NCBI GenBank assembly: GCA_934621385.1
Contig: CAKTUI010000008.1
Location: 2,455-66,454 of the forward strand
DNA length: 64,000 nucleotides
Direction of reading: 5' to 3'
Source of the DNA: an uncultured Kiritimatiellota bacterium
GTDB lineage: Bacteria; Verrucomicrobiota; Kiritimatiellia; RFP12; UBA1067
The notes beneath the pieces were generated by a model. It did no database searches. It was not told the DNA's origin and was given only the letters and a program-made list of their open reading frames with translations. Positions 1 to 64,000 of this stretch are shown in pieces. Numbering within the stretch: position 1 is the stretch's first letter; the number at the start of each line of letters is the position of its first letter. The position numbers were made by a program, and so were the translations under genes.

Positions 1-459
1 CGTATCTTCCCCGCCCGTAATCGGCGGAAAGGCGACATCCGAAAGCGCGGCACGACGGTAGATGTGCTCCCAGACAAAGACCGAACCCTTCGCGACCCTG
101 TTCGAATGGAAGCGCACGACATCCGCCTGCGCGGACTCAATCGCCTCAAGGGCCCGCGCAACAGCCGTGGGTGCGAGTCGGTCGTCCTGGTCGGCGAACA
201 TCAGGAAGGGCGCGGCACTTGCGCGCATCGCGGCATTCCGCGCCGCACCAACGCCTGCGTTCGTCTGAGAAAGGACGCGAAACCGGCTGTCCCTCGCGGC
301 AAAATCGTGCAGAATCTGCGCCGAACCGTCCGTCGAACCGTCATCCACAAGGACGCACTCCCAGTCGGTGAACGTCTGGGCGCGAATCGAATCCAACAAC
401 TCGACGAGATAGCACTCGCCATTGTAGACACCGACGGCAATGGAGACCCGCGCCGACAT
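1..459 (-). CDS. Family-2 (GT-A) glycosyltransferase, first 153 codons; 3' end runs off the window
   Basis: Absent from the ORF track because it has no in-window stop. My translation of the minus strand from the ATG at 459-457 gives MSARVSIAVGVYNGECYLVELLDSIRAQTFTDWECVLVDDGSTDGSAQILHDFAARDSRFRVLSQTNAGVGAARNAAMRASAAPFLMFADQDD. This is a classic GT2 N-terminus with DDGS and DxD-type motifs. The start overlaps the stop of the upstream gene. Confidence 0.8.
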   Translation of the reverse strand, partial: MSARVSIAVGVYNGECYLVELLDSIRAQTFTDWECVLVDDGSTDGSAQILHDFAARDSRFRVLSQTNAGVGAARNAAMRASAAPFLMFADQDDRLAPTAVARALEAIESAQADVVRFHSNRVAKGSVFVWEHIYRRAALSDVAFPPITGGEDT

Positions 460-1475
460 TATCCGCGCCTTCCAGCCTTCGACAGCAGGCGATCGCGCAT
501 CCGCACAAGACCCGGCACAAGGGCGTGCGGCACGAGGCGAACGACCCCCGCATACAGGCAACCGCGAATCCGCGCCCACCGCTTGGGCCAGCGCGTCCGC
601 TTCAGGTAGTCCTCATCTACAGGGAAAAGGAAGTCGCGTAACTTCATCCTGTTCTCACGGATGTAGCGCGGGAATGTCCCATCAAGGGCCACACCGAAGG
701 AACGCCCAGCGCGGCCGAAGAGGTCGCGCCCTTCCTTCAGGCGTGCCGCCAGCACGTCCAACGGAAGTCCGCTGAATTCGGAATGCGAAAACGCGGCAAG
801 TTTCGACTGAATCGCCGCGAGCCCGCCCAAGTAGGAGAAGTGCCATCCGGCCTGCGGGAGCGTCGCATCCGCCCGAAGGAAGCGCACCTTCTGGAGGGTC
901 GCGCCCTGGTTCTCGGCGGCCTGCGTATAGCGGTCAATTGGAACGCCCCGAAAGAACGCCGCGTCCCCCAGCGACCCAAAGCGAATCGCGCACGTGCCAA
1001 GCATCCACTTCGCACAGGAGAAGTTCATGAAGTTCAGGTAGAAGTTGTAGAACGACATCGCGAACCGGACGCTCTGCGCCCGCCCATCCTCAAGCAGGTG
1101 CCACGCCGCACGAACGGATTCGGGACGCGGTATCTCGTCAAGATCCGAGACCATGACGACATCCTCGGGCTGGACATCCACCAGGCCGCGTGCGAGGGCG
1201 TTGCGCTGCCGGTTCTCGTTGACCCACGGCAGGTTGAAGACATCCCGCTCGACCTCCTCCTCGGGGAGAAGGTCGTCCACAACGACATAGGTAATCTTGC
1301 CGGCAAAAGCCGAGAAACGCGCCGCGTTCTTCCTGAAGAGCAACTCCTTCGGTTTGCCCCGGTGCGTCCGCGTCGCCTCCGCAATGACAAAACGGTCGAC
1401 GACGGCGTTCAGGACATTCAGCCGGACTTCCAACAAGTCCAGTTCATTGAAGAACGTGAAGCAATCGTAGACCAT
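459..1475 (-). CDS. Glycosyltransferase family 17-like protein
   Basis: MVYDCFTFFNELDLLEVRLNVLNAVVDRFVIAEA... matches the GT17 N-terminal hallmark. The tracked ORF starts at a GTG (1505) that would overlap the ABC gene by 25 nt, so I prefer the ATG at 1475. Confidence 0.75.
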   Translation of the reverse strand: MVYDCFTFFNELDLLEVRLNVLNAVVDRFVIAEATRTHRGKPKELLFRKNAARFSAFAGKITYVVVDDLLPEEEVERDVFNLPWVNENRQRNALARGLVDVQPEDVVMVSDLDEIPRPESVRAAWHLLEDGRAQSVRFAMSFYNFYLNFMNFSCAKWMLGTCAIRFGSLGDAAFFRGVPIDRYTQAAENQGATLQKVRFLRADATLPQAGWHFSYLGGLAAIQSKLAAFSHSEFSGLPLDVLAARLKEGRDLFGRAGRSFGVALDGTFPRYIRENRMKLRDFLFPVDEDYLKRTRWPKRWARIRGCLYAGVVRLVPHALVPGLVRMRDRLLSKAGRRG

Positions 1476-1480
1476 TCGGC

Positions 1481-3472
1481 TCAGTTCTGGTGCTGCATAT
1501 CGCACAGGCGACGGTAGGCACCGTTCTTGGCATAAAGTTCGTCGTGCGTGCCGCGCTCGATGATCTCGCCGTGGTCCATGACGAGAATGAGATCCGCATC
1601 GCGCACGGTCGAAAGGCGATGTGCAATGGCAAAGACGGTGCGGTTCTTCATGAGGTTGTTGAGCGCATCCTGGACGAGCCGCTCGGTAACCGTGTCAAGC
1701 GCACTCGTCGCCTCGTCAAGAATCAGAATCGGCGGATTGCGCAAAATCGCACGAGCAATGGCGACGCGCTGACGCTCGCCACCCGAGAGGACGAAGCCCT
1801 TCTCGCCCGCCATACGAGAATAGCCCTCCGGCTGCGCCATGATGAAGTCGTGGGCGTTCGCCATCTTTGCCGCGGCAACGACCTGCTCGTGCGTGGCGTT
1901 CGGCGACCCGTAGCGAATGTTCTCCTCAATCGTATCGTTGAAGAGAATCGTCTCCTGCTGGACGGACCCGACCAACTGGCGCAAGTCGGCGATGCGCATC
2001 TCGCGCAGGTCGATGCCGTCCATCGTCACGCGTCCCGCGCTCGGATCGAAGAAGCGGGCGAGAAGCCCCGAGAGCGTCGTCTTGCCGGAACCCGTGCCAC
2101 CGACGACAGCCACCGTCTTGCCGCGCCCAATCTCGAATGTCGCGTGCTTGATGGCATCGTGATCAGCCGTCTCATAACGGAACGAGACATCCTCAAACCT
2201 GACGGCCTTGTCGAAGGTCGTCTTCGGCGCGGCATCCGCCTTCTCGGGCAGCGTGTCGTTGACATCGAGAATGGACCAGATACGCTGGAGCGAGGCCTGG
2301 GCCGTCTCAATCGAGACCTGGAGGTTGGCCATCTGCTTGATGGGCTTGTAGATGAGGAGAAGCGGCGCAAGCATCGGCAGAATGTTGGCCAGCGTCACGT
2401 GGGTGGCAAAGCACCAAACGAGAAAGGCACAAATGAGCACGATGCCAATCGTCTCGACCGTCGGGCCGACGAGCAGTCCCCAGCGCGTCGCCCGCATGGT
2501 CGTCGAGAAGAGCGTATGGTTCACGCTCTCGTACTTCTCGTTCTCATAGCGTTCGGTGTTGTAGGCCTTGACCACGCGAACGCACGTCAGAATCTCGTGG
2601 AGTCGCCCGCCAACGACAGACGTGCGCTCCAGCGTCCGACGGCTCCAGCGCCGAATGATCTTACCGAGGCCGATGACCGGAAGCATGAACGCCGGCATAC
2701 CGATGACAATCACGCCGAGCGTGGGCAGCATGTGGTTCTCAATCGCAAACCAGATGATGAAGCCGATTGAAACGACAATCTCGAATGGTGCGCGGGCCAA
2801 TTCGGCAAGCATCCCCTGAATCAGGCTCTGGACGACCTGCGGGTCGCCCGTTGCGCGGGACATCAGCTGCCCGACATCGATGCGCCCATGGAACTGCATG
2901 GACTGCCGCTGAATGTTCTTGAGGATATCCACCCGCAGGTCGGCGAGGACATGCGAGGCCGCCCAGGCAAGGCAGTACTGGTTAAGGAAGATCAGTCCCA
3001 GTCGCAGGAAGGCAACGAGTGGAATGATAACAATTGCCATCAGGAGCAACGCCCCGCCCATGCCACCGTCCTTGTCCTGAAGTTCAATGCCGAGCTTGCG
3101 GGCAATCTTCTCGGCCTTCGGGTACCAACTCGGCAGTTTTGAGGCCCGGTCGAGCTGCTTGGCAAGGCCGTGCTTCGCCTCCTGCACCACCGGTTTGGTC
3201 TCTTCGGGCGCGGCGACCTTCGGTGCGGACGCGTCCGCCATCTCCCCAGCCGCCTGGCGCTCGAACTGCTCGCGCTCGTTGGCGCTCACCTTCTCAAGGG
3301 CGGGCTGAATCGCCTGGTAAAGCGGCAGGAGCGTCCCGGCCGTCAGGATGCCGCACAGGATGCCGACGACAATCCGGAAGCGGTAGCGCCGCGCATACTT
3401 CCACACTCGGCCATAGGCCTCGCGGGCCGTGTACTCGCGGTCAAAGAATTCCTTCTTGTACGAAATGCTCAT
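1481..3472 (-). CDS. ABC transporter, fused permease/ATPase (MsbA-like lipid/polysaccharide exporter)
   Basis: 663 aa. N-terminal transmembrane domain. Walker A GGTGSGKTT, ABC signature LSGGERQR, Walker B ILILDEATS. Confidence 0.9.
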   Translation of the reverse strand: MSISYKKEFFDREYTAREAYGRVWKYARRYRFRIVVGILCGILTAGTLLPLYQAIQPALEKVSANEREQFERQAAGEMADASAPKVAAPEETKPVVQEAKHGLAKQLDRASKLPSWYPKAEKIARKLGIELQDKDGGMGGALLLMAIVIIPLVAFLRLGLIFLNQYCLAWAASHVLADLRVDILKNIQRQSMQFHGRIDVGQLMSRATGDPQVVQSLIQGMLAELARAPFEIVVSIGFIIWFAIENHMLPTLGVIVIGMPAFMLPVIGLGKIIRRWSRRTLERTSVVGGRLHEILTCVRVVKAYNTERYENEKYESVNHTLFSTTMRATRWGLLVGPTVETIGIVLICAFLVWCFATHVTLANILPMLAPLLLIYKPIKQMANLQVSIETAQASLQRIWSILDVNDTLPEKADAAPKTTFDKAVRFEDVSFRYETADHDAIKHATFEIGRGKTVAVVGGTGSGKTTLSGLLARFFDPSAGRVTMDGIDLREMRIADLRQLVGSVQQETILFNDTIEENIRYGSPNATHEQVVAAAKMANAHDFIMAQPEGYSRMAGEKGFVLSGGERQRVAIARAILRNPPILILDEATSALDTVTERLVQDALNNLMKNRTVFAIAHRLSTVRDADLILVMDHGEIIERGTHDELYAKNGAYRRLCDMQHQN

Positions 3473-3498
3473 GTATTTGCTCTTCCTTCTGAAACGGT

Positions 3499-3507
3499 AT
3501 TATATCA
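3499..3507 (-). promoter_or_regulatory. Extended -10 promoter (TGATATAAT on the minus strand) for the ABC exporter gene
   Basis: Plus-strand attatatca lies 27 nt upstream of the ATG at 3472. GAAGGAAGAG lies in the short leader. Confidence 0.45.
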
Positions 3508-3525
3508 AATCGGCAAGACGAGTCC

Positions 3526-4530
3526 TCAAAGGGCAACGAAACCGAGGTCGGACGGAATCCACCAATCGTGCAGCGACAGTTCGAACGGGAAGACCCGTAC
3601 GCCATCCGGCGCACAGTTCCGCTTGAACGCCTGCGTGAAGAACCGACGCATGAAGATGTCCAGCGTGCGGGCAATCACCTCGTCGGGGAACGCCGCGCCA
3701 AAGTGCCGCGCCGCCGCCGCACGAAGATCCTTCGTCCCCATCTCATTCACGATGAAGTTCCAGAGGAAGAAGTCGTGCAGCTCGTATGGGCCAATCTTGT
3801 CTTCGGTGACCTGTCCCTTGACGAGTTCGGGCGAAACGGGTGTCGCGATGATGTCGCGAATCGCCTGCGCCGCCTTTCCGGAGCCGTTCTTCTGCGCCCA
3901 CCAGGCGCAGACCTTGCGCACGACGGTCTTCGGCACATCCGCGTTGACTCCGAACATGGACATGTGGTCGCCGTTGTAGGTGCACCAGCCGAGGGCGATT
4001 TCGCTCAAGTCCCCCGTGCCGACGACGATGCCGTTCGTCATGTTCGCCTTGTCCATCAGAATCAGCGTACGCATCCGCGCCTGGGCATTCTCGAACGTGA
4101 CATCCGGCGTCCGCCCGTCGTGCCCAATGTCCCGAAAGTGCTGACGGCACGCACGGACGATGGAAATCGTCTCCAGTCCAAGCCCCAGTCCTTCGCACAG
4201 GAGATCCGCATTCCCTTTCGTGCGACCCGTCGTCCCGAAGCCCGGCATCGTGTAGACGTGGATGCCCTTTCGGTCGAGGTGAAGGCGATCAAACGCCCCG
4301 ACAGTCACGAGGAGCGCCAGCGCACTGTCGAGTCCGCCCGAGAGACCGATGACACAGTTGCGGCACGAAATCGCCTTCAGCCGAGCGGCAAGTCCTGCGA
4401 CCTGCTTGCGATAAACCTCGCCCGGACGACAGGGAAACGGCACCACACTGCCGCGCTTCGGCGGCTTGCCGAGGAAGGCGCGGTGGGTTGCAAGCGACCC
4501 GTACTTGTCCTTTGATGGTGTCGTCTTCAT
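3526..4530 (-). CDS. nadE: NAD(+) synthase, synthetase (PP-loop) domain only
   Basis: PP-loop GLSGGLDSALALLV. Strong resemblance to the synthetase half of long NadE proteins (TGDLSEIALGWCTYNGDHMSMFGVNADVPKT). No N-terminal CN-hydrolase domain in this ORF. Confidence 0.85.
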   Translation of the reverse strand: MKTTPSKDKYGSLATHRAFLGKPPKRGSVVPFPCRPGEVYRKQVAGLAARLKAISCRNCVIGLSGGLDSALALLVTVGAFDRLHLDRKGIHVYTMPGFGTTGRTKGNADLLCEGLGLGLETISIVRACRQHFRDIGHDGRTPDVTFENAQARMRTLILMDKANMTNGIVVGTGDLSEIALGWCTYNGDHMSMFGVNADVPKTVVRKVCAWWAQKNGSGKAAQAIRDIIATPVSPELVKGQVTEDKIGPYELHDFFLWNFIVNEMGTKDLRAAAARHFGAAFPDEVIARTLDIFMRRFFTQAFKRNCAPDGVRVFPFELSLHDWWIPSDLGFVAL

Positions 4531-5444
4531 GATTCGGAAGATGTGTCGGCCGCCGCCTGAATGGCCGCCGTCAATGCATGGCTTTCACCTGGTACGAGCG
4601 TTTTGGCCGCGCTCGGCCAGTCCGTCACAGGCTCGACGCAGACGAAGTGCTCCCAATCGTCCGCTCCGCAGTCCGCCGGTCGGTTCTCAGGGCCAGGATT
4701 CCAGACGACGGCATTGTTGCAGCCGCTTGCGACGACGGCAATGGCGCGGCGCAGCCCGGGATCCATCAGCGCGAACTCGTGCTTCGGGGTTTCGGGCAGA
4801 CTGAAAACGTGGTCGGGAGCGATGTCCATCTGGAAATCCCCCACCTGAACGGCGGAATCGCCCACACGCGCATCCACGAACGAACAGCCGTCCAGCCCGC
4901 GCACCGCCGTCGCACTGCGCTCGCGCACCAGCAGGTAGGGATGGAAACCCGCCGAAAACGACAGGGGTTCCGTCCCCGTGTTCTTCGTCGTGAGCTTCAG
5001 GTTCAGCTTCATCGAGACGGAAACCTTCAGCTCAAGGTCAAAGTCGTGCGGCCAAAGCTGACGCGTCTCATCGTCCGCCTTCAGGCCAAGCGTAATCTCG
5101 GTCATATCCTCCGAATACACGCTGCCGCGAACGGAAAAGACGCAGACCCGCGCAAAACCGTGCGTCGGCATTCCGGGCATCGCACGATTCCCGAACTGGG
5201 GCCAGCAGACGGGGATTCCCCCATGAATGGCCTCGCCCCGGTTGTAGTCGCGCTTCGCCGGGCGGAACAGCACGGGCGAGTGCCCCGTCGGACGGTAGGA
5301 GAGGACGTTGCCCCCGAGGAGGGCAATCTCCGCCACGCCGTACTTGTTGGAAAGGACGACCTCCGGGTACCCCGCAACACCCTCGTGGAAGACAATGCGC
5401 CCAGGCGCACCATACCGCCGGCTCAACTCATCAATGTTCATCAT
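4527..5444 (-). CDS. Aldose 1-epimerase family protein (glucose-6-phosphate 1-epimerase, YeaD-like)
   Basis: 305 aa with the GGIPVCWPQFG motif typical of YeaD-like hexose-6-phosphate mutarotases. ATGA overlap with nadE. Confidence 0.75.
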   Translation of the reverse strand: MMNIDELSRRYGAPGRIVFHEGVAGYPEVVLSNKYGVAEIALLGGNVLSYRPTGHSPVLFRPAKRDYNRGEAIHGGIPVCWPQFGNRAMPGMPTHGFARVCVFSVRGSVYSEDMTEITLGLKADDETRQLWPHDFDLELKVSVSMKLNLKLTTKNTGTEPLSFSAGFHPYLLVRERSATAVRGLDGCSFVDARVGDSAVQVGDFQMDIAPDHVFSLPETPKHEFALMDPGLRRAIAVVASGCNNAVVWNPGPENRPADCGADDWEHFVCVEPVTDWPSAAKTLVPGESHALTAAIQAAADTSSES

Positions 5445-5450
5445 GCGGCA

Positions 5451-5459
5451 ATTATACCA
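5451..5459 (-). promoter_or_regulatory. Extended -10 promoter TGGTATAAT placed 6 nt from the epimerase ATG (possible leaderless transcript)
   Basis: Plus-strand attatacca at 5451-5459. The ATG is at 5444. Confidence 0.4.
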
Positions 5460-6039
5460 TAATTGGCCAGCCTGCGACGCGTGTCATGTTGGGCGCAAGG
5501 GCGAACGATCGGTTCCACGGGCGGTCGAAGACGAAGATGTGCGTCTGCGTCCAGTCCGCCAGCGCGCGTAACACGAGCGGCGAATCGTCGATGGCCACGT
5601 CATATTGCCGCGCCTTCAGTTCCGCCAGCGACACCGTGCGCGGCTCGCCTGGCGTGTGCTTGTAGGCTCGCCCGTACTTGTCCACGTAGGTGACGGCAAA
5701 GTCCCCCAGCCCGACGGACGCAAGCCACGCCTCGGTCGCCCCATGGGAAAAGGCGGGACGCCCCGTCACAATGTCCACCGTATGCCCGGCCGCACGGAGG
5801 GCCTTCACGCCTTCCACCGCGCCTGGAGTCGTGGCATACCCCATCAGGCACGCGGGGTCGTGCGAGAGTTCAACAAACCGCGCCATTTCCTCATCCGTCA
5901 GGCAAAATGTCTCCTGCAGGTTGAACTGTTCCATCTGCTCGTAAGGCACGTGCCGACCAAACTCCCGCCCGGCCAATTTCGAAAGTGCCTTCGCCGTCTC
6001 GCAGAGCACATCGTCAATATCAACATAAATCCGCATCAT
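5452..6039 (-). CDS. HAD-superfamily 5'(3')-deoxyribonucleotidase-like hydrolase
   Basis: MRIYVDIDDVLCET carries the DxDxV/T HAD motif I. Start moved to the ATG at 6039, which is preceded by AAGGAG. The tracked start at 6063 is a TTG. Confidence 0.65.
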   Translation of the reverse strand: MMRIYVDIDDVLCETAKALSKLAGREFGRHVPYEQMEQFNLQETFCLTDEEMARFVELSHDPACLMGYATTPGAVEGVKALRAAGHTVDIVTGRPAFSHGATEAWLASVGLGDFAVTYVDKYGRAYKHTPGEPRTVSLAELKARQYDVAIDDSPLVLRALADWTQTHIFVFDRPWNRSFALAPNMTRVAGWPIMV

Positions 6040-6059
6040 CCAACATTCTCCTTCACTCA

Positions 6060-6737
6060 TCAATCCTGCAGCCTGAAATCAATCGGAATGCGCCGCCGAT
6101 CCTGGACGGCGCGGCCATTCGCCTTCGCCGGACGGAACTCCGCCTCGCGAACCGCCTTCAAGGCCGCCTCGTCCAATTCGACGAACCCGGACGAGACGAT
6201 GACCTCGGCCGCAACCACGCGTCCGCGCTCGCTAATTGTCACATCCAACATCACGCGTCCGTGTTCGCCGCGCTTTCGTGCCCCATTCGGATACTTGGGG
6301 CGAATGGGAACGCGGGGGCGCGGCGGTGCGTCAATTCGCGCCTGCTGGGGCGCGGGGGCAGGCGGCGCAACGTCCACCGGCTTGTGCACCACTTCTTCCC
6401 GAACCTTCATTTCGGGCAGGGGCTCGCGCTCCTCGTCCGGGCGCGGCACATCCAGTCCAACGGCCTCGGGTGCCGGCTGGTCAGGAACTTGCATCTCCAG
6501 CTCGGGTGGACGCGTCTCGGGGGCTGTCGACGGTTCAGGCGGCGCAGCATCCGGCAGTGCCGTTGAGACGGGCGCGGCGGAATCCTCCTCCTGCGCAAGC
6601 GAGAGCTCCACGCTGGAGAAGTCCAGTTGCGGGAGTTCCCGTTCGGACGCGGCAAACACAAGAAGGAGACCGACCCCTGAAAACAGTAGCGCATGAAAAA
6701 GCGCGGAAAGGAGCAGTGCTACCAGGAATTGCTTCAC
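6060..6737 (-). CDS. tonB: Energy transducer TonB
   Basis: N-terminal transmembrane helix, Pro/Glu-rich spacer, and a C-terminal TonB domain (YPNGARKRGEHGRVMLDVTISERGRV...FRPAKANGRAV). Confidence 0.85.
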   Translation of the reverse strand: MKQFLVALLLSALFHALLFSGVGLLLVFAASERELPQLDFSSVELSLAQEEDSAAPVSTALPDAAPPEPSTAPETRPPELEMQVPDQPAPEAVGLDVPRPDEEREPLPEMKVREEVVHKPVDVAPPAPAPQQARIDAPPRPRVPIRPKYPNGARKRGEHGRVMLDVTISERGRVVAAEVIVSSGFVELDEAALKAVREAEFRPAKANGRAVQDRRRIPIDFRLQD

Positions 6738-7129
6738 GGTTGACGTCCATTCACCTGAAAGCTCACCCTCTCCACGCCAGCCGACTTGAGTTCCGCCAAG
6801 AGTTCAATGCCCATCCCGAGGGACGACTTGCGGTCCCCCGAAATCAGGACGGGGCAGGAGACGTTCGCGGCAGCGAGTTCGCGCACCTTCCGGACGACCG
6901 AATCGCGTGTCGCGGGCACTCCGTTGACCTGGAGGGTGTCGTCCGCCGCAATGGTAATGACGATTCGCTCGCCCTTTTCAGGAACGCCGGCCGCCGTGGG
7001 CAGGTCGACTTTCAGCCCCCGATGGACGGCCATGTCGAAGATGCAGTAGATGAAGAAGACAAGCACCAGGAACATGACGTCCATCAGGCTCGTCATCTCC
7101 AACCGCGCACCTCGACGACGACGACCCAT
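6734..7129 (-). CDS. exbD: Biopolymer transport protein ExbD/TolR
   Basis: 131 aa. The N-terminal LMDVMFLVLVFFI helix and overall ExbD pattern. Overlaps tonB by 4 nt. Confidence 0.85.
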   Translation of the reverse strand: MGRRRRGARLEMTSLMDVMFLVLVFFIYCIFDMAVHRGLKVDLPTAAGVPEKGERIVITIAADDTLQVNGVPATRDSVVRKVRELAAANVSCPVLISGDRKSSLGMGIELLAELKSAGVERVSFQVNGRQP

Positions 7130-7495
7130 TCAGTCCTCGCTCATGCCGTCCAGCACGTTGTAGGGGAAGAGGAGAATCAGGGAGGCGATGAGACCGGCCG
7201 CCGTCGTAATCAGGGCCTCGCCGATGCCTGCCGTCGCAGACAGTGGATTCGTCACCCCATCCGCCACACTCAGGCTTCCAAATGTCTGCATAATTCCCGT
7301 CACTGTACCCAAAATGCCCAACATCGGCTCCGCCGTAATGATTGTCGAGACAATCCCGAGCCCCCGGCGCAGGCGCCGTCCACGACGGAACTCAAGGGCC
7401 TTCCAGATGAGAATCGCCAGCCCGAGGACGGAAAGCCCCAGAATCGGCCACATGACGGGGCCACCCTTCAAAAATGTCTGAACCAGTTCTTTCAT
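7130..7495 (-). CDS. exbB: MotA/TolQ/ExbB proton-channel family protein (short form)
   Basis: Contains PMLGILGTVTGIMQTF and GIGEALITTAAGL motifs. The tracked start is a GTG at 7549. A TGGTATAAT promoter lies inside that extension, so the ATG at 7495 is preferred. Confidence 0.75.
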   Translation of the reverse strand: MKELVQTFLKGGPVMWPILGLSVLGLAILIWKALEFRRGRRLRRGLGIVSTIITAEPMLGILGTVTGIMQTFGSLSVADGVTNPLSATAGIGEALITTAAGLIASLILLFPYNVLDGMSED

Positions 7496-7511
7496 GGTGA
7501 AATCGGCGCAT

Positions 7512-7520
7512 ATTATACCA
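7512..7520 (-). promoter_or_regulatory. Extended -10 promoter TGGTATAAT for exbB-exbD-tonB
   Basis: Plus-strand attatacca, 17 nt upstream of the ATG at 7495. Confidence 0.45.
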
Positions 7521-7603
7521 AATGCACCCGCCCCCTGCGGCACTTTCACCGTCAGAACCAGTCGACATTCGTCCGAGCGGCCTTCCGCCCAACGACAACT
7601 ATC

Positions 7604-9421
7604 CTACGGAGTTTCCCGAATGAGAATCGCACATGTGCGCCCAAAATGAACCTCTTTTGCTTCTTCGCCTTTCTGCCCCGACACCCACAGTTCGTCCAGA
7701 ACCAGCGTCCATCCAGGGCGAAGCTCAACTTGCGCATCCTCCGACTTCAACTTAAAGGTCACCGTCTCGTCAAGTACACCATTCCAGTCAACCGTCTTGA
7801 AGATGCGCACGATAGAGTCGGTGACATCCACCGGCCTGGGGAAACCTGCGACCGAACTGACGGGCACCGTCAGAAACCACCGGTCGCCCTTTCGCACGCA
7901 TGTCAGGGACAGGCCGTCAAGCAAGCACAACCGCGAAGCCCCGGCGATCGGGAACTCCCGAGGCGCGGAGAACCAGGCCTTCTCACAGGGCATATAAAGT
8001 CCGCGCTTTGGCGCATTCTTGCAGTGAGGGCTAATCCCAAACGCCGAGAACAGGTCCCCTTTCGCATATCCCTGCGTACGGCACACCTCTGCCGCGGCAT
8101 TCAGCACCTCCTCCGCAAACGCTGGACGATGCCAAATGTGCGGTTTCATCCGCGACCCATTATCAAACCAACTGTCCGAATCGCGCCCCCAACCAACGCG
8201 AGGGCTGAGATAGGTCAACGACCCGACGATAATTTCCGCGTCCTGTGGCGCAATCTTGACATCCGGATTGAGCGCCAACTTGCCGTCCTTGATAAGTCCA
8301 TTGCGCTCCAGGGCCGACCGGAGCCGATATTCCTGGTTGAAAATGGGAATGTCGACAATATTCAGAGGCGAGACCGTAAACACCAGCCCCGCGAGGGCGA
8401 TGAACACGAATAGCCGACGCGGATGGTGATTCAGTGCCGCGAGAACAAGTGCTACGAGTCCAATCAGCAAGGCGACCATCCCGAGAACGCGCGGGGTCGT
8501 CATACCATAGGCCCGATAGCGGATGACGACGCCCACAATCTGGGCAATGACGACGGGGAGTATCAAGGCCCAGCCCCATCGGACGACGAACCGGAAGAAC
8601 CGCTGGGTCGAATCGCGGAGCGTCAACCAGAAGAAAATGTAGACGAGCAGCGCCACCGACCCGAACCAATTCAACTTTCCGCTTGGCATCGACCACGCCT
8701 GAACGATGCGCCCCAAATAAATGTAGAGGATTGCCAGCAAAATGAGTGATGCCGGCAAAAACAACCAAAAGAGTGCTCGCGCCGCGCGCTGCGACTCATG
8801 CGAGCCTTCTTCGTCATCTCCCCCCTTTGGGAGGAATGCGAGGAAGGAAATCGTCGTGGCAAGCGGATAGACAAGCCCCGCGACATCACCCGTAAGGGAC
8901 AAGTCAACCGATGTCACGAGTTGGTCAAACGCGAAAATGCACAGGAAAAAGCTCAAGGTCAGGAGCGTGGCACTTCCGACCGAACCGATTGCCGTAAACA
9001 CCACACGCAGGAAGAGCGAGGGCTGAGACGAAATGCAGTACAGCACCGCAATGTACGAGGCGAGCATCGAAATGATGGAACCGATGTAGAGCATCATCCA
9101 CAGGCAATAACGCGGCGAATCCTCCCCGATGGAGAACCAGAACCAGCAACCGAGGGAACCGACGGCCAGCGTCACAAGGGCAACCGGCAACTGACGAATC
9201 GAGACCTTGCGCCATTCGAGCAGGAGCTGTGTGAAGACACCTGCCAAGGCTCCCCAGTAAATGCCACAAACGAGCCGAATCCCCACCGTGTCATCGACAA
9301 CGTCATGATTCATCAGAACGAAGAGCACGGACACGACCAAGGCGCAGACATAGGCACTTCCGAATCGACGGAAGCCTTCCCAAAGCCGCGTCAAAAGTTT
9401 CACAAAAAACGCCTTAACCAT
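7604..9421 (-). CDS. Polytopic membrane protein with a C-terminal soluble domain (DUF4153-like)
   Basis: About 12 predicted hydrophobic helices followed by a ~230-aa hydrophilic tail. Start set to the ATG at 9421 (MVKAFFVKLL), which is preceded by GAAAGGAG. Family name is from memory only. Confidence 0.6.
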   Translation of the reverse strand: MVKAFFVKLLTRLWEGFRRFGSAYVCALVVSVLFVLMNHDVVDDTVGIRLVCGIYWGALAGVFTQLLLEWRKVSIRQLPVALVTLAVGSLGCWFWFSIGEDSPRYCLWMMLYIGSIISMLASYIAVLYCISSQPSLFLRVVFTAIGSVGSATLLTLSFFLCIFAFDQLVTSVDLSLTGDVAGLVYPLATTISFLAFLPKGGDDEEGSHESQRAARALFWLFLPASLILLAILYIYLGRIVQAWSMPSGKLNWFGSVALLVYIFFWLTLRDSTQRFFRFVVRWGWALILPVVIAQIVGVVIRYRAYGMTTPRVLGMVALLIGLVALVLAALNHHPRRLFVFIALAGLVFTVSPLNIVDIPIFNQEYRLRSALERNGLIKDGKLALNPDVKIAPQDAEIIVGSLTYLSPRVGWGRDSDSWFDNGSRMKPHIWHRPAFAEEVLNAAAEVCRTQGYAKGDLFSAFGISPHCKNAPKRGLYMPCEKAWFSAPREFPIAGASRLCLLDGLSLTCVRKGDRWFLTVPVSSVAGFPRPVDVTDSIVRIFKTVDWNGVLDETVTFKLKSEDAQVELRPGWTLVLDELWVSGQKGEEAKEVHFGRTCAILIRETP

Positions 9422-9494
9422 ACGAAATCTCCTTTCTCCAAAGCACACAACCACAAGACACCTCCGACAGAAGCACCCCGCCAAAGCGACTCAC

Positions 9495-9524
9495 ATTGTA
9501 TCAAATGCCCCGTCCACCTGTCAA
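9495..9524 (-). promoter_or_regulatory. Sigma-70 type promoter: TTGACA, 18-nt spacer, TACAAT, with an extended TG
   Basis: The minus strand reads TTGACAggtggacggggcatttGATACAAT, about 75 nt upstream of the ATG at 9421. Confidence 0.55.
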
Positions 9525-9597
9525 AGCGGGCGGACGGAGGCTACCATAATAGAGGAATCACGGCGAACCGATGGACACCCCCTCACGAGGTCTCACA

Positions 9598-9661
9598 AAA
9601 ATGAAGCTGTTCTCTCGATCGGGAGAAGCTGTTCTCCGAGCCGAGAGAACAGCTTCATTTT
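9598..9661. terminator. 20-bp perfect inverted repeat with a 24-nt loop, flanked by A and T runs (bidirectional terminator-like)
   Basis: The arm aaaatgaagctgttctctcg (9598-9617) pairs with cgagagaacagcttcatttt (9642-9661). The loop holds a third copy of gaagctgttctc. Confidence 0.6.
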
Positions 9662-9729
9662 CCTCGGAGATGCGCTTCTCTCAGCCACCCGCCCAAAACC
9701 GCCGCGCCTGAGCCTACGCAACCAAATTG

Positions 9730-9863
9730 TCAATGCGGGCGAACAGAGGTCATGTTCCAGCCGCCGACCTTCCACGCGAACGGACGCGTGGGATGCTCAA
9801 CCGTCAGCACCTTCCTTTCGTCCAGGAGAAATGTAAAGAAATTGTCCGAGAGGAAATCCGGTT
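9730..9863 (-). pseudogene. Relic 3' end of a GH2 gene (diverged duplicate of 11464-11597)
   Basis: The minus strand translates to ...FLSDNFFTFLLDERKVLTVEHPTRPFAWKVGGWNMTSVRPH*. The intact GH2 C-terminus reads FFSDNYFALLPGERKVLTVEHPTHPFAWKVGGWNTAFVHPL*. By my hand alignment, 111 of 134 nt are identical. Confidence 0.7.
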
Positions 9864-9876
9864 GTATGTATTTTAC

Positions 9877-10938
9877 TTATTCTTTTTTTCCTTTCTTCGC
9901 CTCTTCTTCCAGTGCAAGGAGGAAGCGGTCGTAGTCGCTTATGAAGAGTTTATCCTGAACGATGCGATACTTCTCGAACTCGGACTCGGCGTAAAGCTGA
10001 GCCTTATAGGCATCGATGGGAACGCCCGCGTATTTCGGCGCATGTTGGTCAAAGAGGACAAGGAATTTGTCGAGACGCACTTTCCAATCTTCCATCGTCA
10101 GCGGAATCTTTCGCATCGTCTGCGTCTCAGCGTATTCAAGAAACGCGTTGACCATGCGCTCCAGAATGCCGAGTTCCTCATCTGTGAGATAGTTTTTTGC
10201 AACGACGACATCCGACTTCTTGATCTTCCCGTTCGGCCCATCCTCCCAATTTGTGAGGCCCATGTTCTCCCTGCCCGCATCGGCTCGCGTGTAAAGGATC
10301 TCGACGGCTGTATGCCCATGTACGGCACAATGCATACGATTCTGCACGGTCGCATAGAATATCCTCGTCAAGTTTGAGGTCTTGTCATAGTCAATGGCCG
10401 TTGCGTAGAGATCCGTCACCTTCTGATAGAACTTACGCTCGCTGAGCCGTATCTCGCGAATCTTCTCAAGCAAGTGTTCAAAATACTTGTCAGCGATGGG
10501 CGTTCCGTCCTTCAACCGCTGGGCATCCATCGCCCAGCCCTTAATCGTGTATTCTGCAACAATCTGATTCGCCCATTTCCTAAAAGCAATGGCCTTTTCA
10601 TTGTCGATCTTGAAGCCAAGGGCGATTATAACTTGCAAATTATAATGGTTGACTGAATAATTCTTCCCGTCGGGACCAGTTATCCAATATTTTTGGACAA
10701 CTGACTCCTTGTCAAGTTCAGCATCCTTAAAAATCTTGGTAATGTGGTAGCTGACCGTCCGCAGATCAACGCCATATACCGCCGCGAGCATCTTCTGGCT
10801 CATCCATATGTTCTCATTCTCGTAACGCAACTCGTACTTCTCGTGGCTTTCGCCAACAGAAGCAACATATGTGATGAACTGGGCCGCACTCGACTTCTGT
10901 GGTTCCATGTTGCCCCAATTGCTCTTCTTCTTAGCCAT
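9877..10938 (-). CDS. RhuM-family virulence-associated protein
   Basis: 353 aa. IWMSQKMLAAVYGVDLRTVSYHITKIFKDAEL and the following region resemble the RhuM family from memory. G+C is visibly lower than in the neighbours. Confidence 0.7.
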   Translation of the reverse strand: MAKKKSNWGNMEPQKSSAAQFITYVASVGESHEKYELRYENENIWMSQKMLAAVYGVDLRTVSYHITKIFKDAELDKESVVQKYWITGPDGKNYSVNHYNLQVIIALGFKIDNEKAIAFRKWANQIVAEYTIKGWAMDAQRLKDGTPIADKYFEHLLEKIREIRLSERKFYQKVTDLYATAIDYDKTSNLTRIFYATVQNRMHCAVHGHTAVEILYTRADAGRENMGLTNWEDGPNGKIKKSDVVVAKNYLTDEELGILERMVNAFLEYAETQTMRKIPLTMEDWKVRLDKFLVLFDQHAPKYAGVPIDAYKAQLYAESEFEKYRIVQDKLFISDYDRFLLALEEEAKKGKKE

Positions 10939-11187
10939 AATTCATTTCCCCAAATCTCAATACCCATTGCCGCGAGATACCCAGCGACCTTCTTTCTCAG
11001 TTCCTATACCATCCGCGCCACTTCGTCAGCTGATCACCCTTATATGTGCCAACAAGGACGACACGGCCTTTCGGTTCGCGCCCTTCGGACGAAGCGTCAA
11101 CCCGTCCAGCCTCACACCTCTTCGCTTTCATGTTCACCACGAGTCCTTCTCTATCGATGCCGCGAACCGTTGTCGCGGACTGGTGGC

Positions 11188-11196
11188 ATTATACCA
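11188..11196 (-). promoter_or_regulatory. Extended -10 promoter TGGTATAAT upstream of the RhuM gene
   Basis: Plus-strand attatacca. The implied leader to the ATG at 10938 is about 240 nt. Confidence 0.35.
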
Positions 11197-11224
11197 TAAA
11201 TCGCCTGCTCGGGGCTTACGCGAA

Positions 11225-11410
11225 ACCGCCGCGACTGAGCCTTCACAACCTCTATGCTCTCTCGACTTTCAGCAGACCCATTTTCACCACACAAAACGCG
11301 GCAAACCAAGGCTCCCCTTTTACCATATCCAACAATCATGCATAATCTTTCCTACCTGCGACTCAAACGAGTCCCAACTTCAACTCTCAATAGTTCCAGT
11401 TAGAAAAATA
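11225..11410 (-). repeat. Partial, diverged copy (R4) of the promoter-leader repeat family seen at 38091-38712 and 58912-59325
   Basis: It shares the aaaccgccgcg...gccttcacaac hairpin block and the tcccaact..aactc..agtt block. It lies 54 nt from the GH2 stop. Confidence 0.35.
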
Positions 11411-11463
11411 CGATATGCAAGATGAAATGCCCCACGCAATGCCACCAACAATCAGACGACTTG

Positions 11464-14034
11464 TCAAAGTGGGTGGACGAAGGCCGTGTTCCAGCCGCCG
11501 ACCTTCCAGGCGAACGGGTGCGTGGGATGCTCGACCGTCAGCACCTTCCTTTCGCCCGGCAGAAGCGCAAAGTAATTGTCCGAGAAGAAGACCGGTCGCA
11601 GGCTCTTCCCCCTTTCGTCCTCAACCCGAACCTCGACCATGAAGGCCAGGGCGCGCCCCGTATTGACGACCTCAAGCGTCGTACACCCTTCCTCTACCTT
11701 CAAGAAGTGTGCCGACAATTCCGTTTGCGGCAGTTCATCCAGCCGTTCAAAACCCGCCACGCAGGGACCCGTCACTGTATTCACCCCCTCGTAGCGCGAA
11801 GCCGACCGCCAGTAGAATGTTGAGGCGATCTCCGTCCCATTCTCGCGCAGGCGCAACTTGATGAAATGCGGACGGTCAAACTGAAGTGTGCGGTCCGAAT
11901 CAAACGGAATCCGAAAGGCATCCACAAACGATTCGCCGCGAACCTCAAGCACCTGCGACCGCATCCAGACGCGACGCGAGTCAAAGTCGTAGACTTCAGC
12001 CACCAACTCAACGCACCGCGTCTCACAAATGTCACTGGCAACCGAAACACGATTGGACAGGTACTCGTACTGCGCGTGCAACGGCTCAAGCGCATTGGCC
12101 TGAGCGAATTGCGAGGCCGTGGGAACAAGCGAATAGTCCCAGGCGTGTCCGCCCAGCTGGGGAACAGGCGACGCATTGTACCAAAAGAGAACGCCTGTCG
12201 CCGTCTCACGGACGCGATTCCAGGTCTCCCAGAGACAACGGTGCGCCAGTGCATCTGCCGCCTGCGACTTTCGGGCGTACTCGTCAAAGGTCTTCGACAC
12301 ACCATATCCGTTGACGTACTGGTGATGGAACTCTGTCATCCGATCAAAACCGCCGCCCTCACGATACTTCCACGCGGCAATGTTCCTCTCAACCGGCCAA
12401 AGGAGATTCTCGGGCATAAACTCCCGGCAACACTCGGCGGGCGGCAGGGCGCATGTTCCGTATTCGGGACTGAACCCGTAAACGCGGCTTCCTCGCGGCG
12501 ATGCGGTATCTTCATAATAACTCATCGGATTCACCGGGACATACGGGGAACCGTCGTGCACCCCATCGCATTCGGACTGCATCATCCAGCTTGTCGTCCC
12601 CGTCAGCCGACGCACGAGCTCCTCTGTTCCCTCGACTTCCGTCGACTCGTTGGACGCGACCCAATGCGCAAGACTCGCATGGGAGCGAATGCGCTTGACC
12701 TGCTGTGCCACATTGTCGAGGTAAAGCCCGACATCATCTGGATGCCGCGTGTCACCGGTCATCCAGAACTCCTGCCAGACGAGCAGTCCGTATTCGTCGC
12801 ACAGTTCGTAGAATCGGTCGCTCTCCACGATGCCGCCAGCCCAAAGCCGCACGAGATTAACACCCGAGTCCGCCGTCAGCCGCATCTCCGCCTCCATCCG
12901 CTCATCGTCCGCCTTGAGCATCGCCTCTGGCACCCAGTTCGTGCCGCGAATGAATATCTTGCGTCGATTGACATAGAACTGCCGCGCTCCGTCCTTGCCC
13001 GACTGGTCGCTCGTTATCTCGCGCACACCAAAGCGGACGCGCACCGCATCCGACTCCCGGCCCGTCGTATCATCCACATAACGGACAGTTGCCGTGTAGA
13101 GCGGTTGTGCACCCTTGTTTCTCGGCCACCAGAGTTTCGGTGCCTTCATCTTGGCAGACATGAACTCGGTGCGCCGTTCACCCCGAAACATCGAAACCGG
13201 CTTCTCAATCCGAATGCCCTCGCCCTCAACCTCAGCAATGATCCGCCCGCGCACCTCGTCCCCCCACCCGTTGCTCGCATTGTGCAAGTCGACTTCAACC
13301 GTCAGTTCGGCTTCCGAAAAGTCGTCGTTCAACTTTGTTCGGACATAAGGCGCGTCAAGGCGCACAAGATCCGTTGCAAAGAACTCGATATCCCGCCAAA
13401 TGCCCGTATTGCGATCGCGGATGCCGTCGCTGAACATGAAGTCCCATCCGGCGGACATCAGCATCGTCACGTTCCGCCCGATTTCCCCATCGCCCCCATT
13501 GTGCCACTCCCCGTTTGCCGCGCCCCATGTCTTCGGCTGCACCGTTCCCGGGTGGTCAACGGGCCAAACCTTCACACGAATCTCGTTCCGCGTACCCGGT
13601 TGCACAAACGAAGTGACATCGACAGCCGTGCGCGAGAACATCCCACGCGTGGACGCGGCAAGTCGTCCATTGAGGTAAATCTCACTGCGGTAGTTGATAC
13701 CCTCGGGCCGCATCCAGACGACGCGATTGCTGAACGCTATCGGCAGATCGACCCCACCGACGAATGTCGCCTCATAGAATGGGCGATTCGCCGAGAGGTC
13801 TGGTATCAGCCCATTCTCAAGCTTGTTGTTGAGACCGTAGTAGGGATCGGGGACCTTGCCGTTCTCGACCAGCGTCCGCAGGACGGTCCCTGGGACAATT
13901 GCCGGCATCCACGCATCGGGTGCCGTCGCCTGCGCCATCTTCCACGGGCCTGTCGCCCGCACCGTCGTCCGTTCCCCCGCCAACCCGAGTGCCGCGCCCA
14001 GGACAAGTGCCGCGCAAATCGTCAGTCGCCTCAT
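11464..14034 (-). CDS. Glycoside hydrolase family 2 protein (beta-mannosidase / exo-glucosaminidase-like), secreted
   Basis: 856 aa. Signal peptide MRRLTICAALVLGAALGLAG. Candidate acid/base region WVASNES and nucleophile region SPEYG in a TIM-barrel context. Confidence 0.8.
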   Translation of the reverse strand: MRRLTICAALVLGAALGLAGERTTVRATGPWKMAQATAPDAWMPAIVPGTVLRTLVENGKVPDPYYGLNNKLENGLIPDLSANRPFYEATFVGGVDLPIAFSNRVVWMRPEGINYRSEIYLNGRLAASTRGMFSRTAVDVTSFVQPGTRNEIRVKVWPVDHPGTVQPKTWGAANGEWHNGGDGEIGRNVTMLMSAGWDFMFSDGIRDRNTGIWRDIEFFATDLVRLDAPYVRTKLNDDFSEAELTVEVDLHNASNGWGDEVRGRIIAEVEGEGIRIEKPVSMFRGERRTEFMSAKMKAPKLWWPRNKGAQPLYTATVRYVDDTTGRESDAVRVRFGVREITSDQSGKDGARQFYVNRRKIFIRGTNWVPEAMLKADDERMEAEMRLTADSGVNLVRLWAGGIVESDRFYELCDEYGLLVWQEFWMTGDTRHPDDVGLYLDNVAQQVKRIRSHASLAHWVASNESTEVEGTEELVRRLTGTTSWMMQSECDGVHDGSPYVPVNPMSYYEDTASPRGSRVYGFSPEYGTCALPPAECCREFMPENLLWPVERNIAAWKYREGGGFDRMTEFHHQYVNGYGVSKTFDEYARKSQAADALAHRCLWETWNRVRETATGVLFWYNASPVPQLGGHAWDYSLVPTASQFAQANALEPLHAQYEYLSNRVSVASDICETRCVELVAEVYDFDSRRVWMRSQVLEVRGESFVDAFRIPFDSDRTLQFDRPHFIKLRLRENGTEIASTFYWRSASRYEGVNTVTGPCVAGFERLDELPQTELSAHFLKVEEGCTTLEVVNTGRALAFMVEVRVEDERGKSLRPVFFSDNYFALLPGERKVLTVEHPTHPFAWKVGGWNTAFVHPL

Positions 14035-14035
14035 C

Positions 14036-16129
14036 TTACCGCATCCTCTTCATCTCGAACGTTTCGCCGCGCAGGGCCCGACGAACGAATTCGCCCCAGT
14101 AGGGCGTCGGGTCGTAGTCCCAGCTCTTAATCATACATGGGGCCGCCTTCGGATGAAAGCACCACGCCGTCCAGTTGATGCGATACTTCTGGATGAACCC
14201 AATCATGTCGGGTGAGAAGGTGAAGGGGTCTTCCTTCTGCGCAAGCGGGATGAACGTCATTTCCTCACGCGGCGCGGCCCCGACCTCGCCGAGGAAGATC
14301 GGGTGCTTCGCGGCAACCGGCAGAACTCTCGCCCACCCCTTGTGCCAGTGGTAGGTGTGCCACGCGTACATCACGCCATTGCCCATCGAATCGTCAAGGC
14401 GATAACTCGGGCTGTCACCTTTCTCAATTGCCGCGCTCTCAATGCCCGTCAAGTCGTTCGCCCAGCCAAGTCCTCCCGCAATCACCACGTTCCGCGCCCC
14501 GGTCGACCGCACTGCCTCCACCAACGCCTGCATTCCGACGGATTCAAACCCCTGGTTCTTGCGCTTCTCTTCCGCCGACAGGAACGCAGACTCGTCCACC
14601 TTTCCGGCCTCACCGACGAACCCACCGTTGCGCCAAATCTCCCAGCTGATTCCGTGCGGTTCGTTGAAGAGGTCGAAGAGTACCGCTGGATGGTTCGCGT
14701 ACCGTTTTGCCGCGTCCTTCCAGAACGCAATGTGCTCGACTTTCGGCGCACGGAAGCGGTGCAGATCGAGCACGACATACGCCCCACGATTCGCCGCGAG
14801 CCGCACAATCTTGTCAACTGTCGAACGATAGGCCTCGCCCCCATCGTTCTGGTACGCGCTCGTTCCGAACCAAAAGTCCTCCTTGACCGGCAGGCGTACG
14901 CAATTCGCCTTCCATTCGTCAATGCCAACCACGGTCGACTTCACGATCTGATCACCGTTCGGCACGGACTCCATTCCCCCCGCGTTCAGTCCCTGCAACC
15001 ACACCTCGCGTCCGTCCGAATCGACAAGTCGATTCCCGACAACCTTCACCTCCTTCGGCCACCGCGCACGGTTCTCGGCCTCGTCAGGCACCTGCCGTGC
15101 GGCTATCTGACGCTCGCGCACGGCCTTCGCCTCACGGAGCGGCGCGGCATCCGTTGGCACGAGCCGGACATCCGTCATCACCATCTCACCCGCCTTCACA
15201 TTGAAGAGGCATGGCATCACGACGACCTTCACCGCCTCGGGCGGCACGAGGAACGCATTCGTCCGCGCCTGCCAACCGTCCGTGTTGCGCTGCGTGTAGG
15301 TCGGCCCAGGCTCGGGCTTCACGTCCTTGCCCTCCGCATTCTTAAACTTCAGCAGGACGCGTGCATCAAACCACGGCTTCGCCCCCGTACGCAGGTTCGA
15401 CACCTTCCACTTCCAGTTCAGGGCGAGTGCTTCGGTTCCCTCGGGGATGCCATATTCCCGATAGGCGTTCACCAGTTTGCCGGGGACAGTCGAGACAAGC
15501 GCACAATACGGGTCGTCCGGATTCTTCGACGGGGGGATGAGGGAGCCCGTCTTCTCAAACAGGGACTTCGCCTTCTCACGCGTCCGCGTCGCATTCTCGG
15601 CCTTGCGCCGTTCGTACGCCTCACGCCACGCCTTGTCCGCCGGATCCTCGACGAACGTCTCCTGCGCCTCGACTGAAAGATTGCGCACCGAGAGCGCACC
15701 CGCCTTCACATTGAAGAGACACGGCATCAGCGCAAGCCCTGCCGCGCCCTCCGGCACGCGCACCACCTTGCGCACCGCGACCCAGCCGTCGCTTGTCCCC
15801 TTCCATCCGCCAATCGCCGGGCCGCTCTTCACCTTCTTGCACTGCGAATTGATGAAGTCCACCATGATTCGCGCATCAAACCAGTTCTGCGCACCGCGCA
15901 CGACCCCCTCGTATTTCACCTCGCACGTGATGACCGCACCCTCCATCCCCTTTGGAATAAAGACCGGCACGTAAACAAGCGACATCTTACCCGACCCCTT
16001 GAACGGAACATCAAACGCTCGCTTGCCCTCCGGCACAAGGTTCGCGCCCACGGCCGAACCAACCAGACACGACAACAGAACCGACCAAACGAACTTTCTC
16101 ATTTCATTCATTCCCTTCTTGCCGAACAC
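14036..16129 (-). CDS. Glycoside hydrolase family 5 (cellulase-type) with two tandem N-terminal beta-sandwich modules
   Basis: GH5 motifs LFDLFNEPHG (acid/base) and PIFLGEVGA (nucleophile). An internal duplication is visible: NWFDARIMVDF...MPCLFNVKAGAL versus PWFDARVLLKF...MPCLFNVKAGEM. Confidence 0.8.
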   Translation of the reverse strand: MFGKKGMNEMRKFVWSVLLSCLVGSAVGANLVPEGKRAFDVPFKGSGKMSLVYVPVFIPKGMEGAVITCEVKYEGVVRGAQNWFDARIMVDFINSQCKKVKSGPAIGGWKGTSDGWVAVRKVVRVPEGAAGLALMPCLFNVKAGALSVRNLSVEAQETFVEDPADKAWREAYERRKAENATRTREKAKSLFEKTGSLIPPSKNPDDPYCALVSTVPGKLVNAYREYGIPEGTEALALNWKWKVSNLRTGAKPWFDARVLLKFKNAEGKDVKPEPGPTYTQRNTDGWQARTNAFLVPPEAVKVVVMPCLFNVKAGEMVMTDVRLVPTDAAPLREAKAVRERQIAARQVPDEAENRARWPKEVKVVGNRLVDSDGREVWLQGLNAGGMESVPNGDQIVKSTVVGIDEWKANCVRLPVKEDFWFGTSAYQNDGGEAYRSTVDKIVRLAANRGAYVVLDLHRFRAPKVEHIAFWKDAAKRYANHPAVLFDLFNEPHGISWEIWRNGGFVGEAGKVDESAFLSAEEKRKNQGFESVGMQALVEAVRSTGARNVVIAGGLGWANDLTGIESAAIEKGDSPSYRLDDSMGNGVMYAWHTYHWHKGWARVLPVAAKHPIFLGEVGAAPREEMTFIPLAQKEDPFTFSPDMIGFIQKYRINWTAWCFHPKAAPCMIKSWDYDPTPYWGEFVRRALRGETFEMKRMR

Positions 16130-16142
16130 GCTACACGACCAA

Positions 16143-18269
16143 CTACCGAATCTTCAAAAGGAATCCCCTGTTTCGCGAAGCGCGAAGTTCCGTTCCGTCC
16201 TCACTCAGCGAAAGAGTACCGATGTGTGCCCCGCGCCTGAAGGTGACGTCCTCCAGCGTTCCCTCCGTCACCTTGAGGACCGTCCACGTTCCGTACCACG
16301 CATCCGACTCGGCGGACACCTCAATCTCTCCCTCGGCGGAAATTGACGAAGCCGTCAACGGACCCTTCAGCCCCTCGTCAGCAACACCCGCAACGAACTT
16401 CGCACCGTCGGCAAATGCGACTGGCATCTCGACCGTTCCACTGCCACCCAATTCCGCGCCGCTTGCAACGGACACCTGACTCCCGCCCGAAACCACACCA
16501 TCCAGCACCAGCCGACCAGCCCGAACGGACAGTGGCTGCTCATTCATCACAACCGCTCCCCCGAACCGCTGAACACCCGCACCAATCTTGACGACATCCT
16601 GAAAGCCTGAAAGCGTTCCCTCAAAATCACCGTTCGCATCGTTATCACCCAGCGTCAAACTGACGCGGTATTTGTTGCACTTGACCGTTCCATTCCCGTA
16701 AAGCCCATTGATTGACTGGGAGACGAGCCGTCCGCTGCTCTCACCCCAAAAGGAAACCGTTCCACGAACATGCACATCGCCCTTCCGCGCCCCATTTGGA
16801 AAGACCTTCTTGCCCTGCCCAATGTAGAGCGGACCGTTTACCCACGTGTCGCCCGTATAGTCGCAGTCGGACCAAACCGTCAGACCCGCACCCGACAGAT
16901 TGTCCGACAGCACGGCCCAGACGACACCATCCGTTCCCGAAATGGGCGCATACCAATTCGAACTCTTTCCCTGCGCAAAGGAGATGCATCCCCGCGCCGA
17001 TCCGAAGTCAATCGGAACACTCACGCTCGGCGTGGCGAACCGGGGATACCCGATGACAACCTGTCCGCTCGTCACATGGAGCGTTCCTCCGTTCTCACCC
17101 GTCGACAGGACCGTTTCCACACGTCCCTCCCCACCGCGCAGGATGACCGCATTCACCGTCACATCGCCCAAAATCGCCATCGTCGTTCCGTGCGGCACGA
17201 GCAGGTTCTCGTCCCCACGCGTCACGAGCGCGGCATCTTGCACAAACTCCGTTTCAAGGTCGAGTGCTCGCACACCCCGTTCCGCATCATAGGTCGCAAG
17301 CGACGGATTGGTGTCAAAACTGCTACCAACCGTGTCGTAGGCGACCGCCTGCGGGATGACACCACCAATCATTGTCGGCGCGGCATCAAAGAAGAGGTTC
17401 GCGCCGATTTCGTCCGAATGCCGCGCCCCGAGCATCGTGCCTCGGAACTCGACGAACGCACCCTCATCCATCTCAAGCCGCCCGGCCCGAAGGATGCGTT
17501 TCGCCGATGTGCCGTAAATTGAAACCTTCTTCATCTTCCCCGATTCGCCCGAAATGCGCAACGCACCCGAAATGACATCCGCCGAAGCCGTCTTGCCTCC
17601 GTTCACCTCAAGGTCGGACGCGTCAAGAATGAGATTCCCCGTACGCACCGTTCCCTCCGCCTCGGCATCCAGGAACTGGTATCGAGACCCGCGCAAGACA
17701 AGATCGCACTCCGAATGTCCGAGCGCACCGCGAAACGCCACAAGGTTCGCCGTCGAACGAATTTCCAGCCGCCCATTCTGAATCGGATTGTCAAAGTACC
17801 ATCCGCTTGTCCCCGAGATCGTGAATGTACGCGGCATACCCCCGAGATCGATGAGAAAACGCCACCCGTCCGTCGCATGACCGAATCGCACCGATCCCTT
17901 GACTGTCGACGGCGCAAACATCACATCGCCCGGCACATACCAAGTTGCATCTCGCGTCCCATCCCCGACAAGGTAGAGCGTTGTCTCGTTCTTGTGCGAA
18001 AACGAAAGAGGGCCGCGCCAGTCTTCGCCGAACTTGATATACTCGGTCACCTTTGAGAGACCAAGCCCAAGTCCGAACTCACCCGTAATGGCACCCGAAT
18101 ACCAGTTGTTCGCGTCAAAGAAGTCATGCGCTGTGGCAAGGGTGCTCGCCCACGTCGAGTTACACCACCCCGTCTGCGTCACCTCTTCGGCCCGCAAGGA
18201 CGAAACCCCGAACAGCCCGACGGCAAGCAGGACGAAAGACGCGGCAACGAATGTGTGAGTTGACTTCAT
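16143..18269 (-). CDS. Secreted beta-helix protein (autotransporter-associated beta-strand repeat type)
   Basis: Real start taken as MKSTHTFVAASFVLLAVGLFGVSSLRAEE (signal peptide), with an ATGA overlap onto the regulator stop. The sequence is Gly/Thr/Val-rich and repetitive. The tracked 861-aa version adds an Arg/Gly-rich artefactual extension. Confidence 0.7.
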   Translation of the reverse strand: MKSTHTFVAASFVLLAVGLFGVSSLRAEEVTQTGWCNSTWASTLATAHDFFDANNWYSGAITGEFGLGLGLSKVTEYIKFGEDWRGPLSFSHKNETTLYLVGDGTRDATWYVPGDVMFAPSTVKGSVRFGHATDGWRFLIDLGGMPRTFTISGTSGWYFDNPIQNGRLEIRSTANLVAFRGALGHSECDLVLRGSRYQFLDAEAEGTVRTGNLILDASDLEVNGGKTASADVISGALRISGESGKMKKVSIYGTSAKRILRAGRLEMDEGAFVEFRGTMLGARHSDEIGANLFFDAAPTMIGGVIPQAVAYDTVGSSFDTNPSLATYDAERGVRALDLETEFVQDAALVTRGDENLLVPHGTTMAILGDVTVNAVILRGGEGRVETVLSTGENGGTLHVTSGQVVIGYPRFATPSVSVPIDFGSARGCISFAQGKSSNWYAPISGTDGVVWAVLSDNLSGAGLTVWSDCDYTGDTWVNGPLYIGQGKKVFPNGARKGDVHVRGTVSFWGESSGRLVSQSINGLYGNGTVKCNKYRVSLTLGDNDANGDFEGTLSGFQDVVKIGAGVQRFGGAVVMNEQPLSVRAGRLVLDGVVSGGSQVSVASGAELGGSGTVEMPVAFADGAKFVAGVADEGLKGPLTASSISAEGEIEVSAESDAWYGTWTVLKVTEGTLEDVTFRRGAHIGTLSLSEDGTELRASRNRGFLLKIR

Positions 18270-19405
18270 TTTCTCTTTCCTTTCGGATGTTTTGCTTCTG
18301 TGATTGGACAGTTCTTTTGCGCGGACGCACGGCGCACGGACTCGCGGCGGATGAGTGCGACTGGGAGGACTTCCATCCCACCGGTGCACGACGGATGCGC
18401 CACGCGCCGCACGAGTGTCTCGAAAGCGCGGCGCCCCATAAGCGCGAAATCCTGCCGAATCGTGGTCAGGGCGGGTGTCGTCCATTCGGCAATCGGGTCG
18501 TCGTCGAAGCCCACGAGCGAGACATCCTCCGGCGAACGGACACCCGCCTCGGCAAGCCGACGCATCACGATGCGTGCAATCGCGTCGCACGAACAGAAAA
18601 TTGCCGTCGGCCGCACCTTGAGGCGAAGGATGCGCTCCACAATCGCACGCACCTCGTTCGTCCAGTCCCCAAGCCGCCGCGCCGAGCGCACATCGTACTT
18701 GCGCGGCTTCACCCCATGCGCCCGGCACTCCGTCTCAAAGCCCATCCAACGCCACGCAACGGTATCGGACGCAACATCACCAACAAACGCCAGTTCCCGA
18801 TGCCCGGCGTTCAGCAGTTCCGCACCCGCCAGAACCCCTCCCATCCGGTTATCGGAGACAACACTCGCAACGCCCTCCACCTCGACTGCCTCGTCAATTA
18901 CCACGAAGGGAAATCCCTTCTGCGCCAGCGTCCGTACTGCAGCATCAAACGCCTTGCCATGCTGAGAGAAGATGACCGCACCTTTCGCACCCGATGTCGG
19001 CAGCGCGGCAATTTCGCGCAGAAACCGCTCTTCATCGCCCCCCGCATCGAAGTACTCAATCTGCGCCCCGACCTTTTCGGCCGCGCGGCGCATCGCACCC
19101 GCCGACTTGATGGCCGGATCCCAAAAGAGATTCCCGAAAAGTGCCCGGTAAATGTAGCCCGCCGACTCCGCACGACGGACGAACAGTCCAACGCCCGCAC
19201 GACGCTCGACCAGTCCCTCTGCCACAAGTGCATTCACCGCCTTGCGCATCGTCATACGCGACACCCCATTCGTCTCGGCAAGCGCAACCTCTGTTCCAAG
19301 GAATGCATCCGTCGATTTCTCCTGTGCACACACAAGGTCGCGCAAGCGCACGACCATGCGTTCGTAGGGCGGAACCCACCGAGTCTTGTTCTTTTTCAAC
19401 CTCAC
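18266..19405 (-). CDS. Transcriptional regulator: GntR-type winged HTH fused to a LacI/PBP1-type sugar-binding domain
   Basis: N-terminus PPYERMVVRLRDLV...LGTEVALAETNGVSRMTMRKAVNALVAEGLV (GntR HTH). The remainder resembles a periplasmic-binding-protein fold (VVSDNRMGG, LVGFDD). GTG start. Confidence 0.8.
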   Translation of the reverse strand: MRLKKNKTRWVPPYERMVVRLRDLVCAQEKSTDAFLGTEVALAETNGVSRMTMRKAVNALVAEGLVERRAGVGLFVRRAESAGYIYRALFGNLFWDPAIKSAGAMRRAAEKVGAQIEYFDAGGDEERFLREIAALPTSGAKGAVIFSQHGKAFDAAVRTLAQKGFPFVVIDEAVEVEGVASVVSDNRMGGVLAGAELLNAGHRELAFVGDVASDTVAWRWMGFETECRAHGVKPRKYDVRSARRLGDWTNEVRAIVERILRLKVRPTAIFCSCDAIARIVMRRLAEAGVRSPEDVSLVGFDDDPIAEWTTPALTTIRQDFALMGRRAFETLVRRVAHPSCTGGMEVLPVALIRRESVRRASAQKNCPITEAKHPKGKRK

Positions 19406-19412
19406 GGAATCA

Positions 19413-19421
19413 AGTGTATCA
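19413..19421 (-). promoter_or_regulatory. Extended -10-like element TGATACACT, 7 nt from the regulator start codon
   Basis: Plus-strand agtgtatca. The spacing suggests a leaderless or near-leaderless transcript. Confidence 0.3.
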
Positions 19422-19446
19422 AAAACATCACCTTTCGGTCAACCGT

Positions 19447-19466
19447 TTTTTAGACATGTCTAAAAA
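19447..19466. promoter_or_regulatory. 20-bp perfect palindrome TTTTTAGACATGTCTAAAAA (candidate operator of the adjacent regulator)
   Basis: Perfect dyad. It sits where the -35 region of the regulator promoter would be. Confidence 0.5.
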
Positions 19467-19744
19467 GACGCTTGCTCGGGGGCTTGCGCGGCGGCTCGCC
19501 CGACCCGGATGCGGCAGCGGTCTCGCAACGCCTCGCGCGCTTAGACAAGCGGCTTCGCTGAGCCTGCCCTGCCTCGGCGGTTATCACTGGTTGCGGACGG
19601 AGACCTCTCCTACGGCTGCGAGCCGCACCGCACCTCTCGTGCGACCGCCGCGCTCACCCCTTCGCCCGAGAGGAGGGACAGGCTGGTACACAGGCCCACG
19701 CGGCAGATGGTTTTGCCGCGCCTGCCGTCTATCTGGCGCTTACA

Positions 19745-19945
19745 GAAGTCCTACTTGCAACTCTTGCGCGTTCGAACTGCAACTCGAAAGAGTTCTAAGT
19801 AGAAAACCACCCAGCGGCATGGCGAAACAAACTGCCGCGCCTGTTCACAATCTGTAATGACCAAGGGGAACATTTCCATTGTTCGCCTGCCCCGCTCCTC
19901 AATCGGACCCGAATTTCTTCCACGCCCTGTAAAGCGCGGCACTTT
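19745..19945 (+). repeat. Diverged, inverted copy (R3) of the repeat family
   Basis: The reverse complement carries aaagtgccgcgc ... ggtcat ... cttagaact ... gagttgcaagt in the same order as R1 and R2. It lies upstream of the plus-strand porin gene. Confidence 0.35.
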
Positions 19946-19996
19946 TGATGGCAACGATTTTTCCAAGTCCCCGAAAATCAACGCTGGCCCCTCACT

Positions 19997-20012
19997 TGGC
20001 ACGGCTCGTGCT
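19997..20012 (+). promoter_or_regulatory. Sigma-54-like -24/-12 promoter TGGCACGgctcGTGCT
   Basis: GG and GC are spaced exactly as in the consensus TGGCACG-N4-TTGCW. It lies 67 nt upstream of the porin ATG. Confidence 0.4.
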
Positions 20013-20078
20013 CTCCAATGGGCATCCGCCCCGTGCGGACACCAACCAACACACAAAACCATCAAAAGGGAAAACACG

Positions 20079-20897
20079 ATGAACAGACGAATGGGTCTTG
20101 CGATTCTGAGCGCAACGGCTACTCTCCTCTCCTCAGCCCTGGCCGACGAAAGTGCCGCGCCCGTCGAGGAGTCCCCAAACGACGGACTGCCCCTCTCGGT
20201 CTCCGTCTCGCTTGACGTGCTGAGCGACTACCTGTGGCGCGGGCAAGTCTGCAACGACAATCCCGTTTGGCAGCCGTCCGTCACGCTCACCTACGATGCA
20301 GGCGACTACGGAGCACTTTCGGCCAATGTGTGGTCGACCTTCGACCTAACCCATAAGCAGGGAACCTCGACCGCGAGCCGCCGTTCAGCGGGCCTACAGG
20401 AAATCGACTACACCCTCTCCTACGCCGTCGACCTCTTCGGCGTGGGACTGGAGGTCGGCCACATCTGGTACACCTACCCGAACAGCAATGGGCACAGCGA
20501 TCAGGAACTCTACGCAACCCTCTCCTACGAGAACCCGATCCTCACGCCCAGCGCGTCCGCCTACTGGAACTACTCCGACTCGGCCGGCAACGACCCGGAC
20601 ATGTTCTACTACGCGTTCGCCTTAAGCCACGAGTTCGCCCTCATGGACGACCTTTCGCTTACGCCTTCCGCCTCGCTCGGTTTCGGTGGCAACTCCTGAA
20701 CGGACGGCGCGGGAACGGAACTCACGGGCCAGACCGTCGGCCTCGCCCTCACCTACGCTCTCTGCGAAAACATCTCACTCGGAGCGCAGATCAACTACAC
20801 CTGGCTACCGAGCCATACCCTGCGTCACGCGGACTACATGGGCGAGGGCAAAAACCAACTCTGCTGGGGTGGTGTCAATGTGACATTCAGCTTCTGA
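20079..20897 (+). pseudogene. TorF/Gcw_chp-family outer-membrane beta-barrel gene interrupted by one in-frame TGA (20697-20699)
   Basis: Signal peptide MNRRMGLAILSATATLLSSALA, then LSVSVSLDVLSDYLWRGQ. Directly after the TGA the same frame continues as TDGAGTELTGQ...CWGGVNVTFSF*, ending in a typical OMP C-terminal Phe. The combined length is 272 aa. Confidence 0.65.
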
Positions 20898-20940
20898 TTG
20901 TGCGGCGGGACAAGAAGTTCCGACGACCTATCAACCTGCG

Positions 20941-20977
20941 GCGGCGGAGAACGAGCGAACCTCCGACCGCCCTTTTT
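20941..20977 (+). terminator. Rho-independent terminator downstream of the porin reading frame
   Basis: An imperfect GC stem gcggcggag / ctccgaccgcc is followed by TTTTT. Confidence 0.5.
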
Positions 20978-20991
20978 GTCGTCCCGCGCTT

Positions 20992-21813
20992 TCAGCGGTA
21001 GACAATCTTCGCGTAGTCCTCGCGCTGGACACCACGCGGATAGGACACGGCAGGGAGTCCGAACAGCATCGCGCAGAACGGTGTCGTTCGGCGGATGCCC
21101 ATCGTCTTCTCAAGGAGTTCGGGTATCTCCTTCTGAATCAACTGAAGGAATCCGCACCAGCAGGTGGCAAGCCCATGCGCCGCCGCCAGCATCTCGAAGT
21201 AGGTGCAGGCCGCCGCAACGTCCTCCTGCGCCGAAACAACCGCCTTGTTCGTCTCATCCGAAGTGACGATCAGAAGCCCCGGCGCCCCACGAAAGAAAAT
21301 ATCCGACTTGCCCTCTCGCAGTTTGATTGCTGGAACCGCCAACCAGCGCGGCAGAAGTTTCGACCCATCCCGATGCTCCTCAACGGCATGGATGAATGCC
21401 TGACGGAACGCATCCACGGACTGCCGCGTCGAATAGCAGGTGAACGTGAGCGACCGCGCATTGCATCCCGTCGGCACATTGCCGAGGACGCGCAGAATGT
21501 GGTCAAGCGTCTTCGCATCCACATCGTCCGCCCGGAACTTGCGCACCGAACGGCGCACATGCAACCAGTTCTCAATCTCCTCCGCCGACGGACGCGGCAG
21601 ATTTTTCGTCGCGAGCGAGTTCTCGGGACGATAGCCATCGAAGACAATCGCCCCCTTCGGGCAAATCGCAAAGCAGTGCTGACACTTCATGCACCGCTTC
21701 TCGTCCTTGATGAAGGGATACCCGTCCTCGCCCGTCCTCAGCGCACCGAACGCACAGTCGCGCACACACGCCCCGCACTTGACGCATTCCGCCCGATTCA
21801 AGTCAAACAACAT
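20992..21813 (-). CDS. Nitroreductase-family protein with an N-terminal 2x[4Fe-4S] ferredoxin domain
   Basis: CVKCGACVRDC and CMKCQHCFAICP cluster motifs, followed by a nitroreductase-like body (RRSVRKF). Confidence 0.75.
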   Translation of the reverse strand: MLFDLNRAECVKCGACVRDCAFGALRTGEDGYPFIKDEKRCMKCQHCFAICPKGAIVFDGYRPENSLATKNLPRPSAEEIENWLHVRRSVRKFRADDVDAKTLDHILRVLGNVPTGCNARSLTFTCYSTRQSVDAFRQAFIHAVEEHRDGSKLLPRWLAVPAIKLREGKSDIFFRGAPGLLIVTSDETNKAVVSAQEDVAAACTYFEMLAAAHGLATCWCGFLQLIQKEIPELLEKTMGIRRTTPFCAMLFGLPAVSYPRGVQREDYAKIVYR

Positions 21814-21839
21814 GACGATTCTCCTTTCAGTTGACGCGT

Positions 21840-22556
21840 TTACATCCGCTCGACGAAGGCCCCCGCCGTCCGATCCAGGATGGGAACGAGTTCCTCGAAT
21901 GGAACGCCGCGCACCTCCGCAACCTTCAGGGCGACCTCCTCAATGCGCGGCACTTCCTGCGCATTCTCTTCCGTCGCATCCGTCTCGACCAGAAGGCGAT
22001 CCAGCGGAATCGACTTCACGAGTTCACGATAATTGACGGCGTGGTCGTTGAGAACGGCCGGGCCAACCGAGATGAACCCGTTCAGTCGCACGATGTCAGG
22101 CAAAAGTCCGTCCGAGCGGGAAAAGCCGTGGAAGAGGAAGGCTGGGATTCGCCCCGCATACGGGAGGCACGCCCGGACGACCTCTCCCCAGCACTTCGCG
22201 CCGTGCAACACGACCGGGCGCACGAACTCGGCCGCCAAGTCCAATTGCGCGGCAAAGACTTCGCGCATCAGAGGCGAAATCGTCCGCTCCTTCAGTCGGT
22301 CAAGCCCGATTTCACCGACTCCCAGCGGACCCGACCCATCCGCCAGCCGTTGACGCATCTCGTCAAGAAAAGGGTTCAGTCGCTCCGCCCGAAAGCAATC
22401 CGCGTCAGAAACGCCAATCGCCTGCCACGGGTGAATGCCGATGAACAGCGCATCGCGTCCAAGGACGACACCCTCCGCCCCCTCCTCGGGAGCGCGGCAA
22501 ACGAGATGCCGCCCCACACCCCTCGCAACATGGCAATGCGCGTCCGTCATCCACAA
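21840..22556 (-). CDS. TatD-family metal-dependent hydrolase
   Basis: The N-terminal DAHCH motif and the GEIGLD motif are typical of TatD. Confidence 0.75.
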   Translation of the reverse strand: MWMTDAHCHVARGVGRHLVCRAPEEGAEGVVLGRDALFIGIHPWQAIGVSDADCFRAERLNPFLDEMRQRLADGSGPLGVGEIGLDRLKERTISPLMREVFAAQLDLAAEFVRPVVLHGAKCWGEVVRACLPYAGRIPAFLFHGFSRSDGLLPDIVRLNGFISVGPAVLNDHAVNYRELVKSIPLDRLLVETDATEENAQEVPRIEEVALKVAEVRGVPFEELVPILDRTAGAFVERM

Positions 22557-22562
22557 AATCCA

Positions 22563-25500
22563 TCAGTCGAACTGATGGTAGAAGAGGACGCGTGTGCGAT
22601 GTGGACCATCCGTCTTCAGATCATCCTGCCACACGCTACGGGACATCTGCCGCGAAGTCGTGCTCTTGCCGCTTTCGCTCGACGAACCCGAGCGATACGC
22701 CGGAAGCGGATCGCGCCAGACAAGGGCCACGCCACGTGCCCCAAGCTGCGAATTCGAAATCGCGTCACCCGACGAACCGCCGACAGTCAGAGGCTCGGCG
22801 CGGATGAACACGAGGAAGAGCTGCTGACGATCCTGGAAGCACTCGCGCCAGAACGAATAGAGGAACTTGCGATCCACACCGTGCAGAGGCTCATTCAGGT
22901 CAGAGCTCCCAAGGAAGGAGAGCTGGTTGTCGCCGCTCTTCCCGTCAAACCAGGCAAGATTATCGTAAACGCCCATCCAGGTCACCCGCGAATCTTCACG
23001 GGCGCGTTCACGGAATCCAGTAATCAGACGGTCCGAAATCTCCTCAATCTCGTCATCCTGCCAACGGGCGGTCGACGCACGGCTCTCCGGCCCGAACGCA
23101 TACTTCCGCGCCTCGCTTACCTTCGATGTCAACTTCAGAATCGTCAGTTCGTCATTCGTGCTGGCCACATAGTAGTCGTAGGGTGTATCCTTCACAACCG
23201 CCGCGAGAACGCGTGAATCGGGTGAGAACGGGTTCGCCCTGAAGTCCCCGCTACCGGCGACGATGGGCTTGTTGTTCACCATCAGCTCGTAAATCGGGTC
23301 GTAGCCGTTGCCATGGTCGACGGGCGTGTAGGTCTTCCACGCGTAGTTAATGTTCGCAATGCCGCTCCACGTGCGCTCGTTGAACTTGTTGTTGCCCGTG
23401 TAGCGCCCCTTGTTGTTATAACTGCCGCGCCCAATCAACTCGGCCGTCCCGTCCAGTTCCTGTAGGTTGGGAAGGAAGGCGAGCTCTCCCATCGACTGCA
23501 GGTACTCCTGATCGCTCGTGAACATGAAGATGTCACTGTCGCGCCCACCCGAACCGAAAGCGCCGCCCGAACCTGTCGTGGTATCAGCCCCAAGAGCCGT
23601 GAGCCACGAATTCGGCGTGACATCACCACCGCTCTCCTTCTTGCCGAACCAGTCCTCCGGCGCAAAGTTAAAGCGCGGGTCGGTCGCATACAATTCCGAC
23701 CAGCCGTCCAGATTCGCCGCCGTGCCGTCCAAGGTCTTCAAACCATCCTCATTGTACTTGAACACCTTGTCCGTCACAAAGTCCAAAATCGGCGTACCGC
23801 CGCCCGCCAACTCGTCCATTGTCGGGTTGTCCTTCAGCGACCCGTACGAAACGCCCTGGAGCCAGTCCTCGTCATCCGCAAAAACCGCCGGTGCAAGGTC
23901 AACCGTATCGCTACCATTCAGCACACGCACCCAAACCGCCACCATCGGACGGTACTCAGCAGCACTCGTGAACGTAATCTTGCTCTGCTCACTGCCGGTT
24001 TCAAGCGCCGCCTTCTCCAAAATCTCCTTCTGATAGCCGCCGGAGAACAAGTTCCCCGTCTCGACCTTCTGTCCCGTCGTGCCGTAGACGACGAAGGCGT
24101 TGCCCTCCTGCGTCGAATCGGCCGTTTTGAACGGATCAAAGGTCATGTGCGCCGGTTCTCCGTCGTCGTCCTGCTGGGTAACATCCTGGTCGGTAACCGA
24201 GAAGTAAAGCGAACTCTCAACCTCGCTCGGGGCCTGCAGCGGAACCGAGAACTGCGTCAGCGCATCCGTCGTCTTCGTGATATTCTCGGGGAACGGGAGA
24301 TTGGCCGATCCCTTGAAGAAGAGGATGCCGTCCCGCGTTCCACCGCTCCAGTCGTTCTTCGTTGGGCGAATCGGGGAGGATGCGTCCAATCGGCACGAAA
24401 TGTTCTTGTCGGCCATAAAAACCGCCGCGACAGCTTCAACGCGGTAGGTTCCCTTGCGACCACTGTCCACGCGCTTGAACGGAAACGCCGCAACACCCGT
24501 CAACATCAGGGTGCTCGCGCCAATGCCCTTGTAGGCGGTGCGCGAAATCGTCCGCTGGATGGTGTGCGGTCTGCCCTGCGCGTCATTCTTCGTGTACTCG
24601 AACGTCTTCCAGCCAGGCGACTCCTCGACTTTCGGCATGAGCGAACTCGGACCGGTGCTGATAAGCCCAAGACCGCAGACCATCGGCGCGGTCTCGACCG
24701 TCGGTATCGCCAGCGAAATCGGAATCTGGTCCGCGTCAAGATAGTCGTAAAGGCAGGCAAAGCCGATGCCGAGGTTCTTCTGCAACTCCCGCCCCAATTC
24801 GGTCGACGAACCGCTCTTCGCCAAGTCAAGGAACGACGCGGCACTGTACGAGCGGAAAGGCTGATTCTCCTTCTTGGCCGAAATGTCGTGCATCTCGACC
24901 TCCTTAGCCGTACCAACGGCATTCGTCGCCGGGAACCAGGTGTCGACAACGAAGAGCGCATTGGAGATGTACGCCTCATCGCCCGCATTGTAGAACGAGC
25001 CACCGTTGGAGCCGATGTACTGGGCAAACGGCGTAAACGGACCGTCCCCGACAAGGTTGAAGTCAGCGAGCGAGACGAACGGCACGGTGTTTGCCTGCTG
25101 GAGAACCGAATCCAACGCACTTCCATTAGAGTCGAACAGCGAAGAGAGGTTGACGCGCATACCCGGTGCGGACGAGCGACGCTCGGTCGCCCGCAGGCGG
25201 TTGATGTCAAAGCAGTCCGACACGTCGACCGCCGTAAAGGCATAACGCCCGAGGTCGTAAGAGAGGTTTCTCCAGGCAGCCGTGCGCGACAGGCGCGAGT
25301 AGACGCGCACCTCGTTGATGATCGCCGGTGGAAGATAGGCGAGCCCCTCCAGCGTCAGCGTCGAAACGGTCGATGCGCTGTTCGTCAAGCCGAACGGCGT
25401 GAAGACACGGTGCGTCCAAAGGTCACCGTTCTGCCAGTCCATGAGCTTCTGCGCCGGGCCGACGCCCGGGTAGACGTCGTTGTAGACACCCTCAACATAG

Positions 25501-25718
25501 CCGTTGTCGTTCAGTTCGCCGTCAATGCGCGAAATGGCGTTCGCAAGGGCCGATTTCAGCAAGTAGCGTGCCGTCGATTCGCGGCGGAGGTGACTGGACG
25601 GCGCACGGCTCGTGCGCATGTAAATGGAAAAGCCGACCGCGCTCACCACCATGAAGGAGAGCATACCGAGCACAATCAGGAGGGCACTGCCCGCTCTTTC
25701 TTTCATCATCTTACTCAT
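22563..25718 (-). CDS. Giant GspK-like minor pseudopilin (1051 aa)
   Basis: The N-terminus KERAGSALLIVLGMLSFMVVSAV resembles the GspK/PilX-type membrane anchor. Last gene of the pseudopilin operon (ATGA overlap). Confidence 0.5.
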   Translation of the reverse strand: MSKMMKERAGSALLIVLGMLSFMVVSAVGFSIYMRTSRAPSSHLRRESTARYLLKSALANAISRIDGELNDNGYVEGVYNDVYPGVGPAQKLMDWQNGDLWTHRVFTPFGLTNSASTVSTLTLEGLAYLPPAIINEVRVYSRLSRTAAWRNLSYDLGRYAFTAVDVSDCFDINRLRATERRSSAPGMRVNLSSLFDSNGSALDSVLQQANTVPFVSLADFNLVGDGPFTPFAQYIGSNGGSFYNAGDEAYISNALFVVDTWFPATNAVGTAKEVEMHDISAKKENQPFRSYSAASFLDLAKSGSSTELGRELQKNLGIGFACLYDYLDADQIPISLAIPTVETAPMVCGLGLISTGPSSLMPKVEESPGWKTFEYTKNDAQGRPHTIQRTISRTAYKGIGASTLMLTGVAAFPFKRVDSGRKGTYRVEAVAAVFMADKNISCRLDASSPIRPTKNDWSGGTRDGILFFKGSANLPFPENITKTTDALTQFSVPLQAPSEVESSLYFSVTDQDVTQQDDDGEPAHMTFDPFKTADSTQEGNAFVVYGTTGQKVETGNLFSGGYQKEILEKAALETGSEQSKITFTSAAEYRPMVAVWVRVLNGSDTVDLAPAVFADDEDWLQGVSYGSLKDNPTMDELAGGGTPILDFVTDKVFKYNEDGLKTLDGTAANLDGWSELYATDPRFNFAPEDWFGKKESGGDVTPNSWLTALGADTTTGSGGAFGSGGRDSDIFMFTSDQEYLQSMGELAFLPNLQELDGTAELIGRGSYNNKGRYTGNNKFNERTWSGIANINYAWKTYTPVDHGNGYDPIYELMVNNKPIVAGSGDFRANPFSPDSRVLAAVVKDTPYDYYVASTNDELTILKLTSKVSEARKYAFGPESRASTARWQDDEIEEISDRLITGFRERAREDSRVTWMGVYDNLAWFDGKSGDNQLSFLGSSDLNEPLHGVDRKFLYSFWRECFQDRQQLFLVFIRAEPLTVGGSSGDAISNSQLGARGVALVWRDPLPAYRSGSSSESGKSTTSRQMSRSVWQDDLKTDGPHRTRVLFYHQFD

Positions 25719-26212
25719 TTGCTACCTCCCTCAATCGTCCGCGAACGCTCGCGATCCGTCAGGCGGTAGTAATTCGGCAGGGCGAGGGCCGTCTCGAACG
25801 ACGATGTGCTGTCGGTGAGTTCGGCCGTCTTGTCAATCATGTACTGGTAGGGCGTACCCCACGGGTCGCGCAACTCGCCGTTCTTCACCATCGCATTGAA
25901 GAGGACGGGTATCTTCTCGCCGTTCGCCCCGGTCTCGCCGCCGAGAATCATCTTCATATTGCCTTCGCTGCACGAGGTCCAGCTCGGGCTCATCACTCGA
26001 TCCAGCGTATGCCCGACGGCATACTGCTCGTAGGCAAGAATCGCATTCGTCATCTCGCGCACCTCCTGCGTCGCACGGGCAATCCGCGCACGCTCACGCG
26101 CCTTCTGAACCGAGGCCGTCATCGACCCCATGATAATGGCAATCATCGCGATGACAACAATCATCTCGACAAGGGTAAAACCTGTGCGCATTCTGTCGGT
26201 CACTCGTCCCAT
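25715..26212 (-). CDS. gspG: Type II secretion major pseudopilin GspG-like
   Basis: Prepilin leader plus GFTLVEMIVVIAMIAIIMG. Contains the GspG-like LRDPWGTPYQY motif. Confidence 0.65.
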   Translation of the reverse strand: MGRVTDRMRTGFTLVEMIVVIAMIAIIMGSMTASVQKARERARIARATQEVREMTNAILAYEQYAVGHTLDRVMSPSWTSCSEGNMKMILGGETGANGEKIPVLFNAMVKNGELRDPWGTPYQYMIDKTAELTDSTSSFETALALPNYYRLTDRERSRTIEGGSK

Positions 26213-26709
26213 CAGTACACCTCATCCGGCCAAGTCGTGATGTCGTCCTCCGTGCCGAACTCCTTGTCCGGCCCGGCACTGCGGACACCCACCGTGAACA
26301 ATCCAGAGCCAACCATCTGCCCGTTCGAGAGCGTCTTGGGGCTACCCTTCTTCGCATCTGACAGATTGAAGGCCGGTGCGGTATCCCACTGAATCTGCTC
26401 GTAGGCTCGCCCCGTATCCGTCCGCAGCGCAACGGTCCCGTTTTCGTCATTGAGGATGGAGACTGTACGATAAGTCAGCGGACGGTTATCACCCGAAGCC
26501 GAGAGCGAGCCAAGGCCTGGCAGAGCCTCGTCGCGAATCTCGTGCGCGATACCAAGCTGTCGGCGGACCGTCTGCAGTTTCGCGACACCAGCCGTGCCCG
26601 TGCGCCAAGCGATGGACGACGAGTTGAAGAGCATCGTCAGAATCGTCACGAGAATACCCAAGAGGAGACTCGCGACCAGCAGCTCAATCAGTGTAAAACC
26701 GCGTCTCAT
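26212..26709 (-). CDS. Prepilin-type N-terminal cleavage/methylation domain pseudopilin
   Basis: MRRGFTLIELLVASLLLGILV; C-terminal SAGPDKEFGTEDDI. Confidence 0.7.
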   Translation of the reverse strand: MRRGFTLIELLVASLLLGILVTILTMLFNSSSIAWRTGTAGVAKLQTVRRQLGIAHEIRDEALPGLGSLSASGDNRPLTYRTVSILNDENGTVALRTDTGRAYEQIQWDTAPAFNLSDAKKGSPKTLSNGQMVGSGLFTVGVRSAGPDKEFGTEDDITTWPDEVY

Positions 26710-27296
26710 TTGCTCGGATCTCCTTGGAAGTGGACCTCGCTGACGAAAATCGGCTGCGTCATCAGCGTCTCCTTGCGCCGCGCAATGCGGAAGGCCAGCT
26801 GCACGACCGCGCCACGCCGCGTCACGACCAGCCCGTACTGGTAGCCGCTGTCAATCGACGGATTCCCCGCGCAATACTCACTCGGCACCTTGCCGCGCAC
26901 ATTCCCAAACACACCGTCCGCCGTCGACCTCGGGTTGCCGCTGACGCGGTAGGTCACCTCATCGCCATTCTTGTACTCCTGGACATAGGCCGACCAGCCG
27001 CCCGACGGCCAAACCGCATCCGCGATGCCACGGTTCTTTGCCTCACCGCTCACGTCCGCGCCAATCTGCGTCCACGCCGTCCATGTCATGTTCGTCGCCG
27101 AAAGACCCGTAATCAGCGGTGCAAGATAGGCATCGGCAAATGCTGCGGATGCCACGTCCTCCACACTCTGACGGTTCTCACGGTAGCCGAGCGTATAGAG
27201 CGAGCACATCGAAAGCACGCCGACCGCCATAATGAAGATCGCCAAATTGACCTCCATCAGCGTAAAGCCGGCCCTTTGGAATGTTTTCCTCATCAT
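26706..27296 (-). CDS. Prepilin-type pseudopilin (GspI-like N-terminus)
   Basis: QRAGFTLMEVNLAIFIMAVGVLSM. Confidence 0.6.
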   Translation of the reverse strand: MMRKTFQRAGFTLMEVNLAIFIMAVGVLSMCSLYTLGYRENRQSVEDVASAAFADAYLAPLITGLSATNMTWTAWTQIGADVSGEAKNRGIADAVWPSGGWSAYVQEYKNGDEVTYRVSGNPRSTADGVFGNVRGKVPSEYCAGNPSIDSGYQYGLVVTRRGAVVQLAFRIARRKETLMTQPIFVSEVHFQGDPSK

Positions 27297-28123
27297 ACCG
27301 CCTTGTCCTCATCCGCCGAAGCCGTCCCCGCCTTGTGCCAGCGTTCCGGCATTCCGCTTGCATTCGGCCGCGTTGTGTAGACGTCAATCGTCGGCGTCTT
27401 GTCCTCGCTCGGGTCAAAGTAGATGACCGTCGGATCCGAAATCGTCCCGACGTCGGTTGGAATCGACGTGCCGAAGATGTAGCCGTGCGGCAGCTGAAGT
27501 TCACCCATCTCGAACGCGTAGGGCGTCCCAGCCGTCCAAGCCGTCGGCTCGCGTCGGCTCTGGTTCAAGTTGTAGAAGGCACTGCCGCAGACATTCGTCG
27601 TCTTGCCAATCGAGAAGAGATAGGCCGCCAGCCGATTGTCGCGATCCTTCTTGTAGACGGCATCCGCCACAATCGAGTACTGCATCCGCCCGCCGTTCTT
27701 GGACGGGAAGCGGTAGAGTTTCATGCCGCGTCGCTTGGCGAGCTCGGACTCGTCGTCGGTTGCCTCGTACACGAGGTCAAGGTCGCCGAACTCATCGTAG
27801 AGGAAGTTGTTCGCCGCCATTGTGATGCGCCCCGACCGGCGCACCGCCGTCATTACGCCCACGACCACCGCGTTCTCGTCCTCCGCACCGCTCGTATCCC
27901 TCAGCAACCGATTGTAGCAGAAAACCGCCGTCGGGACGCGATCGACCGCCGCACGCTCCTTCGCAGAGCGTAGCAGGGCCGAGGCCGCCGCGACGGCACT
28001 GCGCTCGTTCATACCGCGCACGAGCGCATTGTAGCCACCGGCCGCAGCAACGCCAAGCATCGCCATAATGGCCATGACCACGAGTAGTTCAATGAGTGTG
28101 AAAGCCTTGCGCATAGTCGTCAT
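27293..28123 (-). CDS. Prepilin-type pseudopilin
   Basis: The real start MTTMRKAFTLIELLVVMAIMAMLG is at 28123. The tracked ORF adds 60 spurious codons that overlap the upstream gene. Confidence 0.7.
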   Translation of the reverse strand: MTTMRKAFTLIELLVVMAIMAMLGVAAAGGYNALVRGMNERSAVAAASALLRSAKERAAVDRVPTAVFCYNRLLRDTSGAEDENAVVVGVMTAVRRSGRITMAANNFLYDEFGDLDLVYEATDDESELAKRRGMKLYRFPSKNGGRMQYSIVADAVYKKDRDNRLAAYLFSIGKTTNVCGSAFYNLNQSRREPTAWTAGTPYAFEMGELQLPHGYIFGTSIPTDVGTISDPTVIYFDPSEDKTPTIDVYTTRPNASGMPERWHKAGTASADEDKAV

Positions 28124-28740
28124 CACTTGTTCGGGTTCTCCTTGCTCACGCTGACGGAGTCTGTCTTCCCATTGTAGGTAATCCAGAAGCGGCGAAACCG
28201 CGCCTCCTCCGTCCCCTGGTAGCCAAAGGCGAGGTTCGAGAACGGGATGTAGAACTTGCCATTGCGGTTGGCCGCCGTCATGAAGTCCATACCCGAAATG
28301 CACTTCTTGTCACCACAGAAGGTGGTCTTGTTGCGGTTCGAGTGGTTATCGTAGCACCCCTCACCGTTGTTGCCGAGGCGGCTCGCATTCGCAACGAAAA
28401 GCGCGGACGCGTCAACGAGCACCGACCGCCGCCCACCACCCTTGCCGAACGCCTTGCCGACGACCTGCCGAAGGATGTCGTCCGTCTCGGATGGCGTGAA
28501 TGTGTAGGTGTCGGTCGTCATGCTCCCGGCCCTCGACTCAATCGCATCCGGCCAGACGCCCTCCTGTGCGTAGTAAGCCGCAATGCCCTGCTCCAGCGCC
28601 ACGCGCATCGCGTCCGCTCTCTTGCTCCGGGCATTGCGCACGGCCCCGGACGCGGCAACCGTGACAATGCCGACCAGGACGGCGATCACCGCGACCACCA
28701 TCATCAGCTCAATCAGGGTAAAGGCCTTTCTTACCTTCAT
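28123..28740 (-). CDS. Prepilin-type pseudopilin
   Basis: MKVRKAFTLIELMMVVAVIAVLVG. Confidence 0.7.
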   Translation of the reverse strand: MKVRKAFTLIELMMVVAVIAVLVGIVTVAASGAVRNARSKRADAMRVALEQGIAAYYAQEGVWPDAIESRAGSMTTDTYTFTPSETDDILRQVVGKAFGKGGGRRSVLVDASALFVANASRLGNNGEGCYDNHSNRNKTTFCGDKKCISGMDFMTAANRNGKFYIPFSNLAFGYQGTEEARFRRFWITYNGKTDSVSVSKENPNK

Positions 28741-29357
28741 CTTACCTCCTGTCCCTTCGCCCAGCTGCGGATGTCGTCCTTTGTGCCGAACTTACCATCC
28801 ATGCCCGCGCACCAAACGACCGCGCTCGCCCGCACATTCACCGTACCGTAGCCCTCGGGACTCGCCCGCACGATGCCGTCCATGTCGTCGTCAATTGCAA
28901 AGCGCAGGCGGTGATCCTGAATCGTGCCGCCCGACGGGACCTTCGCGCTGAGGCTCACCGAGCCCCTCGCCGCCAGCCGCTTGATGGTGTCGTGCGCCCA
29001 GGGCGAGACGATGCCGCATTGGTCGAGTCCCGACAGCTCGTAGCGCGTGATGCCCTGGTCGTCGGTCGTCTGCTTGTAGGTCAGCGACATTGCGCCGCGC
29101 CGCGCAAGTGCCGCGCCCACGCGGGGCGTCATCTCGCCGTTGCCGCTCGCGCCTTCGCTCAGAATCGTGCGCGGCCAGGATCCCTCCTTCTGGAGGACGG
29201 CTGTCAGCGCGGTCGCAACCTCGCTCACCAGCTCCTGCCCCTTCGCACGTTGCGCCTTGCGCACAACGCCCTGGTACCCGACCAACGACGCACCCGCCAG
29301 CGCGGCGATGATTCCCACGACAACCAGCATCTCAACAAGTGTAAAGGCCTTCTTCAT
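28737..29357 (-). CDS. Prepilin-type pseudopilin
   Basis: MKKAFTLVEMLVVVGIIAALAG; C-terminal CAGMDGKFGTKDDI. Confidence 0.7.
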   Translation of the reverse strand: MKKAFTLVEMLVVVGIIAALAGASLVGYQGVVRKAQRAKGQELVSEVATALTAVLQKEGSWPRTILSEGASGNGEMTPRVGAALARRGAMSLTYKQTTDDQGITRYELSGLDQCGIVSPWAHDTIKRLAARGSVSLSAKVPSGGTIQDHRLRFAIDDDMDGIVRASPEGYGTVNVRASAVVWCAGMDGKFGTKDDIRSWAKGQEVR

Positions 29358-29362
29358 AATCG

Positions 29363-30550
29363 TCAGTTGCTCATCTGGACGACGTCATCCGCCATCCAAT
29401 CCATAATCATCCGCTGATAGCGGCTCAGTTCGGAATTGTTCCTAATCTCCTCCGCAGACACCCACGGCGGAAAGGTCTTGCCATTCGGACCCGCACTCCA
29501 CAGGCGGTAGGTCTGGTAGGGCGGCGGCGAGTAGTAGTAGAAGTCGTTGCCCCACCCGTCCTTGCACGTCACGCCGTCCAGTGCATACAGCCGCGAATTG
29601 CCGCCGCTCGACCCGCTCTGGCTGTCCTCGGCCGAATAGAGGACCGGATACGGATTGTCCACGCTGATGTTCCGTCCCTTGCTCGTATCGTCCGTCGCCG
29701 CGAGTTCCACGCCGTAGAGCGTGAACGACTGGCGCTCACATGTGAGCTGACCCTCAAGATTCGCTAACCACCGCGCCGTCACAGCCTGGGACGGCAGGAG
29801 CTCGACCTTCCAGCGGTTCGACTTCTGCGCACCGCTGCTGCTCTCCTGAATCTGCTGATTCAATTCGTCCCAGCTGTTGTAGGGCGTACCGTCGTCGAAC
29901 TTGCTCGGCAACTCGTTGTTGTTGCACCACTGCACGAAGTCCCCGTAGATGCTGCTGTCGTTGTGGCCCATCATCACCAAGTAGCGCGGCAGAAGGTAGC
30001 TCATCAGTCCAAACTGGAAGAGCTGAATCTCCGTCCAGTCCGCCTCGTGCGATTTGCTGTTGAGCAGGCCCGGGTCGTCCAGCGCATTGAAGAGGTAGGC
30101 GAGTGCCGGATTCTTGCCGTAGGCGCTGTCGGGCTCCTGGTTATGCAGGTCGCGCAGGGCCTCCGAGACGCTCCGCACATAGTCATGCATATCGCTCGCG
30201 TACGGGTACTTCATCGCAACCGGCTGACTGCGGCAGGCCGCCTCAATCTGCCTCCACATCTCGTCCGTGTCCCGAAAACTCGTGCCCGGATTCCGGCTCA
30301 CCTGCTGGATGCCGCGCTCGTTCACCGCGTAGAAGGAGTTCCGGCTGCCGTGCAGTTTCACGGGCGGATAACTTCCAATCGCGGCATAATACCCCGAGAT
30401 GCAGTTCTCAAGGCGCTGCATACGCGTAATCGTCCGGTTGCGGGCCTCGGTACTGCTCCCAAGCCCCGCAAGACGGAAGACAATCGACATCAGCGTCACG
30501 ATGACGACCGTGACGACCAGCATCTCGACGAGTGTAAAGGCTTTGCGCAT
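29363..30550 (-). CDS. Large prepilin-type pseudopilin (395 aa)
   Basis: MRKAFTLVEMLVVTVVIVTLMS; C-terminal DGWGNDFYYY...SAGPNGK. Confidence 0.7.
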   Translation of the reverse strand: MRKAFTLVEMLVVTVVIVTLMSIVFRLAGLGSSTEARNRTITRMQRLENCISGYYAAIGSYPPVKLHGSRNSFYAVNERGIQQVSRNPGTSFRDTDEMWRQIEAACRSQPVAMKYPYASDMHDYVRSVSEALRDLHNQEPDSAYGKNPALAYLFNALDDPGLLNSKSHEADWTEIQLFQFGLMSYLLPRYLVMMGHNDSSIYGDFVQWCNNNELPSKFDDGTPYNSWDELNQQIQESSSGAQKSNRWKVELLPSQAVTARWLANLEGQLTCERQSFTLYGVELAATDDTSKGRNISVDNPYPVLYSAEDSQSGSSGGNSRLYALDGVTCKDGWGNDFYYYSPPPYQTYRLWSAGPNGKTFPPWVSAEEIRNNSELSRYQRMIMDWMADDVVQMSN

Positions 30551-31863
30551 CAGGCACCGGCTCCCGAAACGGACGAAATAATCTTGATCATCGGCAAGAA
30601 CATCGCGATAACGATGGTGCCGACGACAAGTGCGAGAACGATGATGAGTGCCGGCTCAATCGCGGCGGTCATGCCAGCGACGGCGTTGTCGACCTCATCG
30701 TCGTATGTGTTCGCAATACGCGTGAGCATATCGGCAAGCGCACCCGTCTCCTCGCCGACCTCGACCATCGATGTCACCATCGGAGGAAAGACTGGGCACT
30801 GCGAGAGCGGCTGTGTCATGCCCTCGCCTTCCTTCACCGCATCATGGACATTCTGGAGGGCCTTCGAAACCACGCGGTTGCCCGTCGTGTCGCGCACGAT
30901 GACGAGCGACTGCAGAATCGGCACGCCCGACGCGAGCAGCGTACCAAGCGTACGCGTCACACGCGAGACCGCCGTGCGCTGCACGAGCGTCCCCGTCACC
31001 GGCATCTTCAACGAGCAAACATCGTAGAAATACGCACCTTTCTCGGTCTTTCCGACAACTTTCTTGATGACCCAGAGCGCGAAGACGAACGCGGCAATCT
31101 GCAGGCCGTTGTGTTGTACGAACTCCGAGGCCTGAATCACCCACTCGGTGATCGCCGGCAACGACGCACCGCCCAACATGTCGTTGAAGACCTGCTTGAA
31201 CTTCGGGATGACCGCCACCAACAAGAAGGCCGTAATGCCGACGGCCGCAATCAGCACGACGATCGGGTAAATCATCGCACCCTTCACCTTGTTCTTGATC
31301 TTCTCGGACTTCTCGGCAAATTCGGCCAGACGCCCAAGCACGACTTCGAGCACACCGCCCGCCTCGCCGGCCTTCACCATGTTCACGTAGAGCTTGTCGA
31401 AAATCTTCGGATACTGCGTCAGCGACTCCGAGAACGTGCCACCGGCCGCAATGTTGTCCGCAATCCCGGTCAGCGCCTCCTGCATCTGCTCGTCCTTCAT
31501 CTGCCGCTTCAGCACCTCGATGCCGCGCATCAGCGGAAGCCCCGCATTGACGAGCGTCGCCAACTGACGCGTGAACTGGGTGAGGACCTTCGTCTTCACG
31601 CGCCCGCGCATCCACTCTGGCGTCTTGATCTTCAGTTCGCGGTTCAGCCCCGAGCCTTTCTTCTTCTCCTTCTTCGCCGGGGCGGCCTTTTTCTTCGCCG
31701 CCTTTGCCGCAGGCGCGGGCGCCGACTTCACCTCGCCAAGCGCCGTCGGGAAAAGACCCTGTGCACGGACGGCCGCAATCGCCGAAGCGCGATCGCCCGC
31801 CTCAACCTGTCCACGGGTCTCGTTGCCCGCAGCGTCCTTCGCAATGTACTGGAATGTCGCCAT
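30550..31863 (-). CDS. gspF: Type II secretion / type IV pilus platform protein GspF/PilC
   Basis: 437 aa with two GspF-type repeats (LATLVNAGLPLMRGIEVL and LGTLLASGVPILQSLVIV). Confidence 0.85.
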   Translation of the reverse strand: MATFQYIAKDAAGNETRGQVEAGDRASAIAAVRAQGLFPTALGEVKSAPAPAAKAAKKKAAPAKKEKKKGSGLNRELKIKTPEWMRGRVKTKVLTQFTRQLATLVNAGLPLMRGIEVLKRQMKDEQMQEALTGIADNIAAGGTFSESLTQYPKIFDKLYVNMVKAGEAGGVLEVVLGRLAEFAEKSEKIKNKVKGAMIYPIVVLIAAVGITAFLLVAVIPKFKQVFNDMLGGASLPAITEWVIQASEFVQHNGLQIAAFVFALWVIKKVVGKTEKGAYFYDVCSLKMPVTGTLVQRTAVSRVTRTLGTLLASGVPILQSLVIVRDTTGNRVVSKALQNVHDAVKEGEGMTQPLSQCPVFPPMVTSMVEVGEETGALADMLTRIANTYDDEVDNAVAGMTAAIEPALIIVLALVVGTIVIAMFLPMIKIISSVSGAGA

Positions 31864-31894
31864 GTACGCAATCCTCTAATCAAGTTTTGAGTGC

Positions 31895-31903
31895 ATTATA
31901 CCA
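31895..31903 (-). promoter_or_regulatory. Extended -10 promoter TGGTATAAT for the gspF-pseudopilin operon
   Basis: Plus-strand attatacca, 32 nt upstream of the ATG at 31863. Confidence 0.45.
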
Positions 31904-31952
31904 CATCGGAGCTGTTTCTCGCAAGAGCCGCGCCCGCCGAACCAACAGCCCG

Positions 31953-31988
31953 AAAAACCGACGGCGCAGCCCGAATTGTGCCGCGCCG
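31953..31988 (-). terminator. Rho-independent terminator after panD
   Basis: The minus strand reads CGGCGCGGC-acaattcgg-GCTGCGCCG-tcgg-TTTTT. Confidence 0.5.
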
Positions 31989-32002
31989 CCCATCTGGACC
32001 AA

Positions 32003-32329
32003 TCAGAAATGGAGCACCTTCGGCACGTAGCCGTTCGCCTCGTCGGGCGTCATCTGGGCGAAAGCCATCACAATCAGCCGGTCACCGACCTTGCCCTTGT
32101 GCGCGGCGGCCCCGTTCAGGCAGCACACGTGCGACCCACGCTTGCCCGTAATCGCATACGTCTCGAAACGGTTGCCGTTCTCGACATCCGCCACAAGAAT
32201 CTTCTCGTAGGGCACGAGACCAACGGCTTCCATGTCATCCGGATCGAGCGTCAGCGAACCCTCATAGTCAAGACACGCCTCCGTGACGCGAATGCGGTGC
32301 AACTTTGCCTTCAAAATCTGAATCAACAT
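32003..32329 (-). CDS. panD: Aspartate 1-decarboxylase
   Basis: MLIQILKAKLHRIRVTEACLDYEGSLTLDPDDMEAVGL..., including the GS self-cleavage site context. The tracked 272-aa ORF is an upstream artefactual extension. Confidence 0.85.
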   Translation of the reverse strand: MLIQILKAKLHRIRVTEACLDYEGSLTLDPDDMEAVGLVPYEKILVADVENGNRFETYAITGKRGSHVCCLNGAAAHKGKVGDRLIVMAFAQMTPDEANGYVPKVLHF

Positions 32330-32359
32330 CTTTTTATCGTCCTTGTATGGGGAGCGACT

Positions 32360-32368
32360 ATTATACCA
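32360..32368 (-). promoter_or_regulatory. Extended -10 promoter TGGTATAAT for panD
   Basis: Plus-strand attatacca, 31 nt upstream of the ATG at 32329. Confidence 0.45.
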
Positions 32369-32643
32369 TAAAGCGCAAGTTCGGGGGCTTGCGCGGCAGA
32401 TTGAACTGCCGCGCCTGCACCATCTGAACGCCTGCGCGGCATTCGAGCCGCTGCGCGTGAGAAGACTCTCCCGTGCGCATCCCAGCCATCCGTCGTGCGC
32501 ACCACAAAACGCCGCGATGCGCATGGCATCGCTCAATCTGCCGCAACACGGCTTCCCGTGACTTCTGTGATTCAATGCCCCATCCCTTTGCCGTTTTGCC
32601 GCGACAGCCGTCCAACAGGCGCACAAACACCGTGAGCCGATTT

Positions 32644-32652
32644 TGGTATAAT
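32644..32652 (+). promoter_or_regulatory. Extended -10 promoter TGGTATAAT, 8 nt before the ATG at 32661 (leaderless candidate)
   Basis: tggtataat acgccccc ATG. Confidence 0.45.
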
Positions 32653-32660
32653 ACGCCCCC

Positions 32661-34367
32661 ATGAGACGCAAAGGACAACAGGTCATCTCCGCATGGGTCG
32701 GGCTCTTCTCGGCCTTCGCGGCACTTGCGTCCGTCTCAATCGAAAATGCGGGGACACTGCAATCTGCCGCGCTCCCGGCGTTTGCCGATATGAGTGGCGT
32801 TTCCTGGTGCGGTTCGACCAACGCCTCCTTCTATGTCGTGCGGGATGGTGGGGCCGTCGTCTCAAACGGATGCTACCTCCACCGCATGAGCGTCGAGCTG
32901 GACAATCGTGGTCGCATGACGACACCACCCAAACTGAGCGAGGGCATTCTCCTCCACGGAGCGCACGACGCAGAAGGCATTGCCCGCGATCCGCTGACCG
33001 GCACCATCTGGATTTCCGACGAATACGATACCTCCATCCGCGAATACGACCCCGAAACAGGCAGGCAGACGGGGAATGATGTCGAAATCCCCGCCTTCGT
33101 CGTCAAGGGAACACGCAGCAACCTCTCCCTCGAATCGCTCACCATCTCCCCCGATGGGCGGACGATGTGGACGGCCAACGAGGAAGCACTGATAGACGAC
33201 GGCGCGACGGCCGTCGCAAGTGCAACCGGGACGGTCGTCCGCCTCATCCGGTTCACCCGACTTGATGCATTCGACCCGTGGAAACTCTCGGGCATGTGGG
33301 CCTACCGCTGCGACCCCGTCGGCAAAAGTCACCCCGTGAACAGCGGCGTTTCGGATCTCTGCGCCCTTCCCGATGGCTCGCTCCTCGTCCTCGAACGTGA
33401 ATGCTCATACGAGACGCTCGGGCTGACGCACATCTACCGTCCAAGCCTTGCGGGTGCAACGGATGTGAGCGACAGGGCCTCCCTCACCAACGCGACCTAC
33501 ACGGCCGTCTCAAAAGGCGAACCCCTCTACACGGCACGGGACGGCCGATTCTTCAAGGAGGGCCTGACCTCCATCGCCATCTCCTGCTACGAGGGACTTG
33601 GACTCGGCCCGCGCAACCCGGATGGAACCTACAACCTGATGATGGTCTCCGACGGCGGAGCCATCGCCAACAAGCGCTGGATGTTCCTCTCGGCCACCGC
33701 CAAGACGCAGGCGTTCATCCGCGCCCTCCGACTCTATGGACTGGATGACGACGGCTCCTTCAGCGTCCTCGCGCCCCAGAGAACGCTCGCCCAGTCCGAG
33801 AAAACCCAAACCCCGTCCTGGCGAATCGGCCTCGGCGGCTTCGGGCGCGGGGGCATCCGCACGGACATGAACACCTTCGGCAAGAACAACCGCGCCGACC
33901 ACTATGGAATTGAAATGGACGTTCAGCGCAACCTCCTCCAGTCGGACAAGTATGACCTCTGGCTGGGACTTGGCGGGGCGTACGGGCCGCGGCAGGGCGG
34001 TGCATTCGCCGGAAATGCCGCGAAACTCAGCACGGGCGAGTTCCGTCTCATGACGATTCCCCAGCGCTACCTGACGGACGACTTCGCCCTTGGGTTGCGC
34101 CTCGGGGCAAGTTTCAACTGGCTCAACGTCAAGTCCTCCACAGCGCAGGCAACCGCATTTCAGGATGCCTCAAAATCCGATACGCAATTTGCCGCGCAGG
34201 CGATTCTCGGTGTGCAGGCGACCTACATGCTAAACGATCGCGTCGGACTCTACGGGAATTTCGACTGGCGGCTCGGTGACGAGGCCTCATTCAACACTCG
34301 CGCCGGGGAAAGCACCGTGGACATGAGCGGGTGGCTCTGGAGCACGGGCGCAATCCTGACATTCTAA
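32661..34367 (+). CDS. Phytase-like esterase domain protein with a C-terminal outer-membrane beta-barrel
   Basis: The N-terminal ~370 aa resemble the 'esterase-like activity of phytase' family (from memory). The C-terminal ~190 aa alternate hydrophobic and polar residues and end in ...GAILTF. Confidence 0.55.
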   Translation: MRRKGQQVISAWVGLFSAFAALASVSIENAGTLQSAALPAFADMSGVSWCGSTNASFYVVRDGGAVVSNGCYLHRMSVELDNRGRMTTPPKLSEGILLHGAHDAEGIARDPLTGTIWISDEYDTSIREYDPETGRQTGNDVEIPAFVVKGTRSNLSLESLTISPDGRTMWTANEEALIDDGATAVASATGTVVRLIRFTRLDAFDPWKLSGMWAYRCDPVGKSHPVNSGVSDLCALPDGSLLVLERECSYETLGLTHIYRPSLAGATDVSDRASLTNATYTAVSKGEPLYTARDGRFFKEGLTSIAISCYEGLGLGPRNPDGTYNLMMVSDGGAIANKRWMFLSATAKTQAFIRALRLYGLDDDGSFSVLAPQRTLAQSEKTQTPSWRIGLGGFGRGGIRTDMNTFGKNNRADHYGIEMDVQRNLLQSDKYDLWLGLGGAYGPRQGGAFAGNAAKLSTGEFRLMTIPQRYLTDDFALGLRLGASFNWLNVKSSTAQATAFQDASKSDTQFAAQAILGVQATYMLNDRVGLYGNFDWRLGDEASFNTRAGESTVDMSGWLWSTGAILTF

Positions 34368-34419
34368 CAAGAGTCGTGCGCCCGCGTCGCGTAAGGGGGA
34401 AAACGACGAACGCCGCGCT

Positions 34420-35283
34420 TTAGCGGGCGAGGAGGTTGAGCAGGCTCACGACCAGCCGCCCCGTCGTCAGAAAGGAGTCGACCGACAGCTTGTCCACCGT
34501 GTCCTGCGGCGTATGCCAGTAGTCGTTCCGCCCCGGCGCACTGCCATACTCGAAGTCGATGAGATCGATGGCACTGAAGCCCACATCCATAAAGGCGACA
34601 TGGTCATCCTGGACGACCTCGGGAACGCGCACGACCTTCCCTTCGGGGAGACCGGCCCGCCGCGCCGCATGCAGGGCGATTCTCGCCAGCGTCTCGCTTC
34701 CGTTCGAGGGAATCGTAATCCGCAAGTCCCTGTCGCCCAGCATATCGAGGCAGATGACAGCCCGCACATCCAGCCCCTGCTCCTTGAAGGTGGCCGCCAT
34801 GCGCCGCGAACCCCAGAACCCATCGTCCGCACCGTAGGAAACCATGCTTTCTTCGCCATCCGTCCACGCCAGCATCACATTTGCGGACGGGGCCTGTCGG
34901 TTCGTCAGCAAATCGGCCAGGGTAATCAGAAGCCCCGTCGTCGAAGCCCCGTCATTCGCCCCCGGACACGAAACGCCGCTCTTCGTGTCAAAATGCGAAA
35001 CAATGACAGTCCACGGCTCACCCGGCTTCACGAGAAAGCCGCACATCAAGTTCGTGAACGTGCGCTCACCACGCGGCGTCATGGCCGTGAACCGATCGCG
35101 GCGGATGTCCGCCCCGAAAAGGCTGACGCGGTCAAGAATCCAGTTCGAGGCCAATCTGCCGCGAATCGTCCCCGCGTCACGCGGCGTACACTCCTCGACA
35201 AACGCGGCAGTCTGTTCAAGGGCATTGGTGGCATCGTGCGGCGAAAAGACAAGCGCCGCCGCCAAAAAGGGCAGAATCATCAT
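34420..35283 (-). CDS. M28-family metallopeptidase
   Basis: 287 aa with signal peptide. SHFDTK, GANDGASTTG and DGEE motifs are typical of M28 aminopeptidase or glutaminyl-cyclase-like enzymes. Confidence 0.7.
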   Translation of the reverse strand: MMILPFLAAALVFSPHDATNALEQTAAFVEECTPRDAGTIRGRLASNWILDRVSLFGADIRRDRFTAMTPRGERTFTNLMCGFLVKPGEPWTVIVSHFDTKSGVSCPGANDGASTTGLLITLADLLTNRQAPSANVMLAWTDGEESMVSYGADDGFWGSRRMAATFKEQGLDVRAVICLDMLGDRDLRITIPSNGSETLARIALHAARRAGLPEGKVVRVPEVVQDDHVAFMDVGFSAIDLIDFEYGSAPGRNDYWHTPQDTVDKLSVDSFLTTGRLVVSLLNLLAR

Positions 35284-35287
35284 AAAA

Positions 35288-36262
35288 TTAGTCGACCTTC
35301 AGACCAATCATGGAAATAACCCGGTCAAGGTCGTCATTGTCAAAGAAATCAATCTCAAGAACGCCCTTCGTGTGCTTGCCATTGGCATGGGTCACGCCGC
35401 TCGTCAGACGGACGGCACACCCAAGATGCTTCTTGAGCTTATCCGTCAGGCTACGAACATAGCCCTCGGGAAGGTCGGGCGTACCAGAGTGGACGACCGA
35501 CACCGGCTTGTGGAGCCGGTCGACCTTCTTCTCCAAGGCCCGAACCGTCAGTTGGTCGTTCACGCAGTCCCGCGCCAAGAGGACACGATCCTTCTCGTCA
35601 TCGACTGACAGCAGGACTTTCGCGTGCCCAACCGACAGCAATTTCGTCTGAATCAGGGCCTTAACCTCGTCGGGCAACTCAAGTAGACGCGTCGCATTCG
35701 CCACCGTCGCACGGCCCTTGCCGACTCGGTCGGCGACCTCCTGCTGCGTCAGATTGAACCGCTCCTGAAGCGTCCGATAACTGACAGCCTCCTCAATCGG
35801 GTTCAGATCCTCGCGCTGAAGGTTCTCAGTCGTCGTCATGGCGGCGGCCGTCAGGTCGTCCGCCTCAATCAGCGTGACGCGAATCTTCGTCCAGCCAATC
35901 AGCTGGGCGGCACGAAGACGGCGCTCACCGGCGATCAGCTCATAGCGCCCCGCCGCATTCTTGCGGACGGTCGGCGGCTGTACAAGACCGTTGTTCTTGA
36001 GCGATTCGCCAAGTTCGCGAAGCTCCTCCTCCTTAAAGTCGCGGCGCGGCTGATAGGGACTGCGCTCAATGTCGGCAATCTTCAGCTCAAGCGGCGCACC
36101 GGCCGAAATCGCCGGCACGGGCAACGGCGCAACGGGAACACGCGAACCGCCGGACGCAAGAAGTCCGTCCAGCCCACGGCCAAGACCGTGCTTCTTCTCA
36201 ACGCGCACGGGGGCCTTGGAGGTCCCCGTCGCTTTCTTCAGGAATGGATTCGGCTTCGCCAC
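35288..36262 (-). CDS. parB: ParB/Spo0J chromosome partitioning protein
   Basis: GLGRGLDGLL, YQPRRDF, ELIAGERRLRAA, and an HTH region. No parA is adjacent. Confidence 0.85.
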   Translation of the reverse strand: MAKPNPFLKKATGTSKAPVRVEKKHGLGRGLDGLLASGGSRVPVAPLPVPAISAGAPLELKIADIERSPYQPRRDFKEEELRELGESLKNNGLVQPPTVRKNAAGRYELIAGERRLRAAQLIGWTKIRVTLIEADDLTAAAMTTTENLQREDLNPIEEAVSYRTLQERFNLTQQEVADRVGKGRATVANATRLLELPDEVKALIQTKLLSVGHAKVLLSVDDEKDRVLLARDCVNDQLTVRALEKKVDRLHKPVSVVHSGTPDLPEGYVRSLTDKLKKHLGCAVRLTSGVTHANGKHTKGVLEIDFFDNDDLDRVISMIGLKVD

Positions 36263-36270
36263 CGCAGGTA

Positions 36271-36984
36271 TTAGAAATAGGCGTTGACGATCGGGAGGAC
36301 CTTCAGCTGGTTATCCATGATGATGTTCACGATACCAATCTGGAAGCCCCACGGGCAACGTTCGGCAAAGTTCACGATGCCGATCTGGCAGCCGTGCAGT
36401 TCGTTGGCCATGTTGAAGATACCCGCCAGCTGGCAGCCGTAGGCAACCTCGGCAATGTTCACGCCGATTGCGCCCTGGAAACCATAGAGCTGCTTCTTCG
36501 TAATGTTCACGAGGCCCGACATCTGCCAGCCCCACAGCTCGTCCTGGAAGCTGCCGAGGAACTCAAGGTCAAGACCCCAGAAGTTCTTGCGGTAACCGAA
36601 ACCGCCCGCCTCAACGCCATAGACCGTGCCCTGGCTGATGTTCGCACCCAGCGTCAGGCGCATACCATAGACATCCTCGTCCATCGCGTAGTTGAAGAGA
36701 CCCGCGACCTGGAGGCCCGCCATCGTGTCACGCGTCGTCATGCCAAGCCCGCCAATTCCGAGACCGTACATCAGGGGCGCATCGGAATAAAACAGGTTGA
36801 GATCAAGGCCAAAGACATCCCACTTCGCAAGGCCCCACGGAAGCTGCACCGGCGAAGCCAAGCCGAACGCAACGGGAGTCCAGCCAATGGCGCCCGACTC
36901 TTCTTCTTCCGCCTCCTCTGCGAACGCAGGAACCGCCGCCGCAAGCGCAAACGCCGCGATACCGACCTTAATCAAACGATTCAT
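36271..36984 (-). CDS. Secreted repeat protein (G-x-Q-x-G-x-x-N type repeats)
   Basis: Signal peptide MNRLIKVGIAAFALAAAVPAFA. Repeated motifs GLQVAGLFN, GWQMSGLVN, GCQLAGIFN, GCQIGIVN and GFQIGIVN. Ends in ...NAYF. Confidence 0.6.
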   Translation of the reverse strand: MNRLIKVGIAAFALAAAVPAFAEEAEEEESGAIGWTPVAFGLASPVQLPWGLAKWDVFGLDLNLFYSDAPLMYGLGIGGLGMTTRDTMAGLQVAGLFNYAMDEDVYGMRLTLGANISQGTVYGVEAGGFGYRKNFWGLDLEFLGSFQDELWGWQMSGLVNITKKQLYGFQGAIGVNIAEVAYGCQLAGIFNMANELHGCQIGIVNFAERCPWGFQIGIVNIIMDNQLKVLPIVNAYF

Positions 36985-37238
36985 TTTATCTAATCTCCTT
37001 TTACTAGGTGAAATCTTGCACGTATTTTACTCTATTTGGGGCGCTCGTGTCAATGTGGAACCAGAAAATACTCACAGAAAAGTGCAAGGGCCGGAAAACA
37101 CGGTCAACAGGCAACCACGCACCCTCCCATCCCCCCACGACACCGTCCCCCATCCGAAGAAATAAGCCGCCCCACAATTGTCGTCATAAAGACAATTATG
37201 ATGTAATATCCGCATCTTCTGCTCTTATAAGAACAGTG

Positions 37239-37541
37239 ATGCTGTACCTGACACGACAAGAAATACTGCACACGCTTGGCGCGAGCATACGCTCGGCGCG
37301 ACTGGCGGACAACCTCTCACTTGAGACATTGGCCGCACGAAGTGGCATCTCGGTCTCGGCTCTTCGAAATCTTGAGAATGGGAAGAACGCCTCGACCGTG
37401 ACGCTTCTGGAGGTCTGCCGCACCCTGCGTCGGACGGACTGGATTCTCAACATCGCGCCACCGGAAATAAATGACGCGCTCTTCGACCGCGCTGAACCGA
37501 AGAAACGCCTCCGCGCCTCACCAAGGAGAAAAACGCCATGA
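37239..37541 (+). CDS. XRE-family HTH protein (HipB-like antitoxin)
   Basis: LSLETLAARSGISVSALRNLENGKNASTVTLLEVCRTL is an XRE helix-turn-helix. ATGA overlap with a hipA-like start. The tracked 177-aa ORF is an upstream extension. Confidence 0.7.
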   Translation: MLYLTRQEILHTLGASIRSARLADNLSLETLAARSGISVSALRNLENGKNASTVTLLEVCRTLRRTDWILNIAPPEINDALFDRAEPKKRLRASPRRKTP

Positions 37542-37597
37542 CAAGTTTCCGCCATGTCACCCGCATCAACGTGTCCCTCTGGGGAAATCGTGTGTAA
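37538..37597 (+). pseudogene. 19-codon stub of a HipA-like toxin gene
   Basis: MTSFRHVTRINVSLWGNRV* resembles the first strand of HipA N-terminal domains (..L.V.L.G..VG). It is translationally coupled to the HTH gene and is cut off 6 nt from a convergent AT-rich ORF. Confidence 0.5.
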
Positions 37598-37603
37598 CGC
37601 GCC

Positions 37604-38149
37604 TTACCAATCCCACCTTTTTGGCCGCGCCCATTTCTCTCTAGGGGCATAACGCGCCGCATGGGGCAAGGCAATCCCGCCAAGGAGGTTGTTCAATTCC
37701 ACAAGTTCAATCGCATCCGGTTCTGCTCCATAACCGCACAGAGACTGATGCGACAGTGCAAATGCCGTAGCTAATACATGAAACATTTTATCATCAATGC
37801 TTAGGCGATCGTGCGCAACCAGTTCGGAGACCGTCATGACTTGCGAGAACCTATATTTGCAATTCTTGTTTGCACTTTCAACGGGCAGTCTTAAGCGATG
37901 GAAAATACTTCCACCACCAGAATAACAAATCGGTCTACCATCTAGTATCTGTTCACACAAGTTCATAAACGGCATAACGCGTATCAAGTCTTGATTCTCA
38001 TATTGCCCTCTCAGAATAGACATAAGATTATCAGCGTCCCCAAATGAGAAATGGAAAAGGGCACTGCGGCGGAAGTTGATTCCGTCGGCACAAAAGCCTT
38101 GATTTGAACGCGGACTGTTACTGGGGGGGGGGGGGTATTTTTTGCACAC
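37604..38149 (-). CDS. Hypothetical protein (181 codons as tracked); 5' end runs through a C13 tract
   Basis: A long ORF in an AT-rich segment with no recognised motifs. The tracked start is a GTG immediately before the homopolymer, so the true start and frame are uncertain. Confidence 0.4.
   Translation of the reverse strand: MCKKYPPPPSNSPRSNQGFCADGINFRRSALFHFSFGDADNLMSILRGQYENQDLIRVMPFMNLCEQILDGRPICYSGGGSIFHRLRLPVESANKNCKYRFSQVMTVSELVAHDRLSIDDKMFHVLATAFALSHQSLCGYGAEPDAIELVELNNLLGGIALPHAARYAPREKWARPKRWDW
38123..38135. repeat. Homopolymer G13 (C13 on the coding strand)
   Basis: Counted directly from the sequence. Confidence 0.95.
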
Positions 38150-38232
38150 AAGCCCGCCAACGCAAGATTTTGCGCCGCTACGCCCTCAACTGGACAAGCC
38201 ACAACTAAGCCCGACCCCACATCTCGTCCAAT

Positions 38233-38241
38233 AGTTTACCA
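38233..38241 (-). promoter_or_regulatory. Extended -10-like element TGGTAAACT inside R1
   Basis: Plus-strand agtttacca, conserved in R2. It parallels the TGGTATAAT promoters elsewhere in the window. Confidence 0.35.
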
Positions 38242-38362
38242 TAATCCACTTCCCCTGTGCGCAACAAAAGGCGCAGAAACTGCACATATAATGAGTCAGC
38301 AAGAAACGGAAAGACCGCTGGTGTTTCGCAGAAAGTGCCGCGCACGCGTCAGATTGTCGGGG

Positions 38363-38443
38363 GATGCGCATCTCCCGACCTTTGGGTTGCGCAAGTCGAC
38401 ATCCTTAGGTTGCGCAACCTAACACCCCCGGGATGCGCATCCC
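38363..38443. promoter_or_regulatory. Array of four TGCGCA-centred palindromes spaced 20-24 bp apart
   Basis: GATGCGCATC (38363-38372), TTGCGCAA (38387-38394), AGGTTGCGCAACCT (38407-38420), GGGATGCGCATCCC (38430-38443). Confidence 0.45.
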
Positions 38444-38715
38444 CCGCCCCTCCCCTTCGCCTTCGAAGGACGCATGGTCGTCTTTTGCCCTATCACCCAA
38501 ACCAACCGGGAAAACAAGCCATTATCAGTCAAATGCAAAGTGCCGCGCCTTCACAACGCATGCGCGGCGGTTTGAGACTTGGAACAAACGGTCATCTCGC
38601 GCCCAAAGCGGGAGGTGGCCGATGCGCAACCTGGAACTTCATGCCGTCCTAACTGGAACTCGTGCGAGTTGCAAGTCCAACTCCCAAAAGTCCCACGCTC
38701 AGAAGTGCCGCGAAC

Positions 38716-40041
38716 TCACTTGCCGACGCAGAAATGCGAGAACAGCGAATCCAACAGGTCGCTCGAATAAGTCGCCCCAATGAGGCGACCCAGTGTTTCC
38801 GCACACGAACGAACCGCATTCGCCAACAGCACAAGGTCGTCCCCAAGACTTTCTGTCCCTACCAGCGCGGCAGATGCGGACTGCAAAAGCGACATTTCAC
38901 GCTCACTCGTGCTGACAAGTCCATCTGTTGCACCACCGGCAAGCGATTCCAGTCGTCCCACAATCGCTCGCTTCAGCTTCTCAAGCCCCTCCCCCGTCAC
39001 AGAACTGACGCGGAGTGCCGCGCTCGCATCCTCGTGCGGATGCAAATCACACTTGGAACTGATTCGCAGAACCTTTTCCCTATCCAAAACCGCCGCTCCC
39101 GAACCGTGTGTAGCCGCCTCCGCCATCTCCGAATCCGAAAGAAGAAGGACGATGTCCGCACGCGCAACGAGTGCCTCGGCCCGCTTCACGCCCTCGGCTT
39201 CGATGTCATCCCCCGTTTCACGCAGGCCCGCCGTGTCCACGAGGCGGATGGGCCATCCGTCGAGGTCGAGTCCCTCCTCAATTGAATCACGCGTTGTGCC
39301 CGGGGTTGACGAGACAATGGCGCGGCAGTCACCCAAGAGCGCATTCATGAGGGAACTCTTGCCCGCATTCGGCGGACCGGCCAAGACCACCAACGCACCT
39401 TCCCGCAGCAGGCGACCTCCACGAGCCCCTTTCTGCGCGTCGGCAATGGCGCGGGTCAGCGCCCCTGCCTCACGCCTCACGCCGTCCCAAAAATCCGTCG
39501 GCAGTTCCTCCTCCGAGATGTCGAGGGCGTGTTCAAGTGTCGTCGAAAGTGAGAGTGCTCGGTCGTAAAGGACGCGGTATTCCGTCCGCTTGGCACCATT
39601 CAGCCGCGCCAGCGCATCATCCGCCGCACGGTCGGTCTTCGCATCGACGAGTTCAATGACGCTTTCGGCCTCCGACAGGTCAAGTTTCCCATTGAGGAAG
39701 GCTCGTTCGGTAAATTCGCCGCGCCGCGCCAGTCGTGCCCCCGCTGCGAAACAGGCCTCCAAAATGCGCTGCGGCGTCACGCTTCCACCATGGCACTGGA
39801 ATTCGACGACATCCTCTCCCGTATAGGAATGAGGGCTACGAAAGGCGAGAACGACAGCCGAATCGAGCAGATGACCCGCCGAATCGTGCAACGCGGCATA
39901 GGCGATACGCCCGGGTGTCGGGGGCCGCCCGGAGAGCGCCCGCGCGACCTCAAAAGCCTCGGGACCGCTCACCCGAACAACGGCAATGCCACCGCGCCCA
40001 GGCGCAGTGGCAATTGCCGCGATTGTTCGAATCTCGTCCAT
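38716..40041 (-). CDS. mnmE: tRNA modification GTPase MnmE
   Basis: 441 aa. [21 protein letters not shown]-terminus, G-domain [10 protein letters not shown] / DTAGLR, and the C-terminal CVGK motif. Confidence 0.9.
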
Positions 40042-40056
40042 CTGGGGGCGAACCCC

Positions 40057-42387
40057 TTACTTGATGGCGCGGAAGAACTTGCGCATCTCGTCCGCCGTCT
40101 TGCAGGCCGCCAGACGACGATAACCGTCATCATCGCGCAAAATGCGCGAGATGCAGGCCATCAGCTGCAGATAAGGCATCTGCTCCGCATCATTCGCCAG
40201 CGTCAGGACGATGATTTCGACGGGGCTCTTGTCAATCGTCTCGTAGTCGGCGATGCAGCCGCCGGCCGTCCCCGAATTGTCCACGATTGCAACGGCTCCG
40301 ACAATCCCTTGGACGCTCGCATCGCGTCCGTGCGGTACGGCGATGCCGTGGTCGAGCCCCGTGGGCATGGACTTCTCGCGGCGCATCACGGAGGCCGTGG
40401 CAGCCGCGACATCCTTCACGTGATTCGGGCACGTCTTCGCAATTTCCGCGACAATCTTCGCAATCGCCTCCTCCTTCGTCGCGGCGCGGAAGGACGGCAA
40501 CATCACGAAGGCCTGCAGATAGCGGCGCACATTCCGGGGACTCTTCTTCACCTTGCACTCGTCCGACGAGGCCTCCTCGGGTTCCGTTCGGATGGGTTTG
40601 GCAATCGCACGGGCCAGGTCGTTCATCTGGCTCGCGACCTCCATCCAGGCCGTCATCACCATCGCCTCCTCGGCTGGTGTGCACTGGACATAAATCTTGT
40701 TTTCCTCGCGGCGGATGGCGATTTCCATCGCATTCATCGTCACTTCCCAAATCTCGCCCTCCTGCGAGAGAAGGGACGTGAAGAAGCCTTCCGAACGGAA
40801 CTCCGCAACGAGTTTCTCCATCACGTATTCCGCAACATCCGCCGAACTCAACGCGAAGCTGATTTCACGCGAACCGGACTGGTTGGGACGGGGATGCCGC
40901 ACGCCACGGGCGGAAGAGCGGAACAGCCCGACGAGTGCAGGCGGCGCAACCACCGTCGTGATGAGCGTCATCATAATGCCGATGCCGAAGACCTCGGCGC
41001 TCAGAATCGGCCGACCGTTGACCATGGTCGAGACACCGATGCCGGCGATGATGAGGGCGACCTCACCACGCGGAATCATGCCCGCACCCACACGAAGAGC
41101 ACCGCGCAGGTTGAAGCCGCAGAAAAGCGAGGGAATTGCACAACCGATAATCTTCGCCAAAACGGCCAAACCCGTGTAAATTGCGCCAAATTCGAGCACA
41201 GGGCGCGAGCACAGGGCGCGGCAGTCGACCATCATACCCATCACGCAGAAGAAGATCGGCACGAGGAAGGTATAGACGGGCTGGAGATTCTCCTGGGTGA
41301 TGTACTTGAGGTCCGTCCGGCTCAGGGCAAGGCCAATGACGTAGGCACCAATGATGAGCGTCAGGCCCATGGCCTCGAAAAGTCCCGCAATCACGAGCGA
41401 AAGCCCGAATGCCAGCGTGGCAATCGCAACATGGCTCTTGAAGAGCTTGAGAAGCCACGAAATGCGCCGCGCAAAGAGGACACCAAGCACCGTGCCACCC
41501 AACCAAATGCCGAAGGCCTTCATTGCCACCATGCCGATGGCCGCCCATTCGATGCCCTGCTTCGCACCTTCGCCGGACTTCGCCTGCGCGGCGATGATGC
41601 CCATGCCAATCGCCAGCACGATGATGCCGAGCACGTCGTCAATCACGGCACCCGCCATGATCGTCACGCCCTCCTCCGTATCCATCTTGCGCCGTTCGGA
41701 GAGAATTCGCGCCGTAATGCCGACCGAGGTCGCCGTGCACATAATGCCCATGAACATCGGCGCAGGATCCATAATCGCCTTGACCAGACTCACCGACGCA
41801 TCGGTTGCCAAGTAGCCGAATGTCGCTGGCATGAACTTCGGCAACAGGTAGACCGCACAGAGATCGCCGAAGAGGAAGCTCGCCACAACGCCGCCAATGC
41901 CCACCAGCGACCCGGCGAACGCAAACTTGAGGAACATCTTCAAGTTCGTCTCGATACCCGACAAAAACAGCAGAACTACGCTTGCAATTGTGCAGATACC
42001 ATAAAGTTCGGGCGTCACCGCAAACGGCGCATTGCCGGTCGACTGGGCGATGAGTTCGAGTTCACCACCCCTGAACAGTCCGTACTTGAAAAGTCCCTCG
42101 CCAAAGCCGATGCCACCGAGGCACCACGGACCAATCAAAATACCAGCGCCCAACTCACCCAAAACGGACGGCAACTTGAAGAGAGAGGCCACCATGCCAC
42201 CCAGTTTTGCCGCGAAAAGAATGAGGCCGATTTGTAGCGCAAGAAGCGTCATTTTGTGCGCCAAAGGAAGCTCCTCCGGCTTAAAAGTGTCACTTACGGC
42301 ACCTGCCGCGCCTGTCACCTCATCAGCAAAAACACCCGCCGCAGCCAAAATGACTGCGCCCACCAAAAACATTTTCCTGTTTTTCAT
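40057..42387 (-). CDS. Cation:proton antiporter (CPA family) fused to a C-terminal PTS EIIA type-2 domain
   Basis: About 12 transmembrane helices of the Na+/H+-exchanger type. The C-terminal ~150 aa (GLDHGIAVPHGRD...) is EIIA(Ntr/Fru)-like. Start set to MKNRKMFLVGAV (ATG at 42387); the tracked start is a TTG. Confidence 0.75.
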   Translation of the reverse strand: MKNRKMFLVGAVILAAAGVFADEVTGAAGAVSDTFKPEELPLAHKMTLLALQIGLILFAAKLGGMVASLFKLPSVLGELGAGILIGPWCLGGIGFGEGLFKYGLFRGGELELIAQSTGNAPFAVTPELYGICTIASVVLLFLSGIETNLKMFLKFAFAGSLVGIGGVVASFLFGDLCAVYLLPKFMPATFGYLATDASVSLVKAIMDPAPMFMGIMCTATSVGITARILSERRKMDTEEGVTIMAGAVIDDVLGIIVLAIGMGIIAAQAKSGEGAKQGIEWAAIGMVAMKAFGIWLGGTVLGVLFARRISWLLKLFKSHVAIATLAFGLSLVIAGLFEAMGLTLIIGAYVIGLALSRTDLKYITQENLQPVYTFLVPIFFCVMGMMVDCRALCSRPVLEFGAIYTGLAVLAKIIGCAIPSLFCGFNLRGALRVGAGMIPRGEVALIIAGIGVSTMVNGRPILSAEVFGIGIMMTLITTVVAPPALVGLFRSSARGVRHPRPNQSGSREISFALSSADVAEYVMEKLVAEFRSEGFFTSLLSQEGEIWEVTMNAMEIAIRREENKIYVQCTPAEEAMVMTAWMEVASQMNDLARAIAKPIRTEPEEASSDECKVKKSPRNVRRYLQAFVMLPSFRAATKEEAIAKIVAEIAKTCPNHVKDVAAATASVMRREKSMPTGLDHGIAVPHGRDASVQGIVGAVAIVDNSGTAGGCIADYETIDKSPVEIIVLTLANDAEQMPYLQLMACISRILRDDDGYRRLAACKTADEMRKFFRAIK

Positions 42388-42576
42388 ATGGCAGAATAGT
42401 CTATCACATCCGCCGCCGAATGACAAGTACGCCGCCCGCTCGGGATCGTTCTAATGCCAGACTCCGTGAATTTTGACAAATTATAAGGAAATACGCGAAA
42501 TGTCACGAAGAACAACGATAGAGTTCGTCAACACGCAGAGGCGTTGCGTACGCCCGACTGAATGATAAGCCCAACC

Positions 42577-43533
42577 CTACAATGCCTCGTTAAGCTTCCG
42601 CGCCGCCTTGTCTGCAAGATGAGTGTAGCCAAACTTACGCAATCCAAGGACAAAGAGATCCTGTCCTGTACGGCAAGTCTCGTACAACCGCGTACGCCGC
42701 CCCTGTCGCCATTCGCCCAATCCCTTGTAATAAAACTGCCGCAACCCTTCGGCAATGATGAACGGCACATGCCCGTATTTCAGGCACTCTTTCAGCAAGA
42801 TTAAACGTCCAATGCGCCCATTGCCATCCTGGAACGGATGAATAGCCTCAAATCGAACATGGAGGTCAAGAAGCGTTTCAAAGGACTTCTCCGCCCCCTT
42901 GTACCAGGCGAGCAGTCTGGCCATCTCACGCGGGACATCCCCCACCGCACATGTCTCCATCTCGCCGACCACATTATCCAGTTTCTTGTACGCACCAACA
43001 GCAAACCAGCCCTTTCGACTGCCACTCGTGCCGCTCTTCAACTGCGCATGGAGCATCTTGACATAGCGCTCCGTCAGTGCAGCACCTGCCGATTCAATCA
43101 CAAGGTCAATGCAGCGGAAATGGTTCGCCGTTTCCACAATGTCGTCAACTGGAATGTCTTGGGCGAGATTGCCCACCATCTGCGTCTCAAATATCCAGCG
43201 CGTCTGCTCATGCGTCAGGCGACTGCCCTCCATATGGTTCGTATTGTAAGTGAAGTCAATCTGCAACCGATGGTAGAGTCCGCCAGGTATGCGCCCGCGC
43301 TTCTCGGCCTTGAGAGCCGCCCAGATGGTTGACGGCACACTCTTGGCACGGGGTTTACGCGGCGGACGCACCGCATCTGTCGGAATCTGCCACGCCTTCC
43401 CTTGAAGGTTGACACCGGGAACCGCCCCCCGTTCGCAGTAAAGTTGGACGCTACGCGGTGTCACGCCCCACTTCTTCGCGGCCTCCGCGACAGTCATATA
43501 CCTTCTCTTACGAGCCTCAAATTGACAAGCCAT
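42577..43533 (-). CDS. Fic/DOC-family protein with an N-terminal HTH
   Basis: Fic motif HPFQDGNGRIGR. N-terminus MTVAEAAKKWGVTPRSVQLYCERG resembles a MerR/excisionase-type HTH. The alternative start is at 43497. Confidence 0.85.
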   Translation of the reverse strand: MACQFEARKRRYMTVAEAAKKWGVTPRSVQLYCERGAVPGVNLQGKAWQIPTDAVRPPRKPRAKSVPSTIWAALKAEKRGRIPGGLYHRLQIDFTYNTNHMEGSRLTHEQTRWIFETQMVGNLAQDIPVDDIVETANHFRCIDLVIESAGAALTERYVKMLHAQLKSGTSGSRKGWFAVGAYKKLDNVVGEMETCAVGDVPREMARLLAWYKGAEKSFETLLDLHVRFEAIHPFQDGNGRIGRLILLKECLKYGHVPFIIAEGLRQFYYKGLGEWRQGRRTRLYETCRTGQDLFVLGLRKFGYTHLADKAARKLNEAL

Positions 43534-43539
43534 GCGAAA

Positions 43540-43548
43540 ATTATATCA
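43540..43548 (-). promoter_or_regulatory. Extended -10 promoter TGATATAAT, 6 nt from the first Fic ATG (leaderless candidate)
   Basis: Plus-strand attatatca. The ATG is at 43533. Confidence 0.4.
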
Positions 43549-43715
43549 TATTTTCACCCCTCAGTTTTACGGACATAACTTTCGCTTCAGCATCAGCAAT
43601 GATAAAATCAGACGGGGCAACTGGAAGGAAAGGATGGAGCGGCATAGAAGAGCGAGCCATGTCCTCCGAATCACCTACCTGCCCACATAAAAATGCGCGG
43701 CATCCATCCACGGGC

Positions 43716-44843
43716 TCACCGCGCCCGACGACGCAAGATGCTTCTTAACGCACCCAGTATCGCATCCTCATCCCATTGCGTATTTTCAAGTCCAAACGTA
43801 ATGCGGATCGTGGACTCGGCAATCGCCTTCGGCACCCTAATCGCCTTGAGAACATGAGATACCTGCGTATTCTTCGAGTCACAGGCGGCACCCGTCGAAA
43901 CCGCGATACCCTTCATATCCAGAATATGCATCACTCCCTCAGCCGAATTGCCCGGAAACGCAACACTCACAAACCCCGGCAATCGTTTTGCGTCCGTTCC
44001 ACCAAGATAGACCACATTGGGAAAGAACGACCTCATCCCTTTGCAAAATCTTTCAGCAAGCCTATTCAGATGGACTGTATTCCTTGCCATATTTTCGCAG
44101 TTATACCGCAGAGCCGTTGCCATGCCGACGATTGATGCAACATTTTCCGTTCCCGCGCGAAGGCCGTTCTCTTGTTGCCCGCCATTTAGCAACGGTTCGA
44201 GTTTCATGCCCTTGCGAATATAGAGGAATCCGATGCCCTTGGGACCATTGAACTTATGTGCGCTCGCAGACAGAAAATCAACCCCCGCTTCCTGCACATC
44301 AATCGGGATGTGACCGACTGCCTGAACTGCATCGGTATGGAACAACGCTCCACGTTTATGTGCGAACTCTGAAAGCAAATGAATTGGATTGATTGTGCCT
44401 ATCTCGTTGTTGGCCATCATCACAGAGACAAGTCCAATCCCAGCCGTCCAGACCTTTGAAAGCCGCTCCGGCATGATGTACCCGCCACCATTACCAACTT
44501 TGGGGCGGACAAATATCACCTCGCGGCCTTTACGCGCTTCGCTTGCGGCGGCGTTTAGAATTGCGTGATGTTCATATGACGAAACAAGCAACCCGCCAGA
44601 AGAGCCCTTAATCACCCAATTGTCCGCTTCAGTACCACCACTCGTAAAGAATATCTCATCTGGTTCGGCATTGATACACTCGGCAATCGTCGCTCTCGCA
44701 TCCGCGACCGCCTTTTTCGCCGGTCTCGCCCATCCATGCAGACTTGACGGATTTCCGAAATCCTCCTTCAAGAATGGAAGCATCGCCTCCAACGCCTCTG
44801 GCATCAGAGGTGTTGTCGCGGCATGGTCGGCATAAACTTTCAT
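43716..44843 (-). CDS. Cysteine desulfurase (class V aminotransferase; NifS/IscS/DndA/SspA-like)
   Basis: PLP-lysine motif SAHKFNGPKGIGFLY and active-site Cys loop STGAACDS. Its ATG overlaps the stop of the upstream small ORF (ATGA). G+C is about 40-57% on sampled lines. Confidence 0.85.
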   Translation of the reverse strand: MKVYADHAATTPLMPEALEAMLPFLKEDFGNPSSLHGWARPAKKAVADARATIAECINAEPDEIFFTSGGTEADNWVIKGSSGGLLVSSYEHHAILNAAASEARKGREVIFVRPKVGNGGGYIMPERLSKVWTAGIGLVSVMMANNEIGTINPIHLLSEFAHKRGALFHTDAVQAVGHIPIDVQEAGVDFLSASAHKFNGPKGIGFLYIRKGMKLEPLLNGGQQENGLRAGTENVASIVGMATALRYNCENMARNTVHLNRLAERFCKGMRSFFPNVVYLGGTDAKRLPGFVSVAFPGNSAEGVMHILDMKGIAVSTGAACDSKNTQVSHVLKAIRVPKAIAESTIRITFGLENTQWDEDAILGALRSILRRRAR

Positions 44844-45370
44844 TGGTAAAATCCTTGATACATTCCCAATCCAATTTCTTCTTCAAGCAAATCGGAAATA
44901 CGTTGTTCAACATCCTGTGGGTAATGTGATACTGCCCATCGAAACATTCTACACGTATAAAAACTTTCAGGGAGTTGTCGAACAAATACTTCTGGTATAT
45001 CTTCTTCCGACGGCACATACTCGAATATGCCGCCTGTTACATCTATCTTCCAGTTCTCAAACTCCCAGTGATCTGTTGCTCCTTCACGTGGCAGAACAGC
45101 TATGTGTACATTGTGTGGATAATTTTGATGCTTCGCATAGCCATTCTTGGATACGCCACAGATATAGATGGCATCCCACGAATCTTGTGGAAATTCATCC
45201 ATGACAATCGTTTGTCCAGGCAAAAACTCTTTGTTAAGACGCGAGAACCGTTTGGAGTACTTACCCTTGATTGCGTTTGTGCAATGGTGCATAGGGTTGC
45301 ATCCATGAGCATACTTGGCGTACAGCCACATGAACTTGCTGCCATCGAAATTGTGAGTTAGCCGTATCAT
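44840..45370 (-). CDS. Hypothetical protein (176 aa)
   Basis: An uninterrupted ORF with ATGA overlaps at both ends. Very AT-rich. No motif recognised. Confidence 0.55.
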   Translation of the reverse strand: MIRLTHNFDGSKFMWLYAKYAHGCNPMHHCTNAIKGKYSKRFSRLNKEFLPGQTIVMDEFPQDSWDAIYICGVSKNGYAKHQNYPHNVHIAVLPREGATDHWEFENWKIDVTGGIFEYVPSEEDIPEVFVRQLPESFYTCRMFRWAVSHYPQDVEQRISDLLEEEIGLGMYQGFYQ

Positions 45371-45975
45371 TGGTTGCCATTCTTTGGAGGTTCTGGCGTA
45401 TAGAAAACAAGTCCTTCGCCTTGCTCGTTAAGCAATGAACAAGCTTCGTCTAACGTCTCATTATCGATATCATTCCATGTGTTCAAGTCTTGAAACTTGT
45501 CCATTAGGAAATGTTCGATGCCTGTGTAAGTTGTAAAGAAATGGATTTCATAGAAATTGCAAACGGGTATTAGGTTGATGAACCCATATAAGGAATTATT
45601 GACTTTATTTTCTATGCAATAAACAATGTCCTTTTTTACACTTGAAATATCGACAAATCTAGTCTCTTGACCATGCAGTTGTTTGGCAAATTCATCGTAA
45701 TCATTAAATAGACTCTCAATAGTCGCCAATGAAGTGCCTGCGACGCAATCCCAAAATGAAGTACTATTTACTACTTTTTGCAGAATTTCGCGAGCTATTT
45801 GGTCATTGATTCCGTTAAAACGATATAGAGGAAAGTCGGGAAAATTCCCCAATTCCACCCATATTCCCGATGAATCCATAACAGTAAATTGAACACCCAT
45901 ATCATAAGTTTTGATGATGTTGCCAATCGTCGGCTTTATTCTCGAAAGTAGATTGATTTTTTGCTCTCGTGTCAT
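45367..45975 (-). CDS. Hypothetical protein (202 aa)
   Basis: The start MTREQKINLL is preceded by GGAGGTG. No motif recognised. Confidence 0.55.
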   Translation of the reverse strand: MTREQKINLLSRIKPTIGNIIKTYDMGVQFTVMDSSGIWVELGNFPDFPLYRFNGINDQIAREILQKVVNSTSFWDCVAGTSLATIESLFNDYDEFAKQLHGQETRFVDISSVKKDIVYCIENKVNNSLYGFINLIPVCNFYEIHFFTTYTGIEHFLMDKFQDLNTWNDIDNETLDEACSLLNEQGEGLVFYTPEPPKNGNQ

Positions 45976-45979
45976 CTTA

Positions 45980-46504
45980 TTACACCTCCGCCACCCACGC
46001 TGGAATTGAATATGATTGCCCTGTTGTGGCAAGTAATTGCAAGGCCGCACCTATCCTATGATTCCCATCCAAGACATGGAATCGTCCCATTACAGGATAA
46101 ACAGCGACAGGGAGCTGATAGGTCCCGCTACGCTGAAGAATGGCGATGTGGTATTCCGTACTCTTTCTACAATAGTCATAATCGTATGTAGGATGTCTAA
46201 AGAATAACGTACCGTTATAATTTTGAAGCAGCCCATCGATGTCCGCTAAAGATTGTTGGGTTATATTGAATATGCTTGGTATGAATGATGCAGTTCGCCA
46301 TTTACAGGACGATTGCTCATGTAAGGACACTACAGAGAATATTCTATGCCAGGGCGTGTTGTATGTGAAATCCATGCATGAGTGAAATGGCCAATTGCCC
46401 ATGTCGTTAATGAGAGCCCTTATATACATATCGAACAACTGGTCTGGCATCCTTGAAAAGATGCCGCGCGCAACTGCTATATGCCGTTCTAAATGGTTGT
46501 CCAT
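45980..46504 (-). CDS. Hypothetical protein with a C-terminal ParB/Srx-like DGxHR motif
   Basis: QLPVAVYPVMGRFHVLDGNHRIGAALQLL resembles the ParB N-terminal / DGQHR-type (DndB-related) fold signature. Confidence 0.5.
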   Translation of the reverse strand: MDNHLERHIAVARGIFSRMPDQLFDMYIRALINDMGNWPFHSCMDFTYNTPWHRIFSVVSLHEQSSCKWRTASFIPSIFNITQQSLADIDGLLQNYNGTLFFRHPTYDYDYCRKSTEYHIAILQRSGTYQLPVAVYPVMGRFHVLDGNHRIGAALQLLATTGQSYSIPAWVAEV

Positions 46505-46521
46505 TACAAGTTCCCAATTAT

Positions 46522-46725
46522 TTATATGAACAGCTTGCAGCCTTGGGCCTTGAACTCTTCAATTTTTGCGAGGAGGTCTTCAACGGTCACACCAAGGTTC
46601 TCGGCGAGACACGGGAGGCAAAAGAACTTGGAAACATTCTCGCCAAGTAGTTTCTTGTTCAGACCGACGGCATCCCTGTCGGCCTCTCCTCCACATCCGA
46701 AGCATCTCTCTACTCGTTGTGGCAC
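46522..46725 (-). CDS. Small zinc-ribbon-like protein (67 aa)
   Basis: A CFGCGG ... FFCLPCL pair of CxxC motifs. The GTG start is preceded by AAGGAGG, 2 nt after the brxL stop. Confidence 0.5.
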   Translation of the reverse strand: MPQRVERCFGCGGEADRDAVGLNKKLLGENVSKFFCLPCLAENLGVTVEDLLAKIEEFKAQGCKLFI

Positions 46726-46727
46726 TC

Positions 46728-48215
46728 TTACGCCTCCTTCCGTATCTTGAGAGCCGGCAGATCTTTTCCCCTGTATTGCTCGTTCATAAGGCCCATCTGG
46801 TAGCGGATGGTATAACGCATCTTCATCGCCGGTCTAAAGCAATAACGCACAAAATCCTTCTCGGAGATGTCCGCCGGGGTGCGGACATTCGGGAATAGCA
46901 ATTTTATAAATGCCGTTGAAATGCGTTTGACCGCTTCAGTGTCGCGCTCGTCTGACCCGGACGGCACGTCAATCAATTCGTCAACAACGTGTCTATAGGA
47001 GCTATCGTCACGTAGCTGATGCAGAATCGCCGTAAAATACTCGGAGTTCAAAGCCCATCCGTCGATTTTGAGCGTACTGTTCATGCGTGGGATATTCCAT
47101 CCCTTAATAAAGCCGTGGAAGCGGTCAATCATCGCGGCATCTTGAAACAGTTTAGGTAGATTAGCAAACATATAGGCATAACCATCCTGCTTCATAATTT
47201 CAGGTGCGATGTTGCCGCACAAGACAAATCCGGAGTCCGCAGAGCTGGAGTAATTGCCAACCGAGAACGTCCCTTGCTCCAGATATCCCTGCATTACGCT
47301 CCCCATGCCATCCTCAAAGATCGTCTTTTGAATTTCATCCAAGACGATAAAGTCGTTTTGTCCGACGAGTCCAGACTCACGGCGTCCTGCATCATAGAAA
47401 AGTTTTGCGCGGGTCATCTTGTCGCTGGTGGAAAGCCAGCCATAGCGACTCACTTGCCCGAACAAGTAGGATTTTCCCGTCCCCATCGGAGCAAGCTCCA
47501 TCAAATTGAGGCGTTTTTCCGCAAATGGCAGCACTCGCGAAAGCATGGTCAATTTCATTATTTGCAGATCAGGAAGTTCTGCGTTCTCCGCTTTCGCAGC
47601 ATCATACCCCTCTGCCTTATAGTCAACCGCTCCGAGAATAATGTCAATCCATTCTTGGATCGAAAATTCATTACGTACGTCTTTGTAATAGTTCAAATCA
47701 ATGTCATACGGGCAGAAGTCCCGGAATGAGAGAAGCCTTATCTTACCGGGCATTTTAGGACGCGCCGTATCATCCGGCGGACGATATCCAAGCTCCAGCA
47801 TTCCCCACGTCTCATGCCCAGATGCCAACTTGCCTCTGCACTTGTCCCAGACATCAGCATCAATCATCGTCTCGCGATTCCGAAGACCAAAATCAGGCAA
47901 AGAGAAAGTCACTTCTCCAGTGACAACGTCTATGTTTACAACAATCTTAGCGAGTAGCTTGACGTGCTCAAAGCCAACCACGATTCTGTCTTTGATGCGC
48001 GTCCAGTCATCGTGTTTTGGTATGAATTCGTGGACAAAAGAAAGCATTTCTCCTGCGTCGAACACGCCGTCCGCATTCTCGAACCTTTGCAATAGCCAGT
48101 CGCGCATAAACGACGGCAACCCTATCGTCTTGAAGAGACTTGTCTGCGTCAAGTCCTTGAACACTGCCATCGACTCGAAGCACTTACGAAGTTTATCTGT
48201 GGTTTCCTGTGTCAT
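46728..48215 (-). CDS. brxL: BrxL-like ATPase, short form (no Lon-protease-like C-terminal domain)
   Basis: Walker A LAPMGTGKSYLF and Walker B FIVLDEIQ. The N-terminal region LPSFMRDWLLQRF resembles BrxL / TIGR02688-type proteins (from memory). Strong AAGGAGGT RBS. Confidence 0.65.
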   Translation of the reverse strand: MTQETTDKLRKCFESMAVFKDLTQTSLFKTIGLPSFMRDWLLQRFENADGVFDAGEMLSFVHEFIPKHDDWTRIKDRIVVGFEHVKLLAKIVVNIDVVTGEVTFSLPDFGLRNRETMIDADVWDKCRGKLASGHETWGMLELGYRPPDDTARPKMPGKIRLLSFRDFCPYDIDLNYYKDVRNEFSIQEWIDIILGAVDYKAEGYDAAKAENAELPDLQIMKLTMLSRVLPFAEKRLNLMELAPMGTGKSYLFGQVSRYGWLSTSDKMTRAKLFYDAGRRESGLVGQNDFIVLDEIQKTIFEDGMGSVMQGYLEQGTFSVGNYSSSADSGFVLCGNIAPEIMKQDGYAYMFANLPKLFQDAAMIDRFHGFIKGWNIPRMNSTLKIDGWALNSEYFTAILHQLRDDSSYRHVVDELIDVPSGSDERDTEAVKRISTAFIKLLFPNVRTPADISEKDFVRYCFRPAMKMRYTIRYQMGLMNEQYRGKDLPALKIRKEA

Positions 48216-48234
48216 CTTAAGATACCTCCTTCAA

Positions 48235-50409
48235 TCAAAAGAAATCGTCCTTTTTAATTTGTGCGCCACCGCTCTTCACCACGAAACGCACATCGTTGAT
48301 TTTTGTATTCCCGTCATAAACAACCGCAACATGGTCACCTGCAGAAGGCTTGGGGATTCGGACAGTGTAGCGTCCCGTTTCATTGCCGTCGGCAATCGCT
48401 GCATAGCTGATTCCATCGAATCTGACAGAAGGCGACATCAATGTTGAGGCGCAGAACAGCTGAAGAGTTATTTCCGTATCGCGGAATGTTACCTTGAATT
48501 CGTCTTCCACAAGGCGTACATGAACATTCTTGTCGAGCAATTCAAATTCTATGACCGGCACTACCATTTCCTCCAATGTAGCACCTCCGTGGATTTCAAC
48601 ATCGCCTTTCCTGCCGCCTTTGAAACGGTCGTATCCAGCAAGAACGTGCCATTTCTCGTCATCACTTTCCGTAACACAAGCCGGAAGGACGCCATCGAAC
48701 TCGCTTTTCCGACAGCATCTTCCACCATGTTTTCCTTTCTCCGGCAATTCCCACACCGTTTCAGACTTGGAAATCACAGCAAGGCGAGTCGCTCCGTGAT
48801 CGCTTGTGAGAACAACCTTGCTGCCGGGCTTCTTGCGAAGTCGCATTGCTATTGCATTTATAGACTCCTCGACAACTATCAATTCATGCGGCAGTTCCGT
48901 GGCTGCACCAGTTGACGGCTCGTCGTATTTCTCAAAGTCACCATGCTTTATCTTGTCTAGTCTGGATACAGGAGGCATCTTTTCGCCCTGCCATTCATCA
49001 TAGAAAGAGCGATTGACGCTAGTTATGGAAGGTAATTTCGCCCTGGCAGGCGTGACTTTCAATTTAAGGCCAAGGCGCTCTGCGGCAGATTGAATAAAGC
49101 CAAGGAATTCACAGCCGAGAGCGTCTATCCAGCAAAGAGCAACGCCATTGGTGCCAATACTTTCAAGAACGGACTCGCGTGTCGGCAAAGTGAACTGCGG
49201 ACGGTCTTCGGCAAAATCACGAGCAGCATCCATGAAGCTAGGCTCAATTCGCCCTAATAATTTTTGCCGTTTATAATCCTGAAAGTACTTCGCAAGCACC
49301 TCCACGAACTCACCACTCGAAAAGGAAAATCCGCGCCAGTAGTTCCACATCGCTGGGTATACATTTTCCACAGACACAGGAACCTCTCCTGCGTCCACAA
49401 TCAGCCGTGTTATCTCCTCGCGCTCCACCTCTGTGCAGTCCGTCATGTAGCGGATGCGTTCCGATGGATTGGCAATCCGTCGTGATTCGCGGATGTACTC
49501 AGTCACATCAGCCTTGTCAAATTGCGGAACAATCTTTTTCCTTGCATCATAGAGCCGAGCAAAACGACCATCGTCAACTGAAACATCAAGGATTGCGCAG
49601 AGAAGATTTCTGTGCCACTCTGAATATTGCCTGGTTTTCGATATGGCAAATGCAATATACTGGTCGTCGCCAGTACCGTCTTCAAGGAATCTCAAGAGTG
49701 AATCCGGACTTGACAAGCTATCATCGCGAGCTCGCTCATCATTCAGGAATGCCGTCCATTGTTTTTCTGGGAACATTGTCTCCAGGACGGGACTTTGAGG
49801 ATGCCGTTCCTTATACACTTCATATGCGGAATCAATACGGCGACACCAGTTTGTGTTTAAGGGAACAACTGTCGTTATGGCAGTTATCGAATTATCGCAA
49901 CCGTCCTCAAGAATCCGCAAGAGCGCCCTAAAGCCATTTGCTTTTGCGTTCTTGATAAGGCCGTCTCGAAAAATACGTAGCGACCAATGTTTTTCGGATT
50001 TTGCGAAGGACACGCCTCTTCGGCCCAGTATTCGAGGATCGTTTCTTGACTCTTCTTCGATAAACTCATGCACGCCCCATACTGGTACGACAAGACGAAG
50101 GCTGTGCAAAGGAAGCCCAAATATCCATTTCTTCACTTCTCTGTCGCCAGAAAGCGCAGCGTATTCGCCAATGCCAAGAAGAATCGCCTTGCCCTCCATG
50201 TGTGTAAGCGTGTCGCCAAGAGCGTCCAAGTCTGGAAGCGCATCGGATGCTCGGCAGAAATCGCTGACACGTACCTTCTCGCATGAGGAAAGCGATGTGA
50301 CAAGCATTGATAGGTCTGTGGACGCATCAAACGCCACGAAAAACGGGTTAGTCGCACCATTCCCGTTCAGATATTCCTGCGCAGCATTGACAATATCCAT
50401 GATCATCAT
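48235..50409 (-). CDS. pglZ: PglZ alkaline-phosphatase-superfamily protein
   Basis: 724 aa with CWIDALGCEF and VVLTSDHGATRL motifs characteristic of the PglZ domain. ATGA overlap with brxC. Confidence 0.8.
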   Translation of the reverse strand: MMIMDIVNAAQEYLNGNGATNPFFVAFDASTDLSMLVTSLSSCEKVRVSDFCRASDALPDLDALGDTLTHMEGKAILLGIGEYAALSGDREVKKWIFGLPLHSLRLVVPVWGVHEFIEEESRNDPRILGRRGVSFAKSEKHWSLRIFRDGLIKNAKANGFRALLRILEDGCDNSITAITTVVPLNTNWCRRIDSAYEVYKERHPQSPVLETMFPEKQWTAFLNDERARDDSLSSPDSLLRFLEDGTGDDQYIAFAISKTRQYSEWHRNLLCAILDVSVDDGRFARLYDARKKIVPQFDKADVTEYIRESRRIANPSERIRYMTDCTEVEREEITRLIVDAGEVPVSVENVYPAMWNYWRGFSFSSGEFVEVLAKYFQDYKRQKLLGRIEPSFMDAARDFAEDRPQFTLPTRESVLESIGTNGVALCWIDALGCEFLGFIQSAAERLGLKLKVTPARAKLPSITSVNRSFYDEWQGEKMPPVSRLDKIKHGDFEKYDEPSTGAATELPHELIVVEESINAIAMRLRKKPGSKVVLTSDHGATRLAVISKSETVWELPEKGKHGGRCCRKSEFDGVLPACVTESDDEKWHVLAGYDRFKGGRKGDVEIHGGATLEEMVVPVIEFELLDKNVHVRLVEDEFKVTFRDTEITLQLFCASTLMSPSVRFDGISYAAIADGNETGRYTVRIPKPSAGDHVAVVYDGNTKINDVRFVVKSGGAQIKKDDFF

Positions 50410-53400
50410 TCCTTTGAAAGGATCGCAAGCCCTACATCAAGCGAATTAACGACAAGATCTACGAGGTACTGCTTTGCTTCATCCGCACTCATTGCCCTTA
50501 CTTTTCCGCGCACTCTCTCAGCACAGTTCAAGTTGTATTCGCTTTCGGCAAGTTTCTGGAGCGTTGCTTCAAGACGCGGATCGACAAGCCAGCTGTCTGG
50601 GTCTGCACTCAACTTGTTCAGTCGAGACCTAACGGACGCAAGGTCTGTCAGCACTACCGCATAGCGGCCGAGAACGCCGCGTCGGAATGCATCGTCAGCC
50701 TTTTCCCCGTCAAACCAACAAAACACTTCTGGGTGTACAGTAAAGAAATCGAGTGCCGCATCGACATTTGCAACGGACGATTCCTTGTTATTCAAAGCAC
50801 CTATTGCCTTACGGACGCCGTCCAGAAGTGGCGTCCCCTCTGCCGGCACCATAGCGAGAACTGGTGTTGCAAATTGCTTCGCCCATGCCGACGGAGTTGT
50901 CGTGCCGGTTTCTTCATTCCACAGCGATAGCAACTTTGTCCGTCCCTGTTGACTTTTAATTTCAGAGACCTTCTGGACGAGCATCTGCTCGTAGGTCGGC
51001 TTATCGGCAAGGAACGACGATTTGTCCAACCCAGTAAGATAAAGATCATCCATCTCCTGTGTGTCAAGCCCTGAAAGTTGCTCGCTGTAAGTTGCCTTGA
51101 ACAAAGCAAGGCATCCTTCAAGCATATCACGGTTGACATCACCCATATCGGTGATTTCACGGAAGAACGCATCTCGCCTGTCATTCTGTTCCAGCCGCCC
51201 CCCAGATGCAATGTCCTTTAGAAGGCCAAGGAAGGTCTTGGATTGCGGCTTAAGTGCCACAAGAGTGGCACAGGGGATACGTATCGTGCGCGTTTTATCC
51301 CGCCACGCTTCCATACACTCCCAGAAAGAATTCACCGGCGTTATGAATCCACGCTTGGACGATTCCGCAACTATGCGGTAGTCCCTCAAAAGTGCGCGTA
51401 TTTCATTTTCTCCAGTCTCACGATGCCAGAGCCATGCGCCGTCAGTACCGAAACAACGACGGACATCAGCAAGAGGGTCGGAAGCGTTTATTTCTTCCGC
51501 CGTCTTTCGGAAAAGCCCATCATCAAATTCGTCAAGCCAAGCGTTCATTGCTTTAGTGGCATTTTCCTTTGTGAACAGAGCCGAAAGCCTGGCCTCCACA
51601 CCGGGATCACCTGCTGCCATGCGTCCAATCTCGGTTGCAACGCCGGAGAGCGTGGCACCTTTCTGATTGGCCGGATTGGTGAGGAGAGTAAATTGCTCGA
51701 TGTAGCGTTCCGAACCGACGGACTCAGGCAATGCCTCGAAACACCACAAGGGGTATTGGAAGTCGCGTATTCGCACGGCCAAATCATGCGCCACAATGTC
51801 TATCGAGGCATTCTCCCCAAGGTTGAACACCGCCTTTGCAAGATCTGCGAACCGCCGCTGTTCCTCTGTCAGAACTCCGATGTATGCTTCGTGATATCTT
51901 CCGCTACCAGTGCCGAGAACCTTCTTAAAACAGGCGAGAATCGCCTCTGTCATGTTCGCCACAGTGAGAGGCGGACTTTCTCCGTCTCGGACGAAGCGAT
52001 AATCCCCGCCCACATATTCTTTGAGGAGATATCCCACAAGAAAACCGTGCAACGCAGTAGGCATGAATCCAGCATCGAAGAGTGTTTCTATAATTTCGCC
52101 AAACTCGACTCTGCCTTCACCGCCAGACTTGAATGCGTATTTGAGCTTCTGCTCTACCTTTGACTTGATCTTGGAGATTGTCTGTGTAGGCGCGACTTTC
52201 CAATAATCCACTTTGTCTTTAACAGAGCCTATAAGGGCGTTTTCTGATGCGGCATCCATCTTGCCGCCTTTCTCCCCATTCGGGAGATGCCCAAGGCCAC
52301 CATACACGCCGGCGGACACCTCGGCTTTTGTCGCTTGGTTGAACTGAGTGTCTTTCAAGCCACGCTCAAACTCAAGCGCAAGTGGATACTTTTCAAGTAC
52401 CGACAAACGCATCTCTTCTCCAACCTCAGAAGCCCCGTGGCAAACCACACCAGTTGCATTTCGCTTCGTCCGCACGGTAAACGCACCAGTTGCAATTTTG
52501 TCTCTCCATGCGGAAAGTATCTTCTCCGCCTCGGATAATGCATTGTTGGACTGTTGCGCGTCTTTGCGAGCATACCAATTTGCTCTGGCCTTGTATTCAG
52601 CCCACTTTGCGAAATCGCCATCATCCAATTCCACGGAAGTCGCATCGATGAATACTACATTGCCGCTTCTCGGATCTGCGAGTGCCTTGCTTATCGCCTC
52701 TTTTGCAGCAACTGCATCCAGACTGTTCCGGCCAACCACAATCATGGCTCGCATCCTATAGTTCTTGGCATCTTGAGCCAAGAGCTGTCCAAGAATCTGC
52801 GAGAACGAATCCGGACCAGCAAGGCGTATGTCGAATCTCTCCTCCAATGGACGCGACAGCCGAAGCACCTCTTCGCGTTGCCAATCCTTCAGCAGTTCCT
52901 TCGTCTTGGTTGTATGGAGGTAATTCTCCTTGAGTTTTTCAATTTCCTGCAAATCGCGACCACCGGTGGCCATTGGTGCCTGATAGACACGCTTCCCATT
53001 CACCTCTTCCACAAAAAGAATCTTGTCGGAGTTTGCAAGCTTGTTGGCAAGTGTTATTCCCGTGCCGCTTTCGAGACCCTCCACGCCCTCGAACGCAAGG
53101 CGAAGATTCTCCTCTGTCGCAAGAAACTCCGGCGGATTGTTGAGTTTCTTTGCAAGCGCCTGAAATATGAGAATAGTTTTCAGAACACGCTTCTCGGCAG
53201 AAACGAGCTTGCTGGATTTGTCGGGATACACTTCGAGAATCGCCCTTACTTGTGCATCTAGATTGCTCTTCCCGGTTTCGCCGGTACCTCTCAGCGTCTT
53301 GCCAGTCTCGTAGAAGTAGTCCCAAAGCAGATCAACGCCTAGCACGTCACCGTTCTCTGGGGAATGGTTCTTTATGTACCACTTAAACGCACGGGCATCC

Positions 53401-54620
53401 TCTTCCGCAGCAATAAACGTGAACATACTCCGTTGATTAGAGTCAAAAAGCGCGGCGATGTTCTTGAGAGCCAATGCGGCATATGGATGAAAAGGCAGCA
53501 TAGCACGAAATACGCCCTCATCAACGTCCTTAAGCATCTTCGCAATCTTCCGCCGCGGTTCCTCCATGCGCTCGTTCAAATCGTCAGAAAGCGCATCCCA
53601 CTCCTGTTTGAAAGCAGGCTTCACCTTCAGCGCATCGCCGATCAGCTCAAATGCAATGTTTTCAGGAAGGCTTATCTCCATCGTCGGCTTGAAACGGTCG
53701 ACAATAATTTGTGCAGAATTGTCGTTTTCCGGCAGGAACGATGTCGTGAAATGGGTTACAATCACAAGATTGAATCTAGTCAAGCCGGAAAGTTCCGCAA
53801 GCGACTGCAATGTATCGAGCTTCGTCTTGTTGTTCTTAAAGAACGCAGAGAACTCATCCCACACAAGTATGAGATGCAGATTGTTCTTCTCTACAGTTTC
53901 GCGTATCCAGGATGCAAGGTCTTCCTTTGAGAATCGTAGCGCTGTTATACCCTTGTCCTTGGCGAGACGACGGATTTCCTTAAGCAGATCGTCCGCCATA
54001 CCGCTTCCCTTTAGTGTCGCAAGCACATCGTCCGCAGACTTGCCGGCGAAGCATCCCTTATGGCAATATGGCGATTCCTTAATAAGCGCGTTGAAATAAG
54101 CTCGTTCTGTATTGCCCTCCAACCACTTGGCAATGCCACCACGCAGGGTCGCACCCGCATCGTATGGTACGCCGGAGTCCTCCAGCGCCTTTGAAAGACT
54201 TGAAAAGACGGCCTCAACAAGGTCTTCCGGGCCGGATATTGCATCAGACCCGTGCCGAGCGGCAACAACGATTTTTCTCGCCTTCCGATGACCGGCGAGT
54301 TTCTTTTTAAGGTCGCCCTCTGCTTTGAGAGGCGCATAATCATCGAAGTATGTGTTGAAATCAACATCGCTGCAGGTCAGAAGGCTACGAAGCGTCCACG
54401 TCACCTGGCTCTTGCCTGTACCATACGCGCCATGAACCCAAATGGAGTGTTTGTCCATCTCGCTGCCGCGCGCAAGCATCTTCTCAAGACGCTTCAAAAG
54501 CGCGACGAAGGTCTTGTGGGGGTATGTCGCTTTCCATCCGTCCGGATGCGCATCAAATGTGGCCTGTGTAATCTCTGGCGGATTGTACTTAAGCTGGAAG
54601 TAATCGCTGTAGTTGGACAT
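50406..54620 (-). CDS. brxC: BrxC/PglY-like P-loop ATPase (1404 aa)
   Basis: Walker A VHGAYGTGKSQ and Walker B LILVWDEF near the N-terminus of a very long protein. Start set to the ATG at 54620, 9 nt after AGGAGG. The tracked start at 54641 overlaps brxP. Confidence 0.75.
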   Translation of the reverse strand: MSNYSDYFQLKYNPPEITQATFDAHPDGWKATYPHKTFVALLKRLEKMLARGSEMDKHSIWVHGAYGTGKSQVTWTLRSLLTCSDVDFNTYFDDYAPLKAEGDLKKKLAGHRKARKIVVAARHGSDAISGPEDLVEAVFSSLSKALEDSGVPYDAGATLRGGIAKWLEGNTERAYFNALIKESPYCHKGCFAGKSADDVLATLKGSGMADDLLKEIRRLAKDKGITALRFSKEDLASWIRETVEKNNLHLILVWDEFSAFFKNNKTKLDTLQSLAELSGLTRFNLVIVTHFTTSFLPENDNSAQIIVDRFKPTMEISLPENIAFELIGDALKVKPAFKQEWDALSDDLNERMEEPRRKIAKMLKDVDEGVFRAMLPFHPYAALALKNIAALFDSNQRSMFTFIAAEEDARAFKWYIKNHSPENGDVLGVDLLWDYFYETGKTLRGTGETGKSNLDAQVRAILEVYPDKSSKLVSAEKRVLKTILIFQALAKKLNNPPEFLATEENLRLAFEGVEGLESGTGITLANKLANSDKILFVEEVNGKRVYQAPMATGGRDLQEIEKLKENYLHTTKTKELLKDWQREEVLRLSRPLEERFDIRLAGPDSFSQILGQLLAQDAKNYRMRAMIVVGRNSLDAVAAKEAISKALADPRSGNVVFIDATSVELDDGDFAKWAEYKARANWYARKDAQQSNNALSEAEKILSAWRDKIATGAFTVRTKRNATGVVCHGASEVGEEMRLSVLEKYPLALEFERGLKDTQFNQATKAEVSAGVYGGLGHLPNGEKGGKMDAASENALIGSVKDKVDYWKVAPTQTISKIKSKVEQKLKYAFKSGGEGRVEFGEIIETLFDAGFMPTALHGFLVGYLLKEYVGGDYRFVRDGESPPLTVANMTEAILACFKKVLGTGSGRYHEAYIGVLTEEQRRFADLAKAVFNLGENASIDIVAHDLAVRIRDFQYPLWCFEALPESVGSERYIEQFTLLTNPANQKGATLSGVATEIGRMAAGDPGVEARLSALFTKENATKAMNAWLDEFDDGLFRKTAEEINASDPLADVRRCFGTDGAWLWHRETGENEIRALLRDYRIVAESSKRGFITPVNSFWECMEAWRDKTRTIRIPCATLVALKPQSKTFLGLLKDIASGGRLEQNDRRDAFFREITDMGDVNRDMLEGCLALFKATYSEQLSGLDTQEMDDLYLTGLDKSSFLADKPTYEQMLVQKVSEIKSQQGRTKLLSLWNEETGTTTPSAWAKQFATPVLAMVPAEGTPLLDGVRKAIGALNNKESSVANVDAALDFFTVHPEVFCWFDGEKADDAFRRGVLGRYAVVLTDLASVRSRLNKLSADPDSWLVDPRLEATLQKLAESEYNLNCAERVRGKVRAMSADEAKQYLVDLVVNSLDVGLAILSKE

Positions 54621-54633
54621 TACTGTTTCCCTC

Positions 54634-56910
54634 CTATACATTGAACAAGGCTATGACGTTAGCGGGAGTCTTGTCATCGGCGAGACGAACAAGCTCCAGG
54701 TCGTGTGTAGTGGTAAACGTAACGAAATCTGGATTTGTCCGTGAAAGCCCATTCAGGAGCGCCTCCATTTCGTCGCGCGCGAGCGCAAATATCTGCGCCG
54801 GGCTAACCCCCTCCGCCTCAACCGTGAAGTCCATAAGGCGTGAGAGAGGAAACTCCCAATATCCGCCACACTTTTCAGCGAACTTGTAGAGCGCATAAAG
54901 CATGACAAGCGGCGACGGCGCAACCGTCTTCGTTCGAGTGAGCGAAACGATGTCCTGTCCCTTTGATACGACCCGACCAAAGTGGAAGCGCGTACTTAGC
55001 GGTATGTTGCACAGCCTTCCGAATGCGCGAATAACCGACATCACCCCATCTGGCTTAAGCCCAGTGACAGCTATCATGTCGTATAGTTCCTGACGGGGGT
55101 ATTCGCGCCCCACATCCATATTCCGCACATACCATTCGATTTGTGGATTGTCATATGAGAGGTTGGTGAGAATCAAACCCCATGTATCCTCTGCGTTCAT
55201 GCCTATCCGCCTTGCTAATTCAAAGAATGGAGTTGCCTTATTCTTTGCAAGCAGTCCGGCATCTGAAAGGAAGCGTTTAAATTTAGTTATCTGCATAGGC
55301 CCCAGCGAGTTGTTTGACACAAAGTCAGAACCTCGGGAAAAGAAATCCGTGACCCATTCTGGCTTCGGGGCGTGCGTAGCGAATGTGTTTATGCTTTTCA
55401 TGTCTATTCTCTCCAGTGTTGCCTTCTTAAGTGAATCGGCTCGATAGCAGCCTTTCTCAATTTCATGGCATAGTCCGCAATGTATGCAATTGTCAATGTG
55501 TAGCCCATTCTTAAAAGAGAGCGCACCTGAACGACAATTCGCCTCACATTCACCGCATCCAACGCAATATGATGCCTTATAAAAACATTGTTTGAGCCTC
55601 CTACCAAGAGAGGTCTTCGTGAGTGCGGACGGATACGATACTATCAGCACACCATCTGATTCTGTGGCTTCTAAATCAACAGGTCCATTTAGTGTCTTGA
55701 TCCATTCTCGCCAGTCTGTTGTTGGATTAAGAAGGCGAAGTGTCGTACGGCCATCTTTGGTTGCTTCTTGTATCTTCTCTTCGTTACCCTTAATGTCCCT
55801 GCCGTTCTTTCGAGCGACCCATCCACATTTCGCAATATATTCATTTGTGTCAGGGCAACTAATGCTACTCTTTACGTAATTAATAAATCGGTCAACGCCA
55901 TCCTTATAGGCAGTATGCTCAAAATAATCAGAACGGCCACCTGCACCGAGGGGACAAAAAAGACACCCTACGCGCACCATTCCCTTTACATAGGCACCGT
56001 TAATGAGTAATTGACGCGAGAAAATATAAATCCAAACCTCTGCGCTTGACCATTCCTGCATCGCATTGAAGGAGTATTGCCCCATCTGTTTCTTACTAAA
56101 ATTCAGATAGTCATACTGTGAGCGAGCATCACTCTCATGTCCTCTCACTCCAACAAAAGCCATTCCCGTATAGTCTCTTTTCCCGAGTATCTCGCGGATT
56201 TTGAGCGTCTGAGGGACGGACTTATGGACGGTACAGCACCATCTAAGAGCATGTGATGGCGGTCCGAAGAGCCGCCACGATTCCTCTGGCGTAAAACAGG
56301 ACTTTGCACGGTAAAACGCGATACCATCCGCCTTGCATCTCGCTTCCACAGCCTCAACGGCTTTATAGGTGTCAGGGAATTCCATCCCCGTATCGCCAAA
56401 CACAACCATGAATGCGGTGCGGGGCAATGCGCGACGGACGAGTTCCAGAAGCGCAATCGAATCTTTGCCGCCCGAAAACGCCACATGGAAACAATCAAGC
56501 TTCTTTTCGTATTTGCGATAGATGTCGTATATCTTCTTGACGGTGAGCGTTTCCAGCGCCTCAATACGGAGACGGTTTTTTGCGATCATCGCCTCAACAT
56601 CCACGGGGATGAGTGTTGTTCCCTTTGGAAGTATCTCTTTGCCGGCCTCGTCCCTCAAGAGTTCAATTTCTGGTTTTACATAGAGGGAGCCGCCATTCGT
56701 CTTGGCTACCTTTTGACCGCGATACCAATAAAAATTCGACTCGGCCCAGAGGTACGGGGCGTCACTCGTGTTGTCATATTTCCAGAAATCTCCAAACCCC
56801 AACAAGTCGAGTTCTGCCGCCCATACTGGTCTGGGTTCTTTTGAGAATTCCGAAAGCGAATCCGCAAGTAGCAGGCCTCCTGTTTCTGGATCATGTGAAT
56901 ATGTGTACAT
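54634..56910 (-). CDS. brxP: BrxP-like PAPS-reductase / PP-loop ATP pyrophosphatase with an Fe-S cluster region and a ~250-aa C-terminal domain
   Basis: PP-loop AFSGGKDSIALLEL. PAPS-reductase-family body. Ferredoxin-like CVGCGECEANC...CIHCGLCHEIEKGC. The real start MYTYSHDPETGG at 56910 overlaps the upstream stop (TAATG). Confidence 0.8.
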   Translation of the reverse strand: MYTYSHDPETGGLLLADSLSEFSKEPRPVWAAELDLLGFGDFWKYDNTSDAPYLWAESNFYWYRGQKVAKTNGGSLYVKPEIELLRDEAGKEILPKGTTLIPVDVEAMIAKNRLRIEALETLTVKKIYDIYRKYEKKLDCFHVAFSGGKDSIALLELVRRALPRTAFMVVFGDTGMEFPDTYKAVEAVEARCKADGIAFYRAKSCFTPEESWRLFGPPSHALRWCCTVHKSVPQTLKIREILGKRDYTGMAFVGVRGHESDARSQYDYLNFSKKQMGQYSFNAMQEWSSAEVWIYIFSRQLLINGAYVKGMVRVGCLFCPLGAGGRSDYFEHTAYKDGVDRFINYVKSSISCPDTNEYIAKCGWVARKNGRDIKGNEEKIQEATKDGRTTLRLLNPTTDWREWIKTLNGPVDLEATESDGVLIVSYPSALTKTSLGRRLKQCFYKASYCVGCGECEANCRSGALSFKNGLHIDNCIHCGLCHEIEKGCYRADSLKKATLERIDMKSINTFATHAPKPEWVTDFFSRGSDFVSNNSLGPMQITKFKRFLSDAGLLAKNKATPFFELARRIGMNAEDTWGLILTNLSYDNPQIEWYVRNMDVGREYPRQELYDMIAVTGLKPDGVMSVIRAFGRLCNIPLSTRFHFGRVVSKGQDIVSLTRTKTVAPSPLVMLYALYKFAEKCGGYWEFPLSRLMDFTVEAEGVSPAQIFALARDEMEALLNGLSRTNPDFVTFTTTHDLELVRLADDKTPANVIALFNV

Positions 56911-58817
56911 TAGCGTTTCTCCAATTCTTTCATTCTGGAAACTACCGCCCCGACGGTTTTTGTCGAGCGACGCAGAACACATTGCGTCGCAACGAGAAAG
57001 TCTCCAACTTCTTCCACATCTGCCGCGACACCGCAACGAAGAGCTATGGTAGCAAAGGCATCCTCCGCGCTCCATTCGCAGTTCATGCACGGAACGACTG
57101 CACCCGATACATCTCTTGCAGGAACAGACGGTGACACAAGGCGAAATCCTGTGCTGGCTCGACGCAAAAACGCCTCAAGCAGAAACTCATTCCAAGCGAA
57201 CCCAGGAACCGCAGGAAAGTCCGCCAGATTGCCAAATGCACCGAAAGGCATTATGCATCCTTCACATATGTCCGAAATTGATTTTTCAATCGACGAAACA
57301 TCAAATGTGATCAGCGCCGGCGAAACAAAACATTCCCGGTCGACACGCACCATTTCTTCATGTGCGGTCTTCAGTGCTAACCACGGTGCAATGTTGTATT
57401 CTTTTGCGACTGTCTCTAGTTGTTCAAGCGACACATCAGGCCTTTCGCGCAAGAATGCATGAAGAGGAATCTGTCCATCTATACTTGCACCTTTTGCACA
57501 TACGATCTGCCCGTGAATGTCGAATTGCTCTGATAAAAAACGCTGGAAGAATGAGCGTCGAAGCGCACTATCCACCAACCTTCGGTCGTTCATGGCTGCG
57601 CTGTCATTGAGACACAATTGAGAAAGGGAGAAAAATCCCTCGGCTTTGATTGCGGTTTCACATTGCGATTTCCCGCGAGAGACCTCCGCATCATCGAATT
57701 CGATCCGTGATACGATGGCATACGAATTCTTACCGTTCCTGACCAAATCGCTCAACCTCCTACACAGACTACGAATAAACGCCATGTCCACATAGGGCAC
57801 TCGCTTAGAAACCACACTTATGTCAATAACAGGACCCCTTTGTGACATGATAATTGAATTAAAGTGCTGAGTAATCGACCCCGCCCACTTGGGCACGAAG
57901 CATTCCCCTTCAATCTGATATGTATCTTGCGCCTCCCGCATAATTGCCTCTCGAAACATTTCGGGAGAGATGATGCCAATTTGCATAAGTTCTTGTCCAT
58001 GGAACTCCATCAGGCGCGAAAACTGAAATATGGAGTATCCTTGTCCGACAAGTCTTTCGATAAGCTTACGCCACCCGCCATCTTTGGATGATGGCCGAGG
58101 AAACACTTTCCCGTCGTGAATAACGCCTATTCTCGGAAAGACAGAATTGAAGTCAAAGTCCTTCGGCAAATCCTCGTCGAAATACTCGTGGTAAAACTTG
58201 CGGATTTTATTACGGTCGATTATCGAACTGGGTCTGACTCCGTTTGGGAACTCCGACTCCAACAATTCAGCAATCTGATTTTCATAGGGGAATTCATTAC
58301 CATCCCAATCGCATCGCCCCGGCATCGCTTCCGTCCTTTCCTCTCCATCGGCCGAATGGGGCGGACATAGGAGACCTTCGCTTTCTTTCGCGTCACTTTT
58401 CTCCGCTGAACGAAAATCTCTGTATGTGACCCGGACATCATCGTTGGACAAATTGCACCACTCAATAAGCTTGAGGGCTCGCAAGAAAGGAGTGCTACCC
58501 GACCCATTCAAGTCGATGTAACAATCCCGATCAATCTGATAAGGGTTGGCCATCCCGTACCGCGTTGTCCGCAACCACCCCAGATCCTTGGTTCTGATGA
58601 GCCGCTGCAATTGCCACCCCTTGAAGGTCCACAGGTGCTTGGCAAGCGAAACGAGGACATCATTCGCAGAGTTCACCGGAACCGTCTTCCCGATGATTTG
58701 CAAAGCGCTCAGTTGCGCCCTTGGGGGCATTTTCTTCACTGCGTCAACCAGTGGGCAGATATAGGATAGGCCTGCTGTTGAACAGCCATTGGATTCCGAA
58801 AACTCACAATCAGGCAT
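56910..58817 (-). CDS. Hypothetical 635-aa protein, first gene of the BREX-like operon
   Basis: An uninterrupted ORF with RBS GGAGGA 10 nt upstream of the ATG. Its stop overlaps the brxP start. I recognise no catalytic or binding motif. Confidence 0.7.
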   Translation of the reverse strand: MPDCEFSESNGCSTAGLSYICPLVDAVKKMPPRAQLSALQIIGKTVPVNSANDVLVSLAKHLWTFKGWQLQRLIRTKDLGWLRTTRYGMANPYQIDRDCYIDLNGSGSTPFLRALKLIEWCNLSNDDVRVTYRDFRSAEKSDAKESEGLLCPPHSADGEERTEAMPGRCDWDGNEFPYENQIAELLESEFPNGVRPSSIIDRNKIRKFYHEYFDEDLPKDFDFNSVFPRIGVIHDGKVFPRPSSKDGGWRKLIERLVGQGYSIFQFSRLMEFHGQELMQIGIISPEMFREAIMREAQDTYQIEGECFVPKWAGSITQHFNSIIMSQRGPVIDISVVSKRVPYVDMAFIRSLCRRLSDLVRNGKNSYAIVSRIEFDDAEVSRGKSQCETAIKAEGFFSLSQLCLNDSAAMNDRRLVDSALRRSFFQRFLSEQFDIHGQIVCAKGASIDGQIPLHAFLRERPDVSLEQLETVAKEYNIAPWLALKTAHEEMVRVDRECFVSPALITFDVSSIEKSISDICEGCIMPFGAFGNLADFPAVPGFAWNEFLLEAFLRRASTGFRLVSPSVPARDVSGAVVPCMNCEWSAEDAFATIALRCGVAADVEEVGDFLVATQCVLRRSTKTVGAVVSRMKELEKR

Positions 58818-58944
58818 ACGCGCACAATCCTCCAGGACTCTTTACGCTACCCTCAGAAATAAACCGCCAAGACCCATCCCCAAGCCAAGGACAGGCCTGC
58901 ACCAAGCAAGCCAAAAGCCTTGATTTTGAGCGTGGGCTGTTACT

Positions 58945-58959
58945 GGGGGGGGGGGGGGG
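58945..58959. repeat. Homopolymer G15 (C15 on the operon strand) in the predicted 5' leader
   Basis: Counted directly. It lies 128 nt upstream of the ATG at 58817. Confidence 0.95.
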
Positions 58960-59057
58960 TATTTTGGGCACACAAGCTCACCAGCGCAAGATTTTGCGCC
59001 GTCACGCCCACAATTGGGCAAGTCGAAACTAAGCCCGACCCCATCATCTCGCCCAAT

Positions 59058-59066
59058 AGTTTACCA
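59058..59066 (-). promoter_or_regulatory. Extended -10-like element TGGTAAACT inside R2 (candidate operon promoter)
   Basis: Plus-strand agtttacca, conserved with R1. The implied leader is ~230 nt. Confidence 0.35.
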
Positions 59067-59323
59067 TAATTCACATCCCCTGTGCTCAACAAACGGCACA
59101 GAAATTGCAAAATAAAGCGAGTCGGCACAAAAGAAAAAGAGAACTGGCGATTCGCAGAAAGTGCCGCGCCTTCACAACGATTGCGCGGCGGTTTTTAAGA
59201 CCCAGAACGAATGGTCATTTCGTGTCCAAAGCGGAAAAGGTTTGCCAAGCAACTTAGAACTTCATTCCATCCCAACTGGAACTCGTGCGAGTTGCAAGTC
59301 CAACTCACAAAAGTTCCGTGTTC

Positions 59324-59418
59324 AAAATCCCCCTGCCTGACTTGCAATTTACCGCTCGCACCCTCTCCCAAGAAGAGGGTGCAGGCAGGGGCGCGGCGGA
59401 CGCAAACCGCCGCGCCCC
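59324..59418 (-). terminator. Nested GC-rich hairpins downstream of trpA, the outer one followed by a T run
   Basis: Hairpin 1 is GGGGCGCGGCGG/CCGCCGCGCCCC (59388-59418). Hairpin 2 is CACCCTCT/AGAGGGTG (59359-59381). The outer pair is CCCCTGCCTG/CAGGCAGGGG, followed by ATTTTG on the minus strand. Confidence 0.5.
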
Positions 59419-59427
59419 TTGGTTGGC

Positions 59428-60186
59428 TTAGTGTTTCGCCGCGAGGAAACGCTCGACCAGTGCACTGCCGATGACGAATCCGTCGCAGTGCGCGGCAATT
59501 TTCGCGCCCTCCTCCGGCGTGCGGATGCCGAATCCGGCCACGACAGGCACACGCGTCAGCGACTTAATTTCAGCCAACCGTGCAGCCAGTTCGGGCGGCA
59601 GATGCGCCCGCTGTCCTGTCACACCCTTCACTGTCACCGCATAGAGGAACGAGTCCTCCATTCCCTCGGCACTCGCCCGAATGCGTTCCGCACCCGTTGT
59701 TGGGGACAGGAGCGGCACAAGCGTCAGGCCCTGCGGACGCAACACGTCCAGCAATTCGCCGCGCTCCTCCAGCGGGAGGTCGACGACCAGCACGGCATCC
59801 ACGCCCACGCGGGCCGCTTCTGCCGCGAAGCGTTCAATTCCGTACTTGTAGATGGGGTTGTAGTAGGAGAAAATCACGAGCGGCGTATCGGGATGCCGCG
59901 CCCGGAGCGGCGGAATGCTCGCCAAGACATCCGCCAGCGTGACCCCATTCGCCAGTGCCAGATTCGCCGCCTTGCGAATGACGGCACCATCTGCCACCGG
60001 GTCTGAGAACGGAACGCCCAATTCGAGGATGTCCGCCCCTTCCGCAAGGAGCGTTTCCGCTGCGGCAAAACTGTCCGCCAGCGTCGGAGCCCCCATCGTG
60101 AGATAGGCGACGAACGCGCCGCGTCCTTCGGCATGGGTCTTTGCAAAGAGTTTCTGAATCCTGTTCATATCCGTTTGTCCTTTCAA
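59428..60186 (-). CDS. trpA: Tryptophan synthase alpha chain
   Basis: 252 aa with typical TrpA motifs (ELGVPFSDPVADG, GFGI). Confidence 0.9.
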   Translation of the reverse strand: MKGQTDMNRIQKLFAKTHAEGRGAFVAYLTMGAPTLADSFAAAETLLAEGADILELGVPFSDPVADGAVIRKAANLALANGVTLADVLASIPPLRARHPDTPLVIFSYYNPIYKYGIERFAAEAARVGVDAVLVVDLPLEERGELLDVLRPQGLTLVPLLSPTTGAERIRASAEGMEDSFLYAVTVKGVTGQRAHLPPELAARLAEIKSLTRVPVVAGFGIRTPEEGAKIAAHCDGFVIGSALVERFLAAKH

Positions 60187-60189
60187 TCC

Positions 60190-61383
60190 TTAGTTCTGAG
60201 AGGCTTCCTGTGCCCGACGCTGCTTGTAGGCCTGAATGCTGTGGAGATCCTTATCGCCGCGCCCGGAGAGGTTGACGAGCAGAATCGCGTCCTTCGGCAG
60301 TTTAGGTGCGCGCTTGATGGCCTCGGCCAGGGCGTGGCTCGACTCAAGTGCCGGGATGATGCCCTCGAATCGGCAGAGCGCATCGAACGCGGCAACAGCC
60401 TCATCATCGCAAACGACCGTGTACTCGGCGCGTTTTGTGTCGGCGAAATAGGCGTGCTCGGGCCCGACACCCGGATAGTCCAGTCCGGCCGAAATGGAGT
60501 AGGTATCGATAATCTGCCCCGAGGGTGTCTGCAGGAGATAGGTCTTCGAGCCGTGCAGCACACCGACCGTTCCGCCGTTGATGGAGGCCGCGTGCTGGCC
60601 GGTGGCAAGGCCCCTTCCGCCCGCCTCCACGCCCACGAGCCGGACGGATGGGTCATCGACGAAGCCTGCGAACAGTCCCATGGCGTTCGAACCGCCACCC
60701 ACGCAAGCGATTGCCTGGTCGGGCAAGCGACCGAATCGCTCGATGCACTGCCGCCGCGCCTCCTTGCCGATGACGCTCTGGAAGTCGCGCACCATGGCCG
60801 GGTAGGGATGCGGACCGGCCACCGTGCCAATGACATAGAAGGTGTCGTCGCAGTTCGCCGCCCAGTCCCGAAGGGCCTCGTTCATCGCATCCTTCAGCGT
60901 GGCACTGCCTTCCGAAACAGCGTGGACCTTCGCGCCCAGCATCCGCATACGGTCGACATTCGGAGCCTGTCGCTCAACGTCAATCGCACCCATAAAGACC
61001 TCGCACTCCATGCCGAACAGCGCAGCGACGGTGGCTGTTGCCACACCGTGCATGCCCGCACCCGTCTCGGCAATGAGACGCTTCTTGCCCATCCGCCGCG
61101 CCAGAAGGGCCTGTCCAATCGTGTTGTTGACCTTGTGCGCACCAGTGTGGTTCAGGTCCTCGCGCTTGAGGAGAATCCGCGCTCCGCCGAGATGGTCCGA
61201 AAGTCGCTTCGCCTCTGTCAGCGGACTCTCGCGTCCGACATAGTTCTTCAGGATGTCCGCAAACTCCTGCTGGAAGGCGGGGTCGCGCTTCGCATCCTCA
61301 TAGGCCGCCTCCAGTTCGTTGATGGGGGTCATGAGTGTTTCGGCGATGTACTTTCCGCCGTAGATACCGTAGTGTCCGTTCAT
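60190..61383 (-). CDS. trpB: Tryptophan synthase beta chain
   Basis: 397 aa with [16 protein letters not shown] (PLP lysine) and GGGSNAMG. Confidence 0.95.
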
Positions 61384-61419
61384 TGAATGTTTCCTTTCAA
61401 ATTGAATGATTGTCTTGAG

Positions 61420-62193
61420 TCAGAGGAGTTCCCGGAGTTTCGCCGCCGGGCGTTCGGCCCGCATGAGCGTCGTTCCAATCAGGAAACCGTCGGCACCCGC
61501 CGCCTGCAACCGCGCCATATCGTCCGCCGTGCGAATGCCACTCTCGGCAATGCGCGTACGATCGGACGGAATGCGCCCAATCAGTTCCGCCGAGATGGTC
61601 GGGTCTGTGTGAAACGTGCGGAGATCGCGGCAGTTCACGCCAATCACCTCGCACCCGAGACTGACTGCGCGGTCAATCTCCTCCGCCGTGTGCGTCTCGA
61701 CGAGTGCCGCAAGCCCGAATTCGTGGGCCAGGTTCCGCAGTTCGCGAAGCTGGGCATCGGGCAGGACGGCCGCAATCAAGAGGATGGCATCCGCGCCCAT
61801 GGTCCGGGCCGCCGCAACCTGATACGACGTGGTGATGAAGTCCTTGCACAACAGGGGGACATCCACCGCACCGCGCACGGCGGACAGGTAGGCACGACTC
61901 CCGAGAAAGCGATGGGGTTCGCAGAGGACGGACAATGCCGCCGCACCAGCATCCACCAGTTCACGTGCAAGTTCCACCGGGTGGAAGTCTGGTCGAATCA
62001 GCCCCTCCGAGGGGGATGCCTTTTTCAGTTCTGCCAGAATGTGCCGTTCGCGCCCCCGAAAGGCCGCACGGAAATCACGCGTCGCGGACATCTGCCCAAT
62101 GCGCCGGACGAGTTCCGAAAAGGGCACGGCCTTCTCGGCCTCCATCGCATCGGCGCGGCGCGCCGCACTCAGTTCCTCAAGTATGTCGCTCAT
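61420..62193 (-). CDS. trpC: Indole-3-glycerol-phosphate synthase
   Basis: 257 aa with ILAELKKASPSEG and the KDFI motif. Confidence 0.9.
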   Translation of the reverse strand: MSDILEELSAARRADAMEAEKAVPFSELVRRIGQMSATRDFRAAFRGRERHILAELKKASPSEGLIRPDFHPVELARELVDAGAAALSVLCEPHRFLGSRAYLSAVRGAVDVPLLCKDFITTSYQVAAARTMGADAILLIAAVLPDAQLRELRNLAHEFGLAALVETHTAEEIDRAVSLGCEVIGVNCRDLRTFHTDPTISAELIGRIPSDRTRIAESGIRTADDMARLQAAGADGFLIGTTLMRAERPAAKLRELL

Positions 62194-63737
62194 TTGACCT
62201 CCAGCATCTTGCGCAATTTGGCGAAGGCGCGTCCCGAATCAACGGAGTCGACAGCCCGCGCCAGCGCCTCCTCGTAAGTCGATGCAAGACCGCCGACGAG
62301 AATGGCGGCTGCCGCGTTCTCTATTGCGGCCGCACGATAAGCGCCGCGCTCAGTCCCGGCAAGGACATCCATCAGGATGCGGGCGTTCGTCTTCGCATCA
62401 CCACCGGCAATCGCCTGAATCGGGTAGTGCGTTCCATAGACCGCGCCTGCATCCAGCAGCGTTGAGGCGACCTTGCCGTGCGCCAGCGAGGAGACGAACG
62501 TCATGCCCGTTGGCGAAATCTCGTCGAGTCCACCCTCTCCACCCGAGACGACAAGCGCCCTCACGCTTCCGAGGATGCGGAGCGCCTCGGCCATGACAGG
62601 CGTCAGCTTCGGGTCGTAGACCCCGACGACCTGTCGCCGCGCACCGGCCGGATTCGTCAGCGGCCCGAGCTGGTTGAAGATTGTGCGGAAGCCAAGAGCC
62701 TTTCGGACAGGCGCGGCAAACCGCATCGCCGGATGGAGGTTGCGGGCAAAAAGGAAACCGACACCCACCTCGCGAATGCACCGCGACACGCGCTCGGGCG
62801 TTGCCGTGAGATCGTAGCCAAGCGCGGCGAGAACATCTGCCGCGCCGCACTTCGATGTCGCGGCAACATTCCCGTGCTTGGCGACCACGACACCCGCACC
62901 TGCCGCAATGAAGGCCGCCGTCGTTGAGACATTGAACGTCCCCAGCCCATCGCCACCCGTACCAACGATGTCCACCGCGTCAATTCCACCGAGGTCGATG
63001 TGAACGCCGGCATCGCGCATCGCCCGCGCCGCACCTGCCAGTTCGTCGGCCGTCGGAGTCGTGCCTCGCGCCTTGGTCAGCATCTCCGAAAGTTCCCGCT
63101 CCGAGACGCGGCCTTCCATAATCGCCGCGAACGTGCGGTGGGCGTTCAGCTCCTCCAGTGTCGCCCGATGGTTTCCAAGCCCGAGGAAGTTCCTCAACTG
63201 GGCCAATCCCTCAGGTGTTCCAATACTTTCCGGGTGATACTGGACGGACTCGATGGGAAGCGTACGATGCCGAAGCCCCATGATTTCCCCGTCCTCAGAG
63301 ACGGCACTCATCTCTAAGCAGTCGGGCAACGACGCACGGTCGACGGCCAGCGAATGGTAGCGCATCGCCTCGAAGTCCTGCGGCAGGCCCGCGAAGATGC
63401 CCTTCCCATCGTGATGGATGCGGCTCGTCTTGCCGTGCATCAGGCGTTTGGCCGGGACAATGCGTCCACCGAACGCCTGGGCAATGGACTGGTGACCGAG
63501 GCAGATGCCCAGCAGGGGAACCTTTCCGGCAAACGCCTTCACCGCCGCCAGCGTCACACCAGCCGAGTCGGGATTCCCCGGCCCAGGAGAGAAGACAATT
63601 GCATCGGGTCTTTTTGCCGCGATGCCGTCAACATCGATTTCGTCGTTCTTGATGACCTCCATCTCCGCACCCAGCGCACGCATTTCCTGCACAAGGTTGT
63701 AGGTGAAGGAGTCGTAGTTGTCAATCATCAGAATCAT
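62190..63737 (-). CDS. trpGD: Bifunctional anthranilate synthase component II / anthranilate phosphoribosyltransferase
   Basis: N-terminal GATase (MILMIDNYDSFTYNL, GICLGHQ) fused to TrpD (GTGGDG, HGN). Confidence 0.9.
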   Translation of the reverse strand: MILMIDNYDSFTYNLVQEMRALGAEMEVIKNDEIDVDGIAAKRPDAIVFSPGPGNPDSAGVTLAAVKAFAGKVPLLGICLGHQSIAQAFGGRIVPAKRLMHGKTSRIHHDGKGIFAGLPQDFEAMRYHSLAVDRASLPDCLEMSAVSEDGEIMGLRHRTLPIESVQYHPESIGTPEGLAQLRNFLGLGNHRATLEELNAHRTFAAIMEGRVSERELSEMLTKARGTTPTADELAGAARAMRDAGVHIDLGGIDAVDIVGTGGDGLGTFNVSTTAAFIAAGAGVVVAKHGNVAATSKCGAADVLAALGYDLTATPERVSRCIREVGVGFLFARNLHPAMRFAAPVRKALGFRTIFNQLGPLTNPAGARRQVVGVYDPKLTPVMAEALRILGSVRALVVSGGEGGLDEISPTGMTFVSSLAHGKVASTLLDAGAVYGTHYPIQAIAGGDAKTNARILMDVLAGTERGAYRAAAIENAAAAILVGGLASTYEEALARAVDSVDSGRAFAKLRKMLEVK

Positions 63738-63760
63738 GGACTTCTTTCCTTTCTTCTCTC

Positions 63761-64000
63761 TCAGAGTGTCGCCGCAAACCGCGCCGCCTCGAAAATGGCC
63801 TTCGACTTGTTCAGCGTCTCGCGATATTCCTTGACGGGATCCGAATCCGCAACGATTCCCGCACCTGCCCGCATCTCAAGGCGATTTCCCTCAAGGAACA
63901 TCGTGCGGATGACGATGGCGAAGTTCATGTCGCCCGTGTAGCTGAAGTAACCGGCAGCCCCACCGTAAATGCCGCGAGGCGACTTCTCAAGCCCGGCCAG
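63761..64000 (-). CDS. trpE: Anthranilate synthase component I, C-terminal 79 codons (5' part off the window)
   Basis: My translation of the minus strand is LAGLEKSPRGIYGGAAGYFSYTGDMNFAIVIRTMFLEGNRLEMRAGAGIVADSDPVKEYRETLNKSKAIFEAARFAATL*. Not in the ORF track because no start lies within the window. Confidence 0.85.
   Translation of the reverse strand: MAGLEKSPRGIYGGAAGYFSYTGDMNFAIVIRTMFLEGNRLEMRAGAGIVADSDPVKEYRETLNKSKAIFEAARFAATL

Follow-up and report, generated by a model that had tools for sequence, protein, structure and literature searches.

A predicted phosphorothioate-based BREX type 4 island with an unannotated leader gene and a three-gene insert in a bacterium of the PVC group

In the 2015 classification of Goldfarb et al., the rare BREX type 4 is reportedly defined by the gene order brxP-brxC-pglZ-brxL. 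An earlier note on the DNA considered here held that type 4 has no demonstrated mechanism or modification. This is outdated, as genetics and LC-MS have shown that BREX-4 makes phosphorothioate (PT) DNA in Bacteroides salyersiae (Yuan et al., bioRxiv 2024; Nat Commun 2026, PMC12914056). In that paper, a clone of brxP, brxC and mcrA confers PT if the host supplies the cysteine desulfurase SufS, brxZ and brxL are dispensable for the modification, and BrxP is described as an SspD-SspB fusion. In a second study (Rakesh and Krishnan, NAR 2026, PMC12839542), 56% of type-4 taxa have a cysteine desulfurase, which a small zinc-finger gene often accompanies, and type-4 BrxP and PglZ contain fused domains resembling BrxA and BrxB. 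In conflict systems, stand-alone ParB/Srx domains are described as DNases or NTPases under NTP control, and the ParB member of Dnd systems is DndB (PMC5512222, PMC10853773), which is found in 52% of Dnd taxa (PMC10853773).

The window, that is, the whole analysed stretch of 64,000 nucleotides, covers a chromosomal locus of an organism whose relatives are animal-gut MAGs of the Kiritimatiellia/Lentisphaerota (PVC group). A check of ORFs and junctions shows ten tightly packed, co-directional genes, all with intact starts and stops (Table 1). The array and its nine junctions are exactly those listed in the earlier note: a TAATG overlap (g1/brxP), 13 nt with AGGAGG (brxP/brxC), an ATGA overlap (brxC/pglZ), 19 nt with AAGGAGG (pglZ/brxL), spacers of 2 nt (brxL/g6), 17 nt (g6/g7) and 4 nt (g7/g8), and two further ATGA overlaps (g8/g9 and g9/g10). 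This spacing suggests transcription as a single operon. The ORFs are genes rather than chance reading frames, since the core matches curated models and homologues of g1, g7, g8 and g9 are conserved on other contigs. The GC content is about 0.49, compared to 0.59–0.63 (about 0.61) in the flanks, the neighbours are the trp operon on one side and a Fic gene on the other, and the genomic contexts of related operons differ from one another; the locus thus looks like a horizontally moving low-GC island in the chromosome. We predict that it is a PT-based BREX type 4 defence island, most likely acting by modification plus exclusion, and give this reading a probability of about 0.75. For this locus, homology is the basis on which PT modification, the PT motif and phage exclusion are predicted.

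Table 1. Features of the minus-strand array (58817..43716) and its borders
Feature	Positions	Strand	Details
G15 homopolymer (C15 on coding strand)	58945..58959	.	in the gap of ~600 nt following the trpA terminator, 128 nt upstream of the g1 start (ATG)
g1 (leader)	56910-58817	-	635 aa
BrxP	54634-56910	-	758 aa
BrxC	50406-54620	-	1404 aa
PglZ	48235-50409	-	724 aa
BrxL	46728-48215	-	495 aa
g6	46522-46725	-	67 aa, GTG start
g7	45980-46504	-	174 aa
g8	45367-45975	-	202 aa
g9	44840-45370	-	176 aa
g10	43716-44843	-	375 aa
Weak terminator-like hairpin + T-run	43696..43712	-	directly after the g10 stop

The G15 tract is a possible phase-variation tract; contig L085, whose g1 is 99% identical, starts within it. 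The hairpin is a putative end of the transcription unit. This reading is only suggestive, since such sites in the region do not exceed the shuffled expectation; a scan of the region for consensus promoters and terminators likewise gave nothing above chance.

The brxP gene encodes the predicted sulphur-inserting enzyme. The protein matches the PADLOC BrxP model over its full length (1.4e-231) and combines a PP-loop PAPS-reductase domain (Pfam PAPS_reduct 5.9e-28, residues 143–320, SGGKDS at 146), 4Fe-4S ferredoxin-like cysteine clusters (Fer4 at residues 447–464, CVGCGECEANC at 449, CIHCGLC at 475) and a C-terminal SspB/DUF4007-like DNA-binding region, with a second BrxP model match at residues 513–729. 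Residues ~250–650 show mosaic divergence between near-identical operons and are a candidate specificity determinant. The product of brxC (brxC/pglY) is a P-loop ATPase and SspC homologue: residues 3–1403 match PADLOC BrxC (1.8e-201), the SspC models match down to 2.1e-20, and both Walker A (GTGKSQ at 62–72, in VHGAYGTGKSQ) and Walker B (VWDEF at 250–257, in LILVWDEF) are present.

PglZ (brxZ), of the type-4 subtype in the alkaline-phosphatase superfamily, scores 335 bits with the NCBIfam model NF033445 (BREX-4 PglZ, cut-off 140) and 1.4e-90 with PADLOC PglZ; it also matches DUF7864, DUF7863 and DUF7862 and has the TSDHG motif at 535. BrxL scores 345.3 bits with TIGR02688 (cut-off 329.3), 5.6e-190 with PADLOC BrxL, and 1.2e-96 and 9e-24 with Pfam BrxL_ATPase and BrxL_N, with GTGKSYLF at 245 and VLDEIQ at 291. 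It is the short type-4 form, an N-terminal DNA-binding part and an AAA+ ATPase without the Lon protease domain. Since all four genes match curated or PADLOC models, two of them above the NCBI cut-offs, and the catalytic motifs are intact, these matches identify a genuine type 4 BREX core. The earlier note had named this core and its motifs, all of which were located. It had also found no PglX, BrxA or BrxB. Indeed, none of the ten proteins matches methyltransferase, BrxA or BrxB models, but the two 'missing' Brx proteins are fusions rather than absences, since such domains are fused into the type-4 BrxP and PglZ (PMC12839542).

As PT synthesis requires only BrxP, BrxC and a desulfurase, with brxZ and brxL dispensable, and whether the gut-type variants act against phages 'awaits investigation' (PMC12914056), the locus might mainly provide epigenetic PT modification, used for redox or gene regulation, with little or no phage exclusion and with PglZ and BrxL regulatory or vestigial. 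We regard this as very improbable. PglZ and BrxL are intact and retain the catalytic motifs, and no other genes of the operon are as conserved: BrxL is 84–98% identical across loci whose g1 identity is 43–76%; moreover, a horizontally moving low-GC island is usual for defence systems.

The leader gene g1 belongs to an unannotated family. It has no match in Pfam, PADLOC, NCBIfam, PHROG or among PDB sequences, and none of its 47 homologues has a Pfam domain. The protein consists of a conserved N-domain (residues ~20–133), a disordered linker (141–175) and about six tandem winged-helix domains (~177–580). The best Foldseek matches of the AF2 model (pLDDT 87) are tandem winged-helix proteins: UFL1 (3.6e-6), SelB, Stn1, STK19 and Dcc1. 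The N-domain is 77–98% identical in three close homologues and 24–40% in sixteen more distant ones, and length differences in the family stem from an insert between this domain and the wHTH array. brxP lies directly downstream of the g1 family in L001, L002, L003, L005, L007, L008, L009 and L085; wherever the region is recovered, in seven distinct loci, g1 adjoins brxP upstream. Fold and synteny suggest that g1, with its array of winged helices, is a DNA-binding partner typical of the operon in this clade. The available parts of PMC12914056 and PMC12839542 do not mention a g1-type leader, and 'tandem wHTH' is absent from that of the latter.

The g10 gene encodes a NifS/IscS-type cysteine desulfurase, SspA/DndA-like, as the earlier note had proposed: it matches PADLOC SspA (4.4e-117), DndA (1.9e-116) and Pfam Aminotran_5 (1.6e-75), and has the PLP-lysine motif SAHK at 194 and the catalytic-cysteine motif GAAC at 318. 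The g6 product has a four-cysteine zinc finger (CFGC at 8, CLPC at 36) and an HTH-like tail with weak HTH/repressor matches. It is conserved at 75–96% in L005, L007, L008, L009, L016 and L023 and at 50% in the distant L010, and most probably is the small desulfurase partner described for type-4 BREX (PMC12839542).

Related loci were collected by a scan of a genome collection, which yielded five loci, and by protein look-ups with one to three places fetched per protein. The three relatives covering both ends (L005, L007, L008) have seven genes, g1, brxP, brxC, pglZ, brxL, zinc finger and desulfurase, and this is the usual form in close relatives, to which g1, g6 and g10 belong. The slot between the last two genes is variable. 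It is empty in L005 and L007, where the stop of the zinc-finger gene and the start of the desulfurase gene overlap (ACATGA). In L008 it contains a 190-nt filler, and in L010-12 g7 with an unrelated gene of 314 aa; the complete g7-g8-g9 set occupies it in L016, L023/24 and L086 as well as in the window. L017, a 702-nt fragment, runs from the zinc-finger end through g7 into g8. The GC content is 0.44, 0.37 and 0.43 in g7, g8 and g9, respectively; in L016 it is 0.42 in the cassette and 0.58 in the core. Hence g7-g8-g9 is a non-ancestral cassette inserted exactly at the zinc-finger/desulfurase junction, absent from the closest relatives and recurring on several other contigs.

Thus, the earlier view that six extra genes make an extended variant is correct for g7-g9, a true add-on found in some relatives only, but g1, the zinc finger and the desulfurase are syntenic with the core as its baseline. 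Likewise, of four small ORFs called AT-rich, g6 (GC 0.52) is at the level of the rest of the island. New here are the unannotated, presumably DNA-binding leader and the three-gene insert; the other extras are already described or typical of the clade.

The AF2 model of g7 (pLDDT 87.6, pTM 0.81) identifies it as a ParB/sulfiredoxin-fold protein. The first 41 Foldseek matches in PDB all have the ParB/Srx fold, the best being PadC (6ryk, E 0.018, prob 0.99), and in BFVD the top match and most named matches are ParB/Srx proteins (best 7.7e-4). The g7 profile matches SbnI at the DGxHR motif, which in g7 is LDGNHR at 145–150. Among sixteen homologues, those in L010, L016, L023 and L086 occupy the same BREX-4 slot; relatives elsewhere lie in HsdM-HsdS-RadC-g7 arrays (L018, L087), in a HsdS-RadC-g7 version (L013-15) and beside AbiH (L019). 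The acidic (pI 4.5) orphan g8 has only three homologues among 5.8 billion clusters, each of them followed by g9, and no family or PDB match. The g9 family has 171 representative clusters at E≤1e-3, with a Pfam domain in none of ten tested, and no PDB profile match. Neither g8 nor g9 shows a recognisable fold or family, and their sequences point to no role. The alignment of g9 has invariant H29, C30, Y69, C71, G72, N87, H89, C140 and R141, including three cysteines and two histidines, marking it as a member of a Cys/His-rich family without annotation. This family occurs on 60 IMG/VR viral contigs, some with terminase and portal genes nearby; in 51 of them ParB_N or ParB_N plus methyltransferase genes are at most four genes away.

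L021 and L022 carry the cassette with a desulfurase and no adjacent BREX core, and loci other than BREX also harbour relatives of g7; hence the cassette may act independently of BREX. It could be a small autonomous module for defence, addiction or counter-defence that came from a phage or mobile element, rides in a permissive junction and does nothing for BREX-4. The otherwise intact operons of L005 and L007, the lower GC kept across diverged copies, an IS transposase beside one of the core-less copies (g8-g9 with a divergent g7), the type I R-M and AbiH neighbourhoods of g7 and the viral g9 relatives are all consistent with this. On the other hand, every cassette-bearing BREX-4 locus has the same slot, orientation and ATGA coupling to the desulfurase, with cores 58–86% and 23–42% identical; the core-less copies still accompany a desulfurase, and viral contigs yielded no g7 or g8. 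We consider this explanation possible, if rather unlikely.

Alternatively, the cassette and the desulfurase could be a sulphur-handling sub-module, in which the g9 cysteines relay persulfide to BrxP and g7 performs ATP-dependent sulphur/serine chemistry like sulfiredoxin and SbnI/SerK, which are among its nearest fold and sequence matches. The g8-g9 pair is translationally coupled to the desulfurase and stays with it even without a BREX core. Moreover, g10 resembles the desulfurases of the cassette-bearing L021 and L023 (83–84%) more than those of L005 and L007 (73–77%), which lack the cassette, despite cores ~90% identical to that of the window in the latter two; that of L010, with g7 and without g8-g9, is no closer (75%). 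The invariant cysteines and histidines of g9 would fit as well. However, no desulfurase family is among the fifteen largest neighbour-gene clusters of the viral g9 relatives, g7 relatives in type I R-M loci lack a desulfurase partner, and most type-4 BREX and Ssp/Dnd systems function without such a relay (PMC12914056), making it improbable.

Under the preferred reading of modification plus exclusion, g10 would take sulphur from cysteine, and BrxP, with its PP-loop ATP pyrophosphatase, Fe-S clusters and SspB-like winged-helix tail, would together with the BrxC ATPase insert it at a short motif in the backbone of the host DNA, both by homology to the experimentally dissected Bacteroides system. 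PglZ and the protease-less BrxL ATPase would form the exclusion arm against unmodified incoming DNA. Judging by fold and synteny, g1 would serve as a DNA-binding partner and g6 as a small regulator-like partner of the desulfurase. The cassette could be an embedded accessory module, either an NTP-regulated ParB/Srx nickase or NTPase with a regulatory role, or a backup effector; we propose this with low confidence, by comparison with DndB, the SspE N-domain and accessory genes inside type I R-M operons.

Compared to known systems, the locus is closest to BREX type 4. It likewise has all four defining genes, arranged as the type requires; their motifs are intact and their model scores strong. It lacks a PglX methyltransferase, and has the desulfurase and zinc-finger genes noted above for many type-4 taxa (PMC12839542). 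It differs in the conserved 635-aa multi-winged-helix leader, in the ParB/Srx-centred cassette and in its host, which belongs to the PVC group rather than Bacteroidota; unlike the Bacteroides salyersiae operon (PMC12914056), it lacks mcrA and brxR.

The similarity to SspABCD-SspE (single-strand phosphorothioation) includes the SspA match of g10, an SspD match of the BrxP PAPS-reductase domain (8.5e-13) and the SspC match of a BrxC region. However, there is no separate SspB gene, PglZ and BrxL replace the restriction arm, none of the ten proteins matches SspE or SspFGH models, and the BREX-model scores far exceed the Ssp-model ones. With DndABCDE the locus shares a DndA-like desulfurase and a PP-loop sulphur-inserting enzyme, but DndD and DndE are absent, and BrxP scores 25 bits against the DndC cut-off of 290. 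As a ParB/Srx-fold protein encoded within a PT operon, g7 echoes DndB, but it has 174 aa, no DndB-model match, a distinct N-terminal half, and relatives in non-PT loci.

PrrC is an effector inside a type Ic R-M locus. The cassette is similarly embedded in an operon for self/non-self discrimination, and in type I R-M loci g7 relatives lie downstream of hsdS and ahead of accessory genes (RhuM, Schlafen-like); BREX auxiliary effectors are a further parallel (PMC12839542). Unlike such embedded effectors, the cassette has no recognised nuclease, HEPN, Schlafen or OLD-family domain, ParB/Srx being its only recognisable fold.

The operon consists of ten consecutive minus-strand genes, all with proper start and stop codons: g1 (the 635-aa leader), brxP, brxC, pglZ, brxL, g6 (a 67-aa zinc-finger protein), g7, g8, g9 and g10 (a cysteine desulfurase). 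Direct measurement of each junction gave the layout described in the earlier note: TAATG with a 1-nt overlap between g1 and brxP, 13 nt containing AGGAGG between brxP and brxC, ATGA between brxC and pglZ, 19 nt containing AAGGAGG between pglZ and brxL, then 2, 17 and 4 nt, and two more ATGA overlaps. All the motifs quoted there were found as well, each at a defined position. The spacing of -4 to +19 nt argues for a single, probably translationally coupled operon; the scan for promoters and terminators gave counts no higher than the shuffled expectation and is uninformative on the operon structure. The block is a compositional island, the GC content being 0.37-0.52 per gene vs 0.59-0.63 in both flanks. 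Of four small ORFs earlier described as AT-rich, g7, g8 and g9 are so, but g6 is not.

Coordinates of the operon and of other features discussed in the text
Feature	Sequence	Positions	Strand
Operon, g1 to g10	window	58817-43716	minus
G15 homopolymer	window	58945-58959	
Variable BrxP segment (residues ~250-650)	window	~54960-56160	
RBS/start region of brxL	window	48209-48229	
RBS/start region of g8	window	45969-45989	
Fic/DOC gene	window	42577-43533	minus
G13 homopolymer	window	38123-38135	
181-aa ORF	window	37604-38149	minus
XRE-type HTH gene	window	37008-37541	
ParB_N, ParB_N+Methyltransf_23, g9-family module (example)	L029, viral contig	4005-6465	
Desulfurase/Schlafen-like gene region	L010, distant BREX-4 locus	12670-15784	
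IS, g7-like, g8, g9, desulfurase	L021	7975-12251	

The assignment of brxP-brxC-pglZ-brxL to the core of type 4 BREX is borne out by model searches run on the ten proteins. BrxP matches the PADLOC BrxP model end to end (1.4e-231, residues 1-757) and Pfam PAPS_reduct (98.5 bits, cut-off 22.5); it carries a ferredoxin-type cluster and the PP-loop SGGKDS at position 146. In BREX-4, this PAPS-reductase protein takes the place of the PglX methyltransferase. BrxC, the large P-loop ATPase, matches PADLOC BrxC-PglY (1.8e-201, residues 3-1403), and is far from the NCBIfam BREX_BrxC model, with only 23.9 bits (cut-off 400) and a match confined to residues 35-276. PglZ is recognised by the BREX-4-specific NCBI model NF033445 (335.1 bits vs cut-off 140) and has TSDHG at 535. 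BrxL scores 345.3 bits with TIGR02688 (cut-off 329.3) and contains both BrxL_N and BrxL_ATPase. None of the ten proteins matches a methyltransferase family in Pfam, PADLOC or NCBIfam, so that the lack of a PglX-type enzyme, as in BREX-4, stands. Genes of BrxA or BrxB size are likewise missing as separate units, but this is explained by fusion: in type-4 BREX, according to the passages of Rakesh and Krishnan (PMC12839542) on this type, BrxP carries a fused BrxA-like DUF4007 domain and PglZ a BrxB-like one.

The last gene, g10, encodes a NifS/IscS-type desulfurase with about equal scores for SspA (4.4e-117) and DndA (1.9e-116), followed by Aminotran_5 (1.6e-75); it has the PLP-lysine motif SAHK and the catalytic cysteine in GAAC. 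The g6 protein shows a CxxC...CxxC zinc-finger pattern. The same passages name a cysteine desulfurase as the "sixth component" of type-4 BREX, with a neighbouring small zinc-finger protein (PMC12839542), and both are found here; their genes are adjacent in three related loci (L005, L007 and L008) and separated by g7-g8-g9 in the window. Two of the six genes that the earlier note counted as additional are therefore published partners, and its extended variant becomes a seven-gene, clade-typical operon, with g1, g6 and g10 as regular members and a three-gene insert as the only add-on.

The three AT-rich genes are an inserted cassette, and the slot that holds it, the zinc-finger/desulfurase junction, is variable. 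In two seven-gene relatives, the Kiritimatiellae MAG loci L005 and L007 with a core about 90% identical, the slot is empty: the zinc-finger gene is directly followed by the desulfurase gene, stop and start overlapping in ACATGA. In L008 the arrangement holds approximately, with a 190-nt filler. In the window, 1.67 kb with g7, g8 and g9 lie exactly at this junction, and the ATGA coupling to the desulfurase is restored at the 3' end. The same triplet fills the slot in L016, L023/24 and L086; in L016, the core is 58-86% and the cassette 68-76% identical, and the low GC content of the cassette is kept (0.42 vs 0.58 in the core). The 702-nt fragment L017 covers only the end of the zinc-finger gene, g7 and the start of g8. 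In L010-12, with a very distant type-4 core (BrxP 30%, BrxC 23%), g7 is accompanied by an unrelated 314-aa gene, whose product in L010 is similar to neither g8 nor g9. These comparisons cover the five loci returned by the genome-collection scan and a few places fetched per protein look-up.

In L010, three genes come after the desulfurase: an unannotated one of 330 aa, one with a PapZ_C domain, and a Schlafen/AlbA_2-HATPase_c_4-HTH gene. This third gene is of the same kind as the BREX auxiliary effectors of PMC12839542. In the window, g8 and brxL resemble each other around their ribosome-binding sites and starts, with 86% identity over 21 nt (GGAGGT.T..TAAGATGACAC, coding strand), which may be chance or a trace of the cassette joining the operon.

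Divergent g7 together with g8, g9 and the desulfurase is also seen with no BREX core adjacent, in L021 and L022, and in one case beside an IS transposase. Neither the DNA nor the proteins of the cassette match cultured phage genomes or PLSDB plasmids. It is conceivable, if doubtful, that the cassette is an autonomous hitch-hiker in the operon. The gene order in L021 is IS (with a DDE_Tnp_1_2 transposase), truncated g7-like gene, g8, g9, desulfurase, the IS lying immediately upstream of the g7-like gene. We read this as a BREX-4 locus in decay or, alternatively, as a sign that cassette and desulfurase move as a unit.

The AlphaFold2 model of g7 (pLDDT 87.6) has ParB/Srx-fold proteins as all of its first 41 PDB neighbours, among them PadC, sulfiredoxin, SbnI, SerK, KorB, ParB and Noc (best E 0.018, probability 0.99). 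The matches among BFVD viral structures are also mostly ParB/Srx proteins (best 7.7e-4), some of them labelled "DNA-sulfur modification-associated". The family-invariant residues D146, G147, H149 and R150 (D-G-x-H-R) correspond to the ParB/Srx nucleotide pocket (DGxHR / GxxR). The structural E-values are modest and Pfam ParB_N gives no match; therefore the membership of g7 in the ParB/Srx superfamily, as predicted by the model, rests on the fold and the motif.

The sixteen homologues of g7 occur in three contexts: the BREX-4 slot, type I restriction-modification (R-M) loci, and beside AbiH. In the R-M loci a conserved pair of RadC (JAB) and a g7-like gene is directly downstream of hsdM-hsdS (L018 and L087) or of hsdS alone at the contig start (L013-15). 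The pair is followed by RhuM in L013-15 and by a Schlafen/AlbA_2-HATPase_c_4 gene in L018. This RadC-ParB/Srx pairing inside R-M loci is unreported. A scan of metagenomes with the g7 alignment yielded only three true homologues; the remaining matches were rejected, as they belong to another family of about 365 aa that has the YVLDGNHR motif in common with g7 and carries an Lrp/AsnC or Usp domain. This widespread family (L092, L100, L102, L104 and others, all JGI metagenome contigs) features g7's PPVxLYxIKDEYYVLDGNHR motif and a C-terminal Lrp/AsnC ligand-binding domain or, in L153, a preceding Usp domain. It is another ParB/Srx-like family, found solely via the motif.

The g8 protein is acidic (pI 4.5) and an orphan: 5.8 billion clusters hold just three homologues, and g9 always follows it. 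Its PDB match to the CytB endotoxin (E 0.053, 44 residues) was dismissed as a chance hit. Neither g7 nor g8 was found in the IMG/VR viral contigs.

The g9 family is unannotated and comprises at least 171 clusters, with invariant H29, C30, Y69, C71, G72, N87, H89, C140 and R141. Pfam, PHROGs v4 and the GenBank records of cultured phages do not contain it; the profile retrieves nothing from the PDB, and the viral members have no PHROG or Pfam match. The family is present in 60 IMG/VR viral contigs, and in 51 of these a ParB_N protein of about 200 aa and/or a ParB_N+Methyltransf_23 protein of about 465 aa (phrog_5475) is at most four genes away; in some contigs terminase and portal genes are nearby. 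The recurrent phage module (L025-L084) has the order ParB_N, ParB_N+Methyltransf_23 (function unknown), g9-family, with the terminase near it in some contigs being the large subunit. Members of the g9 family are neighbours of ParB/Srx-fold proteins both in phages and in the cassette, and no other observation points as strongly to g7 and g9 acting together. The cassette might instead form a sulphur-relay sub-module with the desulfurase to which its 3' end is coupled, but these phage contexts down-weight such a role for g9, and we consider it unlikely.

With low confidence, we favour an accessory role for the cassette, as an NTP-regulated ParB/Srx regulator or a backup effector. We base this reading on analogies: to DndB and to the N-domain of SspE in systems of phosphorothioate (PT) DNA modification, to the ParB/Srx DNases and NTPases of conflict systems (PMC10853773, PMC5512222), and to accessory genes inside R-M operons.

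The earlier view that type 4 lacks a known modification is outdated, as PT was demonstrated by Yuan et al. (PMC12914056). In that paper, PT dinucleotides are detected in bacteria whose sole PT-type genes are brx; PT is lost on deletion of brxC and regained on complementation, and its dependence on brxP and brxC is shown for B. salyersiae. PT was rebuilt in Bacteroides thetaiotaomicron by a plasmid with brxP, mcrA and brxC, the sulphur donor being the host SufS, and mcrA, brxZ (a synonym of pglZ), brxL and one further gene are dispensable for modification. According to the same paper, the phage-exclusion activity of the gut variants "awaits investigation", and no motif determinant could be assigned. 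That our locus is a mainly or purely epigenetic PT system, with the cassette a part of it, seems very unlikely to us. By homology with the system studied there, BrxP and BrxC would put PT in at a short motif, with sulphur supplied by the desulfurase g10. DNA recognition would come from g1 and the BrxP tail, PglZ and BrxL would act on unmodified DNA, and g6 may be regulator-like.

The BrxP gene is mosaic. Compared with L085, a contig with a 99% identical g1 and the same upstream DNA, identity is 92-100% at residues 1-250, 32-34% at 301-450, 30% at 601-650 and 100% at 701-750. The pattern is the same in L001, L005 and L002, and BrxC is 92-98% identical in L001, L005 and L085. Overall, identity in the variable segment falls to 30-58% in comparisons of operons (L085, L001, L005, L023) that match at 92-100% in the BrxP ends, BrxC and BrxL. 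Such a drop amid near-identical operons indicates recombinational swapping.

The leader gene g1 has no match in Pfam, PADLOC, NCBIfam, PHROGs or PDB sequences, nor do its longer homologues P0003, P0008, P0022, P0036 and P0044. None of the 47 homologues is annotated, and a homologue is directly upstream of brxP-brxC-pglZ-brxL at every place fetched (L001, L002, L003/4, L005, L007, L008, L009, L085). The AlphaFold model (37 sequences, pLDDT 87) features an N-terminal alpha/beta domain (residues ~18-140), a disordered linker and about six repeats of three helices and a beta-hairpin; Foldseek retrieves tandem-winged-helix proteins, UFL1 (3.6e-6), then SelB, Stn1, STK19 and Dcc1. Both the N-terminal domain and the C-terminal array are conserved in the family, and the length range of 450-1075 aa is due to a variable insert between them. 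Within the operon, g1 has diverged most: its identity is 43-76%, vs 84-98% for BrxL. Judging by the model, g1 may be read as a clade-typical DNA-binding partner. From the sequence comparisons, BrxP residues ~250-650 together with g1 are a candidate determinant of the PT motif. Near-identical operons differing almost only in the BrxP segment and g1 constitute a natural experiment that points to where motif specificity may lie.

A more far-reaching joint reading, to which we give a probability of about 0.3, is as follows. The zinc-finger/desulfurase junction of PT-type BREX operons would be a hot spot taking up a previously undescribed accessory module around the small ParB/Srx-fold g7, with interchangeable partners: g8 and g9 here, an unrelated 314-aa protein elsewhere. 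In type I R-M loci, g7 has RadC on one side and RhuM or a Schlafen-like gene on the other. Lodged within self/non-self systems, the module would serve as an NTP-regulated guard, regulator or backup effector; g9 would define a new Cys/His-rich family, in phages beside ParB-methyltransferase genes; and the recombining BrxP segment with the variable multi-winged-helix g1 would form a swappable PT-motif determinant. The system type, chemistry, and desulfurase and zinc-finger partners are already published, and the discovery is incremental. BREX-4 was only recently shown to write PT, and two questions are left open in PMC12914056: which factor determines the target motif, and by what means unmodified DNA is kept out. 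Experimental handles on them come from the g1 family, from the mosaic BrxP segment and from the variable slot in which a ParB/Srx protein is paired with g9. The same operon with and without the cassette is a clean way to ask what embedded accessory genes do, and four unannotated families (g1, g7, g8, g9) are added as components of defence islands.

The island is bordered by the terminator of the trpGD-C-B-A operon on one side and a Fic/DOC gene on the other; mnmE and parB are also in its chromosomal neighbourhood. No flanking direct or inverted repeats and no tRNA were found at its edges, no integrase gene was found among the flank ORFs examined, and no Rfam family was found anywhere in the window. 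The Fic/DOC protein has an N-terminal excisionase-type HTH (HTH_17) and an intact HPFQDGNGR motif. Its gene shares the strand of the desulfurase and lies 182 nt further downstream, past a weak terminator-like hairpin. It has an intermediate GC content (0.56), is missing from related loci, and is probably an accessory gene of its own at the edge of the island. On the other side, in the gap of about 600 nt after the trpA terminator, a G15 tract (C15 on the operon strand) is situated 128 nt upstream of the g1 start codon. The independent contig L085 begins inside this tract (CCCAGTAACAG...), hence the assembly breaks there. The tract could be a phase-variation switch for the operon, or may simply reflect a homopolymer sequencing problem. 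A second long G/C run, the sole other one in the window, is G13, which encodes PPPP at the 5' end of a 181-aa ORF with no Pfam match, in a patch of low GC content (0.51, 37-38 kb) adjoining an XRE-type HTH gene (HTH_3, 2.9e-09). This ORF may be a second phase-variable accessory locus.

Compared with known PT systems, the likeness to SspABCD-SspE is limited to SspA, the SspD domain and the SspC region: none of the ten proteins matches a separate SspB or the PT-sensing effectors SspE and SspFGH. DndABCDE does not fit either, as DndC TIGR03183 scores 25.3 bits vs cut-off 290.4, and DndD and DndE have no match. The g7 protein is not a sequence member of DndB: it matches no DndB model of PADLOC or NCBIfam, and its motif is DGNHR, whereas the DndB models have DGQHR. 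DndB is about 360 aa long, and g7 is half that length. For g1, the candidates BrxR, BrxA and DndG were rejected at the sequence level, since no model matched, and only functional analogy is left. In function, g1 recalls the fast-evolving multi-winged-HTH subunits DndG and SspB (PMC10853773), although it is a sequence member of neither. The cassette-like replacement of the BrxP segment in near-identical operons, in turn, resembles that of the target-recognition domains of R-M systems.

Follow-up and report, generated by a model that had tools for sequence, protein, structure and literature searches.

Does a BREX-type defence operon that carries a cysteine desulfurase mark the DNA of its host with sulfur? 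This question is raised by positions 43716-58817 of the window, the whole 64,000-nucleotide stretch of DNA from an uncultured Kiritimatiellota bacterium analysed here. The region holds a type 4 BREX operon for defence against phages, intact and with its own cysteine desulfurase. We consider it very probable that this complete operon resides on a low-G+C island gained by horizontal transfer and that it marks host DNA with phosphorothioate (PT) instead of methyl groups. Sulfur-based marking by this BREX-like system was proposed earlier in a reading made from the bare DNA (the sequence-only reading), and is supported by the domain evidence described below, by experiments published for homologous systems of type 4 BREX (PMC12914056) and by a survey linking a desulfurase to type 4 BREX (PMC12839542). 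Since PT synthesis by type 4 BREX has already been demonstrated and published (PMC12914056), the proposal was right but not new, and what the present locus adds is limited to minor accessory details.

ORF and G+C analysis of the window reveals one tightly coupled minus-strand operon on a low-G+C island, running from 58817 down to 43716 with spacers of -8 to +19 nt between the genes (Table 1). The G+C content is 0.52 in the desulfurase gene and 0.37-0.52 in the other nine operon genes, compared to 0.60-0.62 in the flanks. All the motifs named in the sequence-only reading, in the desulfurase, BrxP and the 174-aa ORF, are present where it placed them. It also correctly took the desulfurase, with its island-like G+C and its ATGA coupling (a 4-nt overlap with the stop codon of the 176-aa ORF before it), as the last gene of the operon. 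Its end coordinate, 56910, is the ATG of brxP; the true start of the operon, however, lies one gene further upstream, and two genes had been missed, encoding the zinc-ribbon and the tandem winged-helix proteins. It should be mentioned that terminator-like consensus sites, such as the one following the desulfurase gene, are not more numerous in the region than expected by chance.

Table 1. Features of the operon and its borders, listed from upstream to downstream on the minus strand
Feature	Position	Strand	Description
15-nt G homopolymer	58945..58959	.	128 nt upstream of first operon gene
Tandem winged-helix protein, 635 aa	56910..58817	-	first operon gene; variable N-terminal alpha/beta domain, conserved C-terminal tandem winged-helix array
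BrxP, 758 aa	54634..56910	-	ATG start at 56910, 1-nt overlap with stop of upstream gene; PP-loop PAPS-reductase domain (SspD/DndC-like), middle domain, two ferredoxin-type 4Cys motifs, putative C-terminal DUF4007/SspB-like domain; SGGKDS, 56458-56475; Fe-S Cys cluster, CxxCxxCxxxC (55534-55566) and CxxCxxC (55468-55488)
BrxC/PglY P-loop ATPase, SspC homologue, 1411 aa	50406..54641	-	PADLOC BrxC PDLC02485, E 1.6e-201, full length
PglZ, type 4 BREX variant, 724 aa	48235..50409	-	NCBIfam NF033445 (BREX-4 PglZ), 335.1 bits, cut-off 140; PADLOC PglZ, E 1.4e-90
Short BrxL, 495 aa	46728..48215	-	TIGR02688, 345.3 bits, cut-off 329.3; Pfam BrxL_ATPase, E 1.2e-96
Zinc-ribbon protein, 67 aa	46522..46725	-	CxxC...CxxC...GCKLF; GTG start
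ParB/sulfiredoxin-fold protein, 174 aa	45980..46504	-	DGxHR motif; VLDGNHRIGA, 46046-46075; rare family
202-aa protein	45367..45975	-	no assigned family; G+C 0.37
176-aa protein	44840..45370	-	no assigned family; ATGA-coupled on both sides
Class-V (NifS/IscS/DndA/SspA-type) cysteine desulfurase, 375 aa	43716..44843	-	last operon gene; Pfam Aminotran_5, E 1.6e-75; PLP-lysine motif SAHKF, aa 194-198 (44250-44264); catalytic Cys loop STGAACDS, aa 316-323 (43875-43898)
Terminator-like hairpin and T-run	43696..43712	-	begins 4 nt past desulfurase stop codon; consensus match only

The core of the operon consists of BrxP, BrxC, a type 4 PglZ and BrxL in this order, with full-length matches that pass the curated cut-offs where these exist, and the same four genes in the same order form type 4 BREX in Bacteroides salyersiae (PMC12914056) and in the survey (PMC12839542). 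BrxL here is an ATPase without the Lon protease domain. Pfam and PADLOC searches detect a methyltransferase domain in none of the operon ORFs, brxP standing in the place of pglX; type 4 BREX is likewise without a methyltransferase and has a BrxP made up of PAPS-reductase, Fe-S and DUF4007 portions. As in about half of type 4 systems, the core is supplemented by genes for a desulfurase and a small zinc-finger protein. In contrast to these systems, the present operon has a tandem winged-helix gene upstream of brxP and a three-gene cassette (ParB/Srx 174, 202 and 176 aa) between the zinc-ribbon and the desulfurase genes, and has no mcrA-type gene. The winged-helix gene and the cassette are absent from the main text of PMC12914056 and PMC12839542, and ParB/Srx is unmentioned in the supplements consulted.

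BrxP matches the PADLOC BrxP model end to end (positions 2-758 of the 779 in the model; E 1.5e-231), as well as Pfam PAPS_reduct (E 5.9e-28) and Fer4 (E 9.2e-5). Its similarity extends to PADLOC SspD (E 8.5e-13) and DndC (E 7.6e-9), the latter over the PP-loop domain only. The C-terminus had been singled out as a candidate DUF4007/SspB domain, and the outcome of this comparison is weakly positive. Among 41 close homologues, 18 match Pfam DUF4007 (PF13182) in a colinear manner, although none reaches the gathering score of 27 bits (best 24.6), and six PADLOC SspB models are matched by homologues as well. The C-terminal segment encoded in the window itself shows marginal similarity to the PADLOC SspB model PDLC02765 (E 0.0069) and has no Pfam match even at E<=10. 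HHpred-level DUF4007/SspB homology of BrxP has been reported (PMC12914056), and Yuan et al. (PMC12914056) describe BrxP as SspD fused to SspB(DUF4007), and BrxC as homologous to SspC.

Each Ssp role has a homologue, or in the case of SspB a candidate, in the operon. In a one-to-one comparison with SspABCD of the Vibrio cyclitrophicus type, the desulfurase corresponds to SspA (PADLOC E 4.4e-117), the BrxP C-terminus, by way of its homologues, to SspB/DUF4007, BrxC to SspC (nine PADLOC SspC models matched, best E 2.1e-20) and the BrxP N-terminus to SspD. The operon differs in that a single protein would combine the role of SspB with that of SspD, the similarity to the SspB models being only marginal, and in having PglZ/BrxL rather than SspE or SspFGH as the restriction partner. 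DndABCDE also combines a NifS-like desulfurase, a PAPS-reductase-family PP-loop Fe-S enzyme, a P-loop ATPase and a ParB/Srx-fold protein, but the present operon has no DndE and its BrxP resembles DndC only in the PP-loop domain.

Type 4 BREX has been found by LC-MS/MS and genetics to make phosphorothioate DNA (Yuan et al., bioRxiv 2024; Nat Commun 2026, PMC12914056). BREX-4 strains yielded PT dinucleotides, deletion of brxC abolished PT, and brxP and brxC reconstituted PT in a host supplying SufS, so that brxP, brxC and a host desulfurase suffice (PMC12914056). For 43716-58817, gene content and order, translational coupling, domain identities and the conservation of the module in related loci are seen directly, whereas we infer the modification itself, the motif at which it is placed and the part played by the desulfurase encoded there. 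The PLP-dependent desulfurase would be the sulfur donor of the operon, transferring sulfur from L-cysteine to its loop cysteine as a persulfide. The persulfide sulfur would then pass to BrxP, the presumed SspD/DndC counterpart by its SGGKDS PP-loop ATP-pyrophosphatase and Fe-S motifs, with a C-terminal DUF4007 domain as the putative counterpart of SspB, the DNA-binding/nicking partner. BrxP and the SspC-like P-loop ATPase BrxC could together insert the sulfur at a short sequence motif, while PglZ and BrxL would form the exclusion arm against unmodified phage DNA. Since published PT synthesis elsewhere proceeds without an operon-encoded desulfurase, the enzyme here may be redundant with housekeeping enzymes.

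Between brxL and the desulfurase gene lie four small genes. The zinc-ribbon gene fills the 223 bp that seem to be empty between brxL and the ORF of 174 aa, and homologues are found at the same position in the related loci L088 (77%), L001 (50%), L094 (52%) and L100 (44%). It is probably part of the desulfurase sub-module, its product probably being the 'small zinc-finger protein' reported with the type 4 BREX desulfurase (PMC12839542). For the 174-, 202- and 176-aa genes, the best reading is that of an accessory cassette that varies between loci. The 202-aa protein has a 76% identical homologue at the same position in L088 and a 69-aa remnant in L100; the 176-aa protein has a 70% identical homologue in L088 and a 111-aa remnant in L100. 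Neither matches any family in Pfam, NCBIfam, PADLOC or PHROG.

Accessory cassettes, with Fic, RhuM, AbiH or Schlafen/AlbA genes, are often lodged inside restriction or BREX operons. The chances are about even that the three genes form such an independent, hitch-hiking cassette with no role in sulfur chemistry. They have the lowest G+C of the island (0.37-0.44), and what lies between the 174-aa homologue and the desulfurase differs from locus to locus: the 202- and 176-aa genes here and in L088, an unrelated 314-aa gene in L001, a 511-aa gene in L094 and truncated remnants in L100. The 174-aa family, moreover, is found in three defence settings unrelated to one another, where RhuM, AbiH or Schlafen-type genes come after it. 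However, the cassette is tightly coupled to the desulfurase by -4 nt overlaps, the 174-aa gene accompanies those for the zinc-ribbon protein and the desulfurase even where the BREX-4 cores have diverged, and Pfam, NCBIfam, PADLOC and PHROG reveal no effector domain, such as that of a toxin or nuclease, in the three proteins.

The 174-aa protein belongs to a family with only 16 homologue clusters among 5.8 billion proteins, in which D146, G147, H149 and R150 are invariant in 17 members. Its AF2 model (pLDDT 88.6) has a ParB/Srx fold over residues ~65-174, shared with ParB, Noc, KorB, PadC, sulfiredoxin, SbnI/free serine kinase and the DUF262 of GmrSD/SspE. About 40 top PDB matches in Foldseek and most BFVD matches belong to ParB/Srx; their probabilities approach 1, whereas the E values are only 5e-4 to 1e-1. 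The strand-turn nucleotide-binding core of the superfamily, 'PVxVYPxxGxxxVLDGxHRxxAA', is present, as is the GxxR/DGxHR phosphate-binding turn; the protein differs in that the minimal domain stands alone, preceded by helices peculiar to the family (conserved GNWPF) and without an HTH, nuclease or kinase C-terminal domain. The core motif aligns with that of SbnI (E 0.18, the best value for a characterised member), and the PHROG ParB-like family is matched at 0.0077; there is no significant sequence similarity to any characterised member of the superfamily.

DndB is roughly 350-400 aa in size, more than twice the length of this protein. The sequence-only reading took the 174-aa protein as a candidate DndB-like protein, of which the fold stands, as DndB belongs to the ParB/Srx superfamily. 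It is nevertheless unlikely that the protein takes the place of DndB in this system, as a regulator of the ParB type that would respond to nucleotides and limit or tune phosphorothioation. In its favor, two BFVD matches are annotated 'DNA-sulfur modification-associated protein', DGxHR is invariant, and the gene is located between the brxL/zinc-ribbon and desulfurase positions in five distinct BREX-4 loci. It is kept at 60-68% identity across loci in which BrxL is 42-52% identical and, in L001, the sole locus with a sequenced core, BrxP and BrxC are 30% and 23% identical. However, the protein does not belong to the DndB family, matching no DndB model of Pfam (E<=10), NCBIfam or PADLOC, and the Q of DGQHR is replaced by N or V. 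The family is also not confined to DNA-sulfur-modification clusters: it follows RadC in type I R-M loci (L004-6, L008, L090) and a Sel1-trypsin protein adjoining AbiH (L091-93, P0015), with no PAPS-reductase or desulfurase gene within the sequenced stretches of those loci, and L100 retains the 174-aa gene with no desulfurase in the ~2.7 kb sequenced downstream.

It is highly improbable that BrxP carries out some other sulfur or adenylation chemistry, such as making a thiolated base, with the desulfurase feeding that reaction or only building the BrxP Fe-S cluster. PP-loop/PAPS-reductase enzymes also make thiolated tRNA bases (PMC12914056), DndA assembles the DndC Fe-S cluster according to the title of a report cited there, and BrxP differs from DndC by an extra middle domain, ferredoxin-type Cys motifs and the absence of a DndC-specific Cys dyad (PMC12839542). 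Nevertheless, the PT dinucleotides detected by LC-MS/MS tracked brxC/brxP in homologous BREX-4 systems (PMC12914056), and the present BrxP fits the BrxP family model over its full length.

The desulfurase scores almost equally against PADLOC SspA and DndA (E 1.9e-116 for the latter). Its 286 bits against NCBIfam DndA (TIGR03235) are under the cut-off of 480, and its 394.7 bits against NifS (TIGR03402), although higher, are under that of 530.75. Generic NifS/IscS structures are the best PDB matches (299 bits), above SspA 6m4j (170) and DndA 3vax (149). Being below the cut-offs of both equivalogs and nearer to generic NifS/IscS, the enzyme is assigned to PT synthesis by its context, not by its sequence. 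That it is a housekeeping NifS/IscS gene merely adjoining the island, as this similarity might suggest, is most improbable, given its island-like G+C, its ATGA overlap with an island gene, the lack of neighbouring IscU/NifU-type Fe-S assembly genes among the window ORFs (Pfam), the homologues that close the equivalent sub-operon in the BREX-4 loci L001 (75% identical) and L094 (72%), and the published association of a desulfurase with type 4 BREX in 56% of BREX-4 taxa (PMC12839542). In the loci that share this desulfurase at 72-75% identity, BrxL is only 42-52% identical and, in L001, BrxP and BrxC reach only 30% and 23%.

The tandem winged-helix protein has no match in Pfam, NCBIfam, PADLOC or PHROG. 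Most of its 47 homologue clusters align over the C-terminal ~72% only, and its gene is immediately 5' of brxP in each of the four related loci compared. The best Foldseek matches of its AF2 model (pLDDT 85.8) are the tandem-WH proteins UFL1, SelB, Stn1 and STK19. The G homopolymer upstream of this gene could possibly act as a slipped-strand phase switch.

The island is formed by ten consecutive minus-strand ORFs with a G+C of 0.37-0.52, against 0.60-0.62 in the flanks. Spacers between successive genes range from -8 to +19 nt, and the ten ORFs therefore form one operon, running from a 635-aa gene through brxP, brxC, pglZ and brxL to a zinc-ribbon gene, genes of 174, 202 and 176 aa, and a cysteine desulfurase gene. 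All four motifs quoted in the sequence-only reading are at the places given there, but it began the operon one gene too late, the true first gene being the 635-aa ORF. The operon is a canonical type 4 BREX: BrxP matches the PADLOC BrxP model end to end (E 1.5e-231), BrxC its PADLOC model (E 1.6e-201), PglZ the NCBIfam BREX-4 PglZ model (335 bits, cut-off 140) and BrxL TIGR02688 (345 bits, cut-off 329). Pfam found no methyltransferase domain among the operon proteins. From its ATG, BrxP is 758 aa long and contains, as had been read from the sequence, both the PP-loop SGGKDS and an Fe-S cysteine cluster, with CxxCxxCxxxC and CxxCxxC ferredoxin-type motifs and a Pfam Fer4 match.

Coordinates of features in the window and in related loci
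Feature	Sequence	Coordinates	Strand
Ten-ORF operon	window	43716-58817	-
635-aa winged-helix gene	window	56910-58817	-
brxP (ATG at 56910)	window	54634-56910	-
BrxP PP-loop SGGKDS	window	56458-56475	-
67-aa zinc-ribbon gene	window	46522-46725	-
174-aa ParB/Srx gene	window	45980-46504	-
VLDGNHRIGA motif	window	46046-46075	-
Desulfurase gene	window	43716-44843	-
PLP-lysine motif SAHKF	window	44250-44264	-
Cys loop STGAACDS	window	43875-43898	-
Zinc-ribbon to desulfurase sub-module	window	43716-46725	-
Zinc-ribbon to desulfurase sub-module	L001	9779-12628	
Zinc-ribbon to desulfurase sub-module	L094	435-4870	
HTH-Fic gene	window	42577-43533	-
15-nt G tract	window	58945-58959	
13-nt G tract	window	38123-38135	
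181-aa ORF	window	37604-38149	-
635-aa family gene	L096	10001-12235	
brxP	L096	12235-14508	
635-aa family gene	L097	10001-12391	
635-aa family gene	L098	492-2432	
~365-aa family gene	L040	9728-10846	
brxP-brxC-pglZ-brxL and DUF262 gene	L102	14001-25925	

The likeness of this operon to the Ssp and Dnd phosphorothioate (PT) systems extends over several components. BrxP matches SspD (E 8.5e-13) and DndC (E 7.6e-9), BrxC matches nine SspC models (best E 2.1e-20), and the desulfurase matches SspA (E 4.4e-117) and DndA (E 1.9e-116). The proposal that a BREX-like system marks DNA by phosphorothioation is thus supported, and it has already been published for homologous type 4 BREX. In strains with type 4 BREX only, Yuan et al. 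(bioRxiv June 2024; Nat Commun 2026) found PT dinucleotides that disappeared upon brxC deletion and returned with complementation, and they reconstituted PT with brxP and brxC in a SufS-supplying host (PMC12914056). In their description, BrxP fuses SspD to SspB(DUF4007), and BrxC is homologous to SspC (PMC12914056). In a 2026 NAR survey, 255 of 457 type 4 BREX taxa had a cysteine desulfurase; the survey also covers the Fe-S domain and the additional middle domain of BrxP (PMC12839542). That type 4 BREX is a PT-based defence, that BrxP is an SspD-SspB fusion and that a dedicated desulfurase is a frequent sixth component were therefore known; the sulfur-marking proposal is correct but no longer novel because of these two reports, and the window is one more intact example. 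Their main texts do not discuss the ParB/Srx protein, the winged-helix protein or the divergence pattern described below, and the ParB/Srx protein is also absent from the supplements searched. The remaining value of the locus may lie in a rare stand-alone ParB/Srx protein found both here, within the desulfurase sub-operon, and in defence operons of other kinds, and in the winged-helix first gene upstream of brxP together with the divergence pattern.

We consider it very probable that the system works by four steps taken jointly. The desulfurase would generate a persulfide; BrxP, through its PP-loop, would transfer the sulfur in an Fe-S-dependent reaction, its DUF4007 domain sitting on the DNA; BrxC would supply ATPase activity; and PglZ with BrxL would target unmarked DNA. 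Gene content and homology are observed in the window, and the PT chemistry is demonstrated in homologous systems; it is by inference that PT operation, a target motif and a need for the operon's own desulfurase may be ascribed to this locus.

The C-terminal region of BrxP, which had been put forward for comparison with DUF4007/SspB, shows no direct Pfam match over its last 269 residues, even at E 10. An exhaustive phmmer search recovered 366 relatives of this region, many of them free-standing proteins of ~250 aa. Pfam DUF4007 was matched by 18 of 41 aligned relatives (best E 5.3e-6). These matches run colinearly along the last, C-terminal third of the model and all stay under the gathering score of 27 bits, the best reaching 24.6. 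Six PADLOC SspB models were matched by the relatives as well (best E 6.4e-6), and the window segment itself matches one of the PADLOC SspB models at E 0.0069. These matches point to a remote sequence relationship to SspB, in agreement with the HHpred result of Yuan et al. (PMC12914056). A profile of the C-terminal homologues, searched against PDB sequences for SspB, gave only a chance match to Vps25.

The last gene of the operon encodes a class-V desulfurase with both catalytic motifs, the PLP-lysine SAHKF and the Cys loop STGAACDS; its ATGA overlap with the preceding stop codon and its island-like G+C are also as first described. Compared to known structures, it scores highest with generic NifS/IscS enzymes (up to 299 bits), followed by the crystallised SspA (170) and DndA (149), and it reaches neither the NifS nor the DndA equivalog cut-off of NCBIfam. 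Its assignment to the BREX-4 system rests on context, namely the island G+C, the translational coupling and the homologous loci. In L001 and L094, two other BREX-4 loci, this sub-operon likewise ends in a desulfurase, of 72-75% identity. The zinc-ribbon, ParB/Srx and desulfurase genes of these loci are 50-75% identical to those of the window, whereas BrxL is 42% (L001) and 52% (L094) identical, and BrxP and BrxC of L001 are 30% and 23% identical; only a BrxL C-terminal fragment of the L094 core is sequenced. This difference suggests that divergent BREX-4 cores exchange the sulfur-donor sub-module. What looked like a gap from brxL to the 174-aa ORF is occupied by the 67-aa zinc-ribbon gene, which has a GTG start and encodes CxxC...CxxC...GCKLF. 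Conserved copies are present in L001, L094 and two further related loci, L088 and L100, and the product is probably the small zinc-finger protein linked to the BREX-4 desulfurase in PMC12839542.

The 174-aa ORF carries the motif VLDGNHRIGA, as noted from the sequence, and had been considered a possible DndB. This membership is rejected, as Pfam, NCBIfam and PADLOC yielded zero DndB matches up to E 10. The AlphaFold model is confident (pLDDT 88.6), and its structural neighbours in PDB and BFVD are almost all of the ParB/sulfiredoxin fold (PadC, sulfiredoxin, ParB, Noc, KorB and SbnI), with probabilities near 1 and modest E-values. In a profile search the core 'PVxVYP..G...VLDGxHR' aligns with SbnI (E 0.18), and the protein matches a PHROG ParB-like family (E 0.0077). 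The family is very rare, with 16 clusters of 48-96% identity among 5.8 billion proteins, in which D146, G147, H149 and R150 are invariant. In 185,579 species genomes the one match was a false positive, an NHL-repeat surface protein, and viral contigs and PLSDB plasmids gave none. A metagenome scan retained three true homologues and 77 loci with weaker matches, and most of the latter that were inspected are members of a ParB-like family of ~365 aa in which the DGNHR core alone is shared. This ~365-aa family (L012-L075) is abundant and combines a ParB-like core at the N-terminus, GSVGRYxDFD...LPPVKLYQIKDEYYVLDGNHR, with a conserved domain at the C-terminus; apart from the DGNHR core it is unrelated to the window locus.

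Genes of the 174-aa family occur in three contexts. In BREX-4 (the window, L088/89, L001-3, L094/95 and L100/101) they follow the zinc-ribbon gene. In L004-6, L008 and L090 the order is hsdM-hsdS, a RadC gene of high conservation (89-92% identity), immediately after it the family gene, and then a RhuM or Schlafen/AlbA gene. In L091-93 and the P0015 contig they follow a Sel1-trypsin protein (~1000 aa in L091-93), with AbiH and Fic downstream in L091-93; the P0015 contig ends right after the gene. Fic genes were seen in this position in L092. Considering the three contexts and the lack of a DndB match, the protein is a ParB/Srx protein of defence islands, neither a DndB orthologue nor specific to sulfur modification, and the family seems to recur as cargo in defence operons. 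As a separate observation, the archaeal plasmid locus L102 (Methanosphaera sp. ISO3-F5 pNP174) holds brxP-brxC-pglZ-brxL followed by a DUF262 (ParB-like, SspE-type) protein, another ParB-superfamily gene trailing type 4 BREX, with no desulfurase.

Which genes separate the 174-aa homologue from the desulfurase varies by locus, and we read this interval as a variable accessory slot that may serve the sulfur branch or may simply be carried along in the operon. The window and L088 share the 202- and 176-aa genes (76% and 70% identical), L001 has an unrelated 314-aa gene, L094 a 511-aa gene partly related to that of L001, and L100 truncated remnants of the 202- and 176-aa genes, the desulfurase being absent from its sequenced stretch. 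Upstream of the 174-aa homologue, L094 and L100 carry a HAD-family gene. The slot proteins gave no recognisable domain in family searches, and the 314-aa gene shares no similarity with the 202- and 176-aa genes of the window, which rejects the idea that it is the two fused. The ParB/Srx protein might be an accessory, so far undescribed, that serves the sulfur-donor branch of type 4 BREX jointly with the zinc-ribbon protein and the variable genes. It would act as a nucleotide-dependent governor that couples desulfurase/BrxP activity to cell state or DNA, functionally DndB-like while of a different family, and type I R-M and further defence operons would have adopted the same switch; we hold this joint reading to be rather improbable.

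The 635-aa protein belongs to a family of 47 clusters and lies directly upstream of brxP in 4/4 related loci examined. The C-terminal ~457 residues are common to most members, and the N-termini differ. No family annotation was found for the protein, and the family profile found nothing among PDB sequences. The structural model (pLDDT 85.8) is a string of winged-helix units, for which Foldseek returned the tandem-WH proteins UFL1, SelB, Stn1 and STK19. With its tandem winged-helix array and swappable N-terminus, the protein may be one more component of type 4 BREX. Between the window and its close relative L096, BrxL is 97%, BrxC 94% and PglZ 88% identical, whereas BrxP reaches 75% and falls to 38-56% in two troughs (aa 300-400 and aa 600-650), and the 635-aa protein is 72% identical over the conserved C-terminal ~457 aa and ~30% over the N-terminal ~150 aa. 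BrxP and the winged-helix protein thus diverge much faster than BrxC, PglZ and BrxL. Divergence in the BrxP troughs and in the 635-aa N-terminus suggests, at the sequence level, the pattern expected of target-specificity determinants, and bears on which component sets the PT target motif, a question that the brxC swap of Yuan et al. did not settle (PMC12914056).

One side of the island is flanked by a Na+/H+ exchanger gene and mnmE, the other by the trp operon (trpA, trpB, trpGD). No tRNA gene was found in the window and no integrase among the scanned flanking ORFs, so no integration site could be defined. A terminator-like hairpin begins 4 nt past the last operon stop codon, and the next gene downstream, after a 182-nt gap, encodes an HTH-Fic protein matching the PADLOC candidate defence family PDC-S04 (E 4.3e-89). 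At the other end, 128 nt upstream of the first operon gene, a 15-nt G homopolymer could switch the entire BREX operon by slipped-strand phase variation. A second long homopolymer of 13 G, poly-C on the coding strand, lies in codons 6-10 (PPPPS, within YPPPPSNS) of a 181-aa ORF that carries no annotation. This ORF, located downstream of mnmE where the G+C dips slightly, is a candidate phase-variable gene.

Follow-up and report, generated by a model that had tools for sequence, protein, structure and literature searches.

The gene that leads the type 4 BREX operon in the window, the 64,000-nucleotide stretch of DNA analyzed here, encodes a 635-aa protein. On balance, we regard this leader protein as a genuine, so far unlisted, non-enzymatic modular adaptor or recognition subunit of type 4 BREX that is co-translated with BrxP.

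The leader gene in its operon

Type 4 BREX, defined as brxPCZL, was recently recognized as a phosphorothioate (PT) system (2024 preprint, 2026 publication). BrxP, which has a PAPS-reductase domain, is the phosphorothioate writer (PMC12914056), and an association with a cysteine desulfurase has been reported (PMC12839542). As far as the literature could be searched, neither of the two 2026 BREX-4 papers names the leader protein among the components. The window locus belongs to type 4, with brxP, brxC/pglY, pglZ, and brxL consecutive on the minus strand:

56910..58817, minus: complete ORF of the 635-aa leader protein, ATG start, stop codon included
58828..58833, minus: GGAGGA Shine-Dalgarno-like site, 10 nt 5′ of the leader ATG
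56908..56912, minus: TAATG junction of leader stop and brxP start, one base in common
54634..56910, minus: BrxP, 758 aa (PADLOC BrxP, E 1.4e-231)
50406..54641, minus: BrxC/PglY ATPase, 1411 aa (PADLOC BrxC, E 1.6e-201)
48235..50409, minus: PglZ, 724 aa, with DUF7864/7863/7862 (PADLOC PglZ, 1.4e-90)
46728..48215, minus: BrxL, 495 aa (PADLOC BrxL, 5.6e-190)
43716..44843, minus: SspA/DndA-like cysteine desulfurase (PADLOC SspA, 4.4e-117; DndA, 1.9e-116)

BrxP comprises the PAPS-reductase domain and a 4Fe-4S ferredoxin-like motif, and its C-terminal region matches a second PADLOC BrxP model. In the low-G+C island the cysteine desulfurase gene takes the far end, and its product probably supplies BrxP with sulfur. 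The ribosome-binding site and the stop/start overlap with brxP were both present as originally described, the leader TAA occupying 56910-56912 and the brxP ATG 56908-56910. The leader gene also matches the BREX genes in G+C as proposed, but at 49.4% rather than the estimated 43% or so; the BREX genes have 48.7-51.1% and the flanking trp genes 62.5%. A public protein of the same length, 635 aa, is 99% identical to the leader protein (P0001).

The leader protein was rightly called unrecognizable, as searches of Pfam, NCBIfam, PADLOC, and PDB sequences returned no match. Its sequence contains no NPPY/DPPY, SAM motif I, or PD-ExK motif. The reported absence of a Walker motif also holds; two loose [AG]xxxxGK[ST] strings occur at residues 38 and 377, and we rejected the protein as a P-loop NTPase, both strings being unconserved in homologues and outside any P-loop fold in the model. 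The three noted cysteines, C4, C12, and C21, are all present. They do not form a metal site, because C4 and C12 lie in a disordered segment and are substituted in a homologue with a 92% identical N-terminus (P0044).

The original prediction further suggested that the leader protein replaces a missing methyltransferase module. No methyltransferase gene (pglX) was found across 42.5-58.8 kb of the window. The leader protein itself showed no motif, no Pfam or PADLOC match, and no modeled Rossmann fold of a PglX-type or other DNA methyltransferase. The suggestion fails, since the leader protein has no catalytic fold and BrxP itself is the type 4 modification enzyme that writes the phosphorothioate mark.

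A conserved neighborhood and a modular family

An exhaustive homologue search with the leader protein returned 1089 cluster representatives. From these, 20 loci were taken as a convenience sample that includes Kiritimatiellia/Lentisphaerae MAGs, a Selenomonadaceae MAG, a Methanoculleus archaeon, and metagenome contigs. A family gene with 22-76% identity to the leader protein was located directly 5′ of BrxP-BrxC-PglZ(-BrxL) in 19 of the 20, which supports a function of the protein together with BrxP, as had been expected, and with the other BREX genes. In the single exception, a BREX-4-type cysteine desulfurase was encoded 1.6 kb downstream. The family stop codon and the brxP start were separated by 5 nt or less in 11 of the 12 loci measured. 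Co-occurring and co-oriented with the core genes in distant lineages, the leader gene behaves as a component of type 4 BREX. It forms a fifth gene beside brxPCZL in nearly all sampled loci, from PVC bacteria to a methanogen, so minimal brxPCZL constructs used for defense tests may be incomplete. A profile of the family would improve BREX-4 calling.

The features within the leader protein are as follows:

58410..58772, minus: N-terminal alpha/beta module, residues 16-136 (AF2 pLDDT 91, pI 9.6)
58290..58409, minus: disordered acidic linker, residues 137-176 (pI 4.25, pLDDT <50)
56913..58289, minus: conserved C-terminal array, residues 177-635, predicted as about six winged-helix domains and a terminal three-helix unit
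57189..57218, minus: best-conserved patch of the family, residues ~534-543, DFPAVPGFAW (invariant or near-invariant columns)
58415..59168, minus: upstream region and leader codons 1-134, 94.7% identical to a sister strain (blastn vs L003)

Among the matches listed, family proteins ranged from 460 to 1582 aa, and in all of them the aligned part corresponded to leader residues ~180-635 and stood at the C-terminus. The C-terminal ~455 residues are thus the constant, family-defining part, and the N-terminal regions are highly variable. By hmmsearch, the N-terminal module of the window protein recurred as a shuffled unit in 63 of the first 180 family proteins retrieved, sometimes duplicated. Other relatives carry HARE-HTH, Mrr_N, sigma-70 region 4, ankyrin, or WG-beta repeat domains, which by their Pfam assignments are DNA-reader or protein-binding types, and further unnamed modules also occur. 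Within the array, the DFPAVPGFAW patch runs on into a helix, NEFLLEAFLRR (residues ~544-553). Invariant or near-invariant columns here include F534, P535, W542, N543, L546, and L551-R553. From its conservation, this patch is a candidate docking surface.

Comparison between systems revealed where the operon changes. Relative to a related locus (L001), identities were 72% for the leader protein, 75% for BrxP, 88% for PglZ, and 93.5% for BrxC. No gene of the operon diverges faster than the leader gene, yet its divergence tracks that of brxP, brxC, and pglZ. Between systems whose BrxC proteins are 87-94% identical, the leader protein and central BrxP (residues ~250-650) were the most diverged parts. 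In the sister strain, this trp locus is occupied by another BREX-4 cassette, and homology to the window stops exactly at the edge of the N-terminal module.

Predicted fold of the leader protein

AlphaFold2 models were built for the leader protein and for its N-terminal module as single chains. From N- to C-terminus, the full-length model (mean pLDDT 85.9) predicts a basic alpha/beta module of ~120 residues, an acidic linker that is disordered, and about six winged-helix domains in tandem. The acidic linker had been noticed from the sequence and is real. The statement that the protein has no clear HTH stands for the sequence by itself but not in substance, given the winged-helix domains in the model. 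The array was predicted with pLDDT of about 87-97 per 10-residue block over residues 180-630, and its repeated H-(S)-H-H-S-S units place it in the tandem winged-helix fold class. The fold comparison proposed originally, AlphaFold followed by Foldseek, gave for the array matches to tandem winged-helix proteins only. An enzyme fold was seen neither in the models nor by Foldseek, and the family alignment showed no conserved residues of catalytic type, its invariant columns being F, G, N, P, W, L, and S.

Foldseek with the array matched UFL1 (5.9e-06), SelB (2.1e-05), Stn1, STK19, and Dcc1 (E up to 2.5e-04), with probabilities of 0.97-1.0 for UFL1, SelB, and a UFL1/DDRGK1 chimera. These proteins, SelB by its C-terminus, share a consecutive winged-helix architecture with the leader protein, and several act as adaptors for proteins or nucleic acids, not as enzymes. 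The TM-scores of 0.14-0.28 are low because only the repeat unit superposes, and together with identities of 8-14% they give no sign of common descent or function.

The N-terminal module showed no Pfam match and no significant structural relative in Foldseek. Its best matches were to the SeqA DNA-binding domain (3fmt_A, TMq 0.46, rmsd 2.6 Å over 92 columns, E 1.2, probability 0.69; 1iu3_C, E 1.0) and, as a weak fold match, to a giant-virus methyltransferase (E 0.04). We treat the SeqA likeness of the modeled module as a lead only. The module is basic (mean net charge +4.7), whereas the array, at pI 5.5, falls in the neutral to acidic range, and none of its domains is consistently basic. DNA binding by the array is therefore not implied, and a winged-helix fold by itself is compatible with DNA, RNA, or protein binding. 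The charge contrast fits a predicted scaffold with a nucleic-acid-binding head.

Known BREX proteins offer a partial parallel. BrxA of type 1/3 BREX, the DUF4007/SspB module of BrxP and Ssp systems, and the leader protein are all built of small HTH or winged-helix domains, non-enzymatic, and encoded at or near the operon 5′ end, and the first two are thought to bind DNA or organize the complex (PMC12839542, PMC9240713). However, BrxA and DUF4007 contain three HTH/wHTH units in about 200-350 aa, in a tripartite HTH plus two wHTH architecture, while the leader protein is modeled with about six winged helices in ~455 aa and a helical unit, preceded by variable heads. Neither the leader protein nor 18 relatives matched the BrxA/DUF4007 families (PF08849, PF13182) in Pfam at E 1 or better, and SspB (6LB9) was not in the top 50 Foldseek matches. 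The leader protein is also present alongside BrxP, for which an SspB-like DUF4007 domain that binds DNA has itself been reported (PMC12914056, PMC12839542). That assignment comes from a published HHpred analysis; in the window BrxP, DUF4007 gave no Pfam match at E 0.01 or better. An hhalign comparison of the leader and BrxP profiles returned a probability of 1.8%.

Proposed role and alternatives

The leader protein is an obvious candidate for a recognition or adaptor role in type 4 BREX. In the mechanism we propose, its array would anchor the protein on the BREX-4 core, BrxP being the most likely contact, with the near-invariant FPxVxGYxWNxFLLESFLRR as a candidate interface. The N-terminal modules would contact DNA or an invader-derived cue and may help direct or license the complex in discriminating self from non-self. 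Cloned with mcrA in the heterologous host B. thetaiotaomicron, brxP and brxC gave native PT dinucleotides in the same proportions as in the native host (PMC12914056). This reconstitution suggests that PT chemistry probably proceeds without the leader protein, at least in the Bacteroides system. A requirement in target recognition or restriction is more likely than one in sulfur chemistry. Published deletions covered mcrA, brxC, brxZ, brxL, and HMPREF1532_02796, the last located downstream of brxL as judged by locus-tag order; no leader gene was among them.

A bolder version of the adaptor reading, possible but rather doubtful, makes the leader protein the long-missing discriminator of type 4 BREX. 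Exchangeable heads would set which DNA is modified or restricted, and strains would re-target by cassette recombination at the boundary between head and array. The recombination boundary in this case would be window position 58415. What marks DNA out for the BrxP-BrxC-PglZ-BrxL machine could be its motif, its modification state, or a signature of the invader.

The original prediction also raised a specificity partner. In type 4 BREX this would be a subunit of the PT writer, comparable to HsdS of type I R-M or to DndE/SspB, that reads a 4-nt motif and positions BrxP-BrxC. Such subunits resemble the leader protein in being non-catalytic, fast-diverging, and modular, with variable modules on a constant docking part beside a modifying enzyme. 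The peak divergence in the leader protein and central BrxP is as expected of specificity determinants, relatives carry DNA-binding heads (HARE-HTH, Mrr_N, sigma-r4), and PT ATPases are said in a review to pair with a co-evolving site-determining protein (PMC12707154). Nevertheless, we consider this reading unlikely. HsdS and DndE have a different fold, the published reconstitution gave the native PT pattern without the leader protein (PMC12914056), and BrxP is reported to have a DNA-binding domain of its own. The acidic to neutral array and the protein-binding ankyrin or WG-beta N-termini of some relatives also argue against it.

These last two properties would suit a sensor or decoy for phage proteins, such as anti-BREX inhibitors, that triggers or protects the effector arm without engaging DNA. 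Fast evolution of the gene, shuffled N-terminal modules, and closest folds that are protein-protein scaffolds (UFL1, Stn1, Dcc1, ESCRT-II) are consistent with this role. We find it quite improbable nonetheless, as the window module is basic, the HARE-HTH, Mrr_N, and sigma-r4 heads of relatives are DNA-binding types, and the proposed sensor is without a known phage partner.

A transcriptional regulator, that is, a BrxR analogue autoregulating BREX-4, is likewise improbable. Regulators commonly head defense operons, and the leader gene is the first of its operon and encodes many predicted winged-helix domains; BrxR likewise leads BREX loci and contains a winged helix. BrxR, however, is a separately transcribed protein of about 300 aa with wHTH-WYL-WCX architecture, whereas the leader protein is at least twice as long and differs in architecture, Pfam showing neither a WYL nor another regulator domain in it; its gene is translationally coupled to that of an enzyme instead of being separately or divergently transcribed. 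An array of ~455 residues lacking a consistently basic domain is unlike known repressors, and rapid divergence with module shuffling is typical of conflict-facing proteins. Separate small HTH_3/HTH_31 genes lie just 5′ of the leader gene in two loci (L018 and L019), and these also speak against the leader protein as the operon regulator.

An unrelated hitch-hiking or spurious gene beside brxP, which the lack of annotation in any family library might suggest, is hardly credible for a protein with 1089 homologous cluster representatives, a confident structure prediction, and an adjacency kept across bacteria and an archaeon.

The leader gene and its operon

X, the unannotated 635-aa protein encoded directly 5' of brxP, is a conserved and tightly coupled leader gene of BREX-4 with no recognisable enzyme domain. 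A complete type 4 BREX gene set lies downstream of it in the window, as listed here with the signals of the X gene.

58828-58833, minus strand: GGAGGA ribosome-binding site, 10 nt ahead of the X ATG
56910-58817, minus strand: X, ATG start, 635 aa
56910-56912 (X TAA) and 56908-56910 (brxP ATG), minus strand: TAATG junction, stop/start overlap
54634-56910, minus strand: BrxP, PADLOC E 1.4e-231, PAPS_reduct and Fer4 domains
50406-54641, minus strand: BrxC, PADLOC match
48235-50409, minus strand: PglZ, family-library matches
46728-48215, minus strand: BrxL, family-library matches

With every defining gene present, the locus belongs to BREX type 4. The open reading frame, the ribosome-binding site and the overlap with brxP were all as originally predicted. 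The predicted similarity in G+C content to the BREX genes (48.7-51.1%) also held, but the value of about 43% did not, since the X ORF has 49.4%. Because this composition is like that of the BREX genes and unlike that of the neighboring trp operon (62.5%), X is part of the same acquired island. A promoter and terminator scan upstream of X, using a consensus that may not fit this organism, found none.

BREX-4 writes phosphorothioate (PT), and the native PT pattern was reproduced in B. thetaiotaomicron by brxP, mcrA and brxC together (PMC12914056). Its composition is defined by two papers from 2026 (PMC12839542, PMC12914056), which name BrxC, PAPS reductase, DUF4007, PglZ, BrxL, a cysteine desulfurase and a small zinc-finger protein. 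A multi-winged-helix leader is not mentioned in their text, although their figures or neighbourhood tables may depict it. By locus-tag order, the "unknown" gene deleted in the published work, HMPREF1532_02796 (PMC12914056), comes after brxL and so is not a leader.

Family and predicted fold of X

The description of X as unrecognisable was borne out by Pfam, NCBIfam, PADLOC and PDB-sequence searches, which gave no match with either the single sequence or a 19-sequence profile. X also falls in no methyltransferase or P-loop family. A word-indexed search returned 47 relatives, all of them lacking a Pfam domain, and a narrower X profile scan of genome contigs returned three close relatives only. 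Searching 1.84 billion cluster representatives exhaustively yielded 1089 X-family representatives at E ≤ 1e-3 and 807 at E ≤ 1e-10, and tblastn against 72,556 plasmids found 0 members. In all matches listed, X residues ~180-635 were the aligned part, always C-terminal, in proteins of 460-1582 aa. Since the matches listed align there only, the family is defined by a C-terminal part of ~455 residues joined to a variable N-terminal region.

X is predicted with high confidence to be a winged-helix array with variable heads. In the AlphaFold2 model (43-sequence alignment, mean pLDDT 85.9), residues 17-134 fold into an alpha/beta module and 137-175 are disordered; from 177 onward come about six consecutive winged-helix units, followed at the end by a three-helix unit. 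A Foldseek search of the PDB retrieved tandem winged-helix proteins only, namely UFL1 (5.9e-06), the SelB C-terminus (2.1e-05), Stn1, STK19, Dcc1 and TFIIIC. TM-scores were low, as expected because the repeat unit alone superposes. No enzyme fold was seen, and the columns that never vary in the family hold F, G, N, P, W, L and S, none of them residues of catalytic type. Conservation peaks at residues 533-553, DFPAVPGFAWNEFLLEAFLRR. At pI 5.5 the array lies on the neutral-to-acidic side, and none of its winged helices is consistently basic across 19 diverse members, which makes it look less like a polybasic DNA binder than like a protein scaffold. The acidic linker seen originally is real (residues 137-176, pI 4.25, pLDDT <50). 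The N-terminal cysteines C4, C12 and C21 are present too, but in a disordered tail without conservation. Zinc sites were rejected, as neither these cysteines nor the CxxC pairs at 518-521 and 577-580 are conserved in close homologues.

The N-terminal module (N-module) reached pLDDT 91 when modeled alone and is basic (pI 9.6). It had no Pfam match and no significant structural match in PDB or BFVD. Its top matches, the SeqA DNA-binding domain (TM 0.46, E ~1) and a giant-virus methyltransferase domain (E 0.04), are leads only. The module recurs in 63 of the 180 X-family proteins fetched at that point, at varied positions and sometimes twice per protein. In other members, the array is preceded by HARE-HTH, Mrr_N, sigma-70 region 4, HHH, ankyrin repeats or WG-beta repeats.

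Neighbourhoods, divergence and cassette exchange

Of 20 loci sampled for context, with family members 22-76% identical to X, 19 have the X-family gene immediately ahead of BrxP-BrxC-PglZ(-BrxL) and in the same orientation. The X stop and brxP start overlapped or were ≤5 nt apart in 11 of the 12 loci measured. Among the loci are some from MAGs of Kiritimatiellia, Lentisphaerae and (one) Selenomonadaceae, one from a Methanoculleus archaeon and several on metagenome contigs; beyond this sample, Synergistaceae, Desulfotomaculum and Clostridia were sources of further members. As a component of a known defence system, X is widespread and evolves fast, and the component lists of the two 2026 papers lack it. 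The sole locus lacking brxP beside the X-family gene (L013, 8001-11945) has no brxPCZL; there the gene is followed by DUF3791, DUF3990, HATPase_c_4/HTH_24 and, 1.6 kb downstream, a BREX-4-type cysteine desulfurase close to that of the window (E 2.4e-97). With brxPCZL lost and this desulfurase kept, L013 looks like a remnant, apparently of a BREX-4 island in which other genes took the place of the core.

Four loci, GenBank MT835511 and three from IMG/VR, are on contigs classed as viral, and these carry complete X-BrxP-BrxC-PglZ(-BrxL) operons. A phage-type integrase lies upstream in L018 and an MrpR-type recombinase in L019, two further loci of the comparison. Prophages or other mobile elements may carry BREX-4 with X from host to host, or those contigs may be misclassified.

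X was always the most diverged operon protein relative to the window, still in step with the others.

Identity of operon proteins to those of the window
Locus L001: X 72%, BrxP 75%, PglZ 88%, BrxC 93.5%
Locus L002: X 45%, BrxP 67%, PglZ 59%, BrxC 69%
Distant systems: X 22-28%, BrxP 47-54%, PglZ 29-35%, BrxC 31-38%

Close relatives keep 88-96% identity in the PAPS-reductase part of BrxP and 87-94% in BrxC, but only 38-76% in the central and C-terminal part of BrxP (residues ~250-650). Because this centre and X both diverge while the PAPS-reductase part stays similar, the two vary together, and the alignments indicate that BrxP has its own hypervariable region co-varying with X.

A sister strain (locus L003) carries a trp operon 97.7% identical to that of the window (window 59158-64000, L003 4624-9466) and, at the same site, a very different BREX-4 cassette with a BrxP 32% identical. 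The upstream region and X codons 1-134 are shared at 94.7% nucleotide identity (window 58415-59168, L003 9650-10403). Homology ends at 58415, the exact end of the N-module, so the module boundary is a recombination boundary too. This comparison thus suggests that the BREX-4 cassette was exchanged, one breakpoint falling within the leader gene. The L003 leader, P0044 (971 aa, 10001-12916), is largely made of shuffled N-type modules and has at least three module types in common with the N-termini of X-family proteins. No winged-helix array was detectable in it, and its remainder was rejected as a divergent array (hhalign probability 0.2%). Leader proteins may be a broader class with a mosaic make-up.

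Possible roles of X

The original prediction that X works with BrxP gained support, extending to the other BREX genes, from the 19 of 20 loci and their tight junctions; the proposed replacement of a methyltransferase module fell away, there being no methyltransferase match and no enzyme fold. We lean, with modest confidence, toward an arrangement in which the array would dock on the core of BREX-4, with BrxP as its most plausible partner, and the variable heads would touch DNA or invader cues, which would make X an adaptor or recognition subunit. By analogy, X may work like BrxA, DndE and HsdS-type non-catalytic partners. A role in target discrimination or restriction seems more likely than one in sulfur chemistry, because brxP, mcrA and brxC suffice for the PT pattern, in a Bacteroides system that may or may not have an X homologue and in which HMPREF1532_02790 precedes brxP.

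Among the alternatives, a true site-specificity subunit is unlikely, and a sensor or decoy for phage proteins is less probable again. A transcriptional regulator, to which winged helices might point, is slightly more doubtful still: separate small HTH genes just 5' of the leader, in L018 (8482-8793, 103 aa, weak BrxA match) and L019 (2854-3135, 93 aa, HTH_3), argue against it and are candidates for the true operon regulator. That X merely hitch-hikes is very improbable. Known components were also considered. A split or duplicated DUF4007/BrxP domain was rejected (hhalign against BrxP, probability 1.8%), as were BrxA and DUF4007/SspB, which gave no profile match and differ in architecture, and BrxR, since X is without a WYL domain.

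The remainder of the low-G+C island lies past brxL.

44840-46504, minus strand: three overlapping small ORFs (176, 227 and 174 aa)
43716-44843, minus strand: SspA/DndA-like cysteine desulfurase, PADLOC E ~1e-117
42577-43533, minus strand: HTH-Fic protein, PADLOC candidate defence family PDC-S04, E 4e-89

The small ORFs, between brxL and the desulfurase, occupy the lowest G+C stretch of the window (41%). No credible family match was found for any of them, and they may serve the island as accessory genes. The brxL of B. salyersiae is likewise followed by a gene of unknown function, HMPREF1532_02796, by locus-tag order (PMC12914056). The cysteine desulfurase, ~1.9 kb past brxL at the far end of the island, is consistent with a sixth component that was proposed for type 4 BREX not long ago. 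The HTH-Fic gene sits just past it, at the island edge.
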